From positions 22,300 through 86,299 of the forward strand of contig CAJUAO010000011.1 of the NCBI GenBank assembly GCA_910584685.1: a stretch of 64,000 nucleotides of DNA, in the 5' to 3' direction. This document shows positions 1-64,000 of the stretch, piece after piece. The notes below the pieces were generated by a model. That model saw only the letters and a list, made by a program, of their open reading frames with translations. It ran no database searches and was not told where the DNA came from. Origin of the DNA: an uncultured Lachnospiraceae bacterium (GTDB taxonomy: Bacteria > Bacillota > Clostridia > Lachnospirales > Lachnospiraceae). Within the stretch, counting starts at the first letter, position 1. Each line of letters opens with the position of its first letter. The position numbers and the translations under genes are program-made.

Positions 1-10
1 AGGAAGACAA

Positions 11-811
11 ATGCAAACAGCTTTAAAATTAACAGATGATATACCGGCATCTCAAAGTGCAGGCTCTCGTTTACAAAGATATTTGAATCAAAAATCTTTG
101 CATCCATATTTATATAAAAATGAAGATAAAAATAAATATAGTCCTATTATATGCTATAAAGGCAACACACAGATAAATGGATATAAAGCTACTGATTTAG
201 TTGATTTATGTGATGGTTTTTTAGAAGCAAGAAAAAATATAGCTTTATCATCAAGACAAAAAATCATTGCAGACCAAGCAGAAATTTTAATGCGTAGTTT
301 TGCTAAAGTAGGTATAATTTCTTTAATTGATGAAGCAACAGGTTATCAGTATGAACGTGAGGCTGATACACTTCAAAGACTTTTGAGATTATACATTAGT
401 GAAGAATTACTTCCTTGGCAAAAAACATTTCCTGATATATATTATAAGGAATTATTTCGATTAAACGGTTGGGACTTTACCGAAAAAGGTATTTCAAAAA
501 GACCAAGTGTAATTGGAACATGGACTAATAAATTAATTTATGATGAATTACCAGACGGTATAGCTGAAGAATTAAAAAAGAAAGTTCCGACTAGTAAAAG
601 TGGTAATAAACTTGCACGATACTTTCAGTTTTTAACCGATGATTATGGAAGTCCTCATTTAAAAGCACAAATTAACAAGATTATAACTATTTTCAATATG
701 TCTGATAATATGGAAGATATGTGGAAAAATTTTGAAAAAGCTAAAAGCAGGCAAATGAATTATTTAGAATCACCTTATAAATTTGATGAAAACGGACATA
801 CTGTCGAATAA
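11..811 (+). CDS. P63C-domain-like phage protein
   Basis: 266-aa ORF with AGGAAG upstream. The central LIDEATGYQYERE segment resembles the phage P63C domain as I recall it. It is convergent with the tail operon. Confidence 0.45.
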   Translation: MQTALKLTDDIPASQSAGSRLQRYLNQKSLHPYLYKNEDKNKYSPIICYKGNTQINGYKATDLVDLCDGFLEARKNIALSSRQKIIADQAEILMRSFAKVGIISLIDEATGYQYEREADTLQRLLRLYISEELLPWQKTFPDIYYKELFRLNGWDFTEKGISKRPSVIGTWTNKLIYDELPDGIAEELKKKVPTSKSGNKLARYFQFLTDDYGSPHLKAQINKIITIFNMSDNMEDMWKNFEKAKSRQMNYLESPYKFDENGHTVE

Positions 812-1043
812 GGTGAAGATTTGTCAGAGGCACCACCAATTAATATGGTGAAGTAAAAAGTTATGCCTGAAAGTAGCACACAAAGCAAAGATGATAAAGA
901 ATAACAGGATATTATGCTCTGTTTTCTTTATACCATTCTTCAGTTATATTCTTTAAATCATCAAAATGAATACAAATACTACTATAACAATTCAGTCTTC
1001 AACAAGTAATATTTATGATATTAGACATTTGCAGGTATAGATT

Positions 1044-1289
1044 TTATGAATCAAGACCAGAATTAACGTCTCTGCCGGTTATTCTTTTATAGTCTGCAAC
1101 AGTTAATATAGTGCCAAAATATTCTAATGAATTAATTGTATCTGTAAATAATTCTTTGGCTTGTCTTATTGTCAAGCCGTTTTCTTTTATAAAAAATAAT
1201 AATTCACTCTGAAGTTCGTCTTTCCTGTCGTTAGTGCAGTTTCTAAATTCTCCTTGAAATAAGTTCTGAAATAAGTTTATTTCTTTCAT
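1044..1289 (-). CDS. Hypothetical small protein (81 aa)
   Basis: ORF with GGAGG RBS 7 nt upstream of the ATG (minus strand). No recognisable motif. Confidence 0.5.
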   Translation of the reverse strand: MKEINLFQNLFQGEFRNCTNDRKDELQSELLFFIKENGLTIRQAKELFTDTINSLEYFGTILTVADYKRITGRDVNSGLDS

Positions 1290-1460
1290 TTTTTAACCTC
1301 CATATATTTGTGTAGTTTATAATCACTGTAATAAAATGTTATGTTTATAAATTTTTCTGTAAAGAAAGTTTTACCGAAGAATTATGATTTAACGGATATT
1401 CTCCTATGTAGAACTTTGTTTGTCTATGCTGCTATTTGAAACTTAAAAAATAATTTAGTG

Positions 1461-1503
1461 AATAATAATAAAACACCACCATACAAGTGGATGTACAGTG
1501 GCG
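1461..1503 (-). terminator. Putative rho-independent terminator after the lipoprotein genes
   Basis: On the minus strand, CGCCAC (1503-1498) pairs with GUGGUG (1479-1474), with one G.U pair, followed by UUUUAUUAUUAUU. Confidence 0.4.
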
Positions 1504-1519
1504 TTTTTTGTGTTTAAAT

Positions 1520-2275
1520 TCATTGTTTTAATTGAGAGTTTGGAAATTCTATAACTATAGTAAAATCATCACTAGGAATACGTTTGGTGTGAAGAAAATG
1601 CCCATTGCTAACCTTATAATCATTTTCTATATGAGAATGAGAGAATGTGATAGTTCCAGTTTCAATGCAATCATCATTAGAATTATAAATATTATATATA
1701 CAATATGGTGATATAAATTCTGTAGAAGATATATTAATATCAAATTCTATTGCACAATAACCATCATAACCAATAGAATGAAAACTATGCTCTATAGAAT
1801 TAATTGTAAATTCTATGTCATTATCAGAATATTTCTCACCCTTATTTACTCCTTTTACTGTTAAAGTAGGATTAGGATATTCTTCAATAGGTGTAGTAGT
1901 TTCAGTAGGTCTAGGTGTAGTAGTCTCAGCAGGTGTAGTTTGAACAGGTACAGGTGTAGAATTAACTGATGTTACAATAGTAGTTTGCTGAACTTCTGCC
2001 TGAGTTTGTTGCTGTTCAGTAATATTTTCGGTGTTATCTATAACTTCCTTTTCAGATTCAGAAATTAACTCAGTGGTATCTTCTTCAGTTGTAATTTCCA
2101 CAGTAGTGCTTGTAATATCACTCGATGTATCTTCCACAAAAGTAGTAATAGTAGCAGTACTCTTCCTTTCAGCCTTTAATGTATTAGTATCATCAATCTT
2201 ATTTGAACACGCAGATAGGACTATAGGTAATATAGCTGTTACGACATATATGTAAGTTTTAATATTTTTCCTCAT
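1520..2275 (-). CDS. Phage-encoded lipoprotein, paralog 1
   Basis: Signal peptide with lipobox ILSAC|S. T/E/P-rich linker, then a ~110-aa C-terminal domain. AGGAG RBS. The N-terminus is near-identical to the neighbouring ORF. Confidence 0.8.
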   Translation of the reverse strand: MRKNIKTYIYVVTAILPIVLSACSNKIDDTNTLKAERKSTATITTFVEDTSSDITSTTVEITTEEDTTELISESEKEVIDNTENITEQQQTQAEVQQTTIVTSVNSTPVPVQTTPAETTTPRPTETTTPIEEYPNPTLTVKGVNKGEKYSDNDIEFTINSIEHSFHSIGYDGYCAIEFDINISSTEFISPYCIYNIYNSNDDCIETGTITFSHSHIENDYKVSNGHFLHTKRIPSDDFTIVIEFPNSQLKQ

Positions 2276-2324
2276 ATAATAATCTCCTAATTGTTATTTA
2301 TTATAAAATAATGTTATATATGCT

Positions 2325-3116
2325 TTATTCATAATTTGAAAAAACTATAGTGTATTCATCGGGTGGTAAGTCGTTTACAAAAAAACTTGCACTAGCCGTT
2401 TTTGATGTACTTGTTTGATAATAAAAATTAACAGCCCCAGTTGTAACACAAATACTATCAGAATTATAAATGCTATATTTACAATGAACAGGTGAATAAT
2501 TTTCTAAAATTGATATTTTTACTTGAAGCTGAAGTTTTATTTTTGAAAAGTATCCATTAATAGGATAGCTTTCATCAAGAATAGCATAATTTGCGGAATC
2601 TATTGTAAATATATTCGTATAACCATTTTCATCATTGTAAATATATTTTTCACCAACTCCCTTTATTACAAAACTTGGATTTTTATATTCTTCAGGTGTA
2701 GTAGTTTCAGTAGGAATAGATGTGTCGGTAGGAATAGGTGTAGTCGTTGTAGTTGGCATAGGTGTAGTTTGAACAACTGGTTGCTCATTATTTTGAATAG
2801 GTACAGGTGTAGAATTAACTGGTATTACAGTAGTAGTTTGTTGAGTATCAGCCTGAGTTTCCTGCTGTGAAGTAATAGTATCTTGACTATTCAAAGTATC
2901 TTGTTCAGTATCATAAATCAACTCAGTCGTATCTTTCTCAATTGTAGTTTCTACAGTGGTGTTCGTAATATTGGATTTATTTTCCAACAAAGTTGCTTTA
3001 TTTTGTTTTACATCCTTTAATGTATTATTAGCATCAGTTTTATTTGAACATGCGGATAAAATTATAGGCAATATAGCTGTTATAACATATATACATGTTT
3101 TAATATCTTTCCTCAT
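2325..3116 (-). CDS. Phage-encoded lipoprotein, paralog 2
   Basis: Same MRK.IKT.IYV.TAILPI.LSACSNK leader and VNSTPVP linker as 1520-2275. The C-terminal domain is diverged, with shared KGV..GEKY...IYNS..C..TG....TIV pattern. Confidence 0.8.
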   Translation of the reverse strand: MRKDIKTCIYVITAILPIILSACSNKTDANNTLKDVKQNKATLLENKSNITNTTVETTIEKDTTELIYDTEQDTLNSQDTITSQQETQADTQQTTTVIPVNSTPVPIQNNEQPVVQTTPMPTTTTTPIPTDTSIPTETTTPEEYKNPSFVIKGVGEKYIYNDENGYTNIFTIDSANYAILDESYPINGYFSKIKLQLQVKISILENYSPVHCKYSIYNSDSICVTTGAVNFYYQTSTSKTASASFFVNDLPPDEYTIVFSNYE

Positions 3117-3213
3117 ATAATATTTCTCCTAATCATAATTAATTAATAGAAATATTATATAATATTCTGCTTATATATTCAAGATAAAGATATTATTTAT
3201 AATACATAAATTA

Positions 3214-6200
3214 TTATGCAGTATATTTATTTATAGTCTCATTTAAATATTGAATCTCTTTATCCATTGCCTGTATTTTTTTTATAAGTAATACTGTAAG
3301 TTTTGAATAGTCTATTGCCTCACAATTTCCATCTCTGTCGTGAGTAACTACATATGGATATATTTTTTCCATTTCTTCAGCTATTAAGCCATATTGATTT
3401 TTATAACCGATATTTGGCTTATAATCAAATGATACAGGTCTGATTTTAGAAAAATTATCAATAAAATCATCAGATAATGTTTTTATATTTTCCTTGTATC
3501 TTATAGATGAAGCATTGACAAATGACCTTGCACAGCAATCTCCTGTATAAGCATCCATATAGAAACAATTTTGAGAGTCAAAACCGTTTGAAGTGTGAGG
3601 TACAATATAAAATCGAGATTGCTCATCATATCGAAGATAAATTTTTCTGTCATAATTATTATGTAAAATTACATTTGAAGCATTATTGCTTGTAAGGACT
3701 TCAATATTTCCTTTACATTTAATATAATCTCCTATTGATAAATTACCTGTATTAGTAATTGAACTTGTTGTTATGTTATTAAAAACTCCATTTCCACTTG
3801 AATTAACATAATAGTTTCCATATGAACCAAATTGTATTGTTTCTTCAAACCTTATAGTACTTGTTACGCTGCTTGCAGATATATGAACAGCATAAACATT
3901 ATAAGTGAATAATGTATCAACTCCACCACTACCAACTTCCCAATATGAACTAATAAGATTTGCACCTAAATTTGTGTCATAATAGCTTGTATATATAAAC
4001 ATGGAATCATCTTTAGTTGGAACTTTTAGTCCTACATTCCATTTGACAGTTGAGGATTGGATATAGTTGCATTCAAGAGCTAAATTGTTTATATTCCATC
4101 CACCAATTTTACCTTTTTCAGCATTAATAGTACCTGATATATTAGCATTTTGTGAATATAGTTCCCCATTATTCTTTATGTAAGTTATATCATTACCCTC
4201 TTTATCCTTAACAAAAAATGCAACATTATTAGCATATTTAGAAGACTGTAACCCTATAATTCCCGCTTCTGTTTCTGTATACAAACACTGACCTAATCCA
4301 TATCCTGATGGTTTACCTATACTCCACTTACCAATAGTCCCACCAGTAGCAGTGATATTATCAGTAGAAATTGTCCCCGTAATATTTGCCCCTTTAGCAG
4401 TTAATATACCCTTCGTTATATTCGTATAAGCATCAGACGATGCATACTGCCTGATACCATTTGTCCCCAAATAAATACCGGCAGTTGTAGAAGTTAAGGA
4501 ACTTGTACCGTTATAAATCGAAGAACTTCCTATGGTAAATCCTCCAATGCTTCCGCTGGTAGCAGTAATCCTCCCCGAAACCTCCAACACATTACCCAAA
4601 GAATCATACCTAAGCCTCCCACCTGCAAAAGAAAAATCACCGCTATTCAAATCAATATGCGTCCCAGCAGGGGAAGCTCCGTCAGAAGAATAATTCCCAG
4701 AATAAACATTCCCCCCGACAATATCATTCCCCATCAAAATCCCCGACACAACAGCATCCGCAATAAGACCATACCGTGATACATTTTCCCTTAAAACAGG
4801 ATTATAAAACTCAATCCTCCCAAGAGCCGCCTTGGCAGTCTTCCAGTAATCATCAGTATAAACAAGACAGTTATTAGAAAATTTAACCTGTTCCGGCAGA
4901 TAACCACCGGAAATATCATCCCACTGTCTTCCCGTAATCCCATGCTCATCAATTACAAACTCCTGATTTATGCTGCTTGAAATATTATAAAGGGCAGCAT
5001 TTAACCCGTCATTTCTTATGGTATCAAGCTCCGTAAAGCCTTTTGCCCCCTGCTTAGCCTGATGAGCCACATAGCTGAAACTGGCAGCCATGGTTTTAAC
5101 ACTGTCCATAAGGCTTTTAGCGTCATTCAGTCCGTTATAGGTTTCAGTTACGTCAGAAAATTCCACCTCAATATTCTGTATCCGGGAAAAATCAATACAA
5201 TAATGAATTAACCTGAGCCTGTATATTTTATCATCCAGCTTAATCCTAATCCAGTTTCCACCCTCAAACATACCTGTCAGCTTCTTAAATTCAGGTATCG
5301 CCAAAAGGTTAAACATGGCTGCCGACAGGGACAACTGCAAGGTGGAAGCAGTAACGGCATCAAGCCTTGCCTTGTCAAGCAGTTCCTGCGCCTTTTCAAT
5401 TAATTCCTTGCTGTTTAAGCCGTCAGATATATAATTGCTGTTTTCAAAGGAATCCTCCCGTCTGAAAGAACACAATTCCCTCCATAATTCTTTTCCAAGG
5501 AAATTTTCAAGATTAAGGTAATCTGTTATTTCACCCTGCGCTTTTTCCAGTTCACATAACTTTTTATCAACAGCCTCAAGCTCAGATGCTCTCACCTTTA
5601 TTTCAGCCTGAATGGCAGTAAGCTTATTATAATAAGGCAGGTATAAATCATGATAAATATCTCCATAAATAGTATTATTTGCACAATTATTATCAATCAT
5701 GATGTCAATAACAGACTGATAAGCAGATTCAAAGGAATTAAGCCTGTTTAAGCAGTACTTCTTTAACTCTGCCTTAAAGACATTTAACTCCGTTTTAACG
5801 TCAAATATGTCAACTAAATAAATATCGTCCCTGTCAATTTTTTTTCTGATGCTCTGCTCAATCTGACAGGCATAGTCGTCATTAATTGTAAGGGTAACAT
5901 ACCCTGTATTTTCAGCAGTATCATTTTCATCACTGTAATTAGTCAGCCTGAACTTACCCTTCCATGTCTGGCTTACAAAGGAAGTACTGTCCTCAATAAG
6001 CTCAATTCTATATACAGTACTGTTTACAATACATTTTGCCATTCCAAGAACGGCATTATTAACCGTATAAACAGAAGCAATGCTTACATCCTGTACGGCA
6101 ACGGGATTCATGTTTGCCGCTGTTAATTTTGCCAGTTCCTTTTCAGCGTTGGTTTCAGCTGTTTCAATATCAGGCATCATGGCAGATTCCAACTGTAACT

Positions 6201-7212
6201 GCCTGTCAATGGTATCATATAATTCAGCCATGATACTTTGATAATCAGGGGTAAGCCTGTCATACTCCTTAAAATAATCCTCTAATTTTACACGCAGTTC
6301 CCCGGACATATCCTCCTTATCCCTGTCTGAAAAAGCGTATATATACTGTGTTCCTGTGGGATTACATGCGGAAATGGCAGCATTAATAATTTCATCTCCC
6401 CCTGAAACCTTAATATAGTTTTTAACCTCATCCTGTTTACTGGATAAAGAAATGCTTTCTGCCAGAGTTTCGGAATCAACGAAAATAGTAGTATCATTTC
6501 CATATCCGTAATTCAAATCCTTACTGCCGCATTCAGGACATATATCCGTATAGTCACCACGATAGCCGCAGTGGTTGCAGTTGGTTTTTAAATCATAAAC
6601 TGATATGCTCCTGTCTGTTGAATCAAACAGGAAAAGACAGCCGGTTTCCTCAGCAATTTCTCCTGTTAAGGCATCATATACGGTTGTACCGTCAATACTG
6701 AACATTCTCTGTATGCTCCACAGGGTAGCGTCCACATGCTTAATGGTGTAATTGGGAACTGCTTTAAGCAGCCTGTGAAGAAGGGATTCACTTGGATTTG
6801 AGGGCTTGTAAAATATGGTTGGATTTTTGTAATCATCTCTTGCAATATCATCTTCTGTGTTGATTTCTGTGGATTTAATATATATCTGGCTTAGCTCAGC
6901 TTCGCATAGGGAGGTTGCCGTTACCTCCTTTGAAACACCGTTTTTATCGTTTATTACAACATCAATCTGAAACCATTCGTTAAATTCCTTCAAATAAACA
7001 AGCCTTCTGTCCTTTATTTCTTCCCACAAGCGTTCCTTCTCATAATTAAGCTCCTTATAGACAGTGAAATTAATAGTATCAGCGGACATAAGGTTATAGT
7101 CGTATGTAAGATTATCAATGTTTACAATGGAGCCAAGCTTATCATAATTTCTTTTGCCGAGAATAATTTCCGGCATTTCAACGTTATTGTTTAAATCAAA
7201 CTCAAGGCGCAT
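3214..7212 (-). CDS. Tail-associated/tail fibre protein (Tal-like N-terminus, C-terminal S74 intramolecular chaperone domain)
   Basis: 1332 aa, directly after Dit. The N-terminus resembles the phage minor structural protein N-terminal region. G/S/T/N-rich repeats in the distal part. The last ~100 aa (SSIRYKENI...GLIAEEMEKIYPYVV...IDYSKLTVLLIKKIQ) match the peptidase S74 chaperone pattern. Confidence 0.85.
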   Translation of the reverse strand: MRLEFDLNNNVEMPEIILGKRNYDKLGSIVNIDNLTYDYNLMSADTINFTVYKELNYEKERLWEEIKDRRLVYLKEFNEWFQIDVVINDKNGVSKEVTATSLCEAELSQIYIKSTEINTEDDIARDDYKNPTIFYKPSNPSESLLHRLLKAVPNYTIKHVDATLWSIQRMFSIDGTTVYDALTGEIAEETGCLFLFDSTDRSISVYDLKTNCNHCGYRGDYTDICPECGSKDLNYGYGNDTTIFVDSETLAESISLSSKQDEVKNYIKVSGGDEIINAAISACNPTGTQYIYAFSDRDKEDMSGELRVKLEDYFKEYDRLTPDYQSIMAELYDTIDRQLQLESAMMPDIETAETNAEKELAKLTAANMNPVAVQDVSIASVYTVNNAVLGMAKCIVNSTVYRIELIEDSTSFVSQTWKGKFRLTNYSDENDTAENTGYVTLTINDDYACQIEQSIRKKIDRDDIYLVDIFDVKTELNVFKAELKKYCLNRLNSFESAYQSVIDIMIDNNCANNTIYGDIYHDLYLPYYNKLTAIQAEIKVRASELEAVDKKLCELEKAQGEITDYLNLENFLGKELWRELCSFRREDSFENSNYISDGLNSKELIEKAQELLDKARLDAVTASTLQLSLSAAMFNLLAIPEFKKLTGMFEGGNWIRIKLDDKIYRLRLIHYCIDFSRIQNIEVEFSDVTETYNGLNDAKSLMDSVKTMAASFSYVAHQAKQGAKGFTELDTIRNDGLNAALYNISSSINQEFVIDEHGITGRQWDDISGGYLPEQVKFSNNCLVYTDDYWKTAKAALGRIEFYNPVLRENVSRYGLIADAVVSGILMGNDIVGGNVYSGNYSSDGASPAGTHIDLNSGDFSFAGGRLRYDSLGNVLEVSGRITATSGSIGGFTIGSSSIYNGTSSLTSTTAGIYLGTNGIRQYASSDAYTNITKGILTAKGANITGTISTDNITATGGTIGKWSIGKPSGYGLGQCLYTETEAGIIGLQSSKYANNVAFFVKDKEGNDITYIKNNGELYSQNANISGTINAEKGKIGGWNINNLALECNYIQSSTVKWNVGLKVPTKDDSMFIYTSYYDTNLGANLISSYWEVGSGGVDTLFTYNVYAVHISASSVTSTIRFEETIQFGSYGNYYVNSSGNGVFNNITTSSITNTGNLSIGDYIKCKGNIEVLTSNNASNVILHNNYDRKIYLRYDEQSRFYIVPHTSNGFDSQNCFYMDAYTGDCCARSFVNASSIRYKENIKTLSDDFIDNFSKIRPVSFDYKPNIGYKNQYGLIAEEMEKIYPYVVTHDRDGNCEAIDYSKLTVLLIKKIQAMDKEIQYLNETINKYTA

Positions 7213-8031
7213 TTATCCTAATCCCACCTTTCTTACCGACTCGTATTCAATGCGTATTTCACATGGAAGGGAGGTAGTAATTATATTTAGATTGTCTTCA
7301 TATCTGTTTCCAAGCCTGAAATAGTTGTAATTAAAGTCATTGTATAATTTATGTGTTGGAACGGAAGTCTCAATAACTTTATGATTTCCGTCTATAGTTA
7401 TAACCTCATCCTTTACACAGTTCCTGATTTCTGTAGTTCTGTTTTCAATTGAATTGTGTATTGTTAAATTACCGCTTGCCAAGCACTTGCAGATAAATAC
7501 TTTTGGATATATATGACCTGTTTCATTGGACATATTAAAGATGCTAAAGTCTGAAGAAGCAGTAGTAGTAAAATCAAGGCTTACATCCTCATAACCATAA
7601 GGGCTGTCTGTTACAAAGGTTAGTTCAAGACCATATATTTCCCCGCCAATCTTTAGCTGACTGATGTTATTGAAGCTTCCCATAAAGAAAGTATCTTCAA
7701 ATCCTTTCTGATACAGCTTGAATTTATGGTATCCGTCTCTTCTTGCTAACCAGCGGAGCAAAGAGGTAAGTTCTTCAGGAGAGATAAACCTGTATTCAGG
7801 ATTATGGCAATCCATCTTGCAGATTTGAAATGCTGCGCTTAAAGGCTCGTCATAAGTAGCAGCAGACAGATAGTTTCTATCGGAAATACTTGTTTTTATA
7901 GTGTTGAAGGTCAGATTATTTCCTATAGACACGGTTTCAGAGGAATTACTGTCAAATTTACATAAAATCATTCCATAGTCTGATAGTTTTTCATTGTCAT
8001 ACAGGAAGTTTGTTGCTGTGTTTGGTATCAT
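7213..8031 (-). CDS. Distal tail protein (Dit-like)
   Basis: 272 aa, located between the tape measure gene and Tal, which is the canonical siphovirus order. Its stop abuts the Tal start. Confidence 0.65.
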   Translation of the reverse strand: MIPNTATNFLYDNEKLSDYGMILCKFDSNSSETVSIGNNLTFNTIKTSISDRNYLSAATYDEPLSAAFQICKMDCHNPEYRFISPEELTSLLRWLARRDGYHKFKLYQKGFEDTFFMGSFNNISQLKIGGEIYGLELTFVTDSPYGYEDVSLDFTTTASSDFSIFNMSNETGHIYPKVFICKCLASGNLTIHNSIENRTTEIRNCVKDEVITIDGNHKVIETSVPTHKLYNDFNYNYFRLGNRYEDNLNIITTSLPCEIRIEYESVRKVGLG

Positions 8032-8061
8032 TTTATTTCCTCACCTCTTTTCATTACTTTT

Positions 8062-8106
8062 AATATCATGGCAGAGAGTAGTTTAAATTCTCTCTGCCAT
8101 GATATT
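8062..8106 (-). repeat. Perfect 17-bp stem hairpin between tape measure and Dit genes
   Basis: AATATCATGGCAGAGAG (8062-8078) pairs with CTCTCTGCCATGATATT (8090-8106), with an 11-nt loop. No U-run follows on the coding strand. Confidence 0.7.
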
Positions 8107-8225
8107 ACTTGTTTATTCATTGCTATTATTTTTTGTATATACAATAGATATACATTAATTTCCATAATAAATATCTATAACCTCTGTACTGTTTTTTTAA
8201 GAAAATATAGAGATTATAGTTTTAT

Positions 8226-11200
8226 CTATCTTGTATGCCTGAGCTTATCCAAAGGAGTTCCTTTACCTGTTAATGCGTGGTTAATAGAAGTAAACACAGC
8301 TTTTTCAAATGTATTGTCTTTTATTAACTGATTTCTGAAACCTGAATAATCTGTTACGTTTGGAAGCTCAAGATTTACATTTATATCACCAACATTAACC
8401 TGTGAGGACTGACTGTTTGCCATACTGCCAAAATCCGGAACAGAAAAATTAAATGTCGGCTTTGGTATCGTAGCAGTAATACTCGCCGGGTCTATGTTAT
8501 ACTTCTTCATATAAGTTTCCGGATTCTGTGAAAGCTCCCACAGTCTCCTTGAGGACTCATTGTCAAACACCATATCACCGGAACTTAAAGGCGTAAGCAC
8601 TGCTCCGTCAGCGGTACGGTATATAATCTCCTCCCCGTCCTCCTGTGTCCAGTGATAACCCCTGGCTGCATTTGAAGTTCCTGACTTGTAGCCGTTTGAT
8701 TTAAGGTAATTTAACAGCTTGGTATTCTGTGAAGGGCTGCCTGTGTAAGCGCCGCCGAATATTTTACTCCAATACATGGCACGGGCAGAGAATGAGCTGT
8801 CCTTGTCATAGTATTTAAGCCTGTCTACAACACTTGTGTCTATATTTAATGAGTTTTTCGGATAGTAGTCCTTTTTGCTTATTAGTATACTGTCAAGCAA
8901 TGACTTGCCTGTTTTTGAAGTATTAGACGAAGATGATATAGAACTTGGATTAATTGGGTTTGAGTTTGATACAGGATTATTGATTGTATTTTTATTGCCG
9001 TTTCCTGTATTGGTATTTGGGGTATTAACAGCAGGATTAATTATAGGATTATAAGGATTAGTTGATGAGCCTGTGTTATGATTTCCATTGCTGTTGGCAG
9101 CAATATTTGAGCCTGCATTGGTTTTACTTTCATCTGCATTTACAAGATTTGCAACATGTGATACCAGATTATTTATAGCGGTTGTTGTTCCTGCAATAGA
9201 GGTGCTTACCCCGCCTAACCCGCTGTTAAGGGAATTTGATACATTGCTTAATCCGCCTTTTAATTCGCCTGTAAGAGATTGGGTGAAAGGACTGTCAGAG
9301 CTAAATATGGTGCTTAAGGAATCGCTGATAAATGTTCCATAGTATTCGCTTGTTTCCTTTAATGTAGTATTTATTGTATCGCCCTGTGATGATATCTGGC
9401 TTATTATCTGTGCTATCAGCTCGTCTGAATGGTCTAAACGCTCATTCATCCAATTCTCATAGTCTTCGGCTAACTGGTCAAGCATTGTTTCCGTGTCGCT
9501 TAAATACTGCTCGTATTCGCTTTCCTTTAAATCTGCCTTGGCTTCTTCAAGCTGTACACGTATCTGCTGGATTTTTGACATGGCTTCCTCGGAGGTATCG
9601 CCTTCATAAGCAAGCTTTTGCTTTTCAAGGGAGGAAATGTTGTCTGTCTTTTCAGCTATGCTCTTTTGATAGTCGTATAGGTTTTTTTCTGCATTAAGCT
9701 GTTCTTTTTTCTTGTCAATGAGCCTTTGTAATGCGTCTAACTGCGCATTGTAGCCGTCTTCTATAAGGTCTAGGATTGACTGTTTTTCATCCTCGGCGGC
9801 AAGAACGGCATCCTGATGGGCTTTAACCATTTCATTGTACTGGGCTAAAACTTCATCTCCTGCGCCGTTTATAAGCTGCTTTTGTAAGTCCTGAACTTCC
9901 TCGTAGTAATCCTGTGCCTGTTGTTTGTATACGTCATAAGCAGCGGCATGTAACGCCATGGAGGCAGTACCATAGTTGGTTATCTGTCCGTTTTCATCAA
10001 ATAGGTGTTTCTTTGACAGCAGCTCAACGTAATAATCTGTTTCTTCTGTAATACGGTTAAGGGATTCTTCTAAATACTCAAAGATTTCCCAGTTTAGGTC
10101 ACGTATGGTATTGTTGAAGTCAACGAGGTTGTTTGTCATGGAGTCAATTTCTTTATCTATGTCCATGAGGGTTGAGTACATGTCATTCCATTCGGCAGTT
10201 CCCTGCTTGTGCAGGGTGTTGTTTAGTATACTCTGTAGCTGTGTACGCTCGTTTTTAAGGGTGTCAAGATGTTTTTGAGTATACTCAATCATGCCGTTGT
10301 AGTAGCTTTCGTTGGCAAACTGTCCCTTTAATTCCAGCAGGTCGACTTTGTTTTGGATTGTCTGCAGAGCGTGCTCCAGGATGGAGGTGTCAAAGTCGAA
10401 GGCTTCCTTTAGATTGTCGAATTGGAGCTTGTCAATATTTTTTAATGCAGTTTCAGCATCTAAAATCTGACTGTCGAGGGTGTCAAGCTGTGATATAAGA
10501 TTATACCATTGTTCGGTATGCTGCTGTATATCAGAAGAATTGAGATTGTTTTGTAAAGCATTGCGTTGGGCTTGCAATTTGTTTACTATATCAGCCTGTT
10601 TGCTTCTGAGGGTATCATAGTTACCTGATGAGGAGAGAAGTGTTATCTGGTTTTCTAAAAGGTCGTATGCTGACTGCATACGGTTTATAACAGCGTCATA
10701 CTCTGATTTAATGTTGTCAAACTTTTGTGTGTTAAGCTGATTTAGCTCTGAATTTAAATCCTGCTGTGTTTTAAGACATTCCTGTGCTTTTTCATACCAG
10801 GTCTGATAATCACTGATTTTGTCTTTAATTATTTTGTCTTCAGGCGTTTCATCCAGAATAATGCCGATGTCAATGGCACCTTTTTGCACAAGTGTTTTAT
10901 ATGGTTCGGGTAATCCGACAGAGTCAGCTTTCTGCATATATCTTGTATATGCCTGTGACTGTAATTCTATGGCATCCTTTGTTTTGGATATGGCGTTTGC
11001 AAGCTCAGTATTGCGTTTTGTCCATGATGAATAGGTGTTGTTGGCTTTAGCTTTTATTGTGTCTAAGGCTTCATTTAGTCTCTTGATTTTTGTTTCTATC
11101 CAATCGTAGGTTTGGGAGGTGTCTTTGTCAGGGGATAAGGAAGAAGGGGATTTAGGAGTACCGGTATATGAAGCAAAATTTATCTTACTGCCAATAATGG

Positions 11201-13541
11201 CTTCATAATCCATGTTTAATAATAAATCCTGTAAATCAGATATTTTATTTTCTGCTGATGCAATCATGCCGCCATAAATTGCAACGGGATTAGTTAAATT
11301 TATTCCAATGCCGTTAGACCAATATCCTTTGTCATCATATTGCTGCTTGGCTTGTTTGTATTGTGACTTTGCTGTTTCAATATCATCATTTGCCTCAGAA
11401 ATTTTCCTTTGGATATCAAGCTTGGCATTTAAGTAATTTCCATAATTGGTTAGGTCTATATCATATGTTTTCTTTAAATTGTCTACCCAGCCTTTATTAT
11501 TCTCAATAAAACTATTCCACCATGTTTCACCATATATAGTTTCTTTATTAATATTATATTTTTCATAATTAAGCAGGTCATCTTTATATAGAGCACGTAA
11601 TGCTTTAACCATTTCTTCGGCATTACTTATTCCCATTGCTTCCATATTTTCTATAACAGTTTGTACTTCACTATTTGTCATAGAGTACAACCCTTTTAGG
11701 GTATCAGAAGAGCGAATATATTCAGTTACAATTTCATTAAATGCTGATTGAATTTCTTCGGTGGTTTTAGTTGGATTTCCTATGACAGACTCAAATAAAT
11801 CGTAACCATCTAAATCTGAAAGAATACTATCCCTTATGTTAAATAAAGTAGAAGATAGAACATATCCTTTATCCTGAAATTCTGTATAGGCTTCATTAAG
11901 GTTATTTATAGCAGAAGCAGCACTGGACAGAGATTCAACACCGTCAAGTAAATTCATAATATTAAGATAACAGGCTTCGGCAGATAATTTTGTATCTTTA
12001 AGCAGCTTAGAATATTCTGCCGTAGATGAAATTATTTCAGGGCTTAATTTTCCTGTTCTTGCTAATTCAAGAAGTTCCTTTTTTGCTTCTGCAAAGTCGG
12101 CTGCATTGAAGGCATCGTTGAAAGAAGTAATCAATTTTTCACTTTTTATTATTTTGTCTTCAAGTTTAAAAATCATATTATTAAAATATGCATCAAGTAT
12201 ATCAGATATTATAGGATAGCTATCTTTTAGTTTATTAAATACAGAAACCAAATTATTATAAACTATATCTTCATCATTATCTATATCATTTGTTAATTTA
12301 TCTAAATATTCACTCCATAAATCATTTATAACATCTGTATCAGAAAAAATCTCCTGTAATGATTTTGTGATTTCTTTACTGTCTGTAATACCACTCATAA
12401 ATAATCTGTCGATTATGCTGTTTATTTCCGTTGGGGTTAAGAAGCTGTTTAAATCATTAACAGTATCAGAAAACGCAGAATGTACATGGTCAAGTATATC
12501 CTCAAAACCGTTTTTGAGTTCCTCTTCAGAAGGAATCGATAGTTTAGATCCTTGAACACCATAACCACCATAATTATTAACCTTTTCCAATGCCTCTCTA
12601 TATATTTTTGCATACTCGTTTATAGTGCCTGAGAATTCACCCTTTTCTATAGCTTGGCCTATTAACTCATCTGCATATTCGCCAACTGTTTTAGAATAAT
12701 CAGTAGACCATTTTCCTTTTTTATACCATTTTTCTTTTTCATATTTATTATTCCATGTATAAAATTCTCTTATATTGTCAAAAGTCATATCAGAGCCAAA
12801 GCCACTGTTTTCAACTTCTGTATTAAGAGCAGTATTAAATTCCGCAGTGCTGCGTTTTTTTTCTGCTTCTTCAGCAGCTTTTTTCTGAAGTTCTATCTCA
12901 CGTTCTATTTGAAGATTTAAAATTTCATATGCATTTGACTGTTTAAGTATTTTGCTTGTTCCTGAGCCAAGTGTATCATTAAGCTCATCAGCCAATGAGT
13001 TCATTTTGGCTTGGCTGTATCTGGCGTCCTCAAGCTTTTCCTTCAGGTTTTCTAACGCCGTGATTTTAGATTCTGCTGTTGAAATGGTTTCTTCAGATTT
13101 GTCAATTATTTCCTGCTGTTTTTCCAGGTAACGTTCATTAGCAGAGGTAAGATATTGGATACCTTCAATTAGTTTAGATATAGCGATTGATATAGTTGTC
13201 ATTGCAAGCATGTTTCCGGCCGTAGAAAGACCTTTTAGTGCAATTTGACCTGCTTTTGATATCTTTGGAATTTGTTCTAAATTGACTGTTGCATCTCCTG
13301 CAGATTTTGCAATATTAGCAGCAGCAACAGATGCGTTTTGTAATGTTCTGTAATATGCCGTAGCGGGAGATGCTCCACGTTTTATTTCTGAATTATAAGC
13401 TTTCAGCGCATATATGTCACTGTTATTTAATACGCTTTTTTTCTTAAAAAAATCATTGTTCAAACTAAAAAAATTTTTTAATCCACTATTAATTGATAAT
13501 TTTGTATTTCCAAACTCATTAGTTATTGTTTTAAATATCAT
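8226..13541 (-). CDS. Tape measure protein, C-terminal part (putative exon 2)
   Basis: 1771-aa ORF, long coiled-coil-rich protein. Hydrophobic segments near its N-terminus continue the pattern of the upstream TP901-type core ORF. An in-frame TAA lies 6 nt upstream of the annotated ATG. No convincing RBS of its own. Confidence 0.8.
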   Translation of the reverse strand: MIFKTITNEFGNTKLSINSGLKNFFSLNNDFFKKKSVLNNSDIYALKAYNSEIKRGASPATAYYRTLQNASVAAANIAKSAGDATVNLEQIPKISKAGQIALKGLSTAGNMLAMTTISIAISKLIEGIQYLTSANERYLEKQQEIIDKSEETISTAESKITALENLKEKLEDARYSQAKMNSLADELNDTLGSGTSKILKQSNAYEILNLQIEREIELQKKAAEEAEKKRSTAEFNTALNTEVENSGFGSDMTFDNIREFYTWNNKYEKEKWYKKGKWSTDYSKTVGEYADELIGQAIEKGEFSGTINEYAKIYREALEKVNNYGGYGVQGSKLSIPSEEELKNGFEDILDHVHSAFSDTVNDLNSFLTPTEINSIIDRLFMSGITDSKEITKSLQEIFSDTDVINDLWSEYLDKLTNDIDNDEDIVYNNLVSVFNKLKDSYPIISDILDAYFNNMIFKLEDKIIKSEKLITSFNDAFNAADFAEAKKELLELARTGKLSPEIISSTAEYSKLLKDTKLSAEACYLNIMNLLDGVESLSSAASAINNLNEAYTEFQDKGYVLSSTLFNIRDSILSDLDGYDLFESVIGNPTKTTEEIQSAFNEIVTEYIRSSDTLKGLYSMTNSEVQTVIENMEAMGISNAEEMVKALRALYKDDLLNYEKYNINKETIYGETWWNSFIENNKGWVDNLKKTYDIDLTNYGNYLNAKLDIQRKISEANDDIETAKSQYKQAKQQYDDKGYWSNGIGINLTNPVAIYGGMIASAENKISDLQDLLLNMDYEAIIGSKINFASYTGTPKSPSSLSPDKDTSQTYDWIETKIKRLNEALDTIKAKANNTYSSWTKRNTELANAISKTKDAIELQSQAYTRYMQKADSVGLPEPYKTLVQKGAIDIGIILDETPEDKIIKDKISDYQTWYEKAQECLKTQQDLNSELNQLNTQKFDNIKSEYDAVINRMQSAYDLLENQITLLSSSGNYDTLRSKQADIVNKLQAQRNALQNNLNSSDIQQHTEQWYNLISQLDTLDSQILDAETALKNIDKLQFDNLKEAFDFDTSILEHALQTIQNKVDLLELKGQFANESYYNGMIEYTQKHLDTLKNERTQLQSILNNTLHKQGTAEWNDMYSTLMDIDKEIDSMTNNLVDFNNTIRDLNWEIFEYLEESLNRITEETDYYVELLSKKHLFDENGQITNYGTASMALHAAAYDVYKQQAQDYYEEVQDLQKQLINGAGDEVLAQYNEMVKAHQDAVLAAEDEKQSILDLIEDGYNAQLDALQRLIDKKKEQLNAEKNLYDYQKSIAEKTDNISSLEKQKLAYEGDTSEEAMSKIQQIRVQLEEAKADLKESEYEQYLSDTETMLDQLAEDYENWMNERLDHSDELIAQIISQISSQGDTINTTLKETSEYYGTFISDSLSTIFSSDSPFTQSLTGELKGGLSNVSNSLNSGLGGVSTSIAGTTTAINNLVSHVANLVNADESKTNAGSNIAANSNGNHNTGSSTNPYNPIINPAVNTPNTNTGNGNKNTINNPVSNSNPINPSSISSSSNTSKTGKSLLDSILISKKDYYPKNSLNIDTSVVDRLKYYDKDSSFSARAMYWSKIFGGAYTGSPSQNTKLLNYLKSNGYKSGTSNAARGYHWTQEDGEEIIYRTADGAVLTPLSSGDMVFDNESSRRLWELSQNPETYMKKYNIDPASITATIPKPTFNFSVPDFGSMANSQSSQVNVGDINVNLELPNVTDYSGFRNQLIKDNTFEKAVFTSINHALTGKGTPLDKLRHTR

Positions 13542-13554
13542 ACTATGTTATAAT
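13526..13554 (+). promoter_or_regulatory. Putative sigmaA promoter for the antisense zinc-ribbon gene
   Basis: -35 TTGTTT (13526-13531), 17-nt spacer, TG-extended -10 TGtTATAAT (13546-13554). It overlaps the start of TMP exon 2 on the opposite strand. Confidence 0.45.
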
Positions 13555-13618
13555 ATATAAATAAATACATATAAAGATATAATGTGGAGTTATATCTTTT
13601 TTATTTAAGGAGGATTTT

Positions 13619-13942
13619 ATGCAAATATATCAATGTCCTAATTGTGGAAGAACTTTTTCAGAGTTTGCAAATATATATTATTGTCCTGTTTGTAATTATA
13701 GACTTGTCAAACAGGAAGATATTAAAGAAATAAAACATCCTGAGCTGTCAGACCGTGATGAACATATTATTGGGGAATTGCCTGACCCAACGAAACCAAA
13801 TGTAGCTTGTCCCTATTGCACATCGTCAAATATTAAAAAAATTAGTAGCAGTAGTCGTTGGCTATCTATAGGCATGTTAGGCATATTCAGTAATAAGATA
13901 GGAAAAAATTTTCACTGTAATAATTGTGGAGCAAATTTTTAA
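13619..13942 (+). CDS. Double zinc-ribbon small protein (107 aa), antisense inside the TMP intervening sequence
   Basis: AAGGAGG RBS 7 nt before the ATG. Two CxxC...CxxC pairs (CPNC..CPVC and CPYC..CNNC) with a short hydrophobic stretch in the second ribbon. Confidence 0.7.
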   Translation: MQIYQCPNCGRTFSEFANIYYCPVCNYRLVKQEDIKEIKHPELSDRDEHIIGELPDPTKPNVACPYCTSSNIKKISSSSRWLSIGMLGIFSNKIGKNFHCNNCGANF

Positions 13943-14149
13943 ACACATTACAGAAATTTGCTTAATACTTTTTTAGTAAGAAGATTTTAAAAATATGTAT
14001 AGTTTATATGTTCAAATATGGGATACAAATAAAGTTTTAAGAAAACTTACCAGAGAAGTATTAAGCAATTTCGTTGTAATAACTGTAATTTGAATTTTTA
14101 AGTATAATAATTTGAGTTGAATAATCTTATATTTTATTTTTCTCCGTTT

Positions 14150-14650
14150 CTTCCACTATACGGCTAGGAGAATTCCTTGCATTATTTCATTTTTTGCTAT
14201 AAATAAATATAGCTGCTATAAAAAATAAAAGAGCAGCAGAACTCCTGATAGTTTTTACTCAGTCACGAGACAGTCTATCAACTGCGTTTCGAATCCCTCT
14301 TACAAGCCATTAATGACTCAAAATCGTTTAGACTCTGTGAACACTTCCATATCTGAATAATCAGACTTAGGGTATCCGTTGCTGATTGGAGGTTTAGTTC
14401 ATTTGAACCTTCACTTAGGCTTTCGCCATATGACTAATCACATTCGTATTTATATACGCTTTTGACTTTTCTTGCCATTACTGGCATCCTTTCGGAGTGC
14501 ATTCATACTTTACCGTTTCCGGTTATGTATTGTAGTGTGTGATTACTATATATTCTCTATAATTTTGCTTTCCAGCACTGGTATATAGCAAATACCAATT
14601 ACGATTTATTTTATAGAACATTGTAAGTTGACTAAGCTTACACATTCCTG
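14150..14650 (-). ncRNA. Group I intron ribozyme core
   Basis: Minus-strand RNA 14372-14319 reads CCCUAAGUC-UGAUUAUUCA-GAUAUGGAAGUGUUCACAGAGUCUAAACGAUUUUG. This is very close to the textbook Tetrahymena core CCUAAGUC-hairpin-GAUAUGGAUGCAGUUCACAGACUAAAUG. P3 pairing is CAAAAGCGU (14464-14456) with ACGAUUUUG (14327-14319). There are three GAAA-tetraloop hairpins. Confidence 0.85.
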
Positions 14651-14651
14651 C

Positions 14652-14711
14652 CTTTGAAATGTATGTTTATATAATTGTATACTTTGAAATGTATGTTTAT
14701 ATAATTGTATA
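14652..14711. repeat. Perfect 30-bp tandem duplication
   Basis: CTTTGAAATGTATGTTTATATAATTGTATA occurs at 14652-14681 and again at 14682-14711, just 3' (on the minus strand) of the stop of the TMP N-terminal ORF. Confidence 0.95.
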
Positions 14712-14717
14712 GCTTTC

Positions 14718-16049
14718 TTAGGCATGAAGGGCATATTCAAAACAATTTTTTGAAATCCGTACACTCATACGGCGTTTACCAATGTTCTTTATTCCTGAAA
14801 ACAATCCTGCGCCAAGTCCAATAGTACCTGCCGAACCAATAGAGCCGGTTACTTTATCAATAACTCCAACCACCCCGTTTAAGCTATTTATTATTTTTAT
14901 AAATGCATCAGAGTCTGCAATATTTCCAATGGTTTTTGTAAAGGTGTTGCTTAAGCGCTGAAGGCTTCCTTCCCACGAATTTGCTGTTTTTTCCACGTCA
15001 GCAGCCATTGAGCCGGCGCCGGAGTTATAATCCCTAAGCATTTCCTCATATAAAGAGTAATTTTCAAGAATAGCGTTAAGAGCGTCGGCTCTGTCCCCGC
15101 CGCCGACAGAATTAAGAAGATTAGCCCGTCTTGAGTCGCTTTCCTCAAGCCTTGTATACTTCTCTGATAATTCTTCTAAAATTTCCATCGGCTCCTTAAG
15201 AGAAACAACGCCATTCTTTACGGTTGACAAAGAAACGCCTAACTCATTACAGGCTTCTTCATATTTCGTCAGGGAGCTTTCATCAATAAAGTCGCCCCCG
15301 TCATTTGCGTCTCCTGTTATCTGCCGCAGATTCATTAAAATACCGTTAAAGGAATTTCCAATTTCTGCTCCGCCTTTTTTTGTAACGGAAAGTAATGTTC
15401 CAACAGCAGCAGTAGTTTCATCTATATCCATCTGAGAATCGGAAGCCCTTGAGCTTACAACAGACATAGCCTCAGCAAGCTCTGTCATATCAATGGAATG
15501 TCTGTTTGTAATATTGTTTGCGCCATCTAAAGCGGCGGTTAATGACTGTATGGAGCCGTTCATTTTATAGGCATTGTCAGCGGCCCTAATATATTCGTTT
15601 GCCAAATCAGAAGTAATACCTCCGGCAGACTGAATAGCTGTCGATAATTCGGCAATTTGTTCAGCGTTTTTATATCCTGCATCAGCTGCTGATTTAAATT
15701 CAGACAGGTAATCTAATGCCGTTTTGCCATATTTGCCGGCAATGGTAAAGGCATTATTTTTTACGTTTTCTAATTGTGATTTAGACAGGGAGCTGTTAGA
15801 TTTGCTTATTTCTGTTAATAAGGTATTAACATCCTTTAATTGTGATACGGCTTCCTTTGTCTTTTCAACAACGCCTGATACGGCATTACTTAAGGAAAAA
15901 AAATCTGTAATAATTTTACCGGCCTCTTTGAACTGGTCTTTTATAGCGTTGCCAAGCTTATCCAGGTAGTGCTGCTGTGAATCAATTTCCTTTAAATTAT
16001 TTTGCGTTGATTTGGATTGAGCGTCAGTTTGTTCATTATTATTTGCCAA
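14718..16049 (-). CDS. Tape measure protein, N-terminal part (putative exon 1; last ~15-20 codons probably intron-derived read-through)
   Basis: 443 aa with TTG start and AAAGGA RBS. The TIAGKYGKTALDYLSEFKSAADAGY... region resembles the TP901-family TMP core. It ends in a G/A/L-rich hydrophobic segment and then unrelated residues. Confidence 0.8.
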   Translation of the reverse strand: MANNNEQTDAQSKSTQNNLKEIDSQQHYLDKLGNAIKDQFKEAGKIITDFFSLSNAVSGVVEKTKEAVSQLKDVNTLLTEISKSNSSLSKSQLENVKNNAFTIAGKYGKTALDYLSEFKSAADAGYKNAEQIAELSTAIQSAGGITSDLANEYIRAADNAYKMNGSIQSLTAALDGANNITNRHSIDMTELAEAMSVVSSRASDSQMDIDETTAAVGTLLSVTKKGGAEIGNSFNGILMNLRQITGDANDGGDFIDESSLTKYEEACNELGVSLSTVKNGVVSLKEPMEILEELSEKYTRLEESDSRRANLLNSVGGGDRADALNAILENYSLYEEMLRDYNSGAGSMAADVEKTANSWEGSLQRLSNTFTKTIGNIADSDAFIKIINSLNGVVGVIDKVTGSIGSAGTIGLGAGLFSGIKNIGKRRMSVRISKNCFEYALHA

Positions 16050-16071
16050 TTTTCATCATCCTTTCACATTT

Positions 16072-16422
16072 TTAATCCTTCACATCCATAGGTTCATTCA
16101 TAGTCTCGCTTATAGAATAAATTAAAATTCTCTGAATATCCTCCGGCTGCAGCTTTGCAATATATGTAAGAACTTCAATAATACGGCTATTGTCAGCCTG
16201 CAATGCGCCTGATACCTCGTTTAAAACCATTTCAATCAGCCTTTCACCGTCAATATCTTTTGCAGCGTTTGTTAATTTAACAATAAACCGGACAATATCA
16301 GCCCCTTTACCAGATACCTCCCTTACGGCAGGGAGCATAACAGCGCCAAGTTTAGCAGCCTCTCTTTTAGCAAGCCTTCTGTTTCTTCTGTACTCTAAGT
16401 ATTTTTTAATTTTATTTATCAT
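16072..16422 (-). CDS. Putative tail assembly chaperone (second ORF before TMP)
   Basis: Assigned by position immediately upstream of TMP. ATG at 16422 is preceded by AAGAGGA. The longer ORF-track start (16446) overlaps the upstream gene. Confidence 0.45.
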   Translation of the reverse strand: MINKIKKYLEYRRNRRLAKREAAKLGAVMLPAVREVSGKGADIVRFIVKLTNAAKDIDGERLIEMVLNEVSGALQADNSRIIEVLTYIAKLQPEDIQRILIYSISETMNEPMDVKD

Positions 16423-16435
16423 ATAATCCTCTTTT

Positions 16436-16813
16436 CTATTCACCAATTAAATCATAAATAGCAACAAGCGCGTCGGCAGGAATATCCTTATCAATAACGT
16501 CCTCCGCCTTAATGGTATCAACCTTAACAAAGGTTGACAATAGCTCTTCAATTTCCGTCTGATATTTCTTAAAGGTTTCAGGCTCCTCCTCAGGGTTAAT
16601 GCTTACCTGCCCGTTGTCATCCTCTTTGCCATATTCCTTTATCTTTTCATTTTTTACAAATTCAAAATTAGCAACAACCGGCTCCAACGCCTTCATAATG
16701 CCAAGAAGCTTAAATTTTGATATACAGTTAATATTTAAATCCTTATTGTCAATAATTCTCTTTAGGATTTCGTTTACATTTATAGCCTTGTATAATTCAA
16801 TCTTTTTTTTCAC
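16436..16813 (-). CDS. Putative tail assembly chaperone (first ORF before TMP)
   Basis: GTG at 16813 is preceded by AAGGTGGA. Acidic C-terminus. The position is typical of gpG-like chaperones. Confidence 0.45.
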   Translation of the reverse strand: MKKKIELYKAINVNEILKRIIDNKDLNINCISKFKLLGIMKALEPVVANFEFVKNEKIKEYGKEDDNGQVSINPEEEPETFKKYQTEIEELLSTFVKVDTIKAEDVIDKDIPADALVAIYDLIGE

Positions 16814-16832
16814 GTTTGTAATCCACCTTTCC

Positions 16833-17396
16833 TTAAACCTTTTCCCAAGTATACATTTCCTTTTGCACAACGCTGTGGACAAAGGAATTGCTTCCCTCAG
16901 CCTCCTCGTATTCCTCAATCAAATCCTCCAAGGCTTCCAGCTCCATATCGTTAATTTTGCCAAGAGAGTGGTAGTATCTGTAGGAGCGGCTGATTTTATC
17001 CTTTAGCTCTGCGCGGATACGTTTATTATTTTTTCGCTCGCTTTCCTCAAAGCGTTTATTAGTATTCTGCTGCAAATCATCCATTTTTTCCATAAGAGAG
17101 GATATGGATTCTGAAAGCCTTTTCTGAGTGTCCGTCAATTCCTTTTGAATAGCAAAGGACTGCTCCCTGTCGTGAAGTCTGTTGTCCATAATCTGTTTTA
17201 TTGCCGACTGGTTTTCATGGATGGTATTAAGGAGCTCCTCTCTTTTTTTTCGCCTGTTATATACGGTGTTAATGAAATCACTGACAGCCTTGCGATTTTT
17301 AAATATAATTAGTAATACCAAGCATATAATAATTATTGAAGCAATTATTATGCTTGGATTTATTTCTCCAATAAAGCTTTTAAATAAGTCCTCCAT
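16833..17396 (-). CDS. Membrane-anchored coiled-coil protein next to the holin
   Basis: One N-terminal TM helix (IIIASIIIICLVLLII), then a charged coiled-coil. The start is taken at the ATG after AAGGAAGGTGG. Confidence 0.55.
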   Translation of the reverse strand: MEDLFKSFIGEINPSIIIASIIIICLVLLIIFKNRKAVSDFINTVYNRRKKREELLNTIHENQSAIKQIMDNRLHDREQSFAIQKELTDTQKRLSESISSLMEKMDDLQQNTNKRFEESERKNNKRIRAELKDKISRSYRYYHSLGKINDMELEALEDLIEEYEEAEGSNSFVHSVVQKEMYTWEKV

Positions 17397-17416
17397 TGCA
17401 TATAAACCCACCTTCC

Positions 17417-17725
17417 TTATGTTTTGTTCATCTGCTTTAGGGCAGCCTCAAGCAGCACGCGAATTTGCTCATCTGTAATAAATTCTTTTTTAGAGTTAAA
17501 CATTTTGTCAATGAAGGTTATGACGTATTCGCGTTTTTCTTCACCAGATTTAGGAGCGTTAAAAAGCATTTCCGCAGCTTCCGCTGCCTTGGTAATCCAT
17601 TTAGAAGCCTCGTCAAGCTTTGCAGAAGATATTTTTGTTTTTATGTATGGAATAATATAGCCTGTGATAATTGCGCCAATCAAAGGAATAAGTGTTAAAA
17701 TTATTTTATATAAGTTGTCATTCAT
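17417..17725 (-). CDS. Holin (LL-H-type pattern)
   Basis: 102 aa with an N-terminal TM helix and a charged tail. It lies directly downstream of the amidase and resembles LL-H family holins as I recall them. Confidence 0.65.
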   Translation of the reverse strand: MNDNLYKIILTLIPLIGAIITGYIIPYIKTKISSAKLDEASKWITKAAEAAEMLFNAPKSGEEKREYVITFIDKMFNSKKEFITDEQIRVLLEAALKQMNKT

Positions 17726-17752
17726 AATAATTCTTCATGCCTCCTGACCTGT

Positions 17753-18967
17753 TTATTCAATAATAATTTGAAACCTGCCGATTGATACGCCTTGTGTGCC
17801 CGCATATCCGTCGCAGCCGTTAGTCTTTTCATTGTCATACTGCCAGCTATAATAGTCCCTGCCTATAGGAGCAACCCTGTATTTTGCTTTTTTGTATGCG
17901 TAGCCGCCGGGAGTAATATAATAAACCTCAGCCATGTCAATATCCTTCTTACAGTCGCCGGCGTATCCGTTGTTAAAATCATTTATATTGTATCCTGTTA
18001 CATAAGGATACCAGCCGCCGCCTTTAACATGCACCCTGTATTTTACAGAGCCCTTATCAGTTCTGACACTAATGGCCCTGATAGGATTTTTGCCATCTCC
18101 GGCGTAGTCCTCAAGATTTTTAACCTCTGAATACCATCTGTCTCCTGCGTACACTCTGTAATAAACATTTACGTCAAGATTTTTTGGGGAAGAGGAAGGC
18201 TTTGAAGAAGCCGCTGTATTATTTGGTAAGGAGTCGGAAACAGCAGCATTTGCTGAGGATGTTGTTGATGATACATGTGAGGGATTTGTATAAATAACAT
18301 TTCCATTACTGTCAAAAACAGAATATCCGTTTATGCAAGCAGCCTTTGCATAAGCAAGAGAATAGAAGGCGCCAAGCTGGCCTGCCGCATCTTCCCACGT
18401 CTTTCTTACCCTGTAGAGCTCACCGGTAGCTGCAGAGCCTGAGGTTTTTGATAAGCTGTTTTTAAAATTATTCCATTTTGAGCTGTCGTTTCCATACCAG
18501 CCCTTCCAGCCGGGACAATGCTTTCCGCTCACATCAAAGTGTCTGTATACGTTAGAGGCAGGAATATTATATTTATCCATAATTTCCTTTCCCAAAGCAA
18601 TGGCATTTCCTATTGTAGCCTCTGAAATTTCACCGTTTACAGAGCACATTTCTACAGATATGCTGTTTGTGTTTGTTATTTTCCCATACATGGCTCCTCC
18701 GCCGGTAGCCTCGCAGTCAGAATATTTTCTGTCGCCTACAGCCCATGCGGTGACTAAATCAGGAACTGACTGATATACTGTATTATCATCAACAAAATAA
18801 TGGGCGGAGGCCTGTATTATGTTATTTTTAAAATAATTAGCATTGTTAGCCGCAGTGTCAGTCTGGTTTCCTGTGTAATGGTAAATAAGATATTTAATCG
18901 AAGAAGAAGCTCTCCTTACCCCGTAATTTTCCGGAGCTGATATTAATGTATATTTTGTAAACGCCAT
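17753..18967 (-). CDS. Endolysin: N-acetylmuramoyl-L-alanine amidase with C-terminal cell-wall-binding (ChW-like) repeats
   Basis: Amidase_2/PGRP-like N-terminus (HYTGN...SAHYFVD...HCPG). S/T-rich linker. Repeated YRV..GG.WY...GYAG units typical of clostridial ChW repeats. Confidence 0.85.
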   Translation of the reverse strand: MAFTKYTLISAPENYGVRRASSSIKYLIYHYTGNQTDTAANNANYFKNNIIQASAHYFVDDNTVYQSVPDLVTAWAVGDRKYSDCEATGGGAMYGKITNTNSISVEMCSVNGEISEATIGNAIALGKEIMDKYNIPASNVYRHFDVSGKHCPGWKGWYGNDSSKWNNFKNSLSKTSGSAATGELYRVRKTWEDAAGQLGAFYSLAYAKAACINGYSVFDSNGNVIYTNPSHVSSTTSSANAAVSDSLPNNTAASSKPSSSPKNLDVNVYYRVYAGDRWYSEVKNLEDYAGDGKNPIRAISVRTDKGSVKYRVHVKGGGWYPYVTGYNINDFNNGYAGDCKKDIDMAEVYYITPGGYAYKKAKYRVAPIGRDYYSWQYDNEKTNGCDGYAGTQGVSIGRFQIIIE

Positions 18968-18983
18968 TTTTTCCTCCTATGTG

Positions 18984-19193
18984 TTAATTTAAGGTTTTCC
19001 AGTAATTCCATGCCTTTTCGGTTTCCGGCTTATAATAGTAGGCAATTAATTTTCCCTCATAGCCCTCGTCAATCCATACAGGCTGACATTTCATAACTGC
19101 ATACATTACAATCTGTTTAATATTGCACAGCTTAATCAGATTATCCTCGCCATAAACCTCTTTGACATCATCAAGGGTTTTACATTTTAACAA
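18984..19193 (-). CDS. Hypothetical small protein (69 aa)
   Basis: TTG start with AAGGTGGAG RBS 8 nt upstream. It is the first gene after two terminators. Confidence 0.5.
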   Translation of the reverse strand: MLKCKTLDDVKEVYGEDNLIKLCNIKQIVMYAVMKCQPVWIDEGYEGKLIAYYYKPETEKAWNYWKTLN

Positions 19194-19230
19194 GCGTATA
19201 TCTCCACCTTTCGAATAAGTGCTAATAGTA

Positions 19231-19275
19231 AAAAAAATGGGATAACAAATTCATAACGAATTGCTATCCCATTTT
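19231..19275 (-). terminator. Rho-independent terminator (second of a tandem pair)
   Basis: GGGATAGCAATTC pairs imperfectly with GAATTTGTTATCCC, followed on the minus strand by an 8-nt U-run. Confidence 0.6.
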
Positions 19276-19302
19276 ATAAATTACAATTCACTATTTTTGT
19301 TA

Positions 19303-19347
19303 ATAAAAAAGTGTCAAGAGTTTTAACTCTTTATAAAGCCGACACTT
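19303..19347 (-). terminator. Rho-independent terminator after the major tail gene
   Basis: AAGTGTC (19347-19341 on the minus strand) pairs with GACACTT, with an inner AGAGTT/AACTCT stem, followed by UUUUUU. Confidence 0.6.
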
Positions 19348-19408
19348 GTAAATTTGTTTTTTGAATTTTTGGCTGCCATGTTTAAAGCCGCCGAATGTTA
19401 CAGTAAAA

Positions 19409-20140
19409 TTATTCCTCAATAAGAACTAAATCAAGGATATTGTCGTCGCTGTCAGCCATAAGGTCGCAGGTTATTGTTACAGAGCCCGGGTCACCATTGT
19501 TTGAAAAGCTGAGTGAGAGATTACTCTGAGGCGCTGCCTTATATGCAGTAAGCTTATATGGAAGGACCTCGTCATCCTCTGTCTTCATAACAGTGTCGCC
19601 GTAAACGATAAAGTTCTTAGGGAAACTTGTAGACTTAATATTGATTCTCTGAGCCTTATCAGCAACCTCCTGCATGTAGTAAACGATTACCTTATCGCCG
19701 CCTGTAAGAGCAGAAGTAAGGGTAATAGTCTTGTCAGCAACAGTGCATGGAAGCTCTGTTCCGCAGTCGTCATCTGCCTTATAGACAACAACAGAGCCTG
19801 AAACTGGAACATCGTCTATAGCAATAACAGTGCCGTCATCATTTACAGACTTTTCAACCCTTGTCACAAACCTTGCAGACTTAGAAACCTCACCGCCTGT
19901 AATAAGCTGCCATAATTTCACGGTCTGAATCTGTGTTTCAATAGTAAGCGTACCAGCTCTTTCGCCGCTAAACTGAATTTTCTTAGGATGTCCCTGACCG
20001 CCGTAAGCAAATACAGACTCACCTATTAATTCAGTTGTAGTTACGTTAGCAAAGTCTAAGTTTAAAAAAGGTTTCTTTGTAGAATAATCTACGAAAATAA
20101 GGTCACAGACCTCTCTGTTAGCCATGTTTGGATTTGACAT
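19409..20140 (-). CDS. Putative major tail (tube) protein
   Basis: ATG at 20140 is preceded by AAGGAGGAA. 243 aa, beta-rich. It is followed by strong terminators, which is typical of a highly expressed structural gene. No motif-level proof. Confidence 0.5.
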   Translation of the reverse strand: MSNPNMANREVCDLIFVDYSTKKPFLNLDFANVTTTELIGESVFAYGGQGHPKKIQFSGERAGTLTIETQIQTVKLWQLITGGEVSKSARFVTRVEKSVNDDGTVIAIDDVPVSGSVVVYKADDDCGTELPCTVADKTITLTSALTGGDKVIVYYMQEVADKAQRINIKSTSFPKNFIVYGDTVMKTEDDEVLPYKLTAYKAAPQSNLSLSFSNNGDPGSVTITCDLMADSDDNILDLVLIEE

Positions 20141-20207
20141 AAATAATTCCTCCTTAAAATTGTTTTTTGATTGTATAATAAAGCGGATGTCATGGTTTGA
20201 CAGCCTC

Positions 20208-21002
20208 TTAATTACCGTTATCTGTTCTTTTAAACCATGAGGCCGCGTCAAACTGGTTGTCCTTGTTTCCCCATGCGGCGACGCTCATGGACTGGATATT
20301 GTATATATTGTTGCTTGAAAGCCTTTGAAAGCAGTCCCAAACCTGATATACCGTTAAATCCCATATATTTAAAATGTTAAGGGACTGGCTTTTGTTTGCA
20401 ACGGCAGAAATAATATTTCCAAGCTCCATATTTTTATCTGCCTTAGTATGTTTAGCTTTTTCGTCTCTTCCTTTTTGAAGCTTTTTCATTATTTCAACAG
20501 CTTTCCGGTTTTTTGCCTTTGATAAATCGTCCTGCTGACTGGATTTAATAAAATTTCGCTGACATATTATGTCACAGACCTGTGGGTATGTTTCCCTGGA
20601 AATGCTGCCTACAGCTGAGGCTTCCTCTGATATTTCTCCATTATGGGGTACAGGCGTGTTTTTTTTAACAAGGAAACATTTATGCTCAACAGAGTAAGCA
20701 ACCTCCTCCTTAATAAAAAAGTTTAGTACAGCCTGTAACAATTTTATTGAATCACTGTTTAAGGTAAGCAAATCATATATGCTTATTTGAGCCTTTTCAG
20801 TTTCTGTCAGCAATTCGGCCTGTTCAGGCTTTCCAATCATAGTAAAATATGTTTTTAAGTCCATCAGCAGGACGGACAGATAATATTGATATATATTTAT
20901 ACCAATAGAAGCTATATCCTTTAATTTAGGCGATATAACGCCAATGGCCTTTTGTATATATACAGGCTCAGGCGACAACAGTTCAAAGTAGCTAATCTTC
21001 AA
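20208..21002 (-). CDS. Hypothetical phage structural/assembly protein
   Basis: ORF frame 20208-21065. The likely start is TTG at 21002, overlapping the upstream stop (TTGA) and preceded by AGGTGG. The start is uncertain. Confidence 0.5.
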   Translation of the reverse strand: MKISYFELLSPEPVYIQKAIGVISPKLKDIASIGINIYQYYLSVLLMDLKTYFTMIGKPEQAELLTETEKAQISIYDLLTLNSDSIKLLQAVLNFFIKEEVAYSVEHKCFLVKKNTPVPHNGEISEEASAVGSISRETYPQVCDIICQRNFIKSSQQDDLSKAKNRKAVEIMKKLQKGRDEKAKHTKADKNMELGNIISAVANKSQSLNILNIWDLTVYQVWDCFQRLSSNNIYNIQSMSVAAWGNKDNQFDAASWFKRTDNGN

Positions 21003-21532
21003 AGAACCACCTGCCTTCCGTGATTTTTGCGTCTTAGGAATGTCTGATATGTGTAGGAAAGACACTTTCCGTAGAAGCTTTTGTCGGGAATATACGGTTT
21101 AACAGGATTCTCCTTTGCCAAAAGCATATTGCCAATAGAATATTTTTCCTTTATCATATCAAGAGCGCTTTGATTAAGAACAGTTGAATTAATTACCTGA
21201 ATGGCGCTGTCAACTCTGTTTCCGAATACGCCGATAGAATTAAAGTAATTTTTATCCTCATCAGAAAGACTTAAGGCATCCTTGCGGCATACTGCCATAA
21301 TATCAACTCCGACCTCTTTAATATGCTGGTTTTCTACCTTTGTTAAATATGTTTCAATAAAAACGGCAAAGTCCTTATCAGACAATGCTCCATCTATATA
21401 TGGAGTGTCGAAGCAATGCTCCATATCAGGCATAATCAACCGGACAATATCAGCCGTATCTAAAAAGAGAGCTTTTAGGCTGTCCTTTATTCTGCTCATA
21501 TCGGAGAGCGAATCATAATATTTTTCTGACAT
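20999..21532 (-). CDS. Hypothetical phage protein (177 aa; possible tail completion/terminator by position)
   Basis: AGGAGGAA RBS. It lies between the HU-like gene and the tail genes. No motif recognised. Confidence 0.5.
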   Translation of the reverse strand: MSEKYYDSLSDMSRIKDSLKALFLDTADIVRLIMPDMEHCFDTPYIDGALSDKDFAVFIETYLTKVENQHIKEVGVDIMAVCRKDALSLSDEDKNYFNSIGVFGNRVDSAIQVINSTVLNQSALDMIKEKYSIGNMLLAKENPVKPYIPDKSFYGKCLSYTYQTFLRRKNHGRQVVL

Positions 21533-21568
21533 AATTCCTCCTATGTTAAATTAATGGTAAAAAACATA

Positions 21569-21907
21569 CTAACTATTAAAATATCCGTTAAGCCTTCTGT
21601 TATAGTACCTTGTAATTTTTGGCCTTGCCCATATTTTAGGGGAGGTTTCAAATAATTCTCCTGTTTCGGGATGTATCATTTTCTTTTCACCCTTATATGA
21701 ACAGTCAATGCTGATTCCGTTAAAAAGCTTTAAGGAAACCTTATCAACGGAGGAAGCTAAAGAAAGCAGCTCAAAGATATAATTTTCCAGCGTCAGGTAC
21801 ACAGATTGGGCTACGGGAAGGGGAATGCCTTCACGTATGGCGATTTCTTTTATTATTTGTTCCTTATTTATTACCGTATAAAACACCTCCTGCATGTATG
21901 CTTCCAT
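21569..21907 (-). CDS. HU/IHF-like DNA-binding protein (YonN-like position)
   Basis: ~110 aa. INKEQIIKEIAIREG resembles the HU N-terminal helix, and HPETGELFETSPKIWARPKI resembles the HU beta-arm (NP.TGE..I.A......F). It sits directly downstream of the YonO-like gene. Confidence 0.6.
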   Translation of the reverse strand: MEAYMQEVFYTVINKEQIIKEIAIREGIPLPVAQSVYLTLENYIFELLSLASSVDKVSLKLFNGISIDCSYKGEKKMIHPETGELFETSPKIWARPKITRYYNRRLNGYFNS

Positions 21908-22008
21908 AGTAGCCTGAAAAGCTTTCGACCGTTTCAGACGGACTTTTCGGCTGGTTTTTGAAATTTATAGTCCCCATTGAGCGGACTAAATTTTTTGTAA
22001 GGCTAATT

Positions 22009-24780
22009 CTAGTTTTTATGTGACCTCCAATATTCCCGCTTAATGCGTTTATTTTCCTCATGCTGGCACAGGCTGCATCTGCACGCTTTAGAGTTTAGAG
22101 CGTCAACCTCAAGCCATTCCCCACAGTCAATACATTTAATTACCTTAGTTTTCTTAGGAGTATAGTTTTGTTTTAAATTTTCAACAATATACTTACCATA
22201 GCAAAACCATAGCAATTCCTTAGCCCTTCTGTTTTTCTGCCCATAAAGATGCTTAACCAGCATATCGGTTGTTTCTGTATCAGAATATCCAAAGACAGAC
22301 AGCTCGTCTCTTATCCGACAGGCAAGAAAGTGCAAATTATTATGAAATTCATCCTTCATTGAAATTTTAAAATGATATGTATTATTAAGCTCTTTATATC
22401 TTTCAATGAGTCTTTCATCTGTTTTTATATTTGCATTGCGCATAAGATATCTATAGTCTATAGGCTTTAAGCCTGATTTTCTTGTGTTAAGCCGGGGGTT
22501 AGGAATTAAGGAGTCCAGCTTGTTGACAATGCTGTCATTTATTTTTTCAACCTGCGTCTCCTCCTTATCCTTGGCATATACAAAGAAATGAGGAACCTTT
22601 TTTCCCGTAAATTCTTTTATTGCTTTGTCAATATTGTCCGGTCTTTCAGGCTTGTACAGAGTTTTTGCAAAATCAATGCAGAAGTTGTTTTCCATACATA
22701 AAAGCTTTACAATATCGCATGCCTTACTTTTATCATCATGGGAGCCTGTAATAAAAATATCGGAATTCCATATTTTTGTAATGTTATTGCTATATGTTCC
22801 TATATTACTTCCCGTAAAGGCTGCATTTAAGCCCTTATATATGTTTGCATTATTTAACATGGCAGGCTCTGATTTCTTCATATTATAATACAGGGGAACA
22901 ACCTCCTTCATTTCTCTTTTGCCAATATCCACTATTATTTTGCTGCCGATAACAAGAGAACGGTCGCCGTCAACGTCAAACTGAAGTATTTTGCTGATTA
23001 GGTCGTGGCAGCTTGTATAAAGCGCCTGCGTATTAAACCATTCTGAAATCATTTTCTTTCTCTCATCAGATGATATGTTTGCCGCGTTTTCCCTTATGGC
23101 ATGCTCCTTGTATAAATGGGGAGAGCGAAGGCAGTCAAGCTCCTTACGATGCTTGTACAGGCTGCACCAAACCTCAGATTTACTTAACAGACCTTCAGGG
23201 CTTTTAATTCCTAAAAACCAGTACTCACAGGCGGCGTAGAAATCAGGCAGTATAAAGGTGTATTTTCCCTCTGTTTCAAGCTTTGCGGATTTATACTGCT
23301 TTACAAGACTATCCTTTATGCTTTTAAGTATATCCTTAAAGTAAGGGTCATTCATAATATCAGGATATATTTTTACAGCCTCCTGAAGGGGAGTCATATT
23401 TGTATTGTATGGCGTAACGCCAAATACCTTCTGCATTCCGGAAACAGAGGAACAGAGGCTGTTCAGTCTGTCTATGGAGGGCGCTGCAATTTTTGCTAAT
23501 TCCAAATCAGTCATTCCGGTTAAGGTCTGCAATTCCTGATAGTTAAGTCTTGAATTAGGTATCCTTTCCTCCTCCACATTACAAATACCTGCCTTACAGC
23601 CATAGGATTTAAAATATTCCTTGTATTCCTCCCATGAAGAATAATATTTATACATCTTAAACTGACTTTTAGTGAAAATAATATAAATATTTTCCTTGAT
23701 AATATCATGCTCCCTGCCATAAATATCCTTAAGTGTGCCAATAGTATTGTCATGATATTTTTCACGCCATTTAAGAATAAGCTTTCTAAAATCGAATACT
23801 CCTAACAGTCCCTTGAGCCATGGAGCGCGAAACATCCTGTTTCTTCCGAATAAGACCATACCTGCTCCGTCAGTGTGGGTAATGGGAATCTCGCCCTTAG
23901 TTCTGACGATTGAATAGTCGGTATCGTCTATAAAATCATATTCGCCAAATACATTTGTCTCAAAATCATCAATGACAATAGTTCTGTCTATGTCAAAATC
24001 AGACCATTCGTCAGTGGCAGAATTGGCAAGGGCCATATATGCAAGATGCTTGTTTACGTTGTTGCCTCCTTTTTCATTGATTTTGTCAATGGTAAGACCA
24101 CACATAATAGTTTTTTCGTATCTGTCCCACAGCGTTTCCCTGATAAAGACGGCTTTTTTTTCACGAATCTGACCTGCCGACGAGGTATAATACCTGTATT
24201 TTTCACCCTTGTATGTAAAGCCGTAAAAGACAAGGTCCTTAAAAATATCAAAGTAATATACCTGTACAACAATAATATCCTCTGTAAAATCATTCATTTT
24301 TAGTCCAATCATTCTGGTTAATGAGGATTCGAAAAGTGAGATTACGTTTTTTTCTGATATAGTATTTTCATTTAGTTTTCTTGGCGGATAAATACAATCA
24401 TTATCCTTATTAATACGGCAAGCTTCTTTAGCCTTAATCTTATTAGACAACAGAAGCGCCAGTTTGTTTTTTAAGGCGTCTGCCGCCTTAGTCTTTAATT
24501 TTTTTATTCGTGAAAGCTCAATGTAAAAGCATAATTTGGAATAGCTGCCGTCAATTATTTTTATGGAAAGCATATCAGGGTTTTCATGGGCTGCCTTTTG
24601 CAAATCCTTACAGGAATATCCTGCTTTTGTAAGCTGTGCAGTCAGGACTTTGATTTTTTCTGCCACATTTTTAAGCTCACTCCTGATTTTTGCGTTCTTA
24701 TTATGTAATGCTCTTTCCTTATTTGTATAAAAATTTCCTGTATCAACAGAATAAATATTAATCTGATTTTCCAACGCCAT
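22009..24780 (-). CDS. YonO-like single-subunit two-barrel RNA polymerase with C-terminal zinc ribbon
   Basis: 923 aa with AGGAGGAA RBS. RSPHLY (aa 552-557, nt 23110-23127) and QFDVDGD (aa 602-606, nt 22963-22977) match the R.P.LH...DxDGD catalytic barrel of beta-prime/RdRP/YonO. TDGAG and RAPWLKG lie at aa 303-323. C-terminal CIDC...CRCSLC. Confidence 0.7.
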   Translation of the reverse strand: MALENQINIYSVDTGNFYTNKERALHNKNAKIRSELKNVAEKIKVLTAQLTKAGYSCKDLQKAAHENPDMLSIKIIDGSYSKLCFYIELSRIKKLKTKAADALKNKLALLLSNKIKAKEACRINKDNDCIYPPRKLNENTISEKNVISLFESSLTRMIGLKMNDFTEDIIVVQVYYFDIFKDLVFYGFTYKGEKYRYYTSSAGQIREKKAVFIRETLWDRYEKTIMCGLTIDKINEKGGNNVNKHLAYMALANSATDEWSDFDIDRTIVIDDFETNVFGEYDFIDDTDYSIVRTKGEIPITHTDGAGMVLFGRNRMFRAPWLKGLLGVFDFRKLILKWREKYHDNTIGTLKDIYGREHDIIKENIYIIFTKSQFKMYKYYSSWEEYKEYFKSYGCKAGICNVEEERIPNSRLNYQELQTLTGMTDLELAKIAAPSIDRLNSLCSSVSGMQKVFGVTPYNTNMTPLQEAVKIYPDIMNDPYFKDILKSIKDSLVKQYKSAKLETEGKYTFILPDFYAACEYWFLGIKSPEGLLSKSEVWCSLYKHRKELDCLRSPHLYKEHAIRENAANISSDERKKMISEWFNTQALYTSCHDLISKILQFDVDGDRSLVIGSKIIVDIGKREMKEVVPLYYNMKKSEPAMLNNANIYKGLNAAFTGSNIGTYSNNITKIWNSDIFITGSHDDKSKACDIVKLLCMENNFCIDFAKTLYKPERPDNIDKAIKEFTGKKVPHFFVYAKDKEETQVEKINDSIVNKLDSLIPNPRLNTRKSGLKPIDYRYLMRNANIKTDERLIERYKELNNTYHFKISMKDEFHNNLHFLACRIRDELSVFGYSDTETTDMLVKHLYGQKNRRAKELLWFCYGKYIVENLKQNYTPKKTKVIKCIDCGEWLEVDALNSKACRCSLCQHEENKRIKREYWRSHKN

Positions 24781-24795
24781 GATTGTTCCTCCTTT

Positions 24796-25368
24796 TTAAG
24801 CTTTAAGCCATACCTCCCAATATCCGTCGCAATATCTTGTTTTTAAGGTATCATAATGAAATTTCAAAAGCTCCGTAATCTGATAAATATAATAGCAGTA
24901 ATCTGTCTGTCCGCTGCGAATGTTATTTAAAACGTCATTAATATATGAGCAATAGGACTGCCAGTTTGTCTGTCCGTGAAATTCACCCATTGTTTCATTA
25001 TTCCACATACCTGACTCTCTTGAAAATTTACCGCCAAGCTTTTTAACCTCCTTTCTGTACGGAGTGACAAACATTTTTCTAAGAAGAAACTCTTGCTGCC
25101 ATTTTTCGTCGGTAAGGGAAGTAGAAGGTCTTCCGTCAGTATTTGAGATTAATCTCATTTCCCTTAATTCCTCCAAGGTAATATTCCTATATTTTTCTTT
25201 CATTTTTTTCTCCCTTTCTAATGTATTTTGCAGATTAACTGCATCTGCCTGATTATTTATTCTCTTTTTGTTTGGTGAATTAGTACTGAAATCATCTAAA
25301 TCAATCTCGCCTCCAAAAGAAGAATGTGACCTGTTATATGCTCCTGTTTTGTAAAATAATGTTGTCAT
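24796..25368 (-). CDS. Hypothetical protein (190 aa), first gene of the minus-strand operon
   Basis: AAAGGAGAAAAA RBS. No motif recognised. Confidence 0.55.
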   Translation of the reverse strand: MTTLFYKTGAYNRSHSSFGGEIDLDDFSTNSPNKKRINNQADAVNLQNTLEREKKMKEKYRNITLEELREMRLISNTDGRPSTSLTDEKWQQEFLLRKMFVTPYRKEVKKLGGKFSRESGMWNNETMGEFHGQTNWQSYCSYINDVLNNIRSGQTDYCYYIYQITELLKFHYDTLKTRYCDGYWEVWLKA

Positions 25369-25570
25369 TGTATTTTTCTCCTTTATATTTTTAATTCTGA
25401 TAGCTGCAATATATATTTCTACATTAGAAATTAAAAACCCATCGTTTAATCACAAAAAATATTATAGAAGTTTTTTTGTTTTTAAGGGTAATACTAAGTC
25501 CGTCTTATTGGACATAAAAGGTGATACCATTATTTGGTAAAAATACCTGTTTTATATTACAAAAGAAAAA

Positions 25571-25584
25571 CGAACTGTTGTTCG
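25571..25584. promoter_or_regulatory. LexA (Cheo/SOS) box 1
   Basis: CGAACTGTTGTTCG is a perfect match to the Firmicutes consensus CGAAC-N4-GTTCG. Confidence 0.8.
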
Positions 25585-25593
25585 GAAAAATGG

Positions 25594-25622
25594 TTGACAA
25601 GAACGCATGTTCGTGATATATT
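25594..25622 (+). promoter_or_regulatory. SigmaA-type promoter of the sigma-factor/DUF262 operon
   Basis: -35 TTGACA (25594-25599), 17-nt spacer, TG-extended -10 TGaTATATT (25614-25622). Confidence 0.75.
25600..25613. promoter_or_regulatory. LexA (Cheo/SOS) box 2, inside the promoter spacer
   Basis: AGAACGCATGTTCG matches GAAC-N4-GTTC, with 13 of 14 positions agreeing with the full consensus. It occupies the -35/-10 spacer. Confidence 0.75.
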
Positions 25623-25664
25623 AAAAAAACACAAAAGAAAAAAATATAAGGAAGGTACTTTAAA

Positions 25665-26222
25665 TTGGAAGAAATATTGGAACTTTATTATGCAGACAAT
25701 GCCCGGAAACTGCACAATATGGTAGACACTGTTTTACGGAGGCTTGGATTTTATTGCATAGGAAATATTGAAGATTTCTATTCCCTTGCAAATGAGGTTT
25801 TTGCTGACGTAATAGTAAAATATGACGAGGGACGGGACTTTGACGCTTTTTTACACACATGTCTTTCAAACAGGTTTAAGACGGAAATGACTGCAAGAAA
25901 CAGGCAGAAAAGACTGGCTGACAAAATGGCGGTGTCAATTTATACGTCTGTTAATGATGACGATAATTCTACATTAGGTGATATTATTCCAGACAGCTTT
26001 AGTATTGAAAAGGAAATTTTTGAAAAGAGGGAGGAGGTATTAAACGAAAGAATACTGCTATATTTAAACAGACTTTCAAATCTTCAAAGAGAGGTGCTAA
26101 GACTTAATGCGTCGGGATATTTGCCTAATGAGATTAAGGAGAAGCTGCATATAACCGAAAAGCAGTATTCAGACTGCAATGCGGCAATTCACTCATATAA
26201 GAATGTATCGGTATTATTTTAA
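25665..26222 (+). CDS. Small sigma-70 family factor (TcdR/UviA/Xpf-like)
   Basis: 185 aa with TTG start after AAGGAAGG. Region-2-like FDAFLHTCLSNRFKTEMTARNRQKR. Region-4 HTH LQREVLRLNASGYLPNEIKEKLHITEKQYSDCNAAI. Confidence 0.7.
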   Translation: MEEILELYYADNARKLHNMVDTVLRRLGFYCIGNIEDFYSLANEVFADVIVKYDEGRDFDAFLHTCLSNRFKTEMTARNRQKRLADKMAVSIYTSVNDDDNSTLGDIIPDSFSIEKEIFEKREEVLNERILLYLNRLSNLQREVLRLNASGYLPNEIKEKLHITEKQYSDCNAAIHSYKNVSVLF

Positions 26223-26247
26223 CAAAAGAAGAAAGAGGTGTTTAAGG

Positions 26248-27630
26248 ATGGCAAGACCACGAAAACAAACCTATACTATGGAAATGTACTTAGACAAGAT
26301 AAGAGACGGCGATATATGCAATGATGCAGACGTTCAAAGAAATTTTGTGTGGAATAACGAGCAGATTAATGAATTAATAGTTACAGTGCTTACAGACGAT
26401 TATATTCCGCCTATTATTCTTGGGGAAGAAAATAATTCACAGCTTCATATTGCAGACGGAGGCTGTCGAAGCGCAGCATTAAGCAGATTCAGATACGGAA
26501 ATTATAAAATTACGTCAGCTATTGAGGATTCGATTATTACCTATAAGAAAAAGGTTAAGACTGACAACAGTAAAATTATATGGGAGGACGCCGTATTTGA
26601 TATTAAAAATAAAACATATGAAAAGCTGCCGGACGAGCTGAAAAAGAAGTTTGACGAATATCAGATAGAGACTGTTATCCATGAAAACTGCGACAGATAC
26701 AAAATATCAAAATATATTAAAAGGTATAACAATCATGTTTCAATGAACACAAACCAGAAGGCGTTTACATATCTGTATAATTTTGCCGGATATGTACGGC
26801 AGATTTTAGACAGCAGGTTTTTTCTTGACTACAGCAGCTATACGGAGACAGAAAAAACAAAGGGTATGGCTGAGAGAATAATCGTTGAAACCATTATGTG
26901 TACAAATTATCTGGATAATTGGAAAAAACAGACGAAGGAAATTTGCAAGTTTTTGAATAAGAATGGAACAAACGCAGAGTTTGAAAGGTTTGCTGATAAT
27001 ATCCACAGGCTGGAAAATATAATTACTGATGAGACTAAGGACATATTTAACAGCAAGGATTCCTTTATTTTTCTGACTTTGTTTGACAGATTTACTGAAT
27101 TAAAGGTTGATGATGCAAGATTTGCAGATTTCCTTAAGGAATTTAAGAATAATCTGCGACTGGTTAAAGCTAATGATAAGGGGCTGTTGTTTGACCAGAT
27201 TGATAAGGACAAAGGAACTAAGGATAAGGCGGTTATTATTGCAAAATTAGATATGCTTGAAGGCTTAATGCTGGAATTTTTACATTATAAGGATAAACCG
27301 GATAATCATGCTTCCGGCAATGACAGCGTAGAATTATTTATATTGGAAAATGTAAAGATAGATAAAAAAACACTGCAAAAGGATATGGATTTGTATCTGG
27401 ATACATTAGAGGGCAGCTATGGGCTAAAGGAAAAATGTATAAGAGTCGGCTCAAGGCTCCTTGATGAGAGAAACAGACCTTCCCTTCTTGCAATGGTTGC
27501 CTATTCATATAAGACAGGTCAGGATTTGGATGACTGGCTGACTGAATATGCAAAAAATCACAAAACATATATTGCAGACCAAAAAAAGAATTACTTACAT
27601 ATGTTAAATGATTTTAAAAGATATCAATAA
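26248..27630 (+). CDS. DUF262 (ParB/GmrSD N-terminal-like) domain protein without recognisable nuclease domain
   Basis: ATG at 26248 after GAAAGAGG. DVQRNFVWNNEQINELIVTVL...IPPIIL...IADGGCRSAAL matches the DUF262 QR..vW...LI.S....P.i...DGqQR pattern. No DUF1524/HNH His-motif is seen in the C-terminal 300 aa. Confidence 0.7.
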   Translation: MARPRKQTYTMEMYLDKIRDGDICNDADVQRNFVWNNEQINELIVTVLTDDYIPPIILGEENNSQLHIADGGCRSAALSRFRYGNYKITSAIEDSIITYKKKVKTDNSKIIWEDAVFDIKNKTYEKLPDELKKKFDEYQIETVIHENCDRYKISKYIKRYNNHVSMNTNQKAFTYLYNFAGYVRQILDSRFFLDYSSYTETEKTKGMAERIIVETIMCTNYLDNWKKQTKEICKFLNKNGTNAEFERFADNIHRLENIITDETKDIFNSKDSFIFLTLFDRFTELKVDDARFADFLKEFKNNLRLVKANDKGLLFDQIDKDKGTKDKAVIIAKLDMLEGLMLEFLHYKDKPDNHASGNDSVELFILENVKIDKKTLQKDMDLYLDTLEGSYGLKEKCIRVGSRLLDERNRPSLLAMVAYSYKTGQDLDDWLTEYAKNHKTYIADQKKNYLHMLNDFKRYQ

Positions 27631-27643
27631 GGTTAATCCTTTG

Positions 27644-27672
27644 TTGAAAACAAAGGGAAAATATGATATAAT
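27644..27672 (+). promoter_or_regulatory. Putative sigmaA promoter upstream of the sugar-binding protein gene
   Basis: -35 TTGAAA (27644-27649), 17-nt spacer, TG-extended -10 TATAAT (27667-27672). Confidence 0.5.
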
Positions 27673-27790
27673 CAGCACATTAGAGCAGAATATGATAAGT
27701 AAACATATTTATGTTAAAGTATGCACGATACTAAGAATAAGTATAGGTATTGTATTATTGTTAAAAAAAATAAACGGAGGAAAATATTTT

Positions 27791-28852
27791 ATGAAGAAAA
27801 AAATCAGCTTATTATTTTTAGCCATATTTATTGTTGGTATTATGGTGGGATGCGGCTCAAACGAGAGTATGTCAAAAAAGGTGGAACTAAGGGATGAGCC
27901 GGTTAAGTCCAGTTCAGACTATGGAAACGGAACAGGAAATATATCCTCCGGAGGTACAAATAAAGACAATAATACAACCTCAGATACCTTAAAGGTGGGC
28001 TTTATACAGACAGCAAATGAAAGCGGCTGGAGAGCTGCCCATACACAATCAATGAAGGATACGTTTGACACAGACGAGTATACATATACCTTTGTTGACG
28101 GTCAGGGAGACCAGGCTGTCCAGATAGCAGGAATGGAAAGATTTATAAAAGAAGCCTATGATGTTATAATACTTGACCCTATTGTTGAGGAAGGCTGGGA
28201 CGACATACTTAAAAAGGCGCAAAATGCAGATATTCCGGTAATTGTAGTAGACAGAATGGTTTCTTCCGACAGCAGTCTGTATAGCTGCTGGATAGGCTCG
28301 GACTTTGAGAAGGAGGGAAAGGATGCGGCTCAGTGGCTTGTAGATAATAAGGGAACAACGGAAGCGCAAAATATAGTTATATTAGAGGGTACTAAGGGCG
28401 CGTCGGCACAGCTTGGACGAACATCAGGCTTTGATGCAGTTATAAGTCAGTACGATAATTATACTGTGCTTGCAAGCGAAGACGGTGACTTTGATAAGGC
28501 TAAGGGTAAGGAGCTTATGAAGAATTACATGGGAAGATTTGACAAGATAGATGTTATTGTTACCCAGAATGATAATATGGCGTACGGCGTTATTGAGGCA
28601 ATAAATGAGGCAGGAAAAAAGCCGTCGGACTATACAATAATATCCTTTGACGGAGAGGCAAATGCCTTTAAGGAAATGATAAACGGAAACATAGCCGTAG
28701 ATATAGAGTGTAATCCTCTTCAGGGACCAACCATTGAGGCGGTAATGAAAAAATTATTGGCAGGGGAGACTGTTGAAAAGAAGCTGTATATGGAGGAGGG
28801 AGTATATCCGGCATCCGTTGCAGCGCAAGAGGTTGCAAACCGTAAATATTAA
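27791..28852 (+). CDS. Sugar ABC-type periplasmic binding lipoprotein (PBP1, ribose/galactofuranose-binding-like)
   Basis: The true start is MKKKISLLFLAIFIVGIMVGC|GS (lipobox) after GGAGGAA. LKVGFIQTANESGWR... is typical of type-1 sugar-binding proteins. Confidence 0.8.
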   Translation: MKKKISLLFLAIFIVGIMVGCGSNESMSKKVELRDEPVKSSSDYGNGTGNISSGGTNKDNNTTSDTLKVGFIQTANESGWRAAHTQSMKDTFDTDEYTYTFVDGQGDQAVQIAGMERFIKEAYDVIILDPIVEEGWDDILKKAQNADIPVIVVDRMVSSDSSLYSCWIGSDFEKEGKDAAQWLVDNKGTTEAQNIVILEGTKGASAQLGRTSGFDAVISQYDNYTVLASEDGDFDKAKGKELMKNYMGRFDKIDVIVTQNDNMAYGVIEAINEAGKKPSDYTIISFDGEANAFKEMINGNIAVDIECNPLQGPTIEAVMKKLLAGETVEKKLYMEEGVYPASVAAQEVANRKY

Positions 28853-28889
28853 TAAAGGATAGTCGCATATTCGACAGATTGGAGACGGC

Positions 28890-30914
28890 ATGGAAGAAAA
28901 AAAGATAAAAAAGGGAAATGCTCTTACATCAATACGAACAAGAATAGTGGCTATGGCAGTTGGGTGTATTATACTGGCTCTTGTAGTTGCTTACATAAGC
29001 ATAGTTCCGGGAGCAAAGAATTCCCTGACAGATTCCAGTGAAAATAACATGGTAAGTCTGGCAAAAAGCTACATAAAAATTTTAAACAATAATATAAGCG
29101 CAATAAATGAAACCGTTTCATATATGAGCAGCAGTTCAGATATATATAATTGTCTTATGCAGGGTGGTGAGACATATCTGGTGGAGGCGGAATTTAATGA
29201 ATATCTCAGGGATAATTCCTCCTACACAGAGGTGTCAGTATATAACAAAAACGGGGAATTTGTCACGTCAAGCGGCGCAAAGGACGGGAGGGCAGACGCT
29301 CCCTATTATGTTAACGCAGTTCTTTCAACGGGACTTCCTGCCCAGAGCGATATTATAACAGAGGGAGTAGACAAGCCGTCTGTGATATGCGCCATACCTC
29401 TTGATAATTCAGGAAGTATTTTTGGAGTAATATGTGTCACGGTGCCTGCTAAGGTTATTACGGCAGATTTAGGAGAAATAAATATACAGGATATAGAATC
29501 AAGCTTTGCATATCTGGTAAGTCCTCAGGGCTATATAATCTATCATCCTGAGGATGAATACATAGGTAAAATAATTGGGAATGAAACAATAAGAGGCTTT
29601 TTATCACAGGGAAACGTGGCGTCGGCAATTATAGATTTTAATTTTGACGGCTCAGATAAAATAGCGGGACTTGCAACGTCGGCAGCAAATAACTGGATGC
29701 TTGTAATACAGGCAAACAAGGCAGAGCTTTTGTCTCCAATAAACAGGCTTACAATAATTGCCCTTATAATACTGGCGGTGACAATGGCAGTGCTTGCGGC
29801 AGTAGTATTCCTTATATCAGCAGGAATAACAAGACCTATAAAGGTCCTTACAAGGAGCATTAATAACATAGCTGAGCTTGATTTCAGAGATGATAAAAAA
29901 GTTCATGAGCTGGGAGGAAGACTTGACGAGACAGGAGAGATGAGCCGTGCCATTGACCATATGCAGAGCCATATAAAAGAAATTATTGGCATGATAAATG
30001 ATGCGTCTCTAAAGATAGCAGGCAGCAGCGACACCTTAAACGGCATAGCTACGTCGCTGAATGACTGCGCAAGCGACAATTCGGCAGTAAGCGAGGAGCT
30101 TGCGGCAGGTATGGAGCAGACGTCAGGTATGACCACCAGCATTTACAATGAGGTTGAGTATATTAAGCAAAAGACAGAAGCCATAAGCAAACGTTCTCAG
30201 GAAACAATAGAGCTTTCAAAGGGAATAGTTGCAAGGGCAACAGATGCAAAAAACACTACAGGAAAGGCGTCAGACAATACAAAATCCTTATATCATGAGG
30301 TCAGCAGAGAGGCAAGAACTGCCATTGAGCAGTCAAGGGCTGTAAATAAGATAAATGACCTTACACAGGATATTATGAATATAGCGGACCAGACAAGTCT
30401 TCTTGCAATTAACGCATCTATAGAGGCAGCAAGGTCAGGAGAGTATGGAAAGGGCTTTGCGGTAGTTGCCAATGAGATAAGTCATCTGGCAGCGCAGTCA
30501 TCGGATACGGTTTCGGATATTGTTGAAATAGTAAGAGAGGTTACAAGCGCCGTAAACAGTATTGAAAAATGTCTTGACAAGACATTGTCATTCCTTGAAA
30601 GCTCAGTTATGAGGGATTATGATGAATTTATACAGATAAGCGGAGAATACAATTCAGATGCGGAGTCCTTTAGCGACACTATAAAGGGTATATGCGGTAA
30701 TATTGATGAGCTTCAAAATGCAACAGGCCAGATAGCAGAGGCTATATCAAAAATAAACAGCACCATAAGCGAATCAACAAACGGCATAACAGGCATAGCC
30801 CAGAGAGCAACGGATGTAGTTACACTTTCTTCTGATACGTACGATAAGGTACAGGATAATGTTAATATGGCAAATATGCTTAAGGAGATAGTAGATAAGT
30901 TTACTCTTGAATAA
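28890..30914 (+). CDS. Methyl-accepting chemotaxis protein (Cache-like sensor, HAMP, MA domain)
   Basis: Two TM helices flank a ~270-aa extracellular domain. The highly conserved MCP hairpin tip LLAINASIEAARSGEYGKGFAVVANEI is present. Confidence 0.9.
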   Translation: MEEKKIKKGNALTSIRTRIVAMAVGCIILALVVAYISIVPGAKNSLTDSSENNMVSLAKSYIKILNNNISAINETVSYMSSSSDIYNCLMQGGETYLVEAEFNEYLRDNSSYTEVSVYNKNGEFVTSSGAKDGRADAPYYVNAVLSTGLPAQSDIITEGVDKPSVICAIPLDNSGSIFGVICVTVPAKVITADLGEINIQDIESSFAYLVSPQGYIIYHPEDEYIGKIIGNETIRGFLSQGNVASAIIDFNFDGSDKIAGLATSAANNWMLVIQANKAELLSPINRLTIIALIILAVTMAVLAAVVFLISAGITRPIKVLTRSINNIAELDFRDDKKVHELGGRLDETGEMSRAIDHMQSHIKEIIGMINDASLKIAGSSDTLNGIATSLNDCASDNSAVSEELAAGMEQTSGMTTSIYNEVEYIKQKTEAISKRSQETIELSKGIVARATDAKNTTGKASDNTKSLYHEVSREARTAIEQSRAVNKINDLTQDIMNIADQTSLLAINASIEAARSGEYGKGFAVVANEISHLAAQSSDTVSDIVEIVREVTSAVNSIEKCLDKTLSFLESSVMRDYDEFIQISGEYNSDAESFSDTIKGICGNIDELQNATGQIAEAISKINSTISESTNGITGIAQRATDVVTLSSDTYDKVQDNVNMANMLKEIVDKFTLE

Positions 30915-30963
30915 GAATATTAATTTGTGCATTTGAAAAAGAAAGCTCCTCACATGTAGTCCG

Positions 30964-31285
30964 GGTATGTCCCATTAAAAGGCTCCTAGGATTGGAACGG
31001 GGAGGTCATGCCGGGACAGACAGGTAAATATAATTTTTTAAAGCTTCGAAACATGGAAGAAATTCTATCAACGGAATACCGCCACTTTCTAAGCTGCGAG
31101 CGTAACTCGCAAGGGGCTAAAAAGCAGCCCCTTACTCAGACAGACGCTCTACGCTAAGAAGCTGACGGTATTCCGTTGATGAATTTCTAACCATGTTCCT
31201 CAATGCTTTAAAAAATTATATTTACCTGTCTGTCCCGGCATGACCTCCCCGTTCCAACCCTAGAAGCCTTTTAATGGGACATACC
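30964..31285. repeat. Very long imperfect palindrome (~120-bp arms, ~80-bp structured centre)
   Basis: The left arm 30964-31082 is nearly the reverse complement of 31165-31285. The first ~80 bp are identical apart from 2 transitions. The centre itself contains GCGAG/CTCGC and GGGGCT/AGCCCC hairpins. Confidence 0.9.
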
Positions 31286-31743
31286 CTCAGTTGCAAGCTG
31301 TTAGGGGGATGAGTGATTTTTGTTTATTTTTCTTCCGATAAATTTTTATATTTAGATATGTAAGCATAGCGTATATCAGCAAATAAGCTTATATATACAT
31401 ATTCTTGTATATATATTTATAGAAAATAAAATAATTGGATAAATGTATTTCATTTTCCATATTTTTATGTCTGATATAAGCAAATCCACATAAATACAAA
31501 GTGAATAGGTAATTGTCAGTTGTGATTGAGCCATTTATGTAAAACATTGATTTCATGTGAGGAAAACTTTTTTCACAGGTACAAATTAAAATTTATCCAT
31601 AAACCAAACTCCTAATCTATACAAACTAAAATATTACGACTGCAACAGTCTATTTTTAAATAAAAAGAAATATATGGAAATAATATTATCCTTGATGTAT
31701 AATATTTCTAAAATAATAAAATTCTTTGAAGGAGAATAAAGAT

Positions 31744-32817
31744 ATGCTTTTATTTATGCCAACAATAGTTTTCAGTGAGGAAGATTGTGTGAGAAATCAT
31801 GCAAATGAATTAGCGCTTATGGGCACAAAGGCAATGATAGTTACAGGGAAACATTCGTCAAGGGCTAACGGCTCCCTTAATGATGTGGAGGAAGCGCTGA
31901 AATCCCAAAATGTTTCATATGTTATATTTGACGATATAGAGGAAAATCCATCAGTAGAGACAGTTGTAAAGGCCTGTGATATGGGTATTAAGGAAAAAGT
32001 TGATTTTATAATAGGTATAGGAGGAGGCTCTCCCCTTGACGCGTCAAAGGCAATAGCCCTTTTGATTGCTAACCCTGATAAGGATGAAACCGTTCTGTAT
32101 GAAAATATTCCACTTGGATATATACCTTTGGCATGCGTGCCTACCACATGCGGTACAGGCTCAGAGGTTACGCCATATTCTATACTGACGCTTCATAAGC
32201 AGAGAACTAAAAGGAGCATAAGCCACAAAATATATCCGCAGGTGGCTCTTATTGATGGAAAATATTTGAAAACTGCTGACAGAAGCTGTATTGTAAACAC
32301 TGCGGTTGACGCACTTGCGCATCTTATTGAAAGCTATTTAAATACAAACTCAAACGAATTAAACAGAATATACAGCAGAGAGGGACTTATGATGTGGGGG
32401 CAGCTTAAGGATAAGCTTATTGAGGATAAAATTACAAAAGCAGATTATACTAAGCTTATGCATGTTTCCATGGTGGCAGGAATGGCTATTACACATACAG
32501 GAACGTCCCTTCCCCACGGACTTAGCTATATGATTACATACGAGATGGGAGTTCCCCACGGAAAAGCAGTAGGAATGTATCTTGGAGGGTATGTAAGCAT
32601 TTATAAGGACAGTAAGGAGGCTTGTGAGGTTTTAAGTTTGCTGGGCTTTGAAAGTCAGGAGGCTTTTTCGGATTATTTGGACAAAATACTGGGAGATACA
32701 GAGGTATCAAAGGAAATACTTGAAAAAAATGCCGAAAGCATACTTTCAAACGAGTCAAAGCTGAAAAATTATCCTTTCAGTATAACGAAAGAGGAAATAT
32801 TATCTATGAAAAAATAA
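31744..32817 (+). CDS. Iron-containing alcohol dehydrogenase family protein
   Basis: GIGGGSPLDASKAIA and histidine-rich metal-site regions. ATG at 31744 after GAAGGAG. Confidence 0.85.
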   Translation: MLLFMPTIVFSEEDCVRNHANELALMGTKAMIVTGKHSSRANGSLNDVEEALKSQNVSYVIFDDIEENPSVETVVKACDMGIKEKVDFIIGIGGGSPLDASKAIALLIANPDKDETVLYENIPLGYIPLACVPTTCGTGSEVTPYSILTLHKQRTKRSISHKIYPQVALIDGKYLKTADRSCIVNTAVDALAHLIESYLNTNSNELNRIYSREGLMMWGQLKDKLIEDKITKADYTKLMHVSMVAGMAITHTGTSLPHGLSYMITYEMGVPHGKAVGMYLGGYVSIYKDSKEACEVLSLLGFESQEAFSDYLDKILGDTEVSKEILEKNAESILSNESKLKNYPFSITKEEILSMKK

Positions 32818-32856
32818 AAAAGTTTAAAAACAGGCTTAGTCAGACTTTGCATTTTT

Positions 32857-33813
32857 ATGGAGAACTTTCCTATTATTAAAAGAAGGATGGAATTGATGAT
32901 AAATTTTATAAAAAAGGTTTATAAGGTTATATATGATTTCACAGATAAGCTAAACGAGGACCATGTATATGCATATGCCACCCAGTCTGCATTTTTTATT
33001 ATAATATCTGCCTTTCCTTTATTGCTGCTGGTTTTTTCGCTTATAAGATATACTCCTGTCACAGAGGAATTTCTTTTAAGCGCCGCCTCAAACGTTATGC
33101 CGGAAACCTTAAAGCCGTTGGCAGAATCCCTTATAAGGGAAATATATGAAAAAACCAGCGGAACTATCGTATCATTTACGGCGATTTTTACGGTCTGGTC
33201 GGCCTCTAAGGGAGTACTATCCATTATAAGAGGAATGAATAATGTATTTAACATAAAGGAAAACAGGAACTATTTTGTGCTTCGCCTGATAGCCAGCCTG
33301 TATACAGTGCTTTTTGTTGTAGGAATAGTATTGTCCCTTGTGATGGTGGTATTTGGAAACACGCTGCTTGGTGCGTTTAGAAAACATGTCCCTATATTAT
33401 ACGATTTGGTAGAGTGGCTTATAGGCATGCGTATACTATATGTTCCCGTGATACTTACATTATTGTTTATAGGCTTATATAAGCTTATAGACGATAAAAA
33501 ATATACCTTCATGAATCACCTTCCGGGAGCGCTATTTTCAGCGGTGGGCTGGATGGGCTTTTCATTTTTTTATTCAGTATATGTAGATAACTTTGCAGGA
33601 AAATCATATGCATACGGAAGTCTTACCACTATAGTGCTTTTAATGCTGTGGATTTATATCTGTATGTATATACTTTTTATCGGAGCGGAGATAAATGTAT
33701 ATTTTGGAAGGTTTATACAATATTATAGAAGGAAGATAAAGCATAAGATAAAAATGGATAGAAAAACATCCATGGATAGAAAAACATCCACGGATAGAAA
33801 AAATAATTTGTAG
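32857..33813 (+). CDS. YihY/BrkB family membrane protein
   Basis: Multi-TM protein with the YihY-like pattern (QSAFFIIISAFPLLLL..., ...GAEINV). The start is uncertain (32857, 32887 or 32896). The C-terminal tail has MDRKTS repeats. Confidence 0.75.
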   Translation: MENFPIIKRRMELMINFIKKVYKVIYDFTDKLNEDHVYAYATQSAFFIIISAFPLLLLVFSLIRYTPVTEEFLLSAASNVMPETLKPLAESLIREIYEKTSGTIVSFTAIFTVWSASKGVLSIIRGMNNVFNIKENRNYFVLRLIASLYTVLFVVGIVLSLVMVVFGNTLLGAFRKHVPILYDLVEWLIGMRILYVPVILTLLFIGLYKLIDDKKYTFMNHLPGALFSAVGWMGFSFFYSVYVDNFAGKSYAYGSLTTIVLLMLWIYICMYILFIGAEINVYFGRFIQYYRRKIKHKIKMDRKTSMDRKTSTDRKNNL

Positions 33814-33823
33814 AAAAAAATAC

Positions 33824-33852
33824 TTGCAAAAGAAATAGAATGATGTTATCAT
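33824..33852 (+). promoter_or_regulatory. Putative promoter of the rimP-nusA-infB operon
   Basis: -35 TTGCAA (33824-33829), 17-nt spacer, -10 TATCAT (33847-33852). Confidence 0.5.
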
Positions 33853-33881
33853 CAATAAGGTGATATGGTAACTGTTGGTAA

Positions 33882-33915
33882 AGAGTGGGCAAAAGCCCAC
33901 TCTTTGTTGATTTTT
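33882..33915 (+). terminator. Leader terminator/attenuator upstream of rimP
   Basis: AGAGTGGGC-AAAA-GCCCACTCT stem-loop followed by TTGTTGATTTTT, located between the promoter and the rimP RBS. Confidence 0.6.
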
Positions 33916-33944
33916 ATAATTTAATCAAAATTTGGAGGGATTAA

Positions 33945-34409
33945 ATGTCAAAGAAGGATGATTATGAAAAAAAGGCAGAGGAGCTTATAATTCCATTAAT
34001 TAAGAAAAATAATTTTGAACTGGTTGACACTGAATATGTCAGGGAGGGAGGAAATTATTACTTAAGATATTATATTGATAAGGAAAATGGAATAAATGTA
34101 GATGACTGTGAGCTTATAAGCAGGGCAGTAAGCGATTTGCTGGATAAAGAGGACTTTATTGAGGATTCATATATTCTTGAGGTTAGCTCGCCGGGACTTT
34201 TAAGACCTCTTAAAAAGCCAAGAGACTTTGAAAGAAGCATTGGCAGGCAGGTAGAGATAAAGCTTTACAAGGCTATGGACAAAAAGAAGGATTTTGAAGG
34301 GACACTGACTGGCTTTACAGACAGCAGCGTAACCATATCGGCAGACGGTGAGGAAATAACCTTTGACAGAGAAAAGATAGCGCTTATAAGGCTTGCGTTT
34401 GATTTTTAA
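33945..34409 (+). CDS. rimP: Ribosome maturation factor RimP
   Basis: 154 aa immediately upstream of nusA. The LEVSSPGL motif is typical of RimP. Confidence 0.9.
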   Translation: MSKKDDYEKKAEELIIPLIKKNNFELVDTEYVREGGNYYLRYYIDKENGINVDDCELISRAVSDLLDKEDFIEDSYILEVSSPGLLRPLKKPRDFERSIGRQVEIKLYKAMDKKKDFEGTLTGFTDSSVTISADGEEITFDREKIALIRLAFDF

Positions 34410-34454
34410 CAATGTTTTCAGCATATTATATAAAATTAGGAGGATAAAGAAAAA

Positions 34455-35513
34455 ATGAACAGAGAATTAATTGAAGCGTTAGATGTGTTGGAAAAGGAGA
34501 AGGATATAAGCAAGGAGGTAATGCTTGAGGCAATAGAAACATCTCTTATTACGGCTTATAAAAATCACTTTGGAAAGGCAGATAATGTAAAGGTAAATAT
34601 TGACAGGGATACGGGAGATTTTACAATCTTTGCGGAAAAGACCGTAGTGGAACAGGTAGAGGATAAAGCGGTAGAAATTTCACTAACCCAGGCTCAGGAA
34701 ATAGACAAAAAGTACAAGGAAGGCGATGTTGTAAACGTTGAGGTTAAGTCAAAGGAATTTGGACGTATAGCCACCCAGAACGCAAAAAATATTATTACAC
34801 AAACCATTCGCGAGGAGGAGAGAAAGGTACTCTTTGACAAATATTATGGCAAGGAAAAGGATATTGTAACAGGTATAGTACAGCGTATAAATGAAAGAAG
34901 CATAAGCATTAATCTGGGTAAGGCGGATGCGGTGCTTGGTGAGAACGAAATGGTAAAGACAGAAAAGTTCGCGCCTAATGACAGAATAAAGCTTTATGTG
35001 GTAGAGGTTAAAAATACTACAAAGGGTCCGCGCATTGTTGTGTCGAGAACACATCCGGAGCTTGTAAAAAGACTTTTTGAAGCTGAGGTAAGCGAGGTAA
35101 AGGATGGAATTGTTGAGATAGTAAACATTTCAAGAGAAGCCGGCTCAAGAAGCAAGATATCCGTAAGAAGCAACGACCCAAATGTAGACCCTGTAGGAGC
35201 CTGCGTAGGCGTAAACGGCTCAAGGGTAAATGCAATAGTCGACGAGCTTAGGGGAGAAAAGATAGATATTATAAACTGGAGTGAAAATCCTGCCATACTT
35301 ATAGAAAATGCGCTAAGTCCGGCAAAGGTAGTATCTGTAGTTGCAGATGATGAGGAGAAAACAGCAAGCGTAGTCGTGCCTGATTATCAGCTTTCTCTTG
35401 CAATAGGCAAGGAAGGTCAGAACGCAAGGCTTGCGGCAAGGCTTACAGGCTTTAAGATAGATATAAAGAGCGAAAGCCAGGCAAGAGAGCTTGAACAGTT
35501 AACTGAGGAGTAG
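34455..35513 (+). CDS. nusA: Transcription termination/antitermination factor NusA
   Basis: S1 and KH domain pattern (...GVNGSRVNAIVDELRGEKIDI..., ...LAIGKEGQNARLAARLTGFKIDI). Confidence 0.95.
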   Translation: MNRELIEALDVLEKEKDISKEVMLEAIETSLITAYKNHFGKADNVKVNIDRDTGDFTIFAEKTVVEQVEDKAVEISLTQAQEIDKKYKEGDVVNVEVKSKEFGRIATQNAKNIITQTIREEERKVLFDKYYGKEKDIVTGIVQRINERSISINLGKADAVLGENEMVKTEKFAPNDRIKLYVVEVKNTTKGPRIVVSRTHPELVKRLFEAEVSEVKDGIVEIVNISREAGSRSKISVRSNDPNVDPVGACVGVNGSRVNAIVDELRGEKIDIINWSENPAILIENALSPAKVVSVVADDEEKTASVVVPDYQLSLAIGKEGQNARLAARLTGFKIDIKSESQARELEQLTEE

Positions 35514-35526
35514 GAGATGCATCCTG

Positions 35527-35823
35527 ATGAGTGGAATGAATAATAAAAAAACATCAAAGAGCCAAAAAATTTCTTTGAGAAAGTGCACGGGCTGCGGTGA
35601 GATGAAGCCAAAAAAGGAAATGATTCGTGTTATAAAGACAGATACGAATGAGATATTTGTTGATATGACAGGCAAAAAAAACGGACGCGGCGCATATATA
35701 TGTCATTCTGCAGAATGCTTTGATAAGGCAAGAAAGACAAAGGGCTTTGAAAGGTCGCTTAAAACAGTAATTTCAGAGGATATATATGACAGTCTTGAAA
35801 AGGAGCTTAAAGGTAATGGATAA
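35527..35823 (+). CDS. ylxR: YlxR/DUF448 family RNA-binding protein
   Basis: LRKCTGCGEMKPKKEMIRV...GRGAYIC motif. Conserved position between nusA and infB. Confidence 0.85.
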   Translation: MSGMNNKKTSKSQKISLRKCTGCGEMKPKKEMIRVIKTDTNEIFVDMTGKKNGRGAYICHSAECFDKARKTKGFERSLKTVISEDIYDSLEKELKGNG

Positions 35824-36130
35824 AATATTGTCAATGATATCCCTTGCAACAAAGGCAGGAAAAACGGCAGGGGGAGAATTTTCAGTAGAAAAGGCAGTAA
35901 AGGAAAGAAAGGCGCATATGGTTATAGTTTCGGTGGAAGCATCGGACAATACGAAAAAGAAATTTACAAATATGTGTTCTTTTTATAAGGTACCTGTTTA
36001 CTTTTACGGCACCAAGGAAGAACTTGGACATTTCATGGGAAAGGAATTCAGAGCAAGTGTGGCTATTCTTGACGAAGGATTTAAAAAAGCATTAGAGAAA
36101 CAATTTTTAAGTATGGAGGTAATGCTATGA
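35816..36130 (+). CDS. ylxQ: L7Ae-family ribosome-associated protein YlxQ
   Basis: [16 protein letters not shown]... matches L7Ae/YlxQ-type proteins. Conserved position before infB. Confidence 0.8.
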
Positions 36131-38607
36131 CAAAAATAAGAATATATGATTTAGCTAAGCAGATAGAAAGAGAAAGTAAGGAAATTATTGCAGCGTTAAA
36201 GGAGCAGGGAGTAGAGGGCAAGACAGCCTCGTCTTCCATTACTGAGGAGCAGGTGGAGTTAGTTAAGAGTAAGCTTTTGGCGGGAGTTAAAAAGGCAGAG
36301 AAAAGTGTCAGTGAAAAAGTCCAAAAGGGAGAGGATGCTGTTAAAAAAGCCGGTAAGAAAGCAGAAAAGGCAGTTAAAAATATAGAAAAGAATGTTGAGA
36401 AGAATATAGAAAAGGCTGCTGCTGAGGTTAAGAAAAGGGTTGAGGAAAGGACAGAGGAAAAGAAGAACAATCCGCCTCAGGGAGCCGGAAAGCAGAATAA
36501 TAAAAACCATAATAACGGCGGTAATCAAAAAAATAACGCCAACGGCGGTAATTCCAATGGCAGTAACGCCATGAATAATAGTGGCAATAATAACGGAAAC
36601 GGCAGGAACAATAATAAGGATAACAATAAGAATAACAATAAAAATAACGGCGGTGATAAGAAGCAGCATGGAGGCGACAAGCAGAAGGAGAAGCATATAA
36701 CAAAGGTATATAATCCTCAGAACAGCGGAGCCGGCGGTAAAAATAATAACAGGAAAAACAACGGAAAAGCAGGAGGAAACGGTAATCAGCCAAGGCAGCA
36801 GAGTCAGCAGCCTAAGCCGCAGCCAAAGCCTGAACCAAAGGAAGAGGAAATTAAGGTGATTACAATACCTGAAATTATTACTATAGGCGAGCTTGCTGCA
36901 AAAATGAAAATACAGGCCTCCGCACTTGTAAAGAAGCTGTTTTTACAGGGACAGATAGTTACAATAAACAATGAGATAGAGTTTGAGCAGGCAGAGGAAA
37001 TAGCTATGGATTATGACATCATAGCGGAGAAAGAGGAAAAGGTTGACGCTATTGAGGAACTTTTAAAGGAGGAAGAGGAAGACGAGAGCAATATGGTTAA
37101 GCGTAATCCCGTAGTATGCGTTATGGGACACGTAGACCATGGCAAGACCTCCCTTCTTGATGCAATAAGAAAGACAAACGTTATATCGGGGGAAGCAGGG
37201 GGAATTACACAGCATATAGGAGCGTATACTGTAGAATGCAACGGAGAGAATATTACCTTCCTTGACACGCCGGGACACGAGGCGTTTACGGCCATGCGTA
37301 TGCGAGGAGCGCAGGCTACGGATATAGCTATTCTGGTTGTGGCGGCAGACGATGGCGTTATGCCTCAGACAATCGAGGCAATAAGCCATGCAAAGGCAGC
37401 AGGGATAGAAATTATTGTAGCGGTAAATAAGATAGATAAGCCTAGCGCCAATGTTGAAAAGGTAAAACAGGAGTTAGCGGAATACGAGCTTCTCGCAGAG
37501 GACTGGGGAGGAAACACTACATTTGTACCTGTTTCAGCCCGGACAGGAGAAGGCTTGGAGCAGCTTCTGGAAATGGTGCTGCTTACAGCGGAGCTGCTTG
37601 AATTAAAGGCTAATCCAAAGAGAAAGGCAAGAGGTATTGTTATTGAAGCTAAGCTTGACAAGGGACGAGGCTCAGTAGCAACAGTTCTTGTTCAGAAGGG
37701 TACCCTTAAGGTAGGAGATTCTGTGGCAGCAGGCTCATGCTACGGCAAGGTTAGGGCAATGATTGACGATAAGGGAAATAAGGTAAAGGAGGCCGGACCG
37801 TCAAAGCCTGTTGAAATTTTGGGACTAAACAACGTGCCGAATGCAGGAGAGGTATTTGTCTCAACATCAAATGAAAAAGAGGCAAGAAGCTTTGCGGATA
37901 CGTTTATTTCACAGGACAGGGAAAAGCTGCTTGAGGGAGCAAGGGCAAAGAGCAAAATGTCCCTTGACGACCTGTTTACCCAGATACAGTCAGGAGACGT
38001 TAAGGAGTTAAATATTATTGTAAAGGCAGATGTCCAGGGCTCAGTGGAGGCAGTAAAGCAAAGTCTTGTAAAGCTTTCAAATGATGAGGTTGTTGTAAAG
38101 ATAATTCATGGCGGAGTAGGAGCCATAAATGAATCTGACGTAAGCCTTGCTGCGGCTTCAAACGCTATAATCATAGGCTTTAACGTCAGACCTGATAATC
38201 AGGCAAAGGATACGGCAGACAGGGAAAAGGTTGATATAAGGCTTTACAGGGTTATATATCAGGCAATAGAGGATGTGGAGGCAGCCATGAAGGGTATGCT
38301 TGACCCTGTGTTTGAGGAAAAGATTATCGGACATGGAGAGGTACGACAGTTGTTTAAGGCTTCAGGAGTCGGAACTATCGCAGGCTCTTATGTCCTAGAC
38401 GGCGTGTTTACCAGAGGCTGCAGCGTGAGAATTACCAGAGAGGGTGAACAGATATTTGAGGGAGCTTTGGCATCCCTTAAGAGATTTAAGGATGACGTAA
38501 AAGAGGTCAAGGCAGGCTACGAGTGCGGTCTTGTGTTTGAAGGCTTTAATGAGCTTCAGGAATTAGACCAGGTTGAGGCATATATTATGGTAGAGGTATC
38601 CCGCTAA
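36127..38607 (+). CDS. infB: Translation initiation factor IF-2
   Basis: GTPase motifs [19 protein letters not shown] and NKID. The N-terminal region is a long N/G/K-rich low-complexity tract. Confidence 0.97.
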
Positions 38608-38669
38608 TATTTAAGCCTGATTTTTAAGTCATGATATTTAAAGCCGCATGGGCGGCGTGAGGTATTAAA

Positions 38670-39074
38670 ATGAGAAAAAACAGTATAAAAAGTATAAGAG
38701 TAAATGCTGAGGTACAGCATGAGCTTAGCAATATAATAAGAAATGAAATAAAGGACCCGCGCATCAGCACTATGACAAGTGTTGTTGCCGTGGATGTCAC
38801 TCCCGACTTAAAGTATGCTAAGGCGTATATAAGTGTTCTAGGAAGCAGGGAGGAGCAGGAGGACACCATAAAGGGCTTAAAAAATGCAGAGGGATATATA
38901 AGGAGACAGCTTGCAGCCTCCATAAATCTTAGGAATACGCCGCAGATTACCTTTGTGTTGGACCAGTCCATAGAGTATGGCGTAAATATGTCAAAGCTTA
39001 TAGATGAGGTTAACGGTAAGCTGTCTGAAAATCAGGAAACGAAAGAAACCTTTGAAGAAGATAATGAAGAATAG
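38670..39074 (+). CDS. rbfA: Ribosome-binding factor A
   Basis: RVNAEVQHELSNIIRNEIKDPR... is typical RbfA. Conserved position after infB. Confidence 0.9.
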   Translation: MRKNSIKSIRVNAEVQHELSNIIRNEIKDPRISTMTSVVAVDVTPDLKYAKAYISVLGSREEQEDTIKGLKNAEGYIRRQLAASINLRNTPQITFVLDQSIEYGVNMSKLIDEVNGKLSENQETKETFEEDNEE

Positions 39075-39108
39075 CTGTCGAATATAGTAGAAAGGACAAG
39101 GATTTATT

Positions 39109-40092
39109 ATGTCAGAACCACGGGTAAAATTAGCGGATTTTCTTGTAGGAGTAAAAAAGCTTGGTATAGCGGGACATGTACGGCCTGACGGAGACTGCGT
39201 GGGCTCATGCATGGGCTTGTACCTGTATATAACTGAGAATTATCCGGATATAGAAACACATGTGTATATGGAGGAGCCTAAGGGAAGGTTTGATTATATA
39301 AAGGCTATGGATAAGGTGGAAGAGACTGTAGTGGATACGGATTTTGACCTTTTTATAGCGATAGATTTAAGCAATGCTGAAAGAATAGGCGTAGCAGGAG
39401 AGGAATATGTTAAGGCAAAAAAAACGCTGTGTATTGACCACCATGTAAGCAATACAAAATTTGGTATGGTAAATCATGTTATTCCAACTGCAAGCTCGTC
39501 ATGTGAGGTTTTGTACGATATGCTTGAGGAGGAAAAAATTTCAGAGGCTGCGGCTACGGCTATATATACGGGGATTGTACATGATTCGGGAGTATTTAAG
39601 TATGAAAATACCTCTGAGCATACCATGAATATAGCGGGAAAGCTTATGAGCAAGGGAGTAAATTTCCCTGCTGTTATAGATGAAGGCTTTTATGAAAAAA
39701 GCTATGTTCAAAATCAGATTCTTGGAAGAGCGCTTTTGGAAAGCATACTTCTTCTTAAGGGAAAATGTATTTATTCTGCAATTTCCCAGTCAGAAATGAA
39801 ATTTTACGGCGTGACGCAAAAGGAAATGGGAGGAATAGTAGAGCAGCTTAGGCTGACGGCAGGAGTTGACGTTGCCATATTTATGTATGAAATTTCACCT
39901 ATGGAATATAAGGTAAGCCTCCGCTCAAAGAAATATGTTGACTGTAATGTGGTTGCAGGATATTTTGGCGGCGGCGGACATGTAAGGGCAGCAGGCTGTA
40001 TTCTTAAAGGTACGAAGCATGATGTGGTAAATAACCTTCTTGAACATATAGAACAGCAGCTTGAAGAAAAGGATGTTCTCCATAATGTATAA
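39109..40092 (+). CDS. nrnA: DHH/DHHA1 phosphoesterase (NrnA-like oligoribonuclease/pAp phosphatase)
   Basis: GHVRPDGDCVGS, IDHHVSN and GGGGHVRAAG motifs. Confidence 0.85.
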   Translation: MSEPRVKLADFLVGVKKLGIAGHVRPDGDCVGSCMGLYLYITENYPDIETHVYMEEPKGRFDYIKAMDKVEETVVDTDFDLFIAIDLSNAERIGVAGEEYVKAKKTLCIDHHVSNTKFGMVNHVIPTASSSCEVLYDMLEEEKISEAAATAIYTGIVHDSGVFKYENTSEHTMNIAGKLMSKGVNFPAVIDEGFYEKSYVQNQILGRALLESILLLKGKCIYSAISQSEMKFYGVTQKEMGGIVEQLRLTAGVDVAIFMYEISPMEYKVSLRSKKYVDCNVVAGYFGGGGHVRAAGCILKGTKHDVVNNLLEHIEQQLEEKDVLHNV

Positions 40093-41035
40093 TGGAATTT
40101 TAAATATATATAAGGAAAAGGGCTTTACGTCACATGATGTGGTTGCAAAGCTAAGAGGCATATTAAAGCAGAAGAAAATAGGACATACGGGAACGCTTGA
40201 CCCTTACGCAATTGGAGTGCTGCCGGTATGTCTTGGAAGGGCAACTAAGCTGTGCGATATGCTTACTCATAAGGAAAAAACCTACAGTACAGAGCTTATT
40301 CTTGGAAAAGCAACGGATACCCAGGATATATGGGGGAAAACTATAAACGAGACAGATATTGCAAGGAAGAGGGAAACTGTTACAGACGAGCTTATATATG
40401 ATGCGGTAATGTCCTTTATAGGAGAATATTCACAGATACCTCCCATGTACAGCGCCATAAAGGTTAATGGAAAAAAGCTTTATGAGCTTGCAAGAGAGGG
40501 CATTGAAATAGAAAGAAAGCCCAGAAATGTCAGGATTATTGCCATAAAAAAGCTTGTTATAGATTATCCCCGAATAAGCATGGAGGTAGAGTGTTCAAAG
40601 GGAACCTATATAAGGACCTTATGTCACGATATAGGGCTTAAGCTTGGAACATACGGATGCATGACATTCCTTGAGAGAATAAAAACAGGAGTCTTTGAAA
40701 AGGAAGCATCATATACGCTGGCTCAGGTGGAGGATTATATGAAAAGAGGACTCCTTGACGATATAATATTTCCCATAGATAAGATGTTTGAAAAATTTAA
40801 AAGCATTTATATGGAAGAGACTTTAAATAAGCTTTTGTATAATGGAAACCCTATACCTGTAAAAATGATAAAAAATATTCAGATAAATAATTTTGAAGCA
40901 GACGGTATGGCCGAAAGCGCTTCAGATGAAAAAAACATGGCTGAAAGCTATAAGGTATATGATTATAAAAATGAATTTATTGGGATATATAAAATAAAGG
41001 ACAGCCTGCTTATGCCTGAAAAATTATTTTTGTAG
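40085..41035 (+). CDS. truB: tRNA pseudouridine(55) synthase TruB
   Basis: GILNIYKEKGFTSHDVV...GHTGTLDP catalytic motif. The start is taken at the ATG overlapping the nrnA end. Alternative upstream starts exist at 40061 and 40073. Confidence 0.9.
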   Translation: MYNGILNIYKEKGFTSHDVVAKLRGILKQKKIGHTGTLDPYAIGVLPVCLGRATKLCDMLTHKEKTYSTELILGKATDTQDIWGKTINETDIARKRETVTDELIYDAVMSFIGEYSQIPPMYSAIKVNGKKLYELAREGIEIERKPRNVRIIAIKKLVIDYPRISMEVECSKGTYIRTLCHDIGLKLGTYGCMTFLERIKTGVFEKEASYTLAQVEDYMKRGLLDDIIFPIDKMFEKFKSIYMEETLNKLLYNGNPIPVKMIKNIQINNFEADGMAESASDEKNMAESYKVYDYKNEFIGIYKIKDSLLMPEKLFL

Positions 41036-41085
41036 GAACAGTCTCTGAAAATGTGAGAGGCATGTATACAGAAATGAGGATTATA

Positions 41086-42015
41086 ATGAAAATTATAAAG
41101 GATATTACGGATATAGAAAAACTTCATATGGAAAATACGGCTGTAGCGTTGGGAAAGTTTGACGGCGTTCACAGAGGGCACCGTGATATTATGGAAAGGC
41201 TTATAAAGGAAAAAAACAAAGGATATATATCCCTGATTTTTACTTTTTCAAGAAATCCTAAGACTGCCGGCAAAAATATATCTGAAGAAAAAATATTTAC
41301 CGAAAATGAGCAGATGCTCGTATATGAAAAAACAGGAATTGATATAATAATAGTATATCCTATAGATTCAGGAATTTTAAATATGTCTGCAGAAGCATTT
41401 GTAAAAAATATTCTTGTGGACAGGCTGGGAGTAAAAAAAATTATTTGCGGAGGGGATTTCCGGTTTGGAAAGGACAGATTGGGAGATACTTCAACATTAA
41501 AAAGCTGTGGAGAAAGATATGGTTTTGATACAGAAATAGTGGATATGGTGTCTGAAAATGGTAAGATTATAAGCAGTACTGTAATTAGAAGGCTTATAAA
41601 GGAAGGAAAGCTTGAAGAGGCGGAAAAAATGCTTGGACACAGGTTTTCCATAGCGGGAAGAGTAGTATACGGAAATCAGATAGGAAGGATACTGGACACG
41701 CCTACGGCGAATATTATTCCTGAAAAGGAAAAAATAATTCCTCCCTATGGAGTTTATGTGAGCCTTTGCAACATAGACGGAAAATATTACAGAGGAGTTA
41801 CAAATATAGGATATAAGCCAACAATAAATGAAAAGGAAAAGCAGCTTGGAGTAGAGACATATTTTTTGGACTATATTGGAAATTTATATGGAAGAATTAT
41901 TGAGATTGAACTTGTAAAGCATACAAGGCCTGAAATGAAATTCGACAGCACGGACGCATTAAAAAGGCAGCTTGTAAAGGATAAGGAAATCTGCAGAAAT
42001 ATTATTTTTGAATAA
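41086..42015 (+). CDS. ribF: Bifunctional riboflavin kinase/FMN adenylyltransferase
   Basis: ALGKFDGVHRGH and PTANI...GVY motifs. ATG at 41086 is preceded by GAGGA. Confidence 0.9.
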   Translation: MKIIKDITDIEKLHMENTAVALGKFDGVHRGHRDIMERLIKEKNKGYISLIFTFSRNPKTAGKNISEEKIFTENEQMLVYEKTGIDIIIVYPIDSGILNMSAEAFVKNILVDRLGVKKIICGGDFRFGKDRLGDTSTLKSCGERYGFDTEIVDMVSENGKIISSTVIRRLIKEGKLEEAEKMLGHRFSIAGRVVYGNQIGRILDTPTANIIPEKEKIIPPYGVYVSLCNIDGKYYRGVTNIGYKPTINEKEKQLGVETYFLDYIGNLYGRIIEIELVKHTRPEMKFDSTDALKRQLVKDKEICRNIIFE

Positions 42016-42208
42016 ATTTAATTCTTTTGGAGGGTAAAAATATCACCCAAAAGATAAATTCATTTGAAATGAGGGTTGACATTCTGATAAAAAGTGCTAT
42101 AATTTGACTTGGGTTTTGTTATAAAAGTAATAAATACGTAACAAAATTTAACAAAGATAAAGTGTTTCAAGGTAAATGTTATATACAGTATATGTAATGG
42201 AGGAAAAC

Positions 42209-43504
42209 ATGAGAAAAACTAAATCAGTCGCAAGTGCTATTGTACTTGCAGCAGCTGCAATAGGAATCAATGCTATAATCCCCTCACAGAAAAAAGAAGA
42301 TTCTATAGATGTATCAAAAATTTTAGAGGCGTCGTCATTTACGGTAACGGCAGCCAATTCCCCTGAGTATTCGGGAGAGGTTATGCTTTCATCACTTTCA
42401 TTGTCCCTTGTTGGAAGCTCAAATGACAGTTCTAAGCTTAATAACAGCACAGGAAAAACAGCTATACCTGTAGCAGGAATGTCAGATGTTTTAAGAAATG
42501 CAACGGTTGACACAAATGATGTTTCATCATCGGCAGAGGGAATGGACGTAGCCACAAAGTATGTGCCTGAAGGCTCGGTTATAGACGGATATACAAATCT
42601 TGGCGTTTCAAATGTTACGTCATACCTTAATGTAAGGGACGGAGCAGGTACAAATAATAAGATAATAGGAAAAATGCCCGGCGGTTCAGCCTGTGAGATA
42701 CTTGAGGAGGCTGACGGCTGGTATAAGATAAAGTCAGGTGACGTTACAGGCTATGTATCATCTGATTACATATTGACAGGCTACGACGCAAACGTAAAGG
42801 CAATGGAAACCATGAAGGCAAAGCTTTTAGTTACTGCCGACATCCTTAACGTAAGGGAGGAGCCGTCAACAGAGTGCAGCGTTTCCACAAAGGTAAATTC
42901 AGGCGAGTATTTAGACATACTTGAGGAGGAAAGCAACGGCTGGTATAAGATTGATATAAACAATCTTACAGGCTATGTATCAGCAGATTATGTAAAAAAG
43001 GTATATTCACTTCCTACTGCGGTAGAGATAGTAGAAGTTAAGGTAAATAATACGGCAGCGGCAGGCAGCGGAAACAATAGTTCAGGCGGAAACAAATATA
43101 CGGGACCATCATTTGATGCATCCTCATTAGACCAGACAGTATCACAGACAGCTAAGGATTTGATAGATTATTCTATGAACTTCCTTGGAAATCCATATGT
43201 ATATGGAGGCAACAGCCTTACCCAAGGAACAGATTGCTCAGGCTTTGTAAAGCTTATATTTGCGCATTTTGGATATAGTCTTCCTAGAAGCTCCGCAGCG
43301 TATGCTTCTGTAGGAACCCAGATACCATATACGTCGGCTAAGCCGGGAGACATAATGGTTTATAAATATGGCTCAAGAATAGGTCATGTGGCTATATACA
43401 TTGGAAACGGACAGATTGTGCATGCATCTACGCCTACAGGCGGTATAAGAATAGGCAGCGCATACTTCGTAACCCCTTGCTTTGCAGTGAGAGTTATTCC
43501 ATAA
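42209..43504 (+). CDS. Secreted NlpC/P60 cell-wall hydrolase with two SH3b domains
   Basis: Signal peptide. Two LNVR....GWYKI...TGYVS SH3_3-like repeats. C-terminal DCSGFV...GHVAIYIG catalytic motifs. Confidence 0.9.
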   Translation: MRKTKSVASAIVLAAAAIGINAIIPSQKKEDSIDVSKILEASSFTVTAANSPEYSGEVMLSSLSLSLVGSSNDSSKLNNSTGKTAIPVAGMSDVLRNATVDTNDVSSSAEGMDVATKYVPEGSVIDGYTNLGVSNVTSYLNVRDGAGTNNKIIGKMPGGSACEILEEADGWYKIKSGDVTGYVSSDYILTGYDANVKAMETMKAKLLVTADILNVREEPSTECSVSTKVNSGEYLDILEEESNGWYKIDINNLTGYVSADYVKKVYSLPTAVEIVEVKVNNTAAAGSGNNSSGGNKYTGPSFDASSLDQTVSQTAKDLIDYSMNFLGNPYVYGGNSLTQGTDCSGFVKLIFAHFGYSLPRSSAAYASVGTQIPYTSAKPGDIMVYKYGSRIGHVAIYIGNGQIVHASTPTGGIRIGSAYFVTPCFAVRVIP

Positions 43505-43527
43505 GAAAAATAAAAAGGATTAAGTTA

Positions 43528-43562
43528 AAGGATACCGTTCGTAAGGGCGGTATCCTTTTAAA
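43528..43562 (+). terminator. Rho-independent terminator
   Basis: AAGGATACCG (43528-43537) pairs with CGGTATCCTT (43548-43557), followed by TTAAAA. Confidence 0.75.
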
Positions 43563-43571
43563 ATATTATAA

Positions 43572-43600
43572 TTGACATATAAATATGTTTATGGTATATT
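43572..43600 (+). promoter_or_regulatory. Putative rpsO promoter
   Basis: -35 TTGACA (43572-43577), 17-nt spacer, -10 TATATT (43595-43600). Confidence 0.6.
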
Positions 43601-43640
43601 TATTCAGTGAGTTTTCACGCAGCGATAATAGCTGCAAAGC

Positions 43641-43680
43641 ACAAAGTGTAAAAAGCGTACACAAAGTGTAAAAAGCGTAC
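43641..43680 (+). repeat. 20-nt perfect tandem repeat in the rpsO leader
   Basis: ACAAAGTGTAAAAAGCGTAC occurs twice in tandem, between the promoter and the rpsO RBS. Confidence 0.9.
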
Positions 43681-43751
43681 ACTTGGTTTGCGGACGCTCC
43701 GACCGGAACTAATGTGTATCGCGGTATTATATTATTTAGGAGGATTTCAAG

Positions 43752-44018
43752 ATGATATCAAAGGAAAAGAAGGCAGAATTAATTAAGACATATGGAAGAA
43801 CACCAGAGGACACAGGCTCTCCTGAGGTTCAGATTGCTATTTTAACAGTTAGAATCAAGGAGCTTACAGAGCATTTAAAGACACACCAGAAGGACCATCA
43901 TTCAAGAAGAGGTCTTCTTAAGATGGTTGGTCAGAGACGTGGTCTTCTTGATTACTTAAAGAAGACAGACCTTGAAGGATATCGTAGTTTAATCGAGAAG
44001 TTAGGCATCAGAAAGTAA
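43752..44018 (+). CDS. rpsO: 30S ribosomal protein S15
   Basis: 88 aa; [29 protein letters not shown] is the S15 signature. Confidence 0.97.
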
Positions 44019-44038
44019 TTTTACATGGATTAATTTTT

Positions 44039-44070
44039 CAATAGACAGGGCTACAGCCTTGTCTATTGTT
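44039..44070 (+). terminator. Hairpin after rpsO (weak terminator / processing site)
   Basis: 12-bp stem CAATAGACAGGG/CCTTGTCTATTG with a 6-nt loop, followed by only a short U tract. Confidence 0.5.
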
Positions 44071-44078
44071 AGGTTAAA

Positions 44079-44341
44079 AGGCAGAAGAACAATTCCGAGA
44101 CCACTAAAAAAAGCGCCGCAGCTAAAATAGTTAAAACTCAAAGAACTAAAGTTCTTGGCGCTTTGGAATACGTAGTATAAAACGACATGTGCGAAAGCAT
44201 AGCGGTGAATGACTAAAAATTCGGCGGAGCCGAATTTGAAAGCGCCGCAGCCAAAAGAGTTAAAACTCTCGGCACTTTTTTTAGTGTTTTCGGTCTTCTG
44301 CCTAAAGAAAAGAATTTATATTATGAAAGGCAGGAAGAAAC
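44079..44341 (+). promoter_or_regulatory. Structured pnp leader: long stem plus RBS-proximal duplicate of its 5' arm
   Basis: AGGCAGAAGA...GCGCCG (from 44079) pairs with CGGCAC...TCTTCTGCCT (to 44303). AAAGGCAGGAAGAAAC at 44326-44341 (the RBS region) nearly repeats AAAGGCAGAAGAAC at 44077-44090. Confidence 0.6.
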
Positions 44342-46426
44342 ATGTACAAAAGTTTTAGTATGGAATTGGCAGGAAGGACTTTGACAGTTGATATTGGAAG
44401 AGTTGCAAAGCAGGCAAACGGAGCGGCATTTATGCACTATGGCGATACAGTTGTATTGTCAACTGCCACAGCCTCAGAGAAGCCGAGAGAGGGAATTGAC
44501 TTTTTTCCTCTTAGTGTGGAATACGAGGAAAAGCTTTATTCAGTTGGAAAGATACCGGGAGGCTTTAATAAGAGAGAGGGAAAGGCGTCAGAAAATGCCA
44601 TTCTCACCTCAAGAGTAATTGACCGTCCTATGAGACCGTTATTTCCAAAGGATTACAGAAATGACGTTACATTAAATAATATGGTTATGTCGGTAGACCC
44701 GGAATGCAGCCCTGAGCTTACAGCAATGCTTGGCTCAGCTATAGCTGTAGCCATATCGGATATTCCTTTTGACGGTCCTTGCGCTACCACGCAGGTAGGA
44801 CTTATAAACGGAGAGTTTGTATTTAATCCAAATGCGTCCCAAAATGCGGATTCAGACCTTAAGCTTACAGTAGCGTCTACAAGAGAAAAAGTAATTATGA
44901 TAGAGGCAGGCGCAAATGAAGTGCCTGAAAGTAAAATGATAGAGGCTATATATGCTGCTCATGCCATAAATCAGCAGGTTATTGCATTTATAGACAAGAT
45001 TGTTTCAGAGGTAGGAAAGCCAAAGCACACATATGAAAGCTGCGCCATACCTGAGGAATTATTTGCTAAAATGAAGGAAATTGTTACACCGTCAGAGATG
45101 GAAACGGCAGTATTTACGGATGAAAAGCAGGTAAGAGAGGAAAATATAAGGGTAATAAGGGAAAAATTAGAGGAGACCTTTGCAGATAATGAGGATTGGC
45201 TCCCTCTTATACCTGAAGCATTGTACCAGTATCAGAAGAAGACGGTAAGAAAGATGATACTTAAGGACCACAAGAGACCTGACGGACGAGAGCTTACACA
45301 AATAAGACCTCTTGCGGCAGAGGTGGATATTATACCAAGAGTACACGGCTCAGCCATGTTTACAAGAGGTCAGACACAGATATGCAACGTATGTACCTTA
45401 GCGCCTCTTTCAGATGCCCAAAAGCTTGATGGTCTTGATGAAAATGAAACCTCAAAGAGATATATGCATCATTATAATTTCCCATCATATTCCGTAGGAG
45501 AGACAAAGGTTTCAAGAGGACCGGGAAGACGCGAAATTGGACACGGCGCATTGGCAGAGAGAGCGCTTATTCCTGTGCTTCCTAGTGAGGAGGAGTTTCC
45601 GTACGCTATTCGTACAGTGTCGGAGACCTTTGAGTCAAATGGCTCTACCTCTATGGCGTCTACATGCGCCTCATGTATGTCCCTTATGGCGGCAGGCGTT
45701 CCAATAAAAAAGATGGTAGCAGGTATTTCATGCGGTCTCGTCACAGGCGAGACAGATGATGACTATGTGCTTCTTACGGATATACAGGGACTTGAGGATT
45801 TCTTCGGAGATATGGATTTCAAGGTGACAGGTACAGACGCAGGTATTACGGCTATACAGATGGATATAAAAATTCATGGTCTTACGAGAAGTATTGTGGA
45901 GGGCGCTATTGCAAGATGCAGGGAAGCAAGAATGTTTATTATGGAAAACTGCATGAGCAAGGCTATAGCGGCGCCGAGACCTGAGGTAGGAAAGTATGCT
46001 CCGAAGATTGTACAGATTCAGATAGACCCAGCCAAGATAGGCGATGTGGTAGGCCAGAGAGGAAAGACAATCAACGCTATTATAGATGAGACAGGCGTTA
46101 AGATTGATATTACCGACGACGGAGCAGTATCCGTATGCGGAACAGAGCCGGTTATGATGGACAAGGCAGTAAAATATATTAAGACTATCGTAACAGACTT
46201 TGAGGAGGGGCAGATATTTGAAGGCAAGGTAATAAGCATTAAGGAGTTTGGCGCGTTTATTGAATTTGCACCTGGAAAAGAAGGAATGGTGCACATTTCA
46301 AAGATTTCCAATGAGAGAATAAATCATGTGGAGGATGTTCTTACCCTTGGGGATATTGTAAGGGTAGTATGCCTTGGCAAGGATAAGATGGGCAGAATCA
46401 GCTTTAGCATGAAGGATGTAAGATAG
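44342..46426 (+). CDS. pnp: Polyribonucleotide nucleotidyltransferase (PNPase)
   Basis: Two RNase PH domains, then KH (GKTINAIIDETG) and S1 (GKVISIKEFGAFIEF..GKEGMVHIS) domains. Confidence 0.97.
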   Translation: MYKSFSMELAGRTLTVDIGRVAKQANGAAFMHYGDTVVLSTATASEKPREGIDFFPLSVEYEEKLYSVGKIPGGFNKREGKASENAILTSRVIDRPMRPLFPKDYRNDVTLNNMVMSVDPECSPELTAMLGSAIAVAISDIPFDGPCATTQVGLINGEFVFNPNASQNADSDLKLTVASTREKVIMIEAGANEVPESKMIEAIYAAHAINQQVIAFIDKIVSEVGKPKHTYESCAIPEELFAKMKEIVTPSEMETAVFTDEKQVREENIRVIREKLEETFADNEDWLPLIPEALYQYQKKTVRKMILKDHKRPDGRELTQIRPLAAEVDIIPRVHGSAMFTRGQTQICNVCTLAPLSDAQKLDGLDENETSKRYMHHYNFPSYSVGETKVSRGPGRREIGHGALAERALIPVLPSEEEFPYAIRTVSETFESNGSTSMASTCASCMSLMAAGVPIKKMVAGISCGLVTGETDDDYVLLTDIQGLEDFFGDMDFKVTGTDAGITAIQMDIKIHGLTRSIVEGAIARCREARMFIMENCMSKAIAAPRPEVGKYAPKIVQIQIDPAKIGDVVGQRGKTINAIIDETGVKIDITDDGAVSVCGTEPVMMDKAVKYIKTIVTDFEEGQIFEGKVISIKEFGAFIEFAPGKEGMVHISKISNERINHVEDVLTLGDIVRVVCLGKDKMGRISFSMKDVR

Positions 46427-46624
46427 TAACTGATGTAAGCATATATTTTAAAGTAATATGCAGATAAATATATTATAAGCAAAATATATTATAAGGTGCT
46501 ACGCTATAAATAGATGCATAAATTTGTATAAGGCAGTATGCCGGGTATTTATTTAAGCATGTACTATTGGCGTAGCACTTATATTTAAACAATTTTTTAG
46601 CAGAAGAATTATGGGATATATGTT

Positions 46625-47119
46625 ATGGAATTGAATTACTGTGTGAAATGTGGGAAAAGATTAACTATGAAATCAGTAGGAGACGAGGGAGAGCAAAAAT
46701 ATTGTGCAGACTGCAAAAAATATTTTTTTGATAATCCGGTGGGCTGTGTTTTAGTTGCTATTATTAATGAGCATAAGCAGGTTTTACTTTTGCGTCAGGA
46801 ATATATTTCAAAGTCAAAGTGGACTCTTTGCTCAGGTTATGTTAAGAAAGGAGATACGCTTGAAGAAACGGTTATTCGTGAAGTGTATGAGGAAACAGGT
46901 CAAAGGGTTATAAATTGTAAATATGTAAGGAGCTATTATTTTGAGCCGAAAAATATTATTATGTCGGGGTTTATAGCTTATGTAAAGGAAGATGTATTTG
47001 GAGTTTCTGGTGAGGTAGATGATTTGAAGTGGTTTGAATTAAATAGGGCAAAAACGTTGGTGGAACGGGAGAATAATTATTCCGGGGTGCATTTGGATAA
47101 TATAGTTAATCTTATATAG
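46625..47119 (+). CDS. NUDIX hydrolase with N-terminal zinc ribbon
   Basis: CVKCG...CADCK zinc ribbon. Nudix box GYVKKGDTLEETVIREVYEETG. Confidence 0.85.
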   Translation: MELNYCVKCGKRLTMKSVGDEGEQKYCADCKKYFFDNPVGCVLVAIINEHKQVLLLRQEYISKSKWTLCSGYVKKGDTLEETVIREVYEETGQRVINCKYVRSYYFEPKNIIMSGFIAYVKEDVFGVSGEVDDLKWFELNRAKTLVERENNYSGVHLDNIVNLI

Positions 47120-47171
47120 CATATAAGTAATAAAAAATTTAGTGTATATAAGGGAATGAGAGGGGAAGCAT

Positions 47172-48518
47172 ATGCCTGAAAACCAGAATATTGAGTGGAA
47201 AGAAATATGGAAGGATGAATATTTGGCTTGGCTTTGCGGCTTTGCAAATGCTCAGGGAGGAAGTTTATATATTGGAAAAAATGATAAAGGAGAATGTATC
47301 GGACTTCCGAATGCCTGTAAGCTTCTTGAAGACTTACCTAATAAAATAAGGGATACATTAGGCATTATTGCAGCAGTTAGCCTTTTGAATGAAGGTGATA
47401 ATGAATATATTGAAATATCAGTGAAATCATATCCTATAGCTATTTCCTATAAGGGTATATATTATTGCCGTAGTGGAAGCACTAATCAGAAATTGGCAGG
47501 ACTGGAGCTGGAAAGCTTTTTGTTGCGAAAGCAAGGGGCAACGTGGGATAATCTTCCATTGCCGGCTTTTACAATGGATGATGTGAATGACGGCATTATA
47601 GATAGCTTCAAAAAGTTGGCAACAAAAAAGGGACGTATAGATAAAAGTGTGCTGGATGAGCCGAAAGAGCTTCTTATGAAGAAGCTGCATTTGATAAATA
47701 ATGGTTATCTGACTAATGCTGCTATGCTTCTTTTTGCTGAGGACCCTGAGAAATGGCAGCTTGGCGCTTATACTAAAGTTGGATTTTTTGAAAGCAATTC
47801 AAATTTAATGTATCAAGATGAAATTCATGGTTCCTTACTTGAGCAGATTGACAGAATTATTGAAATTGTTCATTTAAAATATATGAAGGCAAAAATTTTT
47901 TACGAAGGTATACAGAGGATTGAGAGGTATTTTGTGCCGGATGAGGCGCTGCGGGAGGCATTGCTGAATGCTTTGTGTCACAAGGACTATGCAAGAGGAA
48001 TACCAATTCAGATTAGTGTATATGACGATAAGCTTTATATTGCAAATTGTGGCAGACTTCCTGAAAACTGGTCTGCCCAAAAGCTCATGGAAAAACATTC
48101 ATCCGAGCCTTATAATCCTAATATTGCCCACGTTTATTATTTAGCAGGGTTTATTGAGAGCTGGGGACGTGGTATAGAGAAGATTTGTGATGCCTGTCGT
48201 GAAGACGATGTGCCTCTGCCTGAATATGATATAACAGGAAATACTGTTATGATTAAATTTATGGCATCGGAAGACAGAATAATCAGATTTGATTCTGAGA
48301 AGGTGACTGAGAAGGTGACTGAGAAGGTGACTGAGAAGGAACAGGAAATCTTGTCTTTATTACTTGAGAATCCGTATTATACTTATGTTGAGCTTGCCGC
48401 TGAGCTTCAGGTTAGCCGGAAGACAGTAGCAGTTCGTATTGCCTTGCTGAAAAGAAGAGGTATTCTTACTCGTGTTGGCTCAGCTACAAAAGGATATTGG
48501 AAGATAAATAAAAACTGA
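47172..48518 (+). CDS. AlbA_2 (Schlafen-like) / ATPase-like / wHTH putative regulator
   Basis: ENQNIEWKE...LCGFANAQGGSLYIG is the AlbA_2 N-terminal pattern. The C-terminal winged helix resembles the RecG-C-terminal-like family commonly annotated as an ATP-binding protein. Contains a VTEK x3 repeat. Confidence 0.7.
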   Translation: MPENQNIEWKEIWKDEYLAWLCGFANAQGGSLYIGKNDKGECIGLPNACKLLEDLPNKIRDTLGIIAAVSLLNEGDNEYIEISVKSYPIAISYKGIYYCRSGSTNQKLAGLELESFLLRKQGATWDNLPLPAFTMDDVNDGIIDSFKKLATKKGRIDKSVLDEPKELLMKKLHLINNGYLTNAAMLLFAEDPEKWQLGAYTKVGFFESNSNLMYQDEIHGSLLEQIDRIIEIVHLKYMKAKIFYEGIQRIERYFVPDEALREALLNALCHKDYARGIPIQISVYDDKLYIANCGRLPENWSAQKLMEKHSSEPYNPNIAHVYYLAGFIESWGRGIEKICDACREDDVPLPEYDITGNTVMIKFMASEDRIIRFDSEKVTEKVTEKVTEKEQEILSLLLENPYYTYVELAAELQVSRKTVAVRIALLKRRGILTRVGSATKGYWKINKN

Positions 48519-48574
48519 GGTAAAAAAGAATAAAAAATAAAAACGCTGCCTAAAGGCGGAACGGAGGAATTAAT

Positions 48575-49867
48575 ATGTCAGAAAAGAGAAATTTAGGAAC
48601 AATATGTATTCAGGGAGGATATACGCCAAAGAACGGAGAGCCGAGGGTTTTGCCGATTTACCAAAGCACTACGTTCAAATATGACAACAGCGACTACATG
48701 GGAAAGCTGTTTGATTTAGAGGCAGAGGGCTATTTCTACACAAGGCTTCAAAATCCTACAAATGACGCAGTAGCAGCTAAGATAACGGAGCTTGAGGGAG
48801 GAGTGGCAGGAATGCTTACCTCCAGCGGACAGGCAGCTAATCTTTTTGCAATTATAAATATATGCGAGGCAGGAGGACATGTAGTGTGCTCCGCGCCTAT
48901 ATATGGCGGTACATTTAATCTGTTTAACGTAACCTTAAGAAAATTCGGCATTGATTTTACCTTTGTGGACCCTGACGCACCGGAGGAGGAGCTTGCAAAG
49001 GAATTTAAGGAAAATACAAAGGCGGTATTTGCAGAAACAATATCAAATCCGTCTCTTGTGGTACTTGACATAGAGAAGTTTGCAAGACTTGCCCATTCTC
49101 ACGGAGTTCCCCTTATTATTGACAACACCTTTGCAACCCCTATAAACTGCAGGCCGTTTGAGTGGGGAGCAGATATAGTTACGCATTCTACCACAAAATA
49201 TATGGACGGTCATGCAGCGGCAGTAGGAGGCTGTATTGTTGACAGTGGTAACTTTGACTGGGAGGCTTATAGTGATAAGTTTCCGGGACTTACCACGCCT
49301 GATGAATCATATCATGGAATTATATATACCAAAAGGTTTGGAAAGGCGGCATACATAACGAAGGCAACGGCGCAGCTTATGAGGGATTTAGGCTCAATCC
49401 AGTCGCCGCAGAATGCATTTTTGCTTAATACGGGACTTGAGACGCTCCACCTTAGAATGAAGAAGCACTGTGAAAATGCCCAGAATGTAGCGGAATATTT
49501 AAACGGCAATGACAGAGTGGCGTGGGTAAATTACTGCGGACTTAAGGACAACAAGTATTATGAGCTTGCTAAAAAATACATGCCAAACGGAAGCTGTGGA
49601 GTAATATCCTTTGGTCTTAAGGGAGGAAGAGATGTGGCTGTTAAGTTTATGGATAACCTTAGGCTTGCTGCTATTGTAACTCATGTGGCGGACGCGCGTA
49701 CAAGCGTGCTTCATCCTGCAAGCCATACCCACAGACAGCTTTCAGAGGAGCAGCTTATAGAGGCGGGAGTTCAGCCTGACCTGATAAGATTTTCCGTAGG
49801 CATAGAGGATGCGGAGGATATAATAGCAGATATAGAGCAGGCCCTTGGTAAGGCGTATAATGCTTAA
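48575..49867 (+). CDS. metY: O-acetylhomoserine sulfhydrylase (PLP-dependent, MetY-type)
   Basis: Cys/Met-metabolism PLP enzyme pattern, including [10 protein letters not shown] (PLP lysine). Confidence 0.9.
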
Positions 49868-49924
49868 AGCTTTTCCGACAGCGATAATGTAGGTTTTGTC
49901 TGTAATTTTTGAGGAGGTAAAGGT

Positions 49925-50293
49925 ATGAAATTTGAGAAAGTTGATTGCGGCGGCAAAACGGCAGCTATTGTCTTAAGTGACAGTAAAGTAATTACTGATG
50001 TTAATTCTTCCCTTGATTTACTTATGTCTGCCAAATATGAGGCAGATACAAAGTATATTATCATGGATAAAAAGTTGATTGTTGAAGATTTCTTTATTTT
50101 AAGCAGTGGTTTGGCAGGAGAAATTATTCAAAAATACGTCAATTATGGTGGAAAAATTGCAATATACGGCGATTATTCACACTATACCAGCAAACCGCTG
50201 AAAGATTTTATCTATGAAAGCAACAATGGGAAAGACGTATTCTTTGTTGCAACAAAAGAAGAAGCAATACAGAAGATAACTGAAATTATATAG
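49925..50293 (+). CDS. DUF4180 domain protein
   Basis: 122 aa. FFILSSGLAGEIIQKYVNYGGKIAIYGDYS...FIYESNNG matches my recollection of DUF4180. Confidence 0.6.
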   Translation: MKFEKVDCGGKTAAIVLSDSKVITDVNSSLDLLMSAKYEADTKYIIMDKKLIVEDFFILSSGLAGEIIQKYVNYGGKIAIYGDYSHYTSKPLKDFIYESNNGKDVFFVATKEEAIQKITEII

Positions 50294-50339
50294 CAAACAA
50301 AATTCCGTTATCATATTGCTGTATTTTAATATAATGCTT

Positions 50340-50443
50340 AGCGGAGCTGTCGCAATAAGAAAAGCATATACAAAATATTGTATGATACAACTGCGTGTTA
50401 ATACATATCCTGTATGATTAAAACTTATTGCGACAGCTCCGCT
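50340..50443 (+). repeat. 20-bp perfect inverted repeat with 64-nt loop
   Basis: AGCGGAGCTGTCGCAATAAG (50340-50359) pairs with CTTATTGCGACAGCTCCGCT (50424-50443), followed by TTT. Confidence 0.9.
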
Positions 50444-50631
50444 TTTACTGTGCTGAAGCCTGTGTGAAAAACGATATCAGGCGGCGCTGCATAAAGCTTT
50501 AGCGCATGTATGACACCATAATTTATATTTGATTTAATATATAATCATATGCTATAATAATTTCAGTAAAGACAAGCTGCGCAGGCTGATGAAGGTAAAG
50601 TAAGGTTGAAGATAAATAACGGAGGAATTTT

Positions 50632-51333
50632 ATGAGCTTTATAGAACTTAAGGATGTTGTAAAGGAATACAAAACAGGGGAGGTGTCCATAAAGGCAGCG
50701 GACGGAATAAGCCTTTCCATAGAGAAGGGTGAGTTTGTAGTTATCGTGGGACCGTCAGGCGCAGGAAAGACTACTGTTTTAAATATTCTGGGAGGAATGG
50801 ACACCCTTACGTCGGGAAGCGTTATTGTTGACGGAACTGACATAAGCAAATACAATTCAAAAAACCTTACTGCATACAGAAGATATGACATAGGCTTTGT
50901 GTTTCAGTTTTACAATCTTGTACAAAATCTTACGGCAAAGGAAAACGTGGAGCTGGCAAACCAGATAAGCAAAAATCCTCTTGATGCGGCCGAGGTACTT
51001 ACAGAGGTTGGACTTAATGACAGAATGAATAATTTTCCCGCGCAGCTTTCGGGAGGAGAGCAGCAGAGGGTAGCCATAGCAAGGGCACTGGCAAAAAATC
51101 CAAAAATGCTTTTATGCGACGAGCCTACGGGAGCTCTTGATTATAATACGGGAAAGGCCATACTTAAGCTTTTGCAGGATACATGCAGGAAAAAGGGGAT
51201 GACGGTTATAGTAATAACACATAATCAGGCTATAGTACCTATGGCAGACAGAGTCTTTAAGATAAAAAACGGACAGGTTTCGGATACGTATGTAAATAAT
51301 AGTATAGTGTCGGTAGAACGGATAGAGTGGTAA
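50632..51333 (+). CDS. ABC transporter ATP-binding protein (MacB/LolD-type)
   Basis: Walker [10 protein letters not shown], signature LSGGEQQR, Walker [12 protein letters not shown]. Confidence 0.95.
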
Positions 51334-51422
51334 GTGCGAAAAGAATTTCTAAGCCTGTAAAAAACACAGGCTAAGAAATTCTATGTTTCGCACTGAAGAA
51401 TGACCTTAAAAGGTCATTCTTC
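51334..51422 (+). repeat. Two consecutive stem-loops between the ABC ATPase and permease genes
   Basis: GTGCGAAA-AGAATTTCTAAGCCTGT pairs with ACAGGCTAAGAAATTCT-ATGTTTCGCAC (51334-51393). GAAGAATGACC pairs with GGTCATTCTTC (51395-51422). Confidence 0.85.
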
Positions 51423-51493
51423 CTTGTATACGTGAATGGGATTGTTTATATTAACGGATTAATTATATTAACGGAAGAGTTAAGGGTGATTTT

Positions 51494-53932
51494 ATGAGGG
51501 CTGTTAAAAAAGAATTTTATGTGGAGATTAGGAAAACTAAAAGCAGATTTATTTCCATTTTGATTATTGTGGCGCTGGGTGTGGCTTTTTTTGCGGGGAT
51601 ATGCTCTACGGAGCCGGATATGAGGCTGTCGGCGGATAAGCTTTATGATGACGGAAAGCTTATGGACATAAGAGTGGTGTCGCCTATGATAGTTACGGAA
51701 GGCGGCGTGACGGGGATTAATGATGAAATAGTAAAGGAAATAGGGCAGATAGACGGTGTAAAAACGGCAAGGGGAGCATATCTGGTTGATTTTATTAACA
51801 GGATAGGGGATAAGGAGGGAGTTGTATCGCTCCAGTCATATACGGAGGGGATAAACGAGCCTGCAATGAAGGAGGGAAGACTTCCGGAAGAAATTAATGA
51901 GTGCATAGTGGAGAAATCCTACGCAAAAAATTATAATTTAAAAATAGGTGATGAGCTTACATTTACGTCAGGTAATGAAACTGCAATAGAGAGTATTATT
52001 AAGGAAACAACCTTTACGGTGACAGGCATTTATACGTCTCCTTACTATATAGGAAGGGACAGGGGAACAACAACCATCGGCAACGGAAAGATAGACGGTG
52101 TGGCTATGGTAAGGGAAGAGGCTTTTTTACTGCCGGTTTACGGCTCATGCTATATTACCGTTGAGGGAGCAGAAGAAAAGGAAGCTTATACAGATGAATA
52201 TAACGAGACGGTAGAAGTCGTTAAAAATAAAATAGAAACTTATGTAAATGGTCTTGACGGCGTATGGTATGTGCTTGACAGGATGTCAATACAGACATAC
52301 GGTGAATTTGACCAGGATGCGCAGCGTATTGGAAATATAGGTAAGGTCATACCTGTGGTATTTTTCATAGTGGCTGCCCTTGTAAGCCTTACTACCATGA
52401 CGAGAATGGTGGAGGAGCAGAGAACACAGATAGGTACGTTAAAGGCCCTTGGGTATACTAAGGCGGAGGTAGCGTCAAAATACATAAAATATGCCCTTTT
52501 TGCCTCTGTCATAGGAAGCCTTATAGGAGGTATTTTTGGAAGCCTTGTGCTGCCAAGGGTAATTATTAACGCCTATAATATGCTATACACTATTGAAACC
52601 ATTCTCACCCCTGTTAATATGTTTTATTTTACTCTGGCATGCGGTGTGGCGGTTATTCTGGTAACTGTAGCTACGGTATTTTCCTGCTACAGAGAGCTTA
52701 CGGATTGTCCGGCGGCGCTTATGAGACCGGAGCCTCCAAAAAAAACAAAAAAAATATTTTTAGAGCATATTCCTGTTATATGGAATAAAATTAATTTTGG
52801 GGGAAAATCAACCATACGTAATCTTGTAAGGTATAAAAAGCGTCTGTTTATGACCTTGTTCGGAATAAGCGGCTGTATGTCCCTTTTAGTAGTGGGCTTC
52901 GGCGTAAAGGATTCCATTAATTCCATAATTGGAATACAGTATGATGAACTTCATAGGTATGATACGGTGCTGGGCTTAGAAGCCGGTTTGTCAGATTCGG
53001 ACAGGGAAAATATAGAGAGTAAGCTTAATAATAACAGGGAAGTAAGAGATTATATTTTTATAAGAAACAGCTCTCTTACTCTTGAGGGAGATGAAGCAAG
53101 CCTTACAGGATTTATTTATGTTGCAAATGATACTGAAAAATTTACGGATTTTATTAAGCTTCGGGACAGGGAGAAGCATGAGAATTATCAAATGTCTGAC
53201 AGCAGAGTAATGATATCGGAAAAGGCGGCGGACAAGCTTAAGGTGAATAAGGGCGATACAATAAAGCTTGTATTTGGAGATACAGACAGATATGAGGCTG
53301 TAGTAGGAGATATAGTAGAAAACTATGTTTATCATAATGTGTATATGACACAGAGCATGTACGAAGGTCTTGTGGGAAAGGCAGAGTATAACCAGATATT
53401 AATATCACTTACAGATAAAGGTAAGGAAAACGAGGAGAAAATAATAGAGGAGCTTTTAAGGTGTAGCGGAGTAAGCGGAGTTTCTTATATAGATAAAATG
53501 AGAAGCGGCTTTGAGGATATGCTTGGAAGCATGGATGTAATAATTGCGGTAATAATTATTGCAGCGGGAGGTCTTGCGTTTATTGTTCTTTATAATCTTA
53601 ACAATATTAATATAAGCGAGAGAAGAAGGGAGCTGGCTACGCTTAAGGTCCTTGGCTTTTATGATATTGAGGTATCACGTTACATATACAGGGAAAATGT
53701 AATATTAACCATAATAGGAATAGTGGCAGGAGCATTTTTAGGAGTAGTTCTTCACAGATTTGTTATTGTAACGGCTGAGGTTGACATGGTTATGTTTGGA
53801 AGAAGCGTGGAGCCTTTAAGCTTTGTATGGAGCAGCTTATTGACCATACTTTTTGCAGTAATAATAAATATATCAATGCACTATAAGCTTAAAAAGGTTG
53901 ATATGGCAACGTCATTAAAAAGTGTTGAGTAA
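51494..53932 (+). CDS. FtsX-like ABC transporter permease (duplicated FtsX domains, 812 aa)
   Basis: N-terminal TM helix, a large extracytoplasmic domain, and two 4-TM FtsX-like bundles. Follows the ATPase gene. Confidence 0.9.
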   Translation: MRAVKKEFYVEIRKTKSRFISILIIVALGVAFFAGICSTEPDMRLSADKLYDDGKLMDIRVVSPMIVTEGGVTGINDEIVKEIGQIDGVKTARGAYLVDFINRIGDKEGVVSLQSYTEGINEPAMKEGRLPEEINECIVEKSYAKNYNLKIGDELTFTSGNETAIESIIKETTFTVTGIYTSPYYIGRDRGTTTIGNGKIDGVAMVREEAFLLPVYGSCYITVEGAEEKEAYTDEYNETVEVVKNKIETYVNGLDGVWYVLDRMSIQTYGEFDQDAQRIGNIGKVIPVVFFIVAALVSLTTMTRMVEEQRTQIGTLKALGYTKAEVASKYIKYALFASVIGSLIGGIFGSLVLPRVIINAYNMLYTIETILTPVNMFYFTLACGVAVILVTVATVFSCYRELTDCPAALMRPEPPKKTKKIFLEHIPVIWNKINFGGKSTIRNLVRYKKRLFMTLFGISGCMSLLVVGFGVKDSINSIIGIQYDELHRYDTVLGLEAGLSDSDRENIESKLNNNREVRDYIFIRNSSLTLEGDEASLTGFIYVANDTEKFTDFIKLRDREKHENYQMSDSRVMISEKAADKLKVNKGDTIKLVFGDTDRYEAVVGDIVENYVYHNVYMTQSMYEGLVGKAEYNQILISLTDKGKENEEKIIEELLRCSGVSGVSYIDKMRSGFEDMLGSMDVIIAVIIIAAGGLAFIVLYNLNNINISERRRELATLKVLGFYDIEVSRYIYRENVILTIIGIVAGAFLGVVLHRFVIVTAEVDMVMFGRSVEPLSFVWSSLLTILFAVIINISMHYKLKKVDMATSLKSVE

Positions 53933-54041
53933 TAGTAAAAATAATACAAAAGCAGATATTGTTAAAAAAGGATATTGGGAAAATACAATAATAATATTGT
54001 GAAGGATACAAAAATAAGGATAGCACGGAAATGAGGTATAT

Positions 54042-54812
54042 ATGAAATTCAGACCATGTATAGATATTCATAACGGTAAGGTAAAGCAGATAGTAGGGGG
54101 AACCCTTAGGGATTACGGGGATGACGTCAGGGAAAATTTTGTGTCAGAGCAGGATGCAGGCTTTTATGCAGAAATGTATAAAAAGGACGGGCTTAAGGGA
54201 GGTCATGTAATACTTCTTAACGGCAGCGCTTCACCTTATTATGAAGAAACAAAGAGGCAGGCTCTTACAGCCCTTAACGTATATAGGGAAGGGCTTCAGA
54301 TAGGAGGAGGAATAAACCTTGAAAATGCAAAAGCTTATCTTGAGGCAGGGGCATCCCATGTAATAGTAACCTCCTTTGTTTTTAAGGACGGCATGGTAAA
54401 TTACCATAATCTTGAAAGCCTTGTACGTGTCACAGGAAAGGACAGGCTTGTTTTAGATGTAAGCTGCAGAAGGAAAGACGGAAGGTATTATATTGTTACG
54501 GACAGATGGCAGAGGTTTACGGACGTCTCATTAGAAGAAGCGGTATTTTATAAGCTTTCAGATTATTGCAGCGAGTTTCTTATACATGCCGTAGATGCAG
54601 AGGGAAAGGCAAAAGGCATAGAGGAGGAGCTTGCAGAGCTTTTGGGAAGGCTTGCAGGCCTTAAGATGACATATGCCGGAGGCATAGGAACAATGGAGGA
54701 TATAGAGAAGCTTAAGACACTTGGAAGGGGAGCTGTGGATTTTACGGTTGGAAGCGCCCTTGACATATTTGGAGGTAAGCTTCCATACAGTGAAATAAAA
54801 AAATTTAAATAA
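54042..54812 (+). CDS. HisA/His6-like ProFAR isomerase family protein (orphan)
   Basis: MKFRPCIDIHNGKVKQIVGG... matches eukaryotic-type HisA/His6 as I recall. No other his genes are nearby. Confidence 0.7.
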   Translation: MKFRPCIDIHNGKVKQIVGGTLRDYGDDVRENFVSEQDAGFYAEMYKKDGLKGGHVILLNGSASPYYEETKRQALTALNVYREGLQIGGGINLENAKAYLEAGASHVIVTSFVFKDGMVNYHNLESLVRVTGKDRLVLDVSCRRKDGRYYIVTDRWQRFTDVSLEEAVFYKLSDYCSEFLIHAVDAEGKAKGIEEELAELLGRLAGLKMTYAGGIGTMEDIEKLKTLGRGAVDFTVGSALDIFGGKLPYSEIKKFK

Positions 54813-54840
54813 GATAGTTTTAATAGAAAAAGGAGCTTTT

Positions 54841-56394
54841 ATGATACTTAATGTAGAAAATTTAAGCCATGGCTTTGGAGACAGAGCCATTTTTAATAAT
54901 GTATCCTTTAGATTGCTTAAAGGAGAGCATATAGGGCTTATAGGAGCCAACGGAGAGGGAAAGTCAACATTTATGAATATAGTAACGGGAAGGCTTATGC
55001 CGGACGAAGGCAGGGTGGAGTGGAATAAAAATGTGAGGGTTGGATATCTGGACCAGCATGTTGTACTTACAAAGGGAATGACGGTAGAGGACATATTAAA
55101 GGGAGCATTTTCTTACCTGTATGATATGGAAGCCAAGATGAATGAAATTTGTGATAATATGGCGGAGGCTGACGAAAGTCAGATGAGCTGTATGATAGAG
55201 GAGCTTGGAACAATACAGGATATGCTTACAAATCATGATTTTTATATGATAGATGCAAAGGTGGAGGAGATAGCAAGGGCCTTCGGCATATTGGAGCTTG
55301 GACTTAATACGGATGTGACAGAGCTTAGCGGCGGTCAGAGAACAAAAATACTTTTGGCAAAGCTGCTGTTGGAAAAGCCTGATATTCTTCTTTTGGACGA
55401 GCCTACAAACTATCTTGACGCAAATCATATAGAGTGGCTGAAAAGATACCTTCAGGAATATGAGAATGCATTTATACTTATTTCGCATGATATACCCTTT
55501 TTAAACAGCGTGGTAAATATTATTTATCACATGGAAAACCAACAGCTAAACAGATATGCAGGCGATTATGATAAGTTTGCGGAGGTATACGAGGTAAGGA
55601 AATCACAGCTTGAAGCGTCGTATAAAAGGCAGCAGCAGGAGATAGCAGACCTTAAGGACTTTGTTGCAAGAAATAAGGCGAGGGTTTCCACAAGAAATAT
55701 GGCCATGTCAAGACAGAAAAAGCTTGATAAGATGGAGATAATAGAGCTTGCAGGAGAAAAGCCAAAGCCTCAGTTTAATTTTAGAGAGGCAAGGGCAGCA
55801 GGCAGAATAATATTTGAAACTACTGATTTAGTTATCGGATATGAAAATAAAAAACCCTTATCAAAGCCAATAAACCTTAGAATGGAGCGGGGAGAAAAAA
55901 TTGCCCTTACAGGGACAAACGGTATAGGAAAAACTACGTTTTTAAAAAGCGTTCTTGGAATTATTCCATCACTTGGCGGAAGGGTAACGCTGGGCGATTA
56001 TCTTTATAAGGGATATTTTGAACAGGAGACAGAGGGCGGAAAAAATACATGTATAGAGGAGATTTGGAATGAATTTCCCTCATACACCCAGTATGAGGTG
56101 CGTTCCGCCCTTGCAAAGTGCGGACTTACAACAAAGCATATAGAAAGTCAGGTGAGGGTTTTAAGCGGCGGCGAACAGGCAAAGGTGCGGCTTTGCAAGC
56201 TTATAAATACAGAGACAAACGTGCTTTTGTTAGATGAGCCGACAAATCATCTGGATATAGATGCAAAGGAGGAGCTTAAAAGAGCGCTTAAGGAGTATAA
56301 AGGCTCAATACTTATTGTCTGCCACGAGACTGAATTTACAGACGGTCTTGTGAATAAGGTGTGGAATTTAGAGGAGTTTTCCCTGCTTGGTTAA
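54841..56394 (+). CDS. ABC-F family ATPase
   Basis: Two ABC cassettes (GANGEGKST/LSGGQRTK and GTNGIGKTT/LSGGEQAK) joined by a charged linker. No TM domain. Confidence 0.9.
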   Translation: MILNVENLSHGFGDRAIFNNVSFRLLKGEHIGLIGANGEGKSTFMNIVTGRLMPDEGRVEWNKNVRVGYLDQHVVLTKGMTVEDILKGAFSYLYDMEAKMNEICDNMAEADESQMSCMIEELGTIQDMLTNHDFYMIDAKVEEIARAFGILELGLNTDVTELSGGQRTKILLAKLLLEKPDILLLDEPTNYLDANHIEWLKRYLQEYENAFILISHDIPFLNSVVNIIYHMENQQLNRYAGDYDKFAEVYEVRKSQLEASYKRQQQEIADLKDFVARNKARVSTRNMAMSRQKKLDKMEIIELAGEKPKPQFNFREARAAGRIIFETTDLVIGYENKKPLSKPINLRMERGEKIALTGTNGIGKTTFLKSVLGIIPSLGGRVTLGDYLYKGYFEQETEGGKNTCIEEIWNEFPSYTQYEVRSALAKCGLTTKHIESQVRVLSGGEQAKVRLCKLINTETNVLLLDEPTNHLDIDAKEELKRALKEYKGSILIVCHETEFTDGLVNKVWNLEEFSLLG

Positions 56395-56443
56395 AAATGA
56401 CAGAAAATATAGAAAGCAATGAAACATGGGCGGGCAGAGCATT

Positions 56444-56477
56444 AAAAAAGGAGCTGTCCCAATAGGCAGCTCCTTTT
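56444..56477. terminator. Bidirectional rho-independent terminator between convergent genes
   Basis: AAAAAAGGAGCTG-tcccaatagg-CAGCTCCTTTT, with an A-run before and a T-run after. Confidence 0.75.
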
Positions 56478-56486
56478 ACAGAGCTT

Positions 56487-57398
56487 TTAATTCATTAAAT
56501 TTAGAGCATTTTTTTCAGATGTTTCTGCCTGCTTTAAAAGATTTGCAACAGTGGCCCTGTTGTCCTTTAAGGATAAATCAGAAGCTTTTTTCAGTTCAAA
56601 AGCCTTTTGCCAACAGTCAAAGACATTTTTATAGCATGCAGCAAGCTCCAAAAGCCGGTACTTTTCAAAGAATTTCCAGGCGTACCATTTAAGCGCTGCA
56701 TAGGTTCCTAAAAAGTATTCCATATTCCATGAAAGCGCCAAATCCGTATTTTCACCTTCAAGATGTCTGATTAATGCAGGATAGGCTTTTAGTCCGCTTG
56801 CATTTTCGCACCATTCACCGCCTGTAAGGTGTTTTTTTGCAAGCTTTATTGTGTCTTCAATAATATTTTTTGTGCTTTTTTCTGATTTCCCCGTAATGGT
56901 AAGTACATTTAAAATGGGAAGCTCTCTTTTTCCAAGAAGGGCATACTCCATTTCATCAGTGGAGCCGTTAATAGATAAGGTGGCAAATTTTTGGGTTTCA
57001 TCGTCATAGCCGGTAATTAAGCCCCATTCAGGAACTCCAATATCCCAGCTTATTGCGGCAATTCCATTATCTATGCTTTGTTTAATTTGTTCTATTGCAG
57101 CAAGTCTGCATTTTTCTTCAATATCATCGCTGTTCCACAGCCGTTCCTTATAATTGCAGGTAAGCCCTCCGTTTTCCACCCATGGCTTCTGTTCACGAAA
57201 TGACCATATGCTGGTGGCGCTTGGACATAGGTCAGGGGAAACCCACATGCGAAATGCAAATCCGCTTGTTGCAATTATATCCTCGGCAAGATTACTATAG
57301 GGACTGTTTTTTACTGCACAGGCAAGTGATTTGGCGAAAGAGAACAAATAGCCTGTAGAGTCTGCAATATTATCCCATGTAATTGTTAATTTTTTCAA
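56487..57398 (-). CDS. Hypothetical protein (303 aa), translationally coupled to the AraC/GyrI regulator
   Basis: TTG start at 57398 with AAGGAGG RBS 7 nt upstream. It overlaps the regulator's stop codon. No confident family call. Confidence 0.55.
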   Translation of the reverse strand: MKKLTITWDNIADSTGYLFSFAKSLACAVKNSPYSNLAEDIIATSGFAFRMWVSPDLCPSATSIWSFREQKPWVENGGLTCNYKERLWNSDDIEEKCRLAAIEQIKQSIDNGIAAISWDIGVPEWGLITGYDDETQKFATLSINGSTDEMEYALLGKRELPILNVLTITGKSEKSTKNIIEDTIKLAKKHLTGGEWCENASGLKAYPALIRHLEGENTDLALSWNMEYFLGTYAALKWYAWKFFEKYRLLELAACYKNVFDCWQKAFELKKASDLSLKDNRATVANLLKQAETSEKNALNLMN

Positions 57399-58234
57399 CT
57401 TAAATCCTCCTTTGTCTTAATTGGAATATAAATATCTTCAGAAAACAGCCTGCTTTTCTCAATATAACATTCAAACTCATAGTCTCCGGTACGCCTGTAT
57501 TCACTGTTTTTAAGCCATACATTGTTTATGTAATCCCATGTACTATGAATGATTTTTATAAAATCATTATGATTTGCAGCCGGCGTTGAAAATATAGCGT
57601 ATAATCCGCCGGAAATATTGATTTTTGCTGTGCCGCTTAAATCACCCATAGCGTAATCAGATTTTATGCCAATATAATAATCAAGTTTATTTTCAGTGAA
57701 ATTCCAAATACTAACGCCATAATCCCTTGTAATAATACCGCCGGAAAGCTTCAGCGAATATCCCTTTGCATTATATTTATTCCAAAAATTTGGAATATGG
57801 CTTTCGTCGCTTTTATAGACAGTTAAACAAAAAGGCTCTGTTTTAACAATCCTCGGCGCAATAAAAAAATTGTTTTCATGAAAAGTAAATCTGTCGTATA
57901 GCTGCAAACTGTTTTCAATAGATTTATATTCTGTAGGTAATATGCCATGCTCGTTTTTAAAGGCTCTTAAAAAATTTTCCTTGGAATTAAATCCATATCG
58001 AAAAGCAATCTCAGATATATATTCATTATTACCCTCTATTTCCTTTGCTATTTCCGAAAGGCGGCGTTTTCTGATATAGTCCGAGGGAGTAAGGCCGATT
58101 ACTTCCTTAAACACACGTATAAAATGATATACTGAATATCCGCAGGCTTTTGCACAATCTGCAATACAAATATCATTATTTAAATTATCTTCTATATAGT
58201 CGACTGTATCAGCAATGTGCTTTGTGTAATCCAT
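57395..58234 (-). CDS. AraC-family regulator with GyrI-like effector-binding domain
   Basis: N-terminal AraC HTH (AKACGYSVYHFIRVFKEVIGLTPSDYIRKRRL...). C-terminal SOUL/GyrI-like half. ATG at 58234 after GAGGTGG. Confidence 0.85.
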   Translation of the reverse strand: MDYTKHIADTVDYIEDNLNNDICIADCAKACGYSVYHFIRVFKEVIGLTPSDYIRKRRLSEIAKEIEGNNEYISEIAFRYGFNSKENFLRAFKNEHGILPTEYKSIENSLQLYDRFTFHENNFFIAPRIVKTEPFCLTVYKSDESHIPNFWNKYNAKGYSLKLSGGIITRDYGVSIWNFTENKLDYYIGIKSDYAMGDLSGTAKINISGGLYAIFSTPAANHNDFIKIIHSTWDYINNVWLKNSEYRRTGDYEFECYIEKSRLFSEDIYIPIKTKEDLS

Positions 58235-58309
58235 TTTTACCACCTCGCTTGTTATTATATTGTAAATTTTCTTTGGGGAATTGATAAAAATTGCTAAAAA
58301 ATAGAGCTG

Positions 58310-58382
58310 TCACACAAAAAACGTACAATAAACAGAAAAACATATTTGTAATGCCTGTATATTGTACGTTTTTTGTGTGACA
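58310..58382 (-). terminator. 21-bp perfect inverted repeat downstream of the EAL gene
   Basis: GTCACACAAAAAACGTACAAT (58310-58330) pairs with ATTGTACGTTTTTTGTGTGAC (58362-58382), with a 31-nt loop. On the minus strand it is followed by AGCUCUAUUUUUU. Confidence 0.6.
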
Positions 58383-58403
58383 CCACGTAGATTTTATAAG
58401 CCC

Positions 58404-60101
58404 TCAGACAGCATTTTTATCGGGGATAATATACTGGCTATGAAAATCATTATAAGAGCATGGCTTTCCGAAGTAATAGCCCTGACAGTAATCAGGAGAA
58501 AGAATCTTCATTCGTGCAAGCTCATTGTCATTTTCAATGCCTTCAACGCAAATTTTAAGCTGCAGATTATGTCCCATATCGCTTATAAGATTAAGAAGGT
58601 TATATTCGTATTCATTCTCCATTGCCTGTACGGTAAACGAGCGGTCAATCTTTAAAATATCAGGCTTTAAATCATATAAATAATGGAAGTTTGAATAGCC
58701 GGTGCCAAAATCATCAAGGGCAACCATAATGCCGTGGTCCTTAAGCTTTGTCCACATTTTTCGTATATGAGCATCAGATGCCATCTGACCGCTTTCAGTA
58801 AGCTCTATAATAACATCTGAAGGCTTGACATTATATTTGGAAACGGCATATATTATTTCATCTATTATATCGCTTTTTATTACCTGAATATATGAAACAT
58901 TTATGCTGATTTTAAAATCAGGGATATGCTCCTTTATTTTTTTGCAGGTTTTAAGAGCCTCATGCAAAATCCATTTTCCGGCAGGAAGTATAAGTCCTGT
59001 TTCCTCCAGAATAGGGATAAATTCTATAGGGGAAATAAGGCCAAATTCTTCGCACTTAAATCTCATCAGAGCCTCTGCGCCGTAAATGTCATTTGTGTGA
59101 AGCGTATACAAAGGCTGGAAATATACCTCGAAGCCTTCGAAATTATTGTCGACAGACTGCTTTAAAAGGCGTGTAAGATTTCTTTTTTTAAGGAAAATAT
59201 AGTAATCCTCATTTTCAAAGGTATAGCAATTATTTTTACCAAGCTTTTTTGCAGAGGATAAAGCAAATTCCGAAAGCTTAAGTATGTTGTTGTAGGTATG
59301 CTCCTCTACGGACTCAAACATAAGAAGTCCGGCGGAAATAGTAAATACCGCATTATAGCGGTTTTCCGACACAAATGCATCTATTGCATGGCGGATATTT
59401 TTATAAAGGGCAATGGCATCCTGTTCTTTGGTGCCGCTTAAATCAATAACAATAAACTCATCCGAGCCTGCGCGATAAAGGTACTGATGAGATAAAAGAC
59501 ATTTAGAAATGCACTCTGCAATTTTAAATAAAACAAAATCTCCGTATTCTACTCCAAGCTTTTCGTTTATCTCCTTAAAATCGTCAGGACCAAGTCTTAA
59601 AATAAAGCCGTCAGGATATGGACCTGTAAATGAATTTAATAAATCCTTAAGACCTGACAGGCTTAGGAGTCCGCTTATATTATCGGCCTTTTGATGCGCG
59701 CCTATTTCATTTACACAGCCCAGCATATAAAGAACCTTACCTGAAACCTTATCACGTATCACATTGCCCTGGCATTTTATCCACACAGGATGCCCGCTGC
59801 GGTCAACCCAGCGGTATTGGAGATTATGGGTTGACTTTACACCGGTAAGCACGTTATTTATATCTGCCTGAAGGGAAGGAAAATCCGGTGGATATACAAG
59901 GGATTCAAGATTTTTGATTACATTGTGGAAGTAATTAGTCTTAAGGGGAAATTTCTCTACAGCCGTAGGAGAAATATAATAAAAATCGTTTACAAGGTCA
60001 TATACATATAAATAATCATCCATACATGTATAAAGCAAATCTATAACATTACAAAGGTTTTCAACCTTTATATCACTTACAATATTGCCTGTTTTATTCA
60101 T
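58404..60101 (-). CDS. PAS / GGDEF (variant GSDEF) / EAL c-di-GMP turnover protein
   Basis: ATG at 60101 with AGGAGG RBS. RAGSDEF in the GGDEF position. EALMRF, DDFGTGYS and the QGYYFGKP-type EAL C-terminal pattern. Confidence 0.85.
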   Translation of the reverse strand: MNKTGNIVSDIKVENLCNVIDLLYTCMDDYLYVYDLVNDFYYISPTAVEKFPLKTNYFHNVIKNLESLVYPPDFPSLQADINNVLTGVKSTHNLQYRWVDRSGHPVWIKCQGNVIRDKVSGKVLYMLGCVNEIGAHQKADNISGLLSLSGLKDLLNSFTGPYPDGFILRLGPDDFKEINEKLGVEYGDFVLFKIAECISKCLLSHQYLYRAGSDEFIVIDLSGTKEQDAIALYKNIRHAIDAFVSENRYNAVFTISAGLLMFESVEEHTYNNILKLSEFALSSAKKLGKNNCYTFENEDYYIFLKKRNLTRLLKQSVDNNFEGFEVYFQPLYTLHTNDIYGAEALMRFKCEEFGLISPIEFIPILEETGLILPAGKWILHEALKTCKKIKEHIPDFKISINVSYIQVIKSDIIDEIIYAVSKYNVKPSDVIIELTESGQMASDAHIRKMWTKLKDHGIMVALDDFGTGYSNFHYLYDLKPDILKIDRSFTVQAMENEYEYNLLNLISDMGHNLQLKICVEGIENDNELARMKILSPDYCQGYYFGKPCSYNDFHSQYIIPDKNAV

Positions 60102-60405
60102 AAAATTAATAGCCTCCTTGCAGGAAATAGTTTTACATTTATCCATAATAGTTATAATTATAATATTAAAAGCAGAAAAACACAAGCATAATGATGTAAA
60201 AATGAAACAAGTTAAAATAAAATATAAATGTGATTATTATAAGGTGGTATGTGGTGTGAGGGGAGGTATATATTTACACATTAAAAATCTAGTAGAAATA
60301 TAAACTACGATAATATATAATATAAAAAAACCAAGAACTTAAGCTCTTTTGGCAGCAGCAGAAAAGTGTTGGAAAGTAATTTAATTATTTAAAGGAGAAT
60401 AAAAA

Positions 60406-62397
60406 ATGTACAAAGTAAAGGTATCATCTGAAAAGAAAGCAAAAATTGAAGAAGGAATGATAGGTCTGTTTTTTGAGGATATTAATTATGCGGCAGACGG
60501 AGGCCTGTATTGTGAAATGCTTGAAAATTACAATTTTGAGGCGTTAGAGGCAACAGGTGATTTTGATGATTATCATACGGCATATGACGGTCTGTATGGC
60601 TGGGAGCCATATCCCTATGATGGCGCGGGAGCAATGCTGGAAACATTTAATGAGGGAGGAGTCAGCAGGGAAAATCCCCATTATCTTGTATTTACGGCCT
60701 CAAGTGAGCAGCCGGGCTTTTCAAATAAGGCATATGACGGAATTTATCTGAATAAGGGAGAAAAATACAGAATTTCCCTTTATATGAGAAGACATGAGAA
60801 TTATGAGGGAGCAGTATACGCCGTTATAGACGCGTGGGGAGAGGCTGTTCAGAGCATAGAGCTTGCGCCTGCGGTGGAAGGCAGTGATAAAAATACTGAA
60901 TGGCAGAAGATAGACGTTGAATTTACGGCAGAGGAGGAGGTAAATGCCGGAACCTTCGCCATAACTTTAGAGTATGAGGGAAGAGCTGACTTTGATTTTA
61001 TATCCCTTAAGCCTGAAAATGCAGTGGAGGGAGTATTCAGAAGGGATTTGGCCGAAAAGCTTAGGGCGTTAAAGCCGGGCTTTTTAAGGTTTCCCGGCGG
61101 CTGTATAGTAGAAGGCAATACCCTGGACAACCGTTATCAATGGAAAAGGAGCATAGGAAGAAGAGAGGACAGAAAAAATAACTGGAATCGCTGGGCAGTT
61201 CATGGCAACAACAAGGAAAACAATTTTAAGGGCATATACAGTCACTATAACCAGACCTTGGGACTTGGATATTATGAATATTTTATCCTGTGCGAATATC
61301 TTAACTGCGAGCCACTTCCCGTAATGAATGTGGGACTTGCCTGCCAGTATCAGTCTACCCAGCTTGTAAATATTGAGGATGAAGCCTTTCAGGAATATAT
61401 TCAGGATGTTCTCGATTTAATAGAGTTTGCAAATGGAAATGAAAATTCAGTGTGGGGAAAGGTAAGATGCGAAATGGGGCATAGGGAGCCTTTTAACCTT
61501 AAAATGATAGGTATAGGAAACGAGCAGTGGGAGACGGATAAGGTGGACTTTTTCAAAAGATATGACATGTTTGAGGCGGCAATACATGAAAAATACCCGG
61601 ATATGCGTCTTATCGGCTCGGCAGGACCAAACGTGGAGGACAAGTATTACGACGCCGCATGGTCATTTTACAGGGAAAAGAAAAATGCCTTAGAAAAGCC
61701 TATAGAAAAATATGTGTATGCCATAGATGAGCATTATTACAGAAATCCTGACTGGATGCTTAAAAAGAGCCGTTTCTATGACAATTATCCAAGGGATATA
61801 AAGGTATTTGCAGGAGAATATGCAGCTCATGTAGTGCCGGGAGCCTTTAATAATCCGTCGTCAAACAATCTTTATGCGGGACTTTGTGAGGCGGCGTTTA
61901 TGACAGGAATTGAGAGAAATGCAGATGTGGTTGTACTTGCCTCATATGCGCCTCTTTTTGCAAGAATAGACTATACACAGTGGTCGCCGGACATGATTTG
62001 GTTTGACGGAAAATCCTCATATGCAACGCCAAGCTATTATGTGCAACAGCTTTATTCTGTTTATACAGGAAAATATACCCTTGACATTAATACAGGAGAT
62101 GAGCTTTCAGAAGGGCTGTACACATCAGCCTCATTTGACGGCGAGAAGCAAAAATTATATGTAAAGCTTGTAAATGTAACGGATAATGATATGGAAATTA
62201 ACATGGATTTAGGTGAAGCAGCTAAATTAATGGGGAAGGAGGCATTGACTAAGGCAGAGGAAATAGTCCTTACAGGAAATAAGGAGGATGTAAATTCCAT
62301 AAGTGAGCCGGAAAAAATAAAACCGGTTTGCAGCAATATTATAATTGATGAGAAATATATATTAAAGGGAAACAGCTTTGCAGTTTTAATATTTTAA
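60406..62397 (+). CDS. GH51-like alpha-L-arabinofuranosidase with N-terminal CBM-like domain
   Basis: LRFPGGCIVEG...W..IG and IGIGNEQW (acid/base Glu context) resemble GH51. C-terminal beta-sandwich. Confidence 0.7.
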   Translation: MYKVKVSSEKKAKIEEGMIGLFFEDINYAADGGLYCEMLENYNFEALEATGDFDDYHTAYDGLYGWEPYPYDGAGAMLETFNEGGVSRENPHYLVFTASSEQPGFSNKAYDGIYLNKGEKYRISLYMRRHENYEGAVYAVIDAWGEAVQSIELAPAVEGSDKNTEWQKIDVEFTAEEEVNAGTFAITLEYEGRADFDFISLKPENAVEGVFRRDLAEKLRALKPGFLRFPGGCIVEGNTLDNRYQWKRSIGRREDRKNNWNRWAVHGNNKENNFKGIYSHYNQTLGLGYYEYFILCEYLNCEPLPVMNVGLACQYQSTQLVNIEDEAFQEYIQDVLDLIEFANGNENSVWGKVRCEMGHREPFNLKMIGIGNEQWETDKVDFFKRYDMFEAAIHEKYPDMRLIGSAGPNVEDKYYDAAWSFYREKKNALEKPIEKYVYAIDEHYYRNPDWMLKKSRFYDNYPRDIKVFAGEYAAHVVPGAFNNPSSNNLYAGLCEAAFMTGIERNADVVVLASYAPLFARIDYTQWSPDMIWFDGKSSYATPSYYVQQLYSVYTGKYTLDINTGDELSEGLYTSASFDGEKQKLYVKLVNVTDNDMEINMDLGEAAKLMGKEALTKAEEIVLTGNKEDVNSISEPEKIKPVCSNIIIDEKYILKGNSFAVLIF

Positions 62398-62418
62398 AAT
62401 CAATTAAGGAGGAGGATA

Positions 62419-63801
62419 ATGCAGCAATATTTTGAGGATATTATAGCATCGCTCAATAATGTTCTGTGGGGAGCGCCTATGCTTGTGCTTTTATTTGGAA
62501 CACATCTTTTTATGACTGTAAAAACTGGGATAATACAGAGAAAAACCTTTATGGGCATAAAGCTTTCAGTTACAAGGGATAAGGACTCGGAGGGAGACAT
62601 AAGCCAGTTTGGGGCATTGGCTACGGCCCTTGCCTCAACCATAGGAACGGGAAATATAATCGGAGTAGGAACTGCCATAGCCTTAGGCGGTCCCGGAGCA
62701 GTGCTTTGGTGCTGGCTTACGGGGGTGTTTGGAATAGCGACAAAGTATGGGGAATCACTTATAGCTGTAAAATACAGAGTTAAGACAAGGGATGGACGAA
62801 TGATGGGAGGAGCCATGTATGCTCTTGAGAGAGGTCTTAACATGAAATGGCTTGGAATTATTTTTGCGATATTCACCCTTGCGGCGTCCTTTGGAATAGG
62901 CTCTATGGTCCAGACAAATGCAATAGCCGGAATATGGGAGGAAAACATGAGGGTGCCGGGCCCTGTAATAGGAATTATCTGCAGCAGCCTTGTGTTTTTA
63001 GTAGTCTTTGGAGGCGTAAAAAAAATAGCCGGTGTGTGTCAAAGGCTTGTGCCGGTTATGGCAGGCTTTTACGTGCTTGGCTGCATAATTATTCTTATAA
63101 TAAATTATGATTACATAATTCCTGCTATTGTGACAATCATAAGGCTGGCGTTTAAGCCGGGAGCCGCTGCCGGAGGGCTTGCAGGCTCAGGAATAATGCT
63201 TGCTGCCAGATACGGCATAGCCAGAGGACTGTTTTCAAATGAGTCAGGAATGGGCTCAGCGCCCATAGTAGCCGCCGCCGCGCAGACAAAAAATCCCGTA
63301 AGGCAGGCGCTTATATCTGCCACAGGAACATTTTGGGACACGGTAGTAGTATGCGCCATGACAGGTCTTGTATTAGTAAGCAGCATACTAAAAAATCCCG
63401 ACATTGACGTATCGGGAATAAAAGACGGAAGCGAGCTTACATCAATGGCGTTCGGTCAGATACCATACATAGGAAAATCAATCCTTGTAGTAGGCATAGT
63501 GGCGTTTGCCTTCTCCACAACCTTAGGCTGGGCATACTATGGTGAAAGCTGCGCCAAATATCTTGGAGGAATGAAAATTATTATCCCTTATCGCATCCTG
63601 TATGTAGCCTCCGTAGCCATAGCGCCCCTTATAACTTTGCAGATAGTGTGGAGTCTGGCTGACACTTTCAATGCCCTTATGGCAATACCAAACCTGATAG
63701 CCGTACTTTTATTGTCAAATGTTATAAAACATGAAACAGACATCTACATAAAAAACATAGGGCTGAAATCGCCTGATGAACCGCCAACAATTACTAAATA
63801 G
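62419..63801 (+). CDS. Alanine/glycine:cation symporter (AGCS family)
   Basis: ALASTIGTGNIIGVGTAIALGGPGAVLWCW signature; multi-TM protein. Confidence 0.9.
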   Translation: MQQYFEDIIASLNNVLWGAPMLVLLFGTHLFMTVKTGIIQRKTFMGIKLSVTRDKDSEGDISQFGALATALASTIGTGNIIGVGTAIALGGPGAVLWCWLTGVFGIATKYGESLIAVKYRVKTRDGRMMGGAMYALERGLNMKWLGIIFAIFTLAASFGIGSMVQTNAIAGIWEENMRVPGPVIGIICSSLVFLVVFGGVKKIAGVCQRLVPVMAGFYVLGCIIILIINYDYIIPAIVTIIRLAFKPGAAAGGLAGSGIMLAARYGIARGLFSNESGMGSAPIVAAAAQTKNPVRQALISATGTFWDTVVVCAMTGLVLVSSILKNPDIDVSGIKDGSELTSMAFGQIPYIGKSILVVGIVAFAFSTTLGWAYYGESCAKYLGGMKIIIPYRILYVASVAIAPLITLQIVWSLADTFNALMAIPNLIAVLLLSNVIKHETDIYIKNIGLKSPDEPPTITK

Positions 63802-63816
63802 CAGCATTTTAACAGA

Positions 63817-63856
63817 AGTTCAGCCCCGCCACAGGGTATCGGGGCTGAACTTTCAC
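63817..63856 (+). terminator. Rho-independent terminator
   Basis: AGTTCAGCCCCG (63817-63828) pairs with CGGGGCTGAACT (63840-63851), followed by a T-rich tract. Confidence 0.7.
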
Positions 63857-64000
63857 ACATTTTTCCACAAAATAATTCTGAAAAGTTGACAACAGATATA
63901 AATATTGCTAAAATATAAAGAAGTTGCGTGATGGTATAAGAATAAATACTATATACGCACAAATTAAAGAAGGAAAGGATATTGCAGCTATGAAGAGAAA

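Follow-up and report, generated by a model that had tools for sequence, protein, structure and literature searches.

PBSX and the skin-type defective prophages of Bacillus have an Xpf sigma-like factor and SOS-linked control and represent a domesticated, SOS-inducible killing particle. F-type tailocins of Gram-positive bacteria are encoded by headless chromosomal clusters of non-contractile tail genes (PMC12713668). In Bacillus phage SPbeta, the late genes (late operon) are transcribed by YonO (PMC5467207). Unexplained YonO-like genes are also described in the 'main genomes' of Firmicutes (Forrest et al. 2017). A literature search found no paper linking tailocins with YonO.

The locus described here lies in a window of 64 kb (the whole stretch of DNA that was analysed) from an uncultured gut Lachnospiraceae bacterium. 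It is a headless element of ~32 kb with a minus-strand operon at 1044-25368. Judged from its genes, the locus descends from an SPbeta-like siphovirus by domestication and is fixed in the chromosome. Its most likely products are long, non-contractile tail particles (an F-type tailocin) released by lysis; we place this reading as a whole at roughly 60%. As a candidate tail-shaped bacteriocin, it most likely belongs to a previously undescribed kind.

Profile searches (Pfam, PHROG, NCBIfam), precomputed Pfam assignments, and a comparison with SPbeta proteins identify only tail, lysis, and regulatory genes in the element. Terminase, portal, protease, and capsid families have 0 protein matches in it (Pfam, PHROG, NCBIfam), and its proteins do not match the SPbeta head proteins. 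The absence of these four classes, claimed in a sequence-only reading, is confirmed. No integrase, replication, or lysogeny genes and no packaging signal are seen in the element. The gene classes that the same reading listed for the operon are all present in the given order on the minus strand (ORF list, Pfam/PHROG/NCBIfam). Two ORF lengths, 285 and 280 aa, are start-codon artefacts for proteins of 264 and 243 aa. The tail and lysis genes, with the gene at the left edge, are these:

1..811, plus strand: 3' part of a P63C-domain gene of 301 aa, cut by the window edge (Pfam P63C, E 3e-30; full gene at 11465-12370 of metagenome contig L009)
1044..1289, minus strand: 81-aa ORF (ORF list), called as a gene in all contigs; no family match in Pfam or PHROG
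1520..2275, minus strand: lipoprotein, 251 aa, lipobox ..ILPIVLSAC, 45% identical to its neighbour
2325..3116, minus strand: lipoprotein, 263 aa, paralogue of the 251-aa one, LSAC lipobox, weak PHROG lipoprotein match
3214..7212, minus strand: Tal / tail-tip fibre, 1332 aa, C-terminal intramolecular chaperone domain (Peptidase_S74, E 7e-12)
7213..8031, minus strand: Dit (DUF6558 N and C domains, E 3e-42 and 4e-33; PHROG Dit match; SPbeta YomH, E 1.6e-6)
16072-16422 and 16436-16813, minus strand: ORFs of 116 and 125 aa upstream of the tape-measure protein (TMP) gene, putative tail assembly chaperones by position
16833..17396, minus strand: membrane-anchored coiled-coil protein, 187 aa (hydrophobic N-terminal segment, then coiled coil)
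17417..17725, minus strand: holin, Holin_LLH (Phage_holin_6_1, E 3e-17)
17753..18967, minus strand: endolysin, N-acetylmuramoyl-L-alanine amidase (Amidase_2, E 3e-22)
18984..19193, minus strand: conserved 69-aa ORF, 90% identical in L104 and 39% in phage L103
19409..20140, minus strand: tail tube protein of the YomU family, 243 aa (PF27173 YomU_Tube; phrog_2729, E 5e-48; SPbeta YomU, E 1.6e-5)
20208..21002, minus strand: YomV-like protein, 264 aa (PF27211 YomV_2nd; phrog_4051, E 2.5e-36)
20999..21532, minus strand: YomW-like protein, 177 aa (weak PF27256 YomW match in the L104 orthologue)

Tal also has PHROG minor tail and tail fibre matches, resembles SPbeta YomG (E 1.7e-3), and is 64% identical to the Tal of L133. 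The two chaperone-like ORFs have no family match in Pfam, PHROG, or NCBIfam; the 116-aa one has a 49% identical counterpart in L104. L099, L103, and L104 each encode a tube protein with 84-85% identity to the one here. The YomW-like protein is 53-60% identical in L102, L104, and L099, and its position equals that of YomW in phage L103. Its YomV-like neighbour is a putative tail-proximal structural or assembly protein, whose AF2 model (pLDDT 64) gives no fold match. The 187-aa coiled-coil protein is possibly a lysis accessory and has a homologue in the true phage L103 (34% identical). The 251-aa lipoprotein is a candidate self-immunity or exclusion factor.

The TMP gene is interrupted:

8226..13538 (ORF 8226-13541), minus strand: distal part, proposed exon 2, beginning AUA UUU AAA (IFK...); phrog_4211
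13539..14777, minus strand: intervening sequence, candidate self-splicing (group I-like) intron, from guide-like pairing and RNA fold
13619..13942, plus strand: antisense zinc-ribbon ORF, 107 aa, inside the intervening sequence, matching its antisense counterpart in L099 at 34% identity (E 2e-17)
14778..16049, minus strand: proximal part, proposed exon 1, ending ..GIKNIG (PhageMin_Tail, E 3e-14); the annotated ORF continues to a stop at 14718

The split TMP of the earlier reading is borne out, as the two ORFs cover contiguous parts of one profile (phrog_4211, positions 550-945 and 974-1660). The distal ORF contains a cell-wall peptidase-like segment (phrog_2307 peptidase match, residues 1563-1623). 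No Shine-Dalgarno sequence precedes its annotated ATG, and its N-terminus, MIFKTIT, is kept in L099. In L099, L137, and L023, the exon 1 end ..KN(I/V)G is conserved and is followed by divergence. The uninterrupted homologue in L150 reads from G directly into I across the junction. Within the intervening sequence, which has an RNA fold z of -4.56 and a 30-bp tandem duplication (14652-14711), a guide-like segment at 14746-14733 pairs over 14 bp with the start of exon 2 at 13538-13525. The window's own P1 helix is weak; in L099 and L137, the same guide-like motif gives a 6-bp P1 (GUCGGU/GCCGAC, U.G). The intron proposed earlier is plausible and unproven: P1/P10-type pairing is conserved, but Rfam gives no group I intron match in the intervening sequence. 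The C-terminal domain of the antisense ORF also occurs in L149 and L150. If the TMP RNA were left unjoined, tail assembly could fail, which would count against the tailocin reading.

The regulatory genes and sites occupy the right part of the element:

21569..21907, minus strand: HU/YonN-like DNA-binding protein (weak Bac_DNA_binding, E 5e-3; SPbeta YonN, E 2.7e-3)
22009..24780, minus strand: YonO-like single-subunit (two-barrel) DNA-dependent RNA polymerase (RNAP) (phrog_8308, E 3e-242; DxDGD motif as FDVDGD)
24796..25368, minus strand: 190-aa protein, first gene of the RNAP operon, also upstream of RNAP in L102 (76%), L104 (64%), and phages L025/L028
25414..25425, minus strand: conserved 12-mer AATGTAGAAATA, candidate promoter element of the 190-aa/RNAP operon, with exact copies in relatives
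25571..25622, plus strand: two LexA (Cheo) boxes, CGAACTGTTGTTCG at 25571-84 and AGAACGCATGTTCG at 25600-13
25665..26222, plus strand: divergent sigma-70-family factor, 185 aa (NCBIfam sigma70-ECF, E 3e-7, and SigH-like models, scoring under the curated cut-offs; PHROG sigma, E 3e-7)
26179..27630, plus strand: DUF262/GmrSD_N (ParB-like) protein (GmrSD_N, E 4e-8; PADLOC NsnA, E 7e-12)

The RNAP shares 46% identity with SPbeta YonO and 50% with that of C. botulinum phage D-1873, and in many SPbeta-like phages, too, the RNAP gene is followed by an HU-like gene. The 12-mer has exact copies at equal relative position in four elements (the window, L102, L104, L023) and also precedes the RNAP gene of phages L020 and L029. 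The two LexA boxes are the only LexA sites with at most one mismatch in the 64 kb. In a promoter scan, the AGAACGCATGTTCG box lies inside the sigma-gene promoter TTGACA-17-TG-TATATT (25594-25622), and paired boxes over this promoter are kept in three elements (window, L102, L104). The L104 sigma orthologue has a faint Sigma70_r4_2 match. The DUF262 protein is always paired with the sigma gene and is 58-85% identical beside it in L023, L102, L104, L121, L122, L126, and L128. A cascade from LexA through sigma to the RNAP had been proposed. Its first step is supported and conserved by sequence, while we infer the steps from sigma to RNAP and from RNAP to the late genes.

Under the tailocin reading, DNA damage would inactivate LexA, which is predicted to bind the two Cheo boxes over the sigma-gene promoter. 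The sigma factor would then direct host RNAP to the 12-mer-containing promoter before the 190-aa/RNAP operon. By homology and gene order, the YonO-like RNAP would transcribe the genes for the HU-like protein, YomW/YomV, the YomU tube, endolysin-holin, chaperones, TMP, Dit, Tal, and fibres. TMP mRNA is probably joined across the 1.24-kb intervening sequence to give a protein of ~2190 aa, and from that length the tail is predicted at ~330 nm, like that of SPbeta. Holin and amidase would lyse the producer. More speculatively, Tal and the fibres may bind other cells, which would be killed by TMP insertion and its cell-wall peptidase, and kin may perhaps be protected by the two lipoproteins.

The alternative that survives best, though it is unlikely, is a cryptic remnant: an SPbeta-like prophage whose head module was deleted and which decays neutrally with no functional product. 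In the L121 lineage, most of the element has been lost from the same locus through another large deletion. In 3 of 24 contigs with an identical RNAP protein, a mobile element breaks the HU-like gene. The element is therefore dispensable and able to decay. The interrupted TMP gene, with no recognised intron family, and a foreign P63C cassette also favour a remnant. However, the interruption occurs in true phages too and is therefore not a sign of decay, and every long ORF is intact, including those of 1771, 1332, and 923 aa. Conservation extends to the LexA boxes and the promoter 12-mer, and at least seven diverged loci retain the headless gene set (L023, L099, L102, L104, L122, L126, L128). 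L102, from a sister species, occupies the same chromosomal locus, next to genes for an MCP with 91% and a sugar-binding protein with 88% identity. Its element genes are 60-83% identical to those of the window, with dS 0.9-1.6, matching the host flank (1.0), and dN/dS 0.05-0.21. The sequence collection lists the identical RNAP protein in 106 blocks, and among the 24 longest contigs read, 21 share the layout of the window. By these measures, the element is inherited vertically and is under purifying selection, part of which could predate head loss. Because the same headless layout is found in diverged copies from other species, the element is most likely a domesticated tail-shaped bacteriocin. 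This recurrence, together with the shared locus in the sister species and the purifying selection, speaks against a one-off deletion of head genes.

The P63C gene belongs to an opposite-strand cassette of three genes (P63C, 104 aa, 43 aa) between the Tal/lipoprotein genes and the distal fibre genes, and is 94-95% identical in the unrelated phage contexts L004/L005. This separation of Tal from the distal fibres counts against the tailocin reading.

Much less probable is that the locus is part of a complete phage with its head and packaging genes elsewhere, either in the 13.8 kb of contig beyond LytTR or at a second locus, e.g., after rearrangement. SPbeta-like phages are large, and the left flank is known only as far as LytTR. 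Contig L009 is 100% identical to window 1-12275 and reaches 8.5 kb past the left edge. It carries P63C, the 104-aa and 43-aa genes, tail fibres of 780 and 309 aa, tRNA-Glu, ThiF, an HTH-AIRS protein (highly conserved in Lachnospiraceae and present in non-phage contexts), DUF3021, and LytTR. The element thus runs ~4.6 kb further left than the window; the plus-strand gene at 11-811, earlier taken as its end, is wrongly so placed, being the 3' part of the P63C gene. A head or packaging module left of the window had been set beforehand as the refuting test; L009 has tRNA-Glu and host genes instead. On the right, the host genes that were expected to adjoin the element do so from 27608 (sugar-binding protein, MCP, rimP-nusA-infB). 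Against a split phage, tRNA-Glu and four non-phage genes flank the tail module to the left, housekeeping genes flank it to the right, and the distal ends of L133 and L151 likewise adjoin host genes. In IMG/VR, about 75 of the 80 RNAP relatives belong to true SPbeta-like phages, where HU-YonJ-YonN-YonG-terminase(-portal) comes after RNAP. The head genes of all true relatives lie between HU and YomW (YonG, terminase, portal, YonB); in phage L103 (YomV 67% identical), YonG_N, terminase, portal, YonD_N, and YonB precede YomW-YomV-YomU. Here, HU and YomW are 36 bp apart, and L099, L102, and L104 share this junction. The candidate F-type tailocin reading is accordingly favoured by the missing head module to the left and the recurrence of the headless layout under purifying selection.

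Least probable is a tail-donating element that depends on a helper, a mirror image of the capsid-forming PICIs (no such system is known), whose tails would join capsids of a co-resident phage or satellite: the tube is 84-85% identical to that of the true phage L103, which would in principle let heads of related phages dock, and YomW and YomV, placed in the head-tail joining region in SPbeta, are retained, but no packaging signal, integrase, or replication functions are seen, inheritance is vertical at a fixed locus, and direct LexA control with an own lysis cassette fits autonomous release.

The element resembles the SPbeta (SPBc2) late region from yonO to yomD. Both have a YonO-like RNAP (46% identical), then HU-like YonN, and homologues of YomW, YomV, YomU (tube), YomI (TMP), YomH (Dit), and YomG (Tal) in the same order. 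Unlike SPbeta, the element has no equivalents of yonK to yomX (exonuclease, YonG, terminase YonF, portal YonE, YonD, YonC, capsid YonB, connectors) and no integrase, early, or lysogeny genes, and it measures 32 kb versus 134 kb. Its lysis genes lie between tube and TMP, and LexA and sigma control is direct.

Gut SPbeta-like phages of Clostridia/Lachnospiraceae (IMG/VR and metagenomes; L103, L137, Clostridium phage D-1873) are also close, with YomV 67% and tube 84% identical in L103. They share the holin between tube and TMP, the TMP interruption after ..KNVG with the same guide-like motif (L137), and AATGTAGAAATA upstream of the RNAP gene (L020, L029). In contrast, they are 70-160 kb contigs with a full head module, and no sigma or DUF262 gene turned up within 10 kb of the RNAP gene in these phages. 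Like PBSX, the element would have its late genes under a dedicated sigma-like factor. PBSX, however, is contractile, still makes heads that package host DNA, and lacks a phage RNAP; the proteins are unrelated.

Like monocins (Listeria monocytogenes), efagins (Enterococcus faecalis), and F-pyocins (Pseudomonas), the element is a headless, non-contractile siphovirus tail cluster in the chromosome (tube, TMP, Dit/Tal/receptor-binding proteins). It also shares with F-type tailocins an own holin-lysin, stress-linked regulation, and a fixed locus without integrase or packaging genes. Its TMP of ~2190 aa predicts a tail of ~330 nm versus ~100-160 nm, and this length, far above known F-type tailocins, counts against the tailocin reading. 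Unlike F-type tailocins, which are of TP901-1/A118-like or lambda-like ancestry, the element is of SPbeta-like ancestry, has a TMP gene split by an intervening sequence with cargo, and carries its own YonO-type single-subunit RNAP, HU-like protein, and dedicated sigma factor.

The locus is best read as a domesticated, headless SPbeta-type tail element that is predicted to be SOS-inducible, and thus as a candidate F-type tailocin. This reading draws on a tail gene set that stands without sheath, head, packaging, integrase, or replication genes, on an own lysis cassette, on LexA sites, and on a fixed locus under selection. Names of the yon and yom type are those of late-region genes of Bacillus phage SPbeta, a siphovirus. 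Within the window, the element has a single co-oriented gene array, which runs on the minus strand from 25368 down to 1044 in the ORF list, and two divergent genes. Genes were assigned by Pfam, PHROG, and NCBIfam family searches and from precomputed Pfam matches. In order, the features are:

Minus strand, operon gene 1: 190-aa protein with no assigned family
Minus strand: YonO-like single-subunit RNA polymerase (RNAP), 923 aa (phrog_8308, E 3e-242), with the DxDGD motif
Minus strand: HU/YonN-like protein (weak match)
Minus strand: 177-aa protein, whose orthologue in the headless locus L104 has a weak YomW match
Minus strand: YomV_2nd protein, 264 aa
Minus strand: YomU_Tube protein, 243 aa
Minus strand: 69-aa ORF between the tube and endolysin genes
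Minus strand: Amidase_2 endolysin, which forms the lysis cassette with the holin
Minus strand: Holin_LLH holin
Minus strand: membrane coiled-coil protein
Minus strand: two chaperone-sized ORFs, candidate tail chaperones
Minus strand: tape-measure protein in two ORFs of 443 and 1771 aa (TMP1 and TMP2; PhageMin_Tail/TMP)
Minus strand: Dit (DUF6558)
Minus strand: Tal/fibre, 1332 aa, with an S74 chaperone domain
Minus strand: two paralogous lipoproteins with LSAC lipoboxes
Minus strand: 81-aa ORF, last in the array
25665-26222, plus strand: divergent sigma-70-family gene
26179-27630, plus strand: DUF262/GmrSD_N (ParB-like) gene, overlapping the end of the sigma gene

The RNAP is 46 % identical to SPbeta YonO and 50 % identical to the homologue of Clostridium phage D-1873. 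A siphovirus-type tail set is present, made up of tube, tape measure, chaperone candidates, Dit, and Tal plus two further fibres, with YomV and YomW as putative terminator/completion proteins. Pfam and PHROG searches find no sheath among the ORFs. No window protein resembles a terminase, portal, protease, scaffold, or capsid, and the SPbeta head proteins have no match among the element proteins by phmmer, with Pfam and PHROG also negative. Integrase, recombinase, and replication genes likewise have no family match within the element. The family searches thus bear out the gene classes and the absence of head and packaging genes proposed in the sequence-only reading, with slight corrections to ORF starts. 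A 280-aa ORF of the PHROG category 'head and packaging' was considered as a capsid protein and rejected, as it belongs to the YomU tube family. PDB sequence searches return nothing for the tube, YomV, or the 177-aa protein. For YomV, an alignment of 29 sequences gave an AF2 model with a pLDDT of 64, for which Foldseek has no match to the PDB below E 1. Megablast of window positions 1-25000 against phage records returns nothing.

The headless layout is also found at other loci, four of which are arranged as follows:

L023, from IMG/VR: DUF262, sigma; divergent RNAP, HU, two unassigned ORFs, endolysin, holin, TMP1
L102, YomV 72 % identical: MCP, sugar-binding protein, DUF262, sigma; divergent 190-aa protein, RNAP, HU, YomW-like protein, YomV
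L104: PrkC, PP2C, DUF262, sigma; 187-aa protein, RNAP, HU, YomW, YomV, YomU, and further on TMP1, antisense ORFs, TMP2
L099: host ABC/two-component genes, RNAP, YomW-like protein, YomV, YomU, endolysin, holin, TMP1, TMP2

Three more (L122, L126, L128) were found by a metagenome scan with a DUF262 alignment. L102 is another species with the element at the same chromosomal locus as the window; L099 and L104 lie at loci other than that shared by the window, L102, and the deleted copy L121. Distal ends of relatives, consisting of TMP2, Dit, Tal, and fibre, adjoin rlmN-rsmB-fmt (L133) and an ABC substrate-binding gene (L151). The RNAP of L099 is very divergent, being 22 % identical with DxDGD kept. 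This headless element is without sigma, DUF262, and LexA boxes, and its context suggests a different induction signal or independent head loss. L099 612-8610 adjoins lantibiotic-immunity-type ABC genes (Spa1_C) and a two-component system.

The leading alternative, that the element is a neutral prophage remnant without functional product, is unlikely. On its side is the decay of the element in one lineage, shown by L121 (44-1445), from a Neotoma stephensi cecum metagenome. L121 has the same locus with MCP, sugar-binding protein, DUF262, sigma, and the 190-aa gene, and a deletion has fused the RNAP at residue 140 with Tal at residue 1261. An RNAP identical to that of the window is found in 106 indexed blocks, and 21 of the 24 longest contigs have the layout of the window. 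Three of the 24 carry a mobile element inside the HU-like gene (~21819; L016/L017/L018 12800-22772), which separates the RNAP from the late genes. Its cargo is three consecutive large serine recombinases, found only in this mobile element, a PemK toxin, a DUF6870 protein, and a Lactamase_B gene. The L121 deletion and these insertions are evidence that the element is dispensable. On the other side, comparison of the window with L102 gives 88-91 % identity for host flank proteins and 60-83 % for element proteins. By the Nei-Gojobori method, dS between the two is 0.9-1.6 for element genes and 1.0 for a flanking host gene, and dN/dS of element genes is 0.05-0.21. These values fit an element that has co-diverged with its host under purifying selection. 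In this phage group, a holin between tube and TMP and an interrupted TMP are ancestral, and neither is a sign of decay.

A second alternative is that the head genes of a complete phage lie elsewhere, which is improbable. The right flank is cellular from 27608 (sugar-binding protein, MCP, Fe-ADH, BrkB, rimP-nusA-ylxR-L7Ae-infB). The MCP and Fe-ADH genes are separated in part by an imperfect long palindrome (30963-31286), in which about 325 bp match their own reverse complement at 84 %. On the left, the sequence-only reading had ended the element at a convergent gene (11-811). This is the 3' part of a 301-aa P63C gene cut by the window edge, and it does not mark the end. An exact-protein look-up of the 251-aa lipoprotein identified L009, a 111-kb metagenome contig that is 100 % identical to window 1-12275 over the overlap and so stands in for the source genome. 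Leftwards of the window edge, it contains:

L009 11465-13137, opposite strand to the operon: P63C, 104-aa, and 43-aa ORFs, starting with the P63C gene that the edge cuts
L009, left of the P63C cassette, operon strand: 780-aa and 309-aa proteins with tail-fibre/minor-tail PHROG matches and a DUF4376 domain
L009 17135-17207: tRNA-Glu(CTC), ~4.9 kb left of the window start and directly past the last fibre gene
L009, past the tRNA-Glu: ThiF, an HTH-AIRS (PurM-like) protein, DUF3021, LytTR

The left flank, which had been singled out as the place where head genes could lie, holds no head or packaging genes out to LytTR; the contig runs 13.8 kb further. The element spans ~32 kb, its left end lying ~4.6 kb outside the window and its right end at 27630; host DNA flanks it at either end, and it has no head module. 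The tRNA-Glu(CTC) is probably its ancestral integration site. Att-type direct repeats between the two ends were not found, the only common sequences being A/T 11-mers. The HTH_3-PurM-like (AIRS/AIRS_C) fusion protein (L009 18202-19452) has more than 8000 relatives of 82-99 % identity annotated as Lachnospiraceae. These lie in non-phage, variable accessory neighbourhoods with restriction-modification, toxin-antitoxin, and IS elements, and a search among them for an empty insertion site returned such contexts instead. In L133, a 780-aa-type fibre directly follows Tal, which makes the lipoproteins and the P63C cassette insertions into a single tail module. The P63C gene (window 1-811; also L004, L005, L006) shows 94-95 % identity to copies in unrelated phages (an Acetatifactor MAG and a 'Tenericutes' MAG), and a contig scan with its protein gives unrelated phage contexts only. 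It has the look of a moron cassette that was exchanged recently, and several assemblies end at or close to it.

The gene order of true SPbeta-like phages bears on the same point. In SPbeta, the order is yonO, yonN, yonK, yonJ, yonG, terminase yonF, portal yonE, yonD, yonC, capsid yonB, and connectors, followed by yomW, yomV, yomU, TMP yomI, yomH, yomG, and then lysis. An RNAP scan of IMG/VR gave 80 loci of 37-58 % identity, and tblastn mapping places HU, YonJ, YonN, YonG, and terminase(-portal) within 10 kb downstream of the RNAP in nearly all of them. In a 143-kb phage contig (L103), whose YomV and tube are 67 % and 84 % identical to those of the window, YomW-YomV-YomU are preceded by YonG_N, terminase, portal, YonD_N, and YonB. 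In the window, the distance from the HU-like to the YomW-like gene is 36 bp, and the block absent from the element is exactly the packaging, head, and connector genes. For such a headless tail locus, donation of tails to the capsids of another phage or satellite is the least probable explanation, to be given hardly any weight.

Regulation of the F-type tailocin candidate is predicted to start in the 296-bp divergent intergenic region. It contains the only two Cheo-box (LexA) matches with at most one mismatch in 64 kb, CGAACTGTTGTTCG (25571-84) and AGAACGCATGTTCG (25600-13). A near-consensus promoter 43 nt before the sigma gene has the second box between its -35 and its extended -10. In L102 and L104, this region also has two boxes, at a distance of 28-32 bp. 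The sigma protein matches sigma70-ECF and SigH models over regions 2 and 4, below curated cut-offs. A 12-mer, AATGTAGAAATA, at 25414-25425, may be the promoter served by this sigma factor. It is exact in the window, L102, L104, and L023, where it precedes the ribosome-binding site of the 190-aa/RNAP operon by 35-60 nt, and two true phages (L020, L029) have several copies of it ahead of the RNAP gene. In SPbeta, the late genes form a single operon that begins downstream of yonN and is transcribed by YonO (PMC5467207), and by homology and gene order the YonO-like RNAP would transcribe the late genes of the element. In true phages, neither sigma nor DUF262 was seen in the 10 kb around the RNAP gene, so direct SOS wiring may be part of domestication. 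The DUF262 protein has an NsnA-like PADLOC match (E 7e-12). Its gene accompanies sigma in all sigma-bearing headless elements, at 58-85 % identity and with a dN/dS of 0.055 against L102.

The tape-measure gene is interrupted at window 13539-14777. TMP1 and TMP2 are contiguous on one TMP profile, and TMP2 has no Shine-Dalgarno sequence before it. TMP1 homologues (L023, L099, L137, L140) lose similarity directly after ..KN(I/V)G or ..KGLG, and L150, an uninterrupted homologue, reads ..DYG ITQL.. across the junction point. A conserved motif, UGUUU(U/G)(U/G)GAAUAU-GCC(GAC), lies 30-50 nt into the intervening sequence, in different reading frames per locus. Its 3' part pairs with the last six exon 1 bases in L099 and the SPbeta-like phage L137 (a perfect 6-bp GUCGGU/GCCGAC, with U.G at the junction); the P1-type pairing of the window is weak, with GGU/GCC plus GAA/UUC only. 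The 5' part pairs with the start of TMP2 after the G of its 'ATG'; this helix has 14 bp (window) or 13 bp (L099) and differs between the two by U.G/C-G. This G of the annotated ATG stands immediately before exon 2, and the joined product, ..GIKNIG|IFKTIT.., is in frame and resembles L150. The joined mRNA would read ...AACAUUGGU|AUAUUUAAA..., with exon 1 at 14778 and exon 2 at 13538, and would encode a tape measure of ~2190 aa. In sequence terms, the guide pairing and terminal G resemble the P1/P10/terminal-G geometry of a group I intron, and splicing of the tape-measure mRNA is plausible.

The intervening RNA folds better than shuffled sequences (z = -4.56). Rfam RF00028 (group I) has no match at E <= 10 on 1351 nt or 346 nt of the window or in six relatives, whereas two SPbeta introns run as a positive control reach 92 bits (bnrdE) and 42 bits (bnrdF). 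A segment at 14385-14325 may resemble the Tetrahymena core, and a core 16-mer gives only chance matches in IMG/VR. Between loci, nhmmer and blastn find no homology past the guide motif and no common core, and RNAalifold on four loci yields no usable consensus. Against phage records, neither blastn of the intervening sequence nor tblastn of the spliced junction returns anything. A transposon with terminal inverted repeats was considered and rejected, since the right 'repeat' is located in coding sequence that is conserved, and in L099 and L137 the end of exon 1 also pairs with the left one. Just downstream of the annotated TMP1 stop, the intervening sequence contains a 30-bp unit duplicated perfectly in tandem (14652-14711; plus strand, CTTTGAAATGTATGTTTATATAATTGTATA x2).

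Across the family (window 13542-14717; L099, L104, L133, L151, L137), the gap between the TMP ORFs is a cargo hotspot. In relatives, it reaches >4 kb with several genes in both orientations:

Window and L099 14608-16562: conserved antisense zinc-ribbon ORF next to the 3' junction; L099 also has a choline-binding ORF
L104 14522-17278 and L133 1-4855: three to five antisense paralogues of ~180 aa
L151 1-4138: S24 repressor-like gene and an AAA_15/DUF4435 pair
L137 3223-6225: DUF262-like ORF

The joint reading, to which we give a probability of about 35 %, is that Lachnospiraceae and related gut Clostridia carry an unrecognised family of SPbeta-derived F-type tailocins. In these, a YonO-type two-barrel RNAP of their own would transcribe the particle genes through a relay from LexA to a dedicated sigma factor. 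Maturation of the tape-measure mRNA would bridge an intervening sequence of a type not recognised by Rfam, which doubles as a hotspot for cargo, including defence genes. If true, this would be a widespread, SOS-triggered, strain-specific killing particle with a bearing on how strains compete in the gut, and one from which a narrow-spectrum antibacterial could be engineered. Forrest et al. 2017 left open the role of chromosomal YonO-like polymerases in the 'main genomes' of Firmicutes, and the joint reading would give these 'orphan' enzymes a concrete, testable explanation (PMC5467207). The locus is also a compact test system for the proposed three-tier cascade of LexA, sigma, and minimal RNAP, and for promoter recognition by YonO on a ~25-kb operon. 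The interrupted tape-measure gene, with conserved guide-like pairing but no recognisable ribozyme family, also offers RNA biology a lead, be it a divergent group I intron or not.

Among Gram-positive bacteria, few lineages are known to have tailocins; the examples are monocins, diffocins, efagins, and PBSX-like particles. To our knowledge, none is known from Lachnospiraceae, a dominant gut family, or from an SPbeta-type ancestor. Full-text literature searches found no link between tailocins and YonO, and tailocins with Lachnospiraceae in passing only. Judged by title and abstract, the few papers naming both 'tailocin' and 'SPbeta' do not seem to deal with an element of this kind. Efagins and monocins belong to separate lineages that have no RNAP (PMC12713668). 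Among the related known systems is the SPbeta-like temperate phage, and the element is not a complete prophage of this type. Such phages have a head/packaging module (YonG, YonF, YonE, YonD, YonB) between HU and the tail genes, an integrase/recombinase, and early, replication, and lysogeny genes within ~125-135 kb, whereas the element has none of these in its ~32 kb. Both have a YonO-type RNAP and a YonN-like HU protein at the head of the late operon.

Follow-up and report, generated by a model that had tools for sequence, protein, structure and literature searches.

Gene callers read the tape measure protein (TMP) gene of an SPbeta-like Lachnospiraceae prophage as two genes, which raises the question of whether this break is real or whether the message is put together again at the RNA level. 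The window, i.e., the stretch of 64,000 nucleotides analyzed here (NCBI GenBank assembly GCA_910584685.1, contig CAJUAO010000011.1, positions 22,300 to 86,299), carries both parts on the minus strand. ORF1 (14718-16049) and ORF2 (8226-13541) are separated by about 1.2 kb in which there is no long sense ORF, and their coordinates had been given correctly in a preliminary description of the sequence. That description had proposed that a group I intron splits the gene, and our comparison of the locus with its relatives leads to the same reading: very probably, this is one TMP gene with a 1239-nt group I intron inside. The features that we observed are the RNA fold, the complementarity of the exons to an internal guide, the in-frame join, the conservation across relatives, and the collinearity with uninterrupted TMPs.

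Predicted exons of the tape measure gene

ORF1 matches the tape-measure core PF10145 with 53.7 bits (cutoff 33.2), and the gene order of the region is chaperone-like ORFs, TMP, a DUF6558 tail protein, and a tail fibre. The core domain, the great length of the product (2194 aa when spliced), and the place between the tail chaperone and the distal tail genes identify the gene as a TMP gene.

We found that the gap between the two ORFs corresponds to a single intervening sequence of 1239 nt (14777-13539, minus strand). In 36 homologues, protein conservation ends at KN[IV]G; the tails beyond this motif differ, and the nucleotide motif goes on in another frame. The called ORF1 overruns the exon by 19 codons, into the intron, to 14718. 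Exon 1 is placed at 14778-16049 (minus strand; 424 codons, including the PF10145 match) and ends with ...AAC AUU GGU (KNIG), and exon 2 is placed at 8226-13538 (minus strand; 1770 codons plus stop) and starts with AUA UUU AAA (IFK...). The predicted join, ...KNIG|IFKTIT..., is in frame and yields the 2194-aa protein; the spliced junction would read ...AACAUUGGU|AUAUUUAAAAC.... An in-frame join had been put forward earlier, with the G at 13543 as omega-G. The frame holds, as does the in-frame TAA at 13548-13550 cited at that time, and the better omega-G is at 13539. In three relatives (L021, L055, and L063), the TMP is uninterrupted. In the alignment to an uninterrupted homologue that the preliminary description had called for, a single HSP (E = 7e-43) between the L021 TMP and the protein spliced in silico ran through the junction.

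Predicted splice sites and exon-guide pairing

The predicted intron (13539-14777, minus strand) is delimited by adjoining P1 and P10 pairings, an omega-G, the in-frame join, and a covarying fold. Within the beginning of the downstream frame, the best complement of its 5' region is provided by the P10 pairing, which is in frame, adjoins the P1 strand, and has a G before it. Here, the P10 strand of the internal guide sequence, AUUGUUUUGAAUAU (14733-14746, minus strand), pairs with the exon 2 start AUAUUUAAAACAAU (13538-13525). At the window locus, P10 comprises 14 contiguous pairs, and the same pairing is kept via G.U changes in relatives. The same arrangement was also found in relatives whose exon sequences differ, with a P10 of 5-21 bp adjoining P1. 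The P1a strand GCC (14730-14732, minus strand) pairs with the last three nucleotides of exon 1, GGU (14780-14778), which places U14778.G14732 at the 5' splice site. The P1b strand AAUGUUCU (14615-14622, minus strand) forms 8 pairs with AGAACAUU in exon 1 (14788-14781), four of which show compensatory changes tracking the codon wobble changes of the exon. The guide strand is complementary to 11 nt at the end of exon 1 and to 14 nt at the start of exon 2. Two hairpins are inserted into P1, whose contiguous part at the splice site is 3 bp only; the CCGUAU/GUACGG pairing once offered as P1 is a hairpin inside the P1 loop. The splice-site U.G is present in 14/14 sequences of type A, the intron type of the window locus, and in 12/12 of a second type, B. 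Two loci (L024 and L070) have C.A in its place.

The predicted omega-G, the last intron nucleotide (13539, minus strand), coincides with the G in the ATG at which gene callers start ORF2. A tblastn search with the N-terminus of exon 2 missed this exon in most loci because of the fast divergence of the region, and searches for open frames and complementarity were used instead. Since an unconstrained scan for P1 and P10 produced false positives inside the long ORF2, candidates were accepted only within 150 nt of the beginning of the open frame, and because a regular expression demanding a G before exon 2 is biased, the search was repeated without this requirement. In this restricted, G-blind scan, a G directly preceded exon 2 in 22 resolved loci, compared to a background of 12% G, and the combination of U.G and preceding G was recovered in 22 loci of Lachnospiraceae that belong to at least four diverged lineages of the intron. 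Exon 2 is preceded by the triplet AUG, GUG, UUG, or ACG, of which only the final G is conserved.

On the late transcript, one intron guide strand, arranged as 5'-AUUGUUUUGAAUAU-GCC-[two hairpins]-AAUGUUCU-3', would hold both exon ends. GCC and AAUGUUCU would pair with the end of exon 1 and create the U.G wobble at the 5' splice site, and the 5' part of the guide would bind exon 2 over its first 14 nt. A P3/P7/P8 pseudoknot, in which a bulged A lies beside an invariant G-C pair, would provide the guanosine site, and G13539 would act as omega-G. Two transesterifications would then link ...AAC AUU GGU to AUA UUU AAA... and restore the 2194-aa reading frame. Splicing itself and its autocatalysis are what we infer from the sequence; the 3' splice site lies far from the core, to which it is probably drawn back by the unusually long P10.

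Fold of the probable ribozyme

The type-A RNA is large (about 640 nt). In an alignment of 15 type-A sequences, 97.4% of cells were paired and 57 of 118 pairs showed a compensatory change; register-shifted controls gave 11-18 compensatory pairs, and none of 500 shuffles reached the observed values. Following the guide, the P2 hairpin (14645-14728, minus strand; 5/8 pairs covary) has a variable loop that carries a 30-nt tandem duplication at the window locus (14652-14716). The P3 5' strand AAAUCGU (14601-14607, minus strand) pairs with 14327-14321 over 7 pairs, two of them compensatory, including a double change in L009. This covarying pairing was preferred over the P3 partner named in the preliminary description, CAAAAGCGU (14464-14456), which lies within an optional hairpin (14466-14445, minus strand) missing from 10 of 15 relatives. 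The latter belongs to an expanded peripheral and P4-P6-like region (14389-14599, minus strand) with several covarying hairpins, among them a receptor-like one (UAUGG/CCUAAG, 14433-14411, minus strand), and with the three GAAA hairpins reported before (~14523-14512, 14496-14487, and ~14427-14418). A P6-like hairpin, CUAAGUCUGA...UCAGAUAUGG (14347-14370, minus strand; 9 pairs, 4 compensatory), carries an 11-nt tetraloop-receptor motif.

The catalytic core (14290-14337, minus strand) consists of the P7 5' strand C(A)GAGUCU, J7/3, the P3 3' strand ACGAUUU, P8, J8/7 UAAGAG, and the P7 3' strand GGAUUCG. The core sequence quoted earlier for 14372-14319 (minus strand) is present exactly as written, and two of the helices assigned around it had to be renamed: the "P8-like" GAGUC/GAUUC stem is P7, and the P7' candidate at 14277-14264 belongs to the P9 hairpin (14270-14285, minus strand; 3/4 pairs compensatory), whose 3' half it forms. 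In P7, 4/7 pairs are compensatory, one of them by a C-G to G-C change in the pair next to the bulged A. G14335-C14291 does not vary among the type-A sequences (15/15), and the P7 G-C pair is invariant in 27/27 sequences of types A and B. For P8 of type A, 98.9% of cells are paired, and the changes are one-sided. Conserved 3' peripheral helices follow at 14141-14245 (minus strand), where the conserved RNA ends, close to the earlier estimate of about 14150.

P4 and J4/5 were not placed in the enlarged type-A RNA of the window locus, where P6 is supported and an invariant 3' strand prevents the placing of P4 and P5. Several pairings were set aside in the course of modeling. A distal P4 (AUUGG/CCAAU) was dropped because a local hairpin covaries instead, a first P7 guess, CAC(A)GAG/CUCGUG, gave way to pairings with covariation, and a helix 453-461/585-593 was left out as it lacks covariation. 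In type B (12 sequences), 98% of cells were paired, with 35/63 compensatory pairs, and the order is P1-P2-P2.1-P3-P4-P6-P7-P3'-P8-P7'-P9. P4 is an invariant UGCGG/CCGCA, P6 covaries, and compensatory changes occur in 3/4 pairs of P3 and 6/8 pairs of P8. An alternative P7 register suggested by RNAalifold was rejected, since position 299 varies freely, as a bulge would.

A cmscan search with the Rfam model RF00028 (Intron_gpI), which the preliminary description had proposed, found no match at the gathering score or at E <= 10 for the window locus, 3-4 relatives, and a compact 353-nt intron; only chance miRNA and sRNA matches were returned. As a control, the proven T4 introns nrdB and td scored 35.6 and 18.9 bits, both below the 50-bit cutoff and still weak matches. 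The P7.1/P7.2 or P3.1/P3.2 inserts of subgroup IA phage introns are absent, and the spacing from P7 5' to P3 3' is 2-5 nt. The guide with adjoining P10 and P1, the U.G, the G before exon 2, and the covarying P3, P7, and P8 support the view that the insert acts as a group I intron.

It is conceivable that the intron no longer splices itself efficiently, either because a host or phage protein cofactor is needed or because it is inactive in a decaying prophage. The size of the type-A RNA, the unplaced P4-P5, and the three contiguous P1 pairs at the splice site are consistent with such a loss, and many natural group I introns require protein help in vivo. However, the core is invariant or covarying in sequences of different species (15 of type A and 12 of type B), which indicates selection on the fold. 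Furthermore, both exons retain long open frames, and the adjacent tail genes are intact. We therefore regard a weakened intron as unlikely.

An antisense gene within the probable intron

About half of the insert is taken up by an antisense gene rather than by ribozyme, as had been suggested at the outset, and this gene is neither a homing endonuclease nor a transposase gene. The gene (13619-13942, plus strand) encodes 107 aa, with a zinc ribbon at the N-terminus and a CPYC...hydrophobic...HCNNC domain at the C-terminus, and its ATG at 13619 is preceded by the ribosome-binding site AGGAGG (plus strand). Reading of the sequence revealed a candidate extended -10 element, TGTTATAAT (13546-13554, plus strand), within the intron at a distance of 7 nt from its 3' splice site, and a second TATAAT at 13578-13583 (plus strand) upstream of the gene. 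A simple promoter and terminator scan gave nothing useful for this gene and did not list the extended -10 candidate. The 600 nt from the ribozyme to the 3' splice site would form a separate transcription unit on the opposite strand, with its own -10 element and ribosome-binding site, that encodes a small double zinc-ribbon protein. We propose that the gene can be tolerated at this place since splicing would remove it from the TMP mRNA.

The zinc-ribbon domain was found in 41/64 loci, antisense every time. It is conserved across intron types A, B, and C and also occurs in other intron types and in a second split-TMP family, with up to three copies. Intron versions of 353 nt and 420 nt lack cargo, and other introns carry different cargo, as in L001, a close relative at 94% identity, which has a different membrane protein. 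Searches for homing endonuclease families (LAGLIDADG, GIY-YIG, HNH, His-Cys box, and PD-(D/E)xK) yielded sub-threshold zinc-ribbon matches only, and no transposase ORF or domain of the IS200/IS605 type was detected at the window locus or in 19 surveyed introns. Pfam, PHROGs, PADLOC, and AlphaFold2 with Foldseek assigned no function. The order of motifs expected of a LITAF-like membrane-inserted zinc ribbon (CxxC knuckle, hydrophobic segment of about 12-20 aa, HxCxxC knuckle) is present, but PF10601 was matched only at E = 0.16-0.45, and the model contains a helix at residues 77-84 of low confidence.

The steady association of intron and cargo across many intron types could mean that the zinc-ribbon protein is an intron-associated factor, i.e., a new homing or mobility protein, a maturase, or a splicing regulator. 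Zinc ribbons frequently bind nucleic acids, and the cargo is weakly similar to an HNH family in PHROG (E = 0.0011). Against this, no nuclease or maturase family reached threshold in Pfam, PHROGs, or PADLOC, and the AlphaFold2 model matched only generic zinc ribbons and rubredoxins in Foldseek (E > 0.3). In addition, the conserved domain also exists as stand-alone proteins of 48-100 aa, e.g., next to a repressor-like HTH gene within a small integrated element, and introns without this cargo exist. Common descent of intron and cargo accounts for their association, and a dedicated intron factor appears rather improbable.

Distribution and relation to known introns

Of 73 genome loci, about 69 share a break at one and the same TMP residue, and about 95% of a large TMP clade carries the intron. 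As a rule, mobile introns occur sporadically and encode homing endonucleases; near-fixation, as seen here, is uncommon among mobile group I introns. A blastn comparison of the insert with 50,697 phage records gave no match, and tblastn of the junction against phages gave two weak matches.

Breakage at one residue, together with a functional ribosome-binding site for the second gene, had been named beforehand as the finding that would argue for two natural genes; the former was found, and the latter was not. A pair of genuine, separately translated genes, TMP-N (443 aa) and TMP-C (1771 aa, AUG at 13541), separated by a regulatory or structural RNA whose long-range pairings between the ORF1 tail and the ORF2 start could in principle couple translation, would fit the near-universal break, the missing junction-spanning protein among the matches, the AUG, GUG, or UUG before exon 2 in most loci, and the silence of Rfam, yet this is highly improbable given that ORF2 lacks a Shine-Dalgarno sequence, that its "start" is ACG in L039, L057, and L053 and a Thr or Lys codon in other homologues with only the final G conserved, that the ORF1 tails are not conserved as protein, that the RNA has a covarying group I pseudoknot topology, and that uninterrupted relatives are collinear with the spliced product. 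The lack of a Shine-Dalgarno sequence, the non-start triplets, and the covariation of the exons with the guide argue that the breakage reflects a fixed intron.

The Tetrahymena LSU rRNA intron (IC1) shares with the present one a CCUAAGUC...GAUAUGG P6 with receptor motif and a UUCACAGA...UAAA P7/J7/3 segment with a bulged A before the P7 G-C pair. It also has a UGCGGG/CCGCA P4, seen here in type B, as well as P2 and P2.1. Host gene and kingdom differ, and in type A, P1 is split and there are additional peripheral domains. Like td, nrdB, and nrdD (sunY) of T4, which self-splice, the present intron is a phage intron whose RNA core is parted by a long ORF-bearing insert, whose exons are annotated as separate genes by gene callers, and which scores poorly with RF00028. 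The T4 introns are IA2, and their ORFs are sense-strand homing endonucleases. In contrast, the ORF described here is antisense, has a candidate promoter of its own, and is not an endonuclease. The IStrons of Clostridioides difficile similarly combine a 5' group I ribozyme with non-ribozyme cargo before the 3' splice site, but their cargo is a sense IS200/IS605-type transposase module, and the present intron is without a transposase domain.

Intron-split TMP genes had been taken as new in the preliminary description. Prophage cases were, however, described in 2008, when Tourasse and Kolsto reported the group I introns TMP-IVS1, IVS2, and IVS3 in TMP genes of Bacillus cereus-group prophages (PMC2504315). 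These also lie inside the TMP of temperate Firmicutes phages, some without a complete homing endonuclease gene, and different introns are fitted to one site with near-identical IGS, P1, and P10 (PMC2504315). Unlike the introns described here, which lack P7.1/P7.2 and occupy about 95% of their clade, they are IA1/IA2 and sporadic, with intron-less alleles alongside (PMC2504315); ours differ in addition by a P10 of 12-21 bp and by the conserved antisense non-endonuclease gene in the 3' part. Whereas TMP introns are known, the conserved backwards passenger gene in such an intron looks to be new. It resembles prophage morons in being a small gene with a candidate promoter of its own, directed against the surrounding late operon and variable between close relatives, and cargo homologues adjoin repressor-like genes, as in morons. 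Yet morons normally lie between genes, whereas this cargo lies inside an essential gene and is proposed to be harmless only through RNA splicing.

Implications

Gene callers split the TMP into two proteins in hundreds of gut Lachnospiraceae prophages, and Rfam is blind to the RNA. A model built from these alignments would mend many annotations and add a diverged lineage to the group I introns. As the intron is near-fixed, free of an endonuclease, and mostly accompanied by a conserved opposite-strand gene, our data suggest that it is retained for what it permits, namely hiding an independently expressed gene within an essential one. Tentatively, the intron may be kept clade-wide in SPbeta-like prophages because it offers antisense accessory genes expressed in lysogeny an insulated docking site within an essential late gene, the timing of their expression being our inference; the putatively membrane-associated zinc-ribbon family, lipoproteins, and other membrane proteins would be examples of such cargo. 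Antisense transcription starting at or near the 3' splice site could, with the same reserve, also gate TMP splicing and tie tail production to the lysogeny-lysis state. The locus provides a concrete system for asking whether antisense transcription controls self-splicing. The zinc-ribbon cargo family is widespread, and its fixed link to the TMP gene points to a possible function in the control of superinfection or injection.

Organization of the interrupted tape measure gene

The tape measure protein (TMP) gene of the SPbeta-like prophage is called as two minus-strand ORFs: ORF1 (14718-16049, 443 aa), which carries the PF10145 tape-measure core (53.7 bits, cutoff 33.2), and ORF2 (8226-13541, 1771 aa). 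As noticed in the preliminary description, they lie on the same strand about 1.2 kb apart, and there is no long sense ORF between them. Two small chaperone-like ORFs are located upstream of the TMP gene; downstream follow a DUF6558 tail protein and a 1332-aa fibre (3217-7212, minus strand) with a C-terminal Peptidase_S74 intramolecular chaperone domain. The minus-strand sequence initially quoted for 14372-14319 as a near-textbook group I core is present exactly, and the G+C content climbs from about 0.2 to 0.36-0.40 across 14150-14520, the structured part of the insert.

A composite query spanning the junction between the two halves yielded 192 protein matches. Among the 120 listed, nearly all comprised 390-480 aa and covered the ORF1 half only, a few covered the ORF2 half only, and none spanned the junction. 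Three homologues (94%, 62%, and 58% identity) have the same layout of TMP-core ORF, gap, and giant ORF, the gap measuring 1.0-1.3 kb and containing a small antisense ORF. When one genome per species was scanned, we obtained 73 Lachnospiraceae loci; ORF1 stops at most 82 codons past a conserved KN[IV]G in all of them except L021, L055, L063, and the masked L068. Conservation of the ORF1 protein ends at the Gly of this motif, beyond which the tails belong to unrelated classes. The nucleotide motif GUUUUGAAUAUGCC past the Gly is common to the relatives in differing reading frames; the sequence there is therefore conserved as RNA and not as protein.

It had been considered that related phages might naturally encode two TMP-like genes, broken at the same residue, with a functional ribosome-binding site for the second. 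The relatives are indeed broken at the same residue, but no Shine-Dalgarno sequence precedes ORF2, which opens with ACG in L039, L057, and L053 and with a Thr or Lys codon in other homologues. In addition, the TMP genes of L021, L055, and L063 are uninterrupted, the frame remaining open for more than 1440 codons beyond the site. The alignment to an uninterrupted homologue proposed in the preliminary description showed that the protein spliced in silico is collinear with that of L021, in a single HSP through the junction (E = 7e-43). Inserts free of cargo measure 353 nt (L057) and 420 nt (L061), which is ordinary group I size.

Guide sequence and predicted splice sites

Past its first codon, ORF2 starts with AUAUUYARAAC, of which the motif GUUUUGAAUAU is the reverse complement; this pairing is preserved through G.U changes. 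Directly after the motif stands a strand that complements the exon 1 end. The order of P10 strand followed by P1 strand is the canonical order of a group I guide sequence. For the window, the last nucleotide of exon 1 is U14778; the first of exon 2 is A13538, preceded by G13539. The join ...AAC AUU GGU/AUA UUU AAA... (slash, junction) keeps the reading frame and yields 424 + 1770 = 2194 aa; the predicted spliced junction 14778/13538 would read, as a 40-mer, GGAATAAAGAACATTGGTATATTTAAAACAATAACTAATG.

The same pairing rule was found across the intron lineages. In type B, exon 1 end and guide pair as GUCGGU/GCCGAC, with the last U facing G. Type C, a third lineage in which exon 1 ends with KNFA, differs from the other types in its exon sequences, and its guide strand fits its own exons (UUGCU/GGCRA with a U.G pair, P10 of about 20 bp); a fourth lineage (L033, L034, L047, and L053) follows the rule as well. 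In type A, to which the window belongs, the P1 strand consists of two separate segments: GCC, opposite GGU, and, beyond two inserted hairpins, AAUGUUCU, opposite AGAACAUU of exon 1, where compensatory changes track the Ile/Thr/Val/Ala codon. A scan that did not require the G identified 22 loci in which the 5' site has U.G and exon 2 is preceded by G, against a background G frequency of 12%. In L024 and L070, both of one subtype, the last triplet of exon 1 is GGC rather than GGU, and A stands in place of G in the guide strand; the 5' splice site therefore has C.A where the others have U.G. In the Tetrahymena ribozyme, C.A is known to substitute functionally for the U.G wobble.

Covariation of the probable ribozyme fold

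The 15 type A sequences aligned well, and their structure model includes the pseudoknot. In this alignment 97.4% of the cells are paired and 57 of 118 pairs changed on both sides, compared to 11-18 such pairs in slid structures; none of 500 shuffles attained the observed values. P3 (14607-14601 with 14327-14321, minus strand) pairs AAAUCGU with ACGAUUU and is doubly compensated in L009. P7 (14337-14330 with 14296-14290, minus strand) pairs C(A)GAGUCU with GGAUUCG; its G-C pair is invariant, and in three sequences the pair beside the bulged A is G-C rather than C-G. The P8 pairing is consistent, and covariation is also seen in P9 and in a P6 hairpin that contains the receptor motif CCUAAG/UAUGG. 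With just AA between P7 and P3', P7.1/P7.2 is absent. The P3-P6 interval of type A is enlarged and without an assignable P4. The 12 compact type B sequences follow the textbook order P1-P2-P2.1-P3-P4-P6-P7-P3'-P8-P7'-P9, with UGCGG/CCGCA as P4, 98% pairing, and compensatory changes in 35 of 63 pairs.

The P2 hairpin loop in the window contains a 30-nt tandem duplication (14652-14716; 2.1 copies, 97% match), of which the 94% identical L001 has a single copy.

No Rfam family reached its gathering score anywhere in the window. The search with Intron_gpI (RF00028) suggested in the preliminary description gave no match even at E <= 10, whether in the window at 13300-15000, in four relatives, or in the natural 353-nt cargo-free version. 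In a control, a T4-like phage region containing the td and nrdB introns, these scored 18.9 and 35.6 bits, respectively, both below the 50-bit cutoff, so the RF00028 gathering threshold misses proven phage introns. The total absence of an RF00028 signal is somewhat indicative against simple membership. Among 50,697 phage records, no DNA match to the insert was found.

An antisense gene within the probable intron

The antisense gene noted earlier in place of a homing endonuclease corresponds to an ORF of 107 aa at 13619-13942 (plus strand, antisense to the TMP gene), for which Pfam, PHROGs, and PADLOC gave zinc-ribbon matches below threshold and nothing else. Two zinc ribbons are seen in its structure model, which is of medium confidence (pLDDT 70) and whose matches are all generic ribbons. 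A candidate promoter element TGTTATAAT (13546-13554, plus strand) lies just inside the 3' splice site, followed by TATAAT (13578-13583, plus strand) upstream of the cargo ATG; an AGGAGG before the ATG was also read from the plus strand. In many loci (e.g., L012, L019, L024, L067, and L053; window ~13583-13589), TTGTGGA/TGTGGAG occurs one to three times near putative cargo promoters, on the antisense strand between 3' splice site and cargo start, and may serve as an operator or as part of a promoter.

Most of the 19 introns with mapped ends have an antisense ORF ending in CPYCxSxNxKKIS, a hydrophobic part, and KxWHCNxCxSDF. The cargo-domain profile matched 41 of the 64 loci with enough sequence, on the antisense strand in all. 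Antisense zinc-ribbon paralogues are arranged in tandem inside the intron, with three copies in L008 and L071 and two in L020, L024, L031, L047, L052, and L053. L001, otherwise 94% identical to the window, has a 100-aa membrane protein as a different cargo; other introns carry a polytopic membrane protein, a lipoprotein, or, in one case, a sense-strand choline-binding-repeat protein. The viral contig L006 (10000-11844) has a type A ribozyme followed by sense ORFs of about 60 and 200 aa and no antisense zinc-ribbon gene; the 2.4 kb covered did not reach exon 2.

The cargo domain is frequent among proteins of 48-100 aa. A stand-alone version of 53 aa (6001-6162 in L080-L082) adjoins a divergent repressor-like HTH gene; the small element around them, with resolvase and integrase, is inserted after tsf. 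In L083-L085, which have a different TMP family (an 845-aa PhageMin_Tail ORF and a 1991-aa ORF), the same antisense zinc-ribbon gene lies between the halves, suggesting that a further phage lineage has a related intron.

Relation to known introns

An ORF of 923 aa (22012-24780, minus strand) matches Pfam RdRP (PF05183; 30.9 bits, cutoff 23.8) and presumably corresponds to the single-subunit RNA polymerase of YonO type by which the late genes of SPbeta-like phages are transcribed. If so, it would transcribe the intron-bearing TMP gene.

We infer that the TMP intron is spliced. The preliminary description was unaware of an intron-split TMP gene with antisense cargo. Group I introns had already been described at three sites in prophage TMP genes of the Bacillus cereus group, some of them without an endonuclease (PMC2504315); the kind is therefore already known. 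Those introns belong to subclasses IA1 and IA2 (PMC2504315), whereas the Lachnospiraceae lineage is non-IA. In the literature, we found no account of this Lachnospiraceae intron family or of antisense cargo in phage introns. New are a diverged non-IA lineage that Rfam does not see, its near-fixation in a clade, the great length of the P10 pairings, and, within the intron, a conserved antisense gene other than an endonuclease gene.

Follow-up and report, generated by a model that had tools for sequence, protein, structure and literature searches.

What transcribes the late genes of this element?

The locus examined here carries phage-type tail and lysis genes behind a gene for a putative RNA polymerase, which raises the question of whether the element reads its own late genes and how it would start doing so. 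All coordinates are in the numbering of the window, that is, the whole 64,000-nt stretch of DNA that was analysed. The initial annotation had placed two open-reading frames on the minus strand, a YonO-like polymerase of 923 aa at 22009–24780 and an HU-like protein of 112 aa at 21569–21907, and proposed that the first transcribes the late genes independently of the host enzyme. Both frames lie at these positions, the longer one opening with ATG, and the analysis supports that interpretation as largely right, with three refinements.

The polymerase belongs to the YonO family

The 923-aa protein matched YonO of SPbeta with 46% identity at 83% coverage (tblastn, E = 0) and CLG_B2308 of phage D-1873, the best match among deposited phage records, with 50% identity over 84% of the query. 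A match to phrog_8308 spans residues 3–911 (E = 3e-242), and the Pfam RdRP family is matched at 30.9 bits, above its gathering threshold of 23.8. On the basis of these alignments, the YonO homology that had been proposed from short motifs holds, and the protein is placed in the YonO family, whose members are DNA-dependent RNA polymerases with two barrels in a single polypeptide and a distant kinship to the beta/beta-prime core of the cellular enzyme. It is a new member of an already known family, found in a setting that is a new variant. Its closest relatives, at 69–77% identity, are the YonO proteins of complete Lachnospiraceae phages, and the exact protein is listed in 106 blocks of the collection.

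The peptides on which the proposal was built are all present in the translation. QFDVDGD (aa 600–606; 22963–22983, minus strand) aligns with DNDGD of YonO and contains the catalytic Asp triad D602/D604/D606, which is unchanged across 25 close homologs and also in 24 aligned sequences that extend to about 29% identity, so that DVDGD was kept in every homolog examined. CLRSPHLYKEH (aa 550–560; 23101–23133, minus), an R-x-P-x-L-H motif resembling RAPTLH of beta-prime, is separated from QFDVDGD by 39 residues (50 from start to start); its R552, P554 and L556 are unchanged in the same 24-sequence alignment with its floor of about 29%, and LRSPHL is invariant in the close homologs. At the expected place of a C-terminal zinc ribbon is a zinc-ribbon-like Cys4 CxxC...CxxC motif (22066–22134, minus) whose residues C883, C886, C902 and C905 are invariant in the close-homolog alignment and also when SPbeta and D-1873 are aligned. 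Taken to about 30% identity, the Asp triad, R-x-P-x-L and the Cys4 ribbon are invariant or nearly so. In TDGAG...RAPWLKG (aa 303–324; 23809–23874, minus), a segment of conserved basic and Gly motifs, D304, G305, R318, K323 and G324 are likewise unchanged down to about 29% identity, and we infer that this segment fits the second, beta-like barrel, an assignment that falls in a low-confidence region of the structure model.

The predicted structure resembles the two-barrel RNA-dependent RNA polymerases RDR2 and QDE-1, which account for the top 7 PDB matches in Foldseek (E down to 3e-7, probability 1.0); QDE-1 is among the comparisons that the initial annotation had suggested. TM-scores for RDR2 were 0.36–0.38 against a model of moderate confidence (pLDDT 69.5) that is poor around the active-site loops (residues 303–328 and 584–608). 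In BFVD, the best matches were models of phage 'RdRP' proteins (E = 3e-17). Better modelled is a long N-terminal helical hairpin (about aa 20–135; 24375–24722, minus), with helices 20–53 and 80–123 at pLDDT 82–90, opposite which the SPbeta YonO alignment has a gap of roughly 50–60 residues. In the region of the Cys4 motif the model has two beta-hairpins at residues 878–893.

A divergent HU-fold protein is encoded beside the polymerase

The 112-aa product of the next gene (21569–21907, minus; an alternative ATG start at 21895 is possible) matched PF00216 with E = 0.005 and 17.4 bits, short of the 22.4-bit threshold, while 16 of 18 homologs matched the same family at E values up to 0.1 (best 7e-7). 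Its model (pLDDT 86.9) has the HU/IHF topology, with helices at 15–26, 30–52 and 100–108 and five strands, and its top 36 PDB matches in Foldseek are all HU/IHF proteins, with E values from 1.3e-5 and TM-scores up to 0.65 on the query and 0.78 on the target; a profile match to TF1 of SPO1 is weak. The arm signature R-N-P-x-T-G-E appears here as H-P-E-T-G-E, and P80, G83 and E84 also occur unchanged in YonN and the D-1873 HU; the Pro-x-x-Gly-Glu segment is absent from four distant family members. The family has an invariant C-terminal motif of its own, IW-x-x-P-x-x-TR-x-YNR-x-LN. The HU-like character claimed for this neighbour is borne out at the level of the fold, and the protein is not a canonical HU but one of a distinct, divergent family that falls below the Pfam threshold.

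The resemblance to the yonO-yonN gene order also stands, as YonO is followed by HU in both SPbeta and the C. botulinum phage D-1873. Among 80 species-level Lachnospiraceae loci assembled for comparison, a member of the HU-like family directly follows YonO in 75–78. Orthology with yonN is uncertain, since complete phage relatives carry the HU-like protein and, further downstream, a canonical HU as well. Some strains have the HU-like gene interrupted by 90 kb of inserted DNA, which also parts YonO from the tail genes and suggests that the HU-like gene or the whole element may be dispensable.

The element carries tail and lysis genes and no head genes

Genes downstream on the same strand encode tail and lysis proteins, in agreement with the earlier placement of YonO ahead of both. 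After a 177-aa protein without a family match (20999–21532, minus) come a YomV-like protein (20208–21065, minus; phrog_4051, with PF27211 YomV_2nd on the identical gene in locus L003) and a YomU-like tail tube protein (19409–20251, minus; phrog_2729, with PF27173 YomU_Tube on the identical gene). A lysis cassette (17417–18967, minus) comprises an amidase endolysin at 17753–18967 (Amidase_2 and endolysin phrogs) and a holin at 17417–17725 (phrog_6918, PF09682). It is followed by a tape measure protein (8226–16049, minus; phrog_4211, PhageMin_Tail) in two frames, 14718–16049 and 8226–13541, with a 1.2-kb gap between them, a distal tail protein (7213–8031, minus; DUF6558, phrog_33) and a 1332-aa fibre or minor tail protein (3214–7212, minus; Peptidase_S74 and tail fibre phrogs). 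The cluster thus includes a tube, a tape measure, a distal tail protein, fibres, a holin and an amidase, and no sheath was matched in it. Six frames of the element (124, 160, 177, 192, 251 and 263 aa) had no family match.

No terminase, portal, capsid or integrase gene came up over the whole stretch between the fibre genes to the left of the window (locus L089) and the DUF262 gene described below, and no replication gene in the element within the DNA read. The 'structural operon' of the initial annotation therefore holds for tail and lysis genes and fails for head and packaging genes. With tail and lysis functions and none for capsid, packaging, integration or replication, the element, about 32 kb of intact open-reading frames with host genes on both sides, is over the DNA read a headless SPbeta-type element, which from its gene content would be either a producer of tail-only particles (F-type tailocin-like) or a long-retained remnant.

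This headless layout recurs in 54 of the 80 loci, where lysins and tape measure proteins come after the HU-like gene, no terminase occurs among the families listed, and the YonO proteins are only about 50–57% identical. In 15 other loci the polymerase sits in complete SPbeta-like phages, with terminase and yonJ/yonG relatives after the HU-like gene. Contigs bearing the exact YonO protein of the window were uninterrupted in 21 of the 24 read, and the other three had the 90-kb insert.

The spacer behind YonO contains a conserved motif

Between the YonO and HU-like genes (21897–22008, minus) lie two short dyad-symmetric hairpins, assessed with folding z-scores, and then GAAAGCTTTTCAGGCTACTATGGAAG (about 21897–21923), a conserved arrangement that we regard as a candidate terminator plus late promoter. 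A consensus motif, TTTGTGCGTATAAGGGAA, occupies the matching position in most of 72 loci. The window is a weak match to this consensus (PWM score 7.6), and its variant is kept in the complete-phage loci L007, L096 and L097, where the flanks diverge and the hairpin stems co-vary. Within the motif is a TATAAG box, a possible −10-like element; no −35 box is conserved, as the hairpins upstream vary from locus to locus. The motif also occurs in complete-phage loci L008, L011, L013, L054 and L079, which have no sigma-like gene in the available DNA. A search of the SPbeta region for a similar spacer motif found none, and the known YonO start site in SPbeta lies after yonN, not before it (PMC5467207).

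A sigma-like gene points to a probable partial dependence on the host polymerase

The YonO transcription unit begins with a 190-aa protein (24796–25368, minus) that has no family match in profile searches and homologs in only 12 of the 54 headless loci. Upstream of it, a divergent promoter region (25369–25664) contains sigma-70-type consensus matches only: TTGACA-17-TATATT with a TG at 25594–25622 (plus) and TTAAAA-16-TACAAT at 25394–25367 (minus). The divergent gene on its other side encodes a putative, divergent 185-aa sigma-70-family (ECF/SigH-like) protein (25665–26222, plus), matched by TIGR02937 over residues 16–167 with E = 3e-7 and 30.2 bits, below the cutoff of 42.9, and weakly by Pfam Sigma70_r2 and phrog sigma families. 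This gene is present in 54/54 headless loci and 0/15 complete-phage loci, and is invariably paired with one for a 483-aa DUF262 protein (GmrSD_N, ParB-like; 26179–27630, plus), which matches PF03235 above threshold and PADLOC NsnA with E = 7e-12. Beyond the DUF262 gene, the edge of the element, lie diverse host genes. The constant presence of the sigma-like gene suggests that the host core polymerase is used to switch on the YonO gene, and the independence from host RNA polymerase that had been proposed is probably only partial.

A YonO-family polymerase with an HU partner probably drives the late genes

In SPbeta, YonO transcribes 37 late genes as one operon, and the late genes strictly need it; the protein is a strict DNA-dependent RNA polymerase, with a strong in vitro preference for DNA templates and NTP substrates, and its Asp triad is essential (PMC5467207). 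For the element described here, we consider it likely that a YonO-family polymerase with an HU partner drives the late genes of a headless SPbeta-type element. Upon induction, host RNA polymerase, probably directed by the element's sigma-70-like protein, would read the 190-aa/YonO unit. YonO, with Mg2+ held on D602/D604/D606, would then transcribe the HU-like, tube, lysis, tape measure, distal tail and fibre genes as one late unit, whose probable start is the motif conserved within the 100-nt spacer that follows the YonO gene. The HU-fold protein may act as a dedicated DNA-bending partner that helps YonO to find or open its promoter or to use its template, a role suggested by the position of its gene, almost always directly after YonO.

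The element could also be a decaying SPbeta-like prophage remnant in which YonO and its HU-like neighbour survive as intact relics but no longer drive anything of use. The missing head, packaging, integrase and replication genes would fit, as would the insert that separates YonO from the tail genes in some strains, and the 69–77% identity to YonO of complete phages suggests a fairly recent phage origin or module exchange. We nevertheless judge this unlikely, given open-reading frames intact over ~32 kb, every family-invariant residue kept, and an exact YonO protein in 106 blocks with an uninterrupted layout in 21 of 24 contigs. The headless layout, together with the sigma-like/DUF262 pair, has moreover persisted in 54 species-level genomes in which YonO identity is only about 50–57%, and retention to this degree is hard to reconcile with neutral decay.

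The same sigma-like gene, found in all 54 headless loci, allows another division of labour, in which host RNA polymerase with the sigma-70-like factor transcribes the tail and lysis genes and YonO has a different or narrower task. The TATAAG box could act as its −10-like element, and PBSX with its factor Xpf offers a precedent. This is less probable again, as the motif has no conserved −35 box and recurs in the complete-phage loci in which no sigma-like gene was found, and YonO is strictly required for the late genes of SPbeta. That the 923-aa protein is an RNA-dependent RNA polymerase, as database records call its relatives, is very improbable. The matching Pfam family bears the name RdRP, the eukaryotic RdRPs RDR2 and QDE-1 are the best structural matches of the protein, and the records of phages Perkons and PMBT24 use the same term, but these database names come from the Pfam label, not from experiment; the protein shares 46% identity with YonO, an enzyme with a strong preference for DNA templates, and its gene sits in a dsDNA element directly before late genes.

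Significance

More tentatively, and with doubt outweighing confidence, these loci may represent widespread Lachnospiraceae F-type tailocin-like elements, lacking capsid and integrase, in which a sigma/DUF262 pair switches on YonO and its HU partner, which act at a late promoter, TTTGTGCGTATAAGGGAA. Were this the case, it would be the first tailocin-like system to bring an RNA polymerase of its own, and YonO-type polymerases would gain their first candidates for a promoter and for a cofactor. No relative of cellular RNA polymerase smaller than YonO is known, and YonO is regarded as resembling the single-chain ancestor of that enzyme. Forrest et al. 2017 (PMC5467207) left the promoter and possible cofactors of YonO open, and our literature searches found no later report on either. 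The 80-genome comparison offers three testable handles on this question: an HU-fold protein encoded nearly always beside the polymerase; between the two genes, a short DNA motif that is conserved and accompanied by co-varying hairpins; and a natural minimal system in which the polymerase apparently serves a tail-and-lysis operon only. Should particles be produced, the headless elements would amount to a novel type of tailocin among common gut Firmicutes and could affect how strains compete in the gut. Failing all of this, a YonO homolog in a prophage-derived region would still be a correct and ordinary annotation.

Comparison with known systems

The closest characterised system is SPbeta, whose YonO shares with that of the window the Asp triad, R-x-P-x-L, the Cys4 ribbon, a following HU-type gene and a position upstream of same-strand late structural and lysis genes. 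The window protein differs in its roughly 50–60 extra N-terminal residues and a 10-residue insert near aa 675–687. Its partner is a divergent HU-fold protein, not a canonical HU, and SPbeta has a 1.7-kb spacer with a non-coding RNA before its late genes, which the element does not. The element also lacks head genes and has an added sigma-like/DUF262 pair. D-1873 shares the YonO-then-HU order (CLG_B2308 and hup), but the partner there carries a canonical HU annotation, and the genes that come next are those for PhoH, a tRNA and antirepressors in place of tail genes. The complete phages L007, L096 and L097 have the HU-like family directly after YonO and the same spacer motif variant as the window. 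Downstream they continue with YonJ, a second, canonical HU, YonG, two large frames (589 and 515 aa; judged from their place in the SPbeta order, not from a family match, to be terminase and portal) and YonD, and they lack the sigma-like/DUF262 pair of the window element.

RDR2 and QDE-1, the best solved-structure matches, share the DxDGD loop and the Pfam RdRP family with the window polymerase, yet are only 10–13% identical to it and copy RNA, whereas YonO copies DNA. HU/IHF proteins, including TF1 of SPO1, share the helix-helix-strands-helix fold and arm signature with the HU-like protein, which differs in its score below the Pfam threshold, its own C-terminal motif and its linkage to YonO (75–78/80). 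The defective phage PBSX, whose own sigma factor Xpf drives its late genes, resembles the window element in having its own sigma-like regulator. The F-type (non-contractile) tailocins of Gram-positives, such as monocin and efagin, have a similar chromosomal cluster without head genes, in which genes for the tube, tape measure, distal tail and fibres accompany those for lysis. Absence of head genes is given as the defining trait of efagins, and RNA polymerase is not mentioned in that work, which also compares the monocin locus (efagin preprint); our literature searches found no report joining YonO with a tailocin. What sets the window cluster apart from these F-type tailocins is that it is headed by a YonO polymerase and its HU-fold partner.

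Identity of the polymerase

Both open reading frames and all peptides quoted in the initial annotation were present in the minus strand of 21569-24780. The larger frame (22009-24780) encodes a 923-aa protein whose minus-strand translation carries TDGAG...RAPWLKG at residues 303-324 (23809-23874), CLRSPHLYKEH at 550-560 (23101-23133), QFDVDGD at 600-606 (22963-22983) and a C-terminal CxxC...CxxC formed by C883, C886, C902 and C905 (22066-22134). The proposed homology to YonO of phage SPbeta was borne out by tblastn against deposited phage genomes, in which SPbeta yonO was matched at 46% identity over 83% of the query (E = 0). The best match was C. botulinum phage D-1873 at 50% identity, all SPbeta-like Bacillus phages were among the matches, and Psychrobacillus phage Perkons was matched at 40% with 96% coverage. 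The protein also matched phrog_8308 end to end (E = 3e-242) and passed the threshold of the Pfam RdRP family, PF05183.

An alignment with YonO of SPbeta and its D-1873 counterpart placed DVDGD opposite the DNDGD of YonO, with LRSPHL and the four cysteines identical in all three. D602, D604, G605, D606, L551-L556 and the four cysteines were invariant in 25 homologs of 55-90% identity. Conservation of DVDGD, on which the initial annotation had made its reading depend, extended to 24 sequences down to ~29% identity, in which D602, D604 and D606 were invariant, with R552, P554, L556, D304, G305, R318, K323 and G324 among the other invariant columns. Each motif that had been picked by eye is therefore a family-defining position. 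At 50% identity, the YonO-type family falls into 1122 clusters when E values up to 1e-3 are admitted and into 353 under a limit of 1e-30. At the level of sequence, the evidence for the identity of the polymerase is unambiguous. The polymerase gene in the window is uninterrupted, whereas the yonO match in many SPbeta-like Bacillus phages (e.g. Goe11, Goe14, phi3T and BUCT083) lies in two pieces around an extra gene, a pattern suggestive of an intron or another mobile insertion. The BUCT083 record annotates a GIY-YIG nuclease at the position of the match.

Modeling with AlphaFold2 from 25 sequences gave a structure of moderate quality, with a pLDDT of 69.5 and low values around the active-site loops. 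In the structural comparison that had been proposed, its best seven matches among solved structures were all two-barrel RNA-dependent RNA polymerases, namely Arabidopsis and maize RDR2 and QDE-1 (E down to 3e-7, TM 0.27-0.38), and its best matches among predicted viral structures were phage proteins named RdRP (E = 3e-17). This modeled structure agrees with the sequence evidence but is weaker. When solved structures were searched with the polymerase sequence, none of YonO or a close relative appeared, and the only match, to FlhA (E = 0.14), was dismissed as chance.

The HU-like partner

The adjacent minus-strand frame, 21569-21907, encodes a 112-aa protein that matches Pfam Bac_DNA_binding weakly and below threshold (E = 0.005), while 16 of 18 homologs match that family (best 7e-7). 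Its predicted structure is confident (pLDDT 87) with the elements in HU order, its 36 best solved-structure matches are all HU or IHF, and it shares the arm signature Pro-x-x-Gly-Glu with SPbeta YonN and the D-1873 HU. Because the profile match by sequence to TF1 among solved structures is weak (E = 0.64), the HU assignment rests on fold. By sequence, the protein falls in a separate family that is marked by an invariant C-terminal motif of its own. Among 80 loci, defined as species-level genomes encoding a relative of the polymerase and mostly Lachnospiraceae, the polymerase gene is immediately followed, on its own strand, by a member of this family in 75 (strict rule) or 78 (looser rule).

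The initial annotation likened the order of the two genes to yonO-yonN of SPbeta, and the window gene does resemble yonN in fold and position. Complete phages with the closest polymerases (L096 and L097) have the HU-like gene immediately behind YonO and, several genes further on, a canonical HU gene as well, so the window gene may not be the yonN ortholog. Ten loci, the majority of which are complete SPbeta-like phages of Lachnospiraceae, have two HU-type genes, with the divergent one right after YonO and the canonical one 2-5.4 kb downstream.

Of the 24 contigs read that have an identical polymerase, three have the HU-like gene broken after codon ~30 (window about 21818; GAAGGCATTCCCCT before and TCCCGTAGCCC after the break in the intact sequence) by an insert of roughly 90 kb that puts the polymerase apart from the tail genes; the loci concerned are L004, L005, L006 and L088. 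Genes for three large serine recombinases and a PemK toxin open the insert, and those for a ParM-like protein and a 1790-aa LPXTG/SpaA adhesin close it. It may be an integrative element targeting the HU-like gene, whose excision could restore the gene. That the segment is the missing head module was rejected, since 75-78 of the 80 loci conserve the gene intact and the 20 kb of insert read holds the genes just named and no phage head genes.

A headless element with tail and lysis genes

The downstream genes had been described as a structural operon, and tail and lysis genes do follow on the same strand, but head genes were not found in the element. The HU-like gene is followed by a 177-aa protein without assigned function, YomV-like and YomU-like (tube) proteins, an amidase and a holin, three small proteins, a tape measure protein in two frames (14718-16049 and 8226-13541), a distal tail protein, and a 1332-aa fibre with two proteins without assigned function, all on the strand of the polymerase. 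The ~32-kb element yielded no match to a terminase, portal, capsid, integrase or replication gene, no Rfam RNA feature was found in window 1-28000, and no tRNA genes are present. The holin and amidase genes (17417-18967) are placed centrally in the tail module, where they separate the tube from the tape measure genes, rather than at its end. The two tape measure frames are 1.2 kb apart, and the gap (13542-14717), which had no Rfam match, holds only a 107-aa zinc-ribbon frame on the opposite strand (13619-13942). Larger inserts occupy the same site in relatives: that of L094 encodes a NUMOD1 protein, and that of L092 holds five small genes on the opposite strand, three of which have products of about 180 aa.

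Near the left end of the element, a P63C-domain/antirepressor-like gene (11-811, plus strand) lies on the opposite strand between two sets of fibre genes; an identical contig that extends to the left carries a P63C/antirepressor-like gene and two more fibre-like proteins, followed by ThiF, HTH-AIRS, DUF3021 and LytTR genes. To the right of the polymerase is a 190-aa protein without assigned function and then, divergently, a gene for a 185-aa sigma-70-like protein (25665-26222, plus strand) and a DUF262 (GmrSD_N) gene (26179-27630, plus strand), beyond which are host genes for a sugar-binding lipoprotein, a chemotaxis receptor, an alcohol dehydrogenase, rimP and nusA. Host genes on both flanks thus set the size of the element at ~32 kb. 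In a related species, the fibre genes are directly followed by rlmN, rsmB and fmt. A conserved chromosomal position was rejected, as only one other locus (L039) adjoins rimP-nusA and the flanks are otherwise diverse host genes.

The 80 loci were sorted by the surroundings of the polymerase gene into 54 headless loci and 15 complete phages, with 11 unclassified, several of them because contigs end. The sigma-like and DUF262 pair lies upstream in 54/54 headless loci and in 0/15 complete phages. After the HU-like gene, headless loci carry lysins, tape measure and YomV/YomU relatives, with no terminase among the families listed, and complete phages carry yonJ/yonG relatives, terminase and Clp protease. 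Beyond DUF262, headless loci have diverse host genes and no integrase among the families listed there. The two overlapping genes of the pair (25665-27630) always occur together and only beside headless YonO elements, and the DUF262 protein has a weak match to NsnA, a candidate defence protein. A class V aminotransferase, an unexpected cargo beside tail and lysis genes, was matched by 10 of 123 large frames downstream of the HU-like gene in headless loci (e.g. L042 and L059). In a quick neighbour-joining tree of the polymerases, the headless loci form one large group with a few complete phages nested inside, and the window polymerase groups with complete phages at 69-77% identity. This mixing indicates that exchange between phage and headless element happened more than once.

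A conserved motif in the polymerase-HU spacer

The spacer between the two genes, usually 100-250 nt, contains the motif TTTGTGCGTATAAGGGAA in most of 72 non-identical loci, at one copy per locus in the locus DNA read. Upstream of it are inverted repeats whose sequence varies between loci while self-complementarity is kept, and folding energy is below that of shuffled controls in 58% of loci (z < -2; median z -2.4). The window variant, GAAAGCTTTTCAGGCTACTATGGAAG (about 21897-21923, minus strand), scores poorly against the family matrix; it is nearly identical in the three closest relatives, in which the spacer around it has diverged and paired changes occur in the hairpin stems. From this pattern, we infer a stop signal for early transcripts followed by a late promoter, probably that of YonO. 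Counting against this reading, or limiting it, are the lack of a conserved -35 box in the motif, the failure to find the motif in SPbeta, and the SPbeta YonO start site, which was mapped upstream of yonK and after yonN, not before it (PMC5467207). A matrix scan did not convincingly find the family motif in the SPbeta region or D-1873, the best SPbeta matches scoring below 11 and lying outside the yonN-yonK spacer. An ordinary sigma-A promoter was rejected, as no -35 is conserved and the final, conserved T of the -10 box is a G in the motif. The only other match above a score of 15 in the 64 kb, AATTTAGTGTATATAAGGGAATGA at 47136-47159 (plus strand; score 21.4), is in host DNA just upstream of a gene at 47172 and is probably chance.

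Predicted mechanism and comparison with known systems

The active-site signature of the polymerase is intact, an HU-fold gene is next to its gene, the same strand continues with tail and lysis genes, and no head genes occur in the DNA examined. By analogy with SPbeta, the polymerase is predicted to copy DNA and transcribe the downstream late genes. Anatomy and comparison suggest that the host polymerase with the sigma-like factor would express the unit of the 190-aa protein and YonO, that YonO would start at the spacer motif, and that the HU-fold protein would help it.

Absence of head genes is also what a decaying remnant would present, a reading we consider unlikely but still the most serious competitor; the catalytic residues are kept, and the headless arrangement recurs in most of the loci. 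Late transcription could instead be driven by the sigma-like factor, whose gene accompanies every headless locus, and to this we give somewhat less credence; the spacer motif lacks the conserved -35 of an ordinary promoter, and in SPbeta it is YonO that transcribes the 37 structural and lysis genes, as one operon (PMC5467207). That the protein is a true RNA-dependent polymerase, like its structural matches, is very improbable; Forrest et al. (2017, PMC5467207) characterized YonO as an RNA polymerase that depends strictly on DNA and is highly processive. Transcription of the late genes by the YonO-family polymerase is the reading we prefer.

[quoted passage not shown] The literature searched contained no later paper settling these points and none naming both YonO and YonN. 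YonO was not mentioned in the listed papers that combine at least two of YonO, tailocins, PBSX, phage tail-like particles and gene transfer agents, and none of the four listed papers naming both tailocins and Lachnospiraceae dealt with a Lachnospiraceae tailocin. YonO relatives in Firmicutes genomes were already noted in 2017 (PMC5467207), and the polymerase, judged by its sequence, is a further member of that known family. Less expected than the polymerase is its setting, a capsid-less and widely conserved element that, as compared across loci, has a sigma-like/DUF262 module of its own, an HU-fold partner that is nearly obligatory and a candidate promoter that is conserved.
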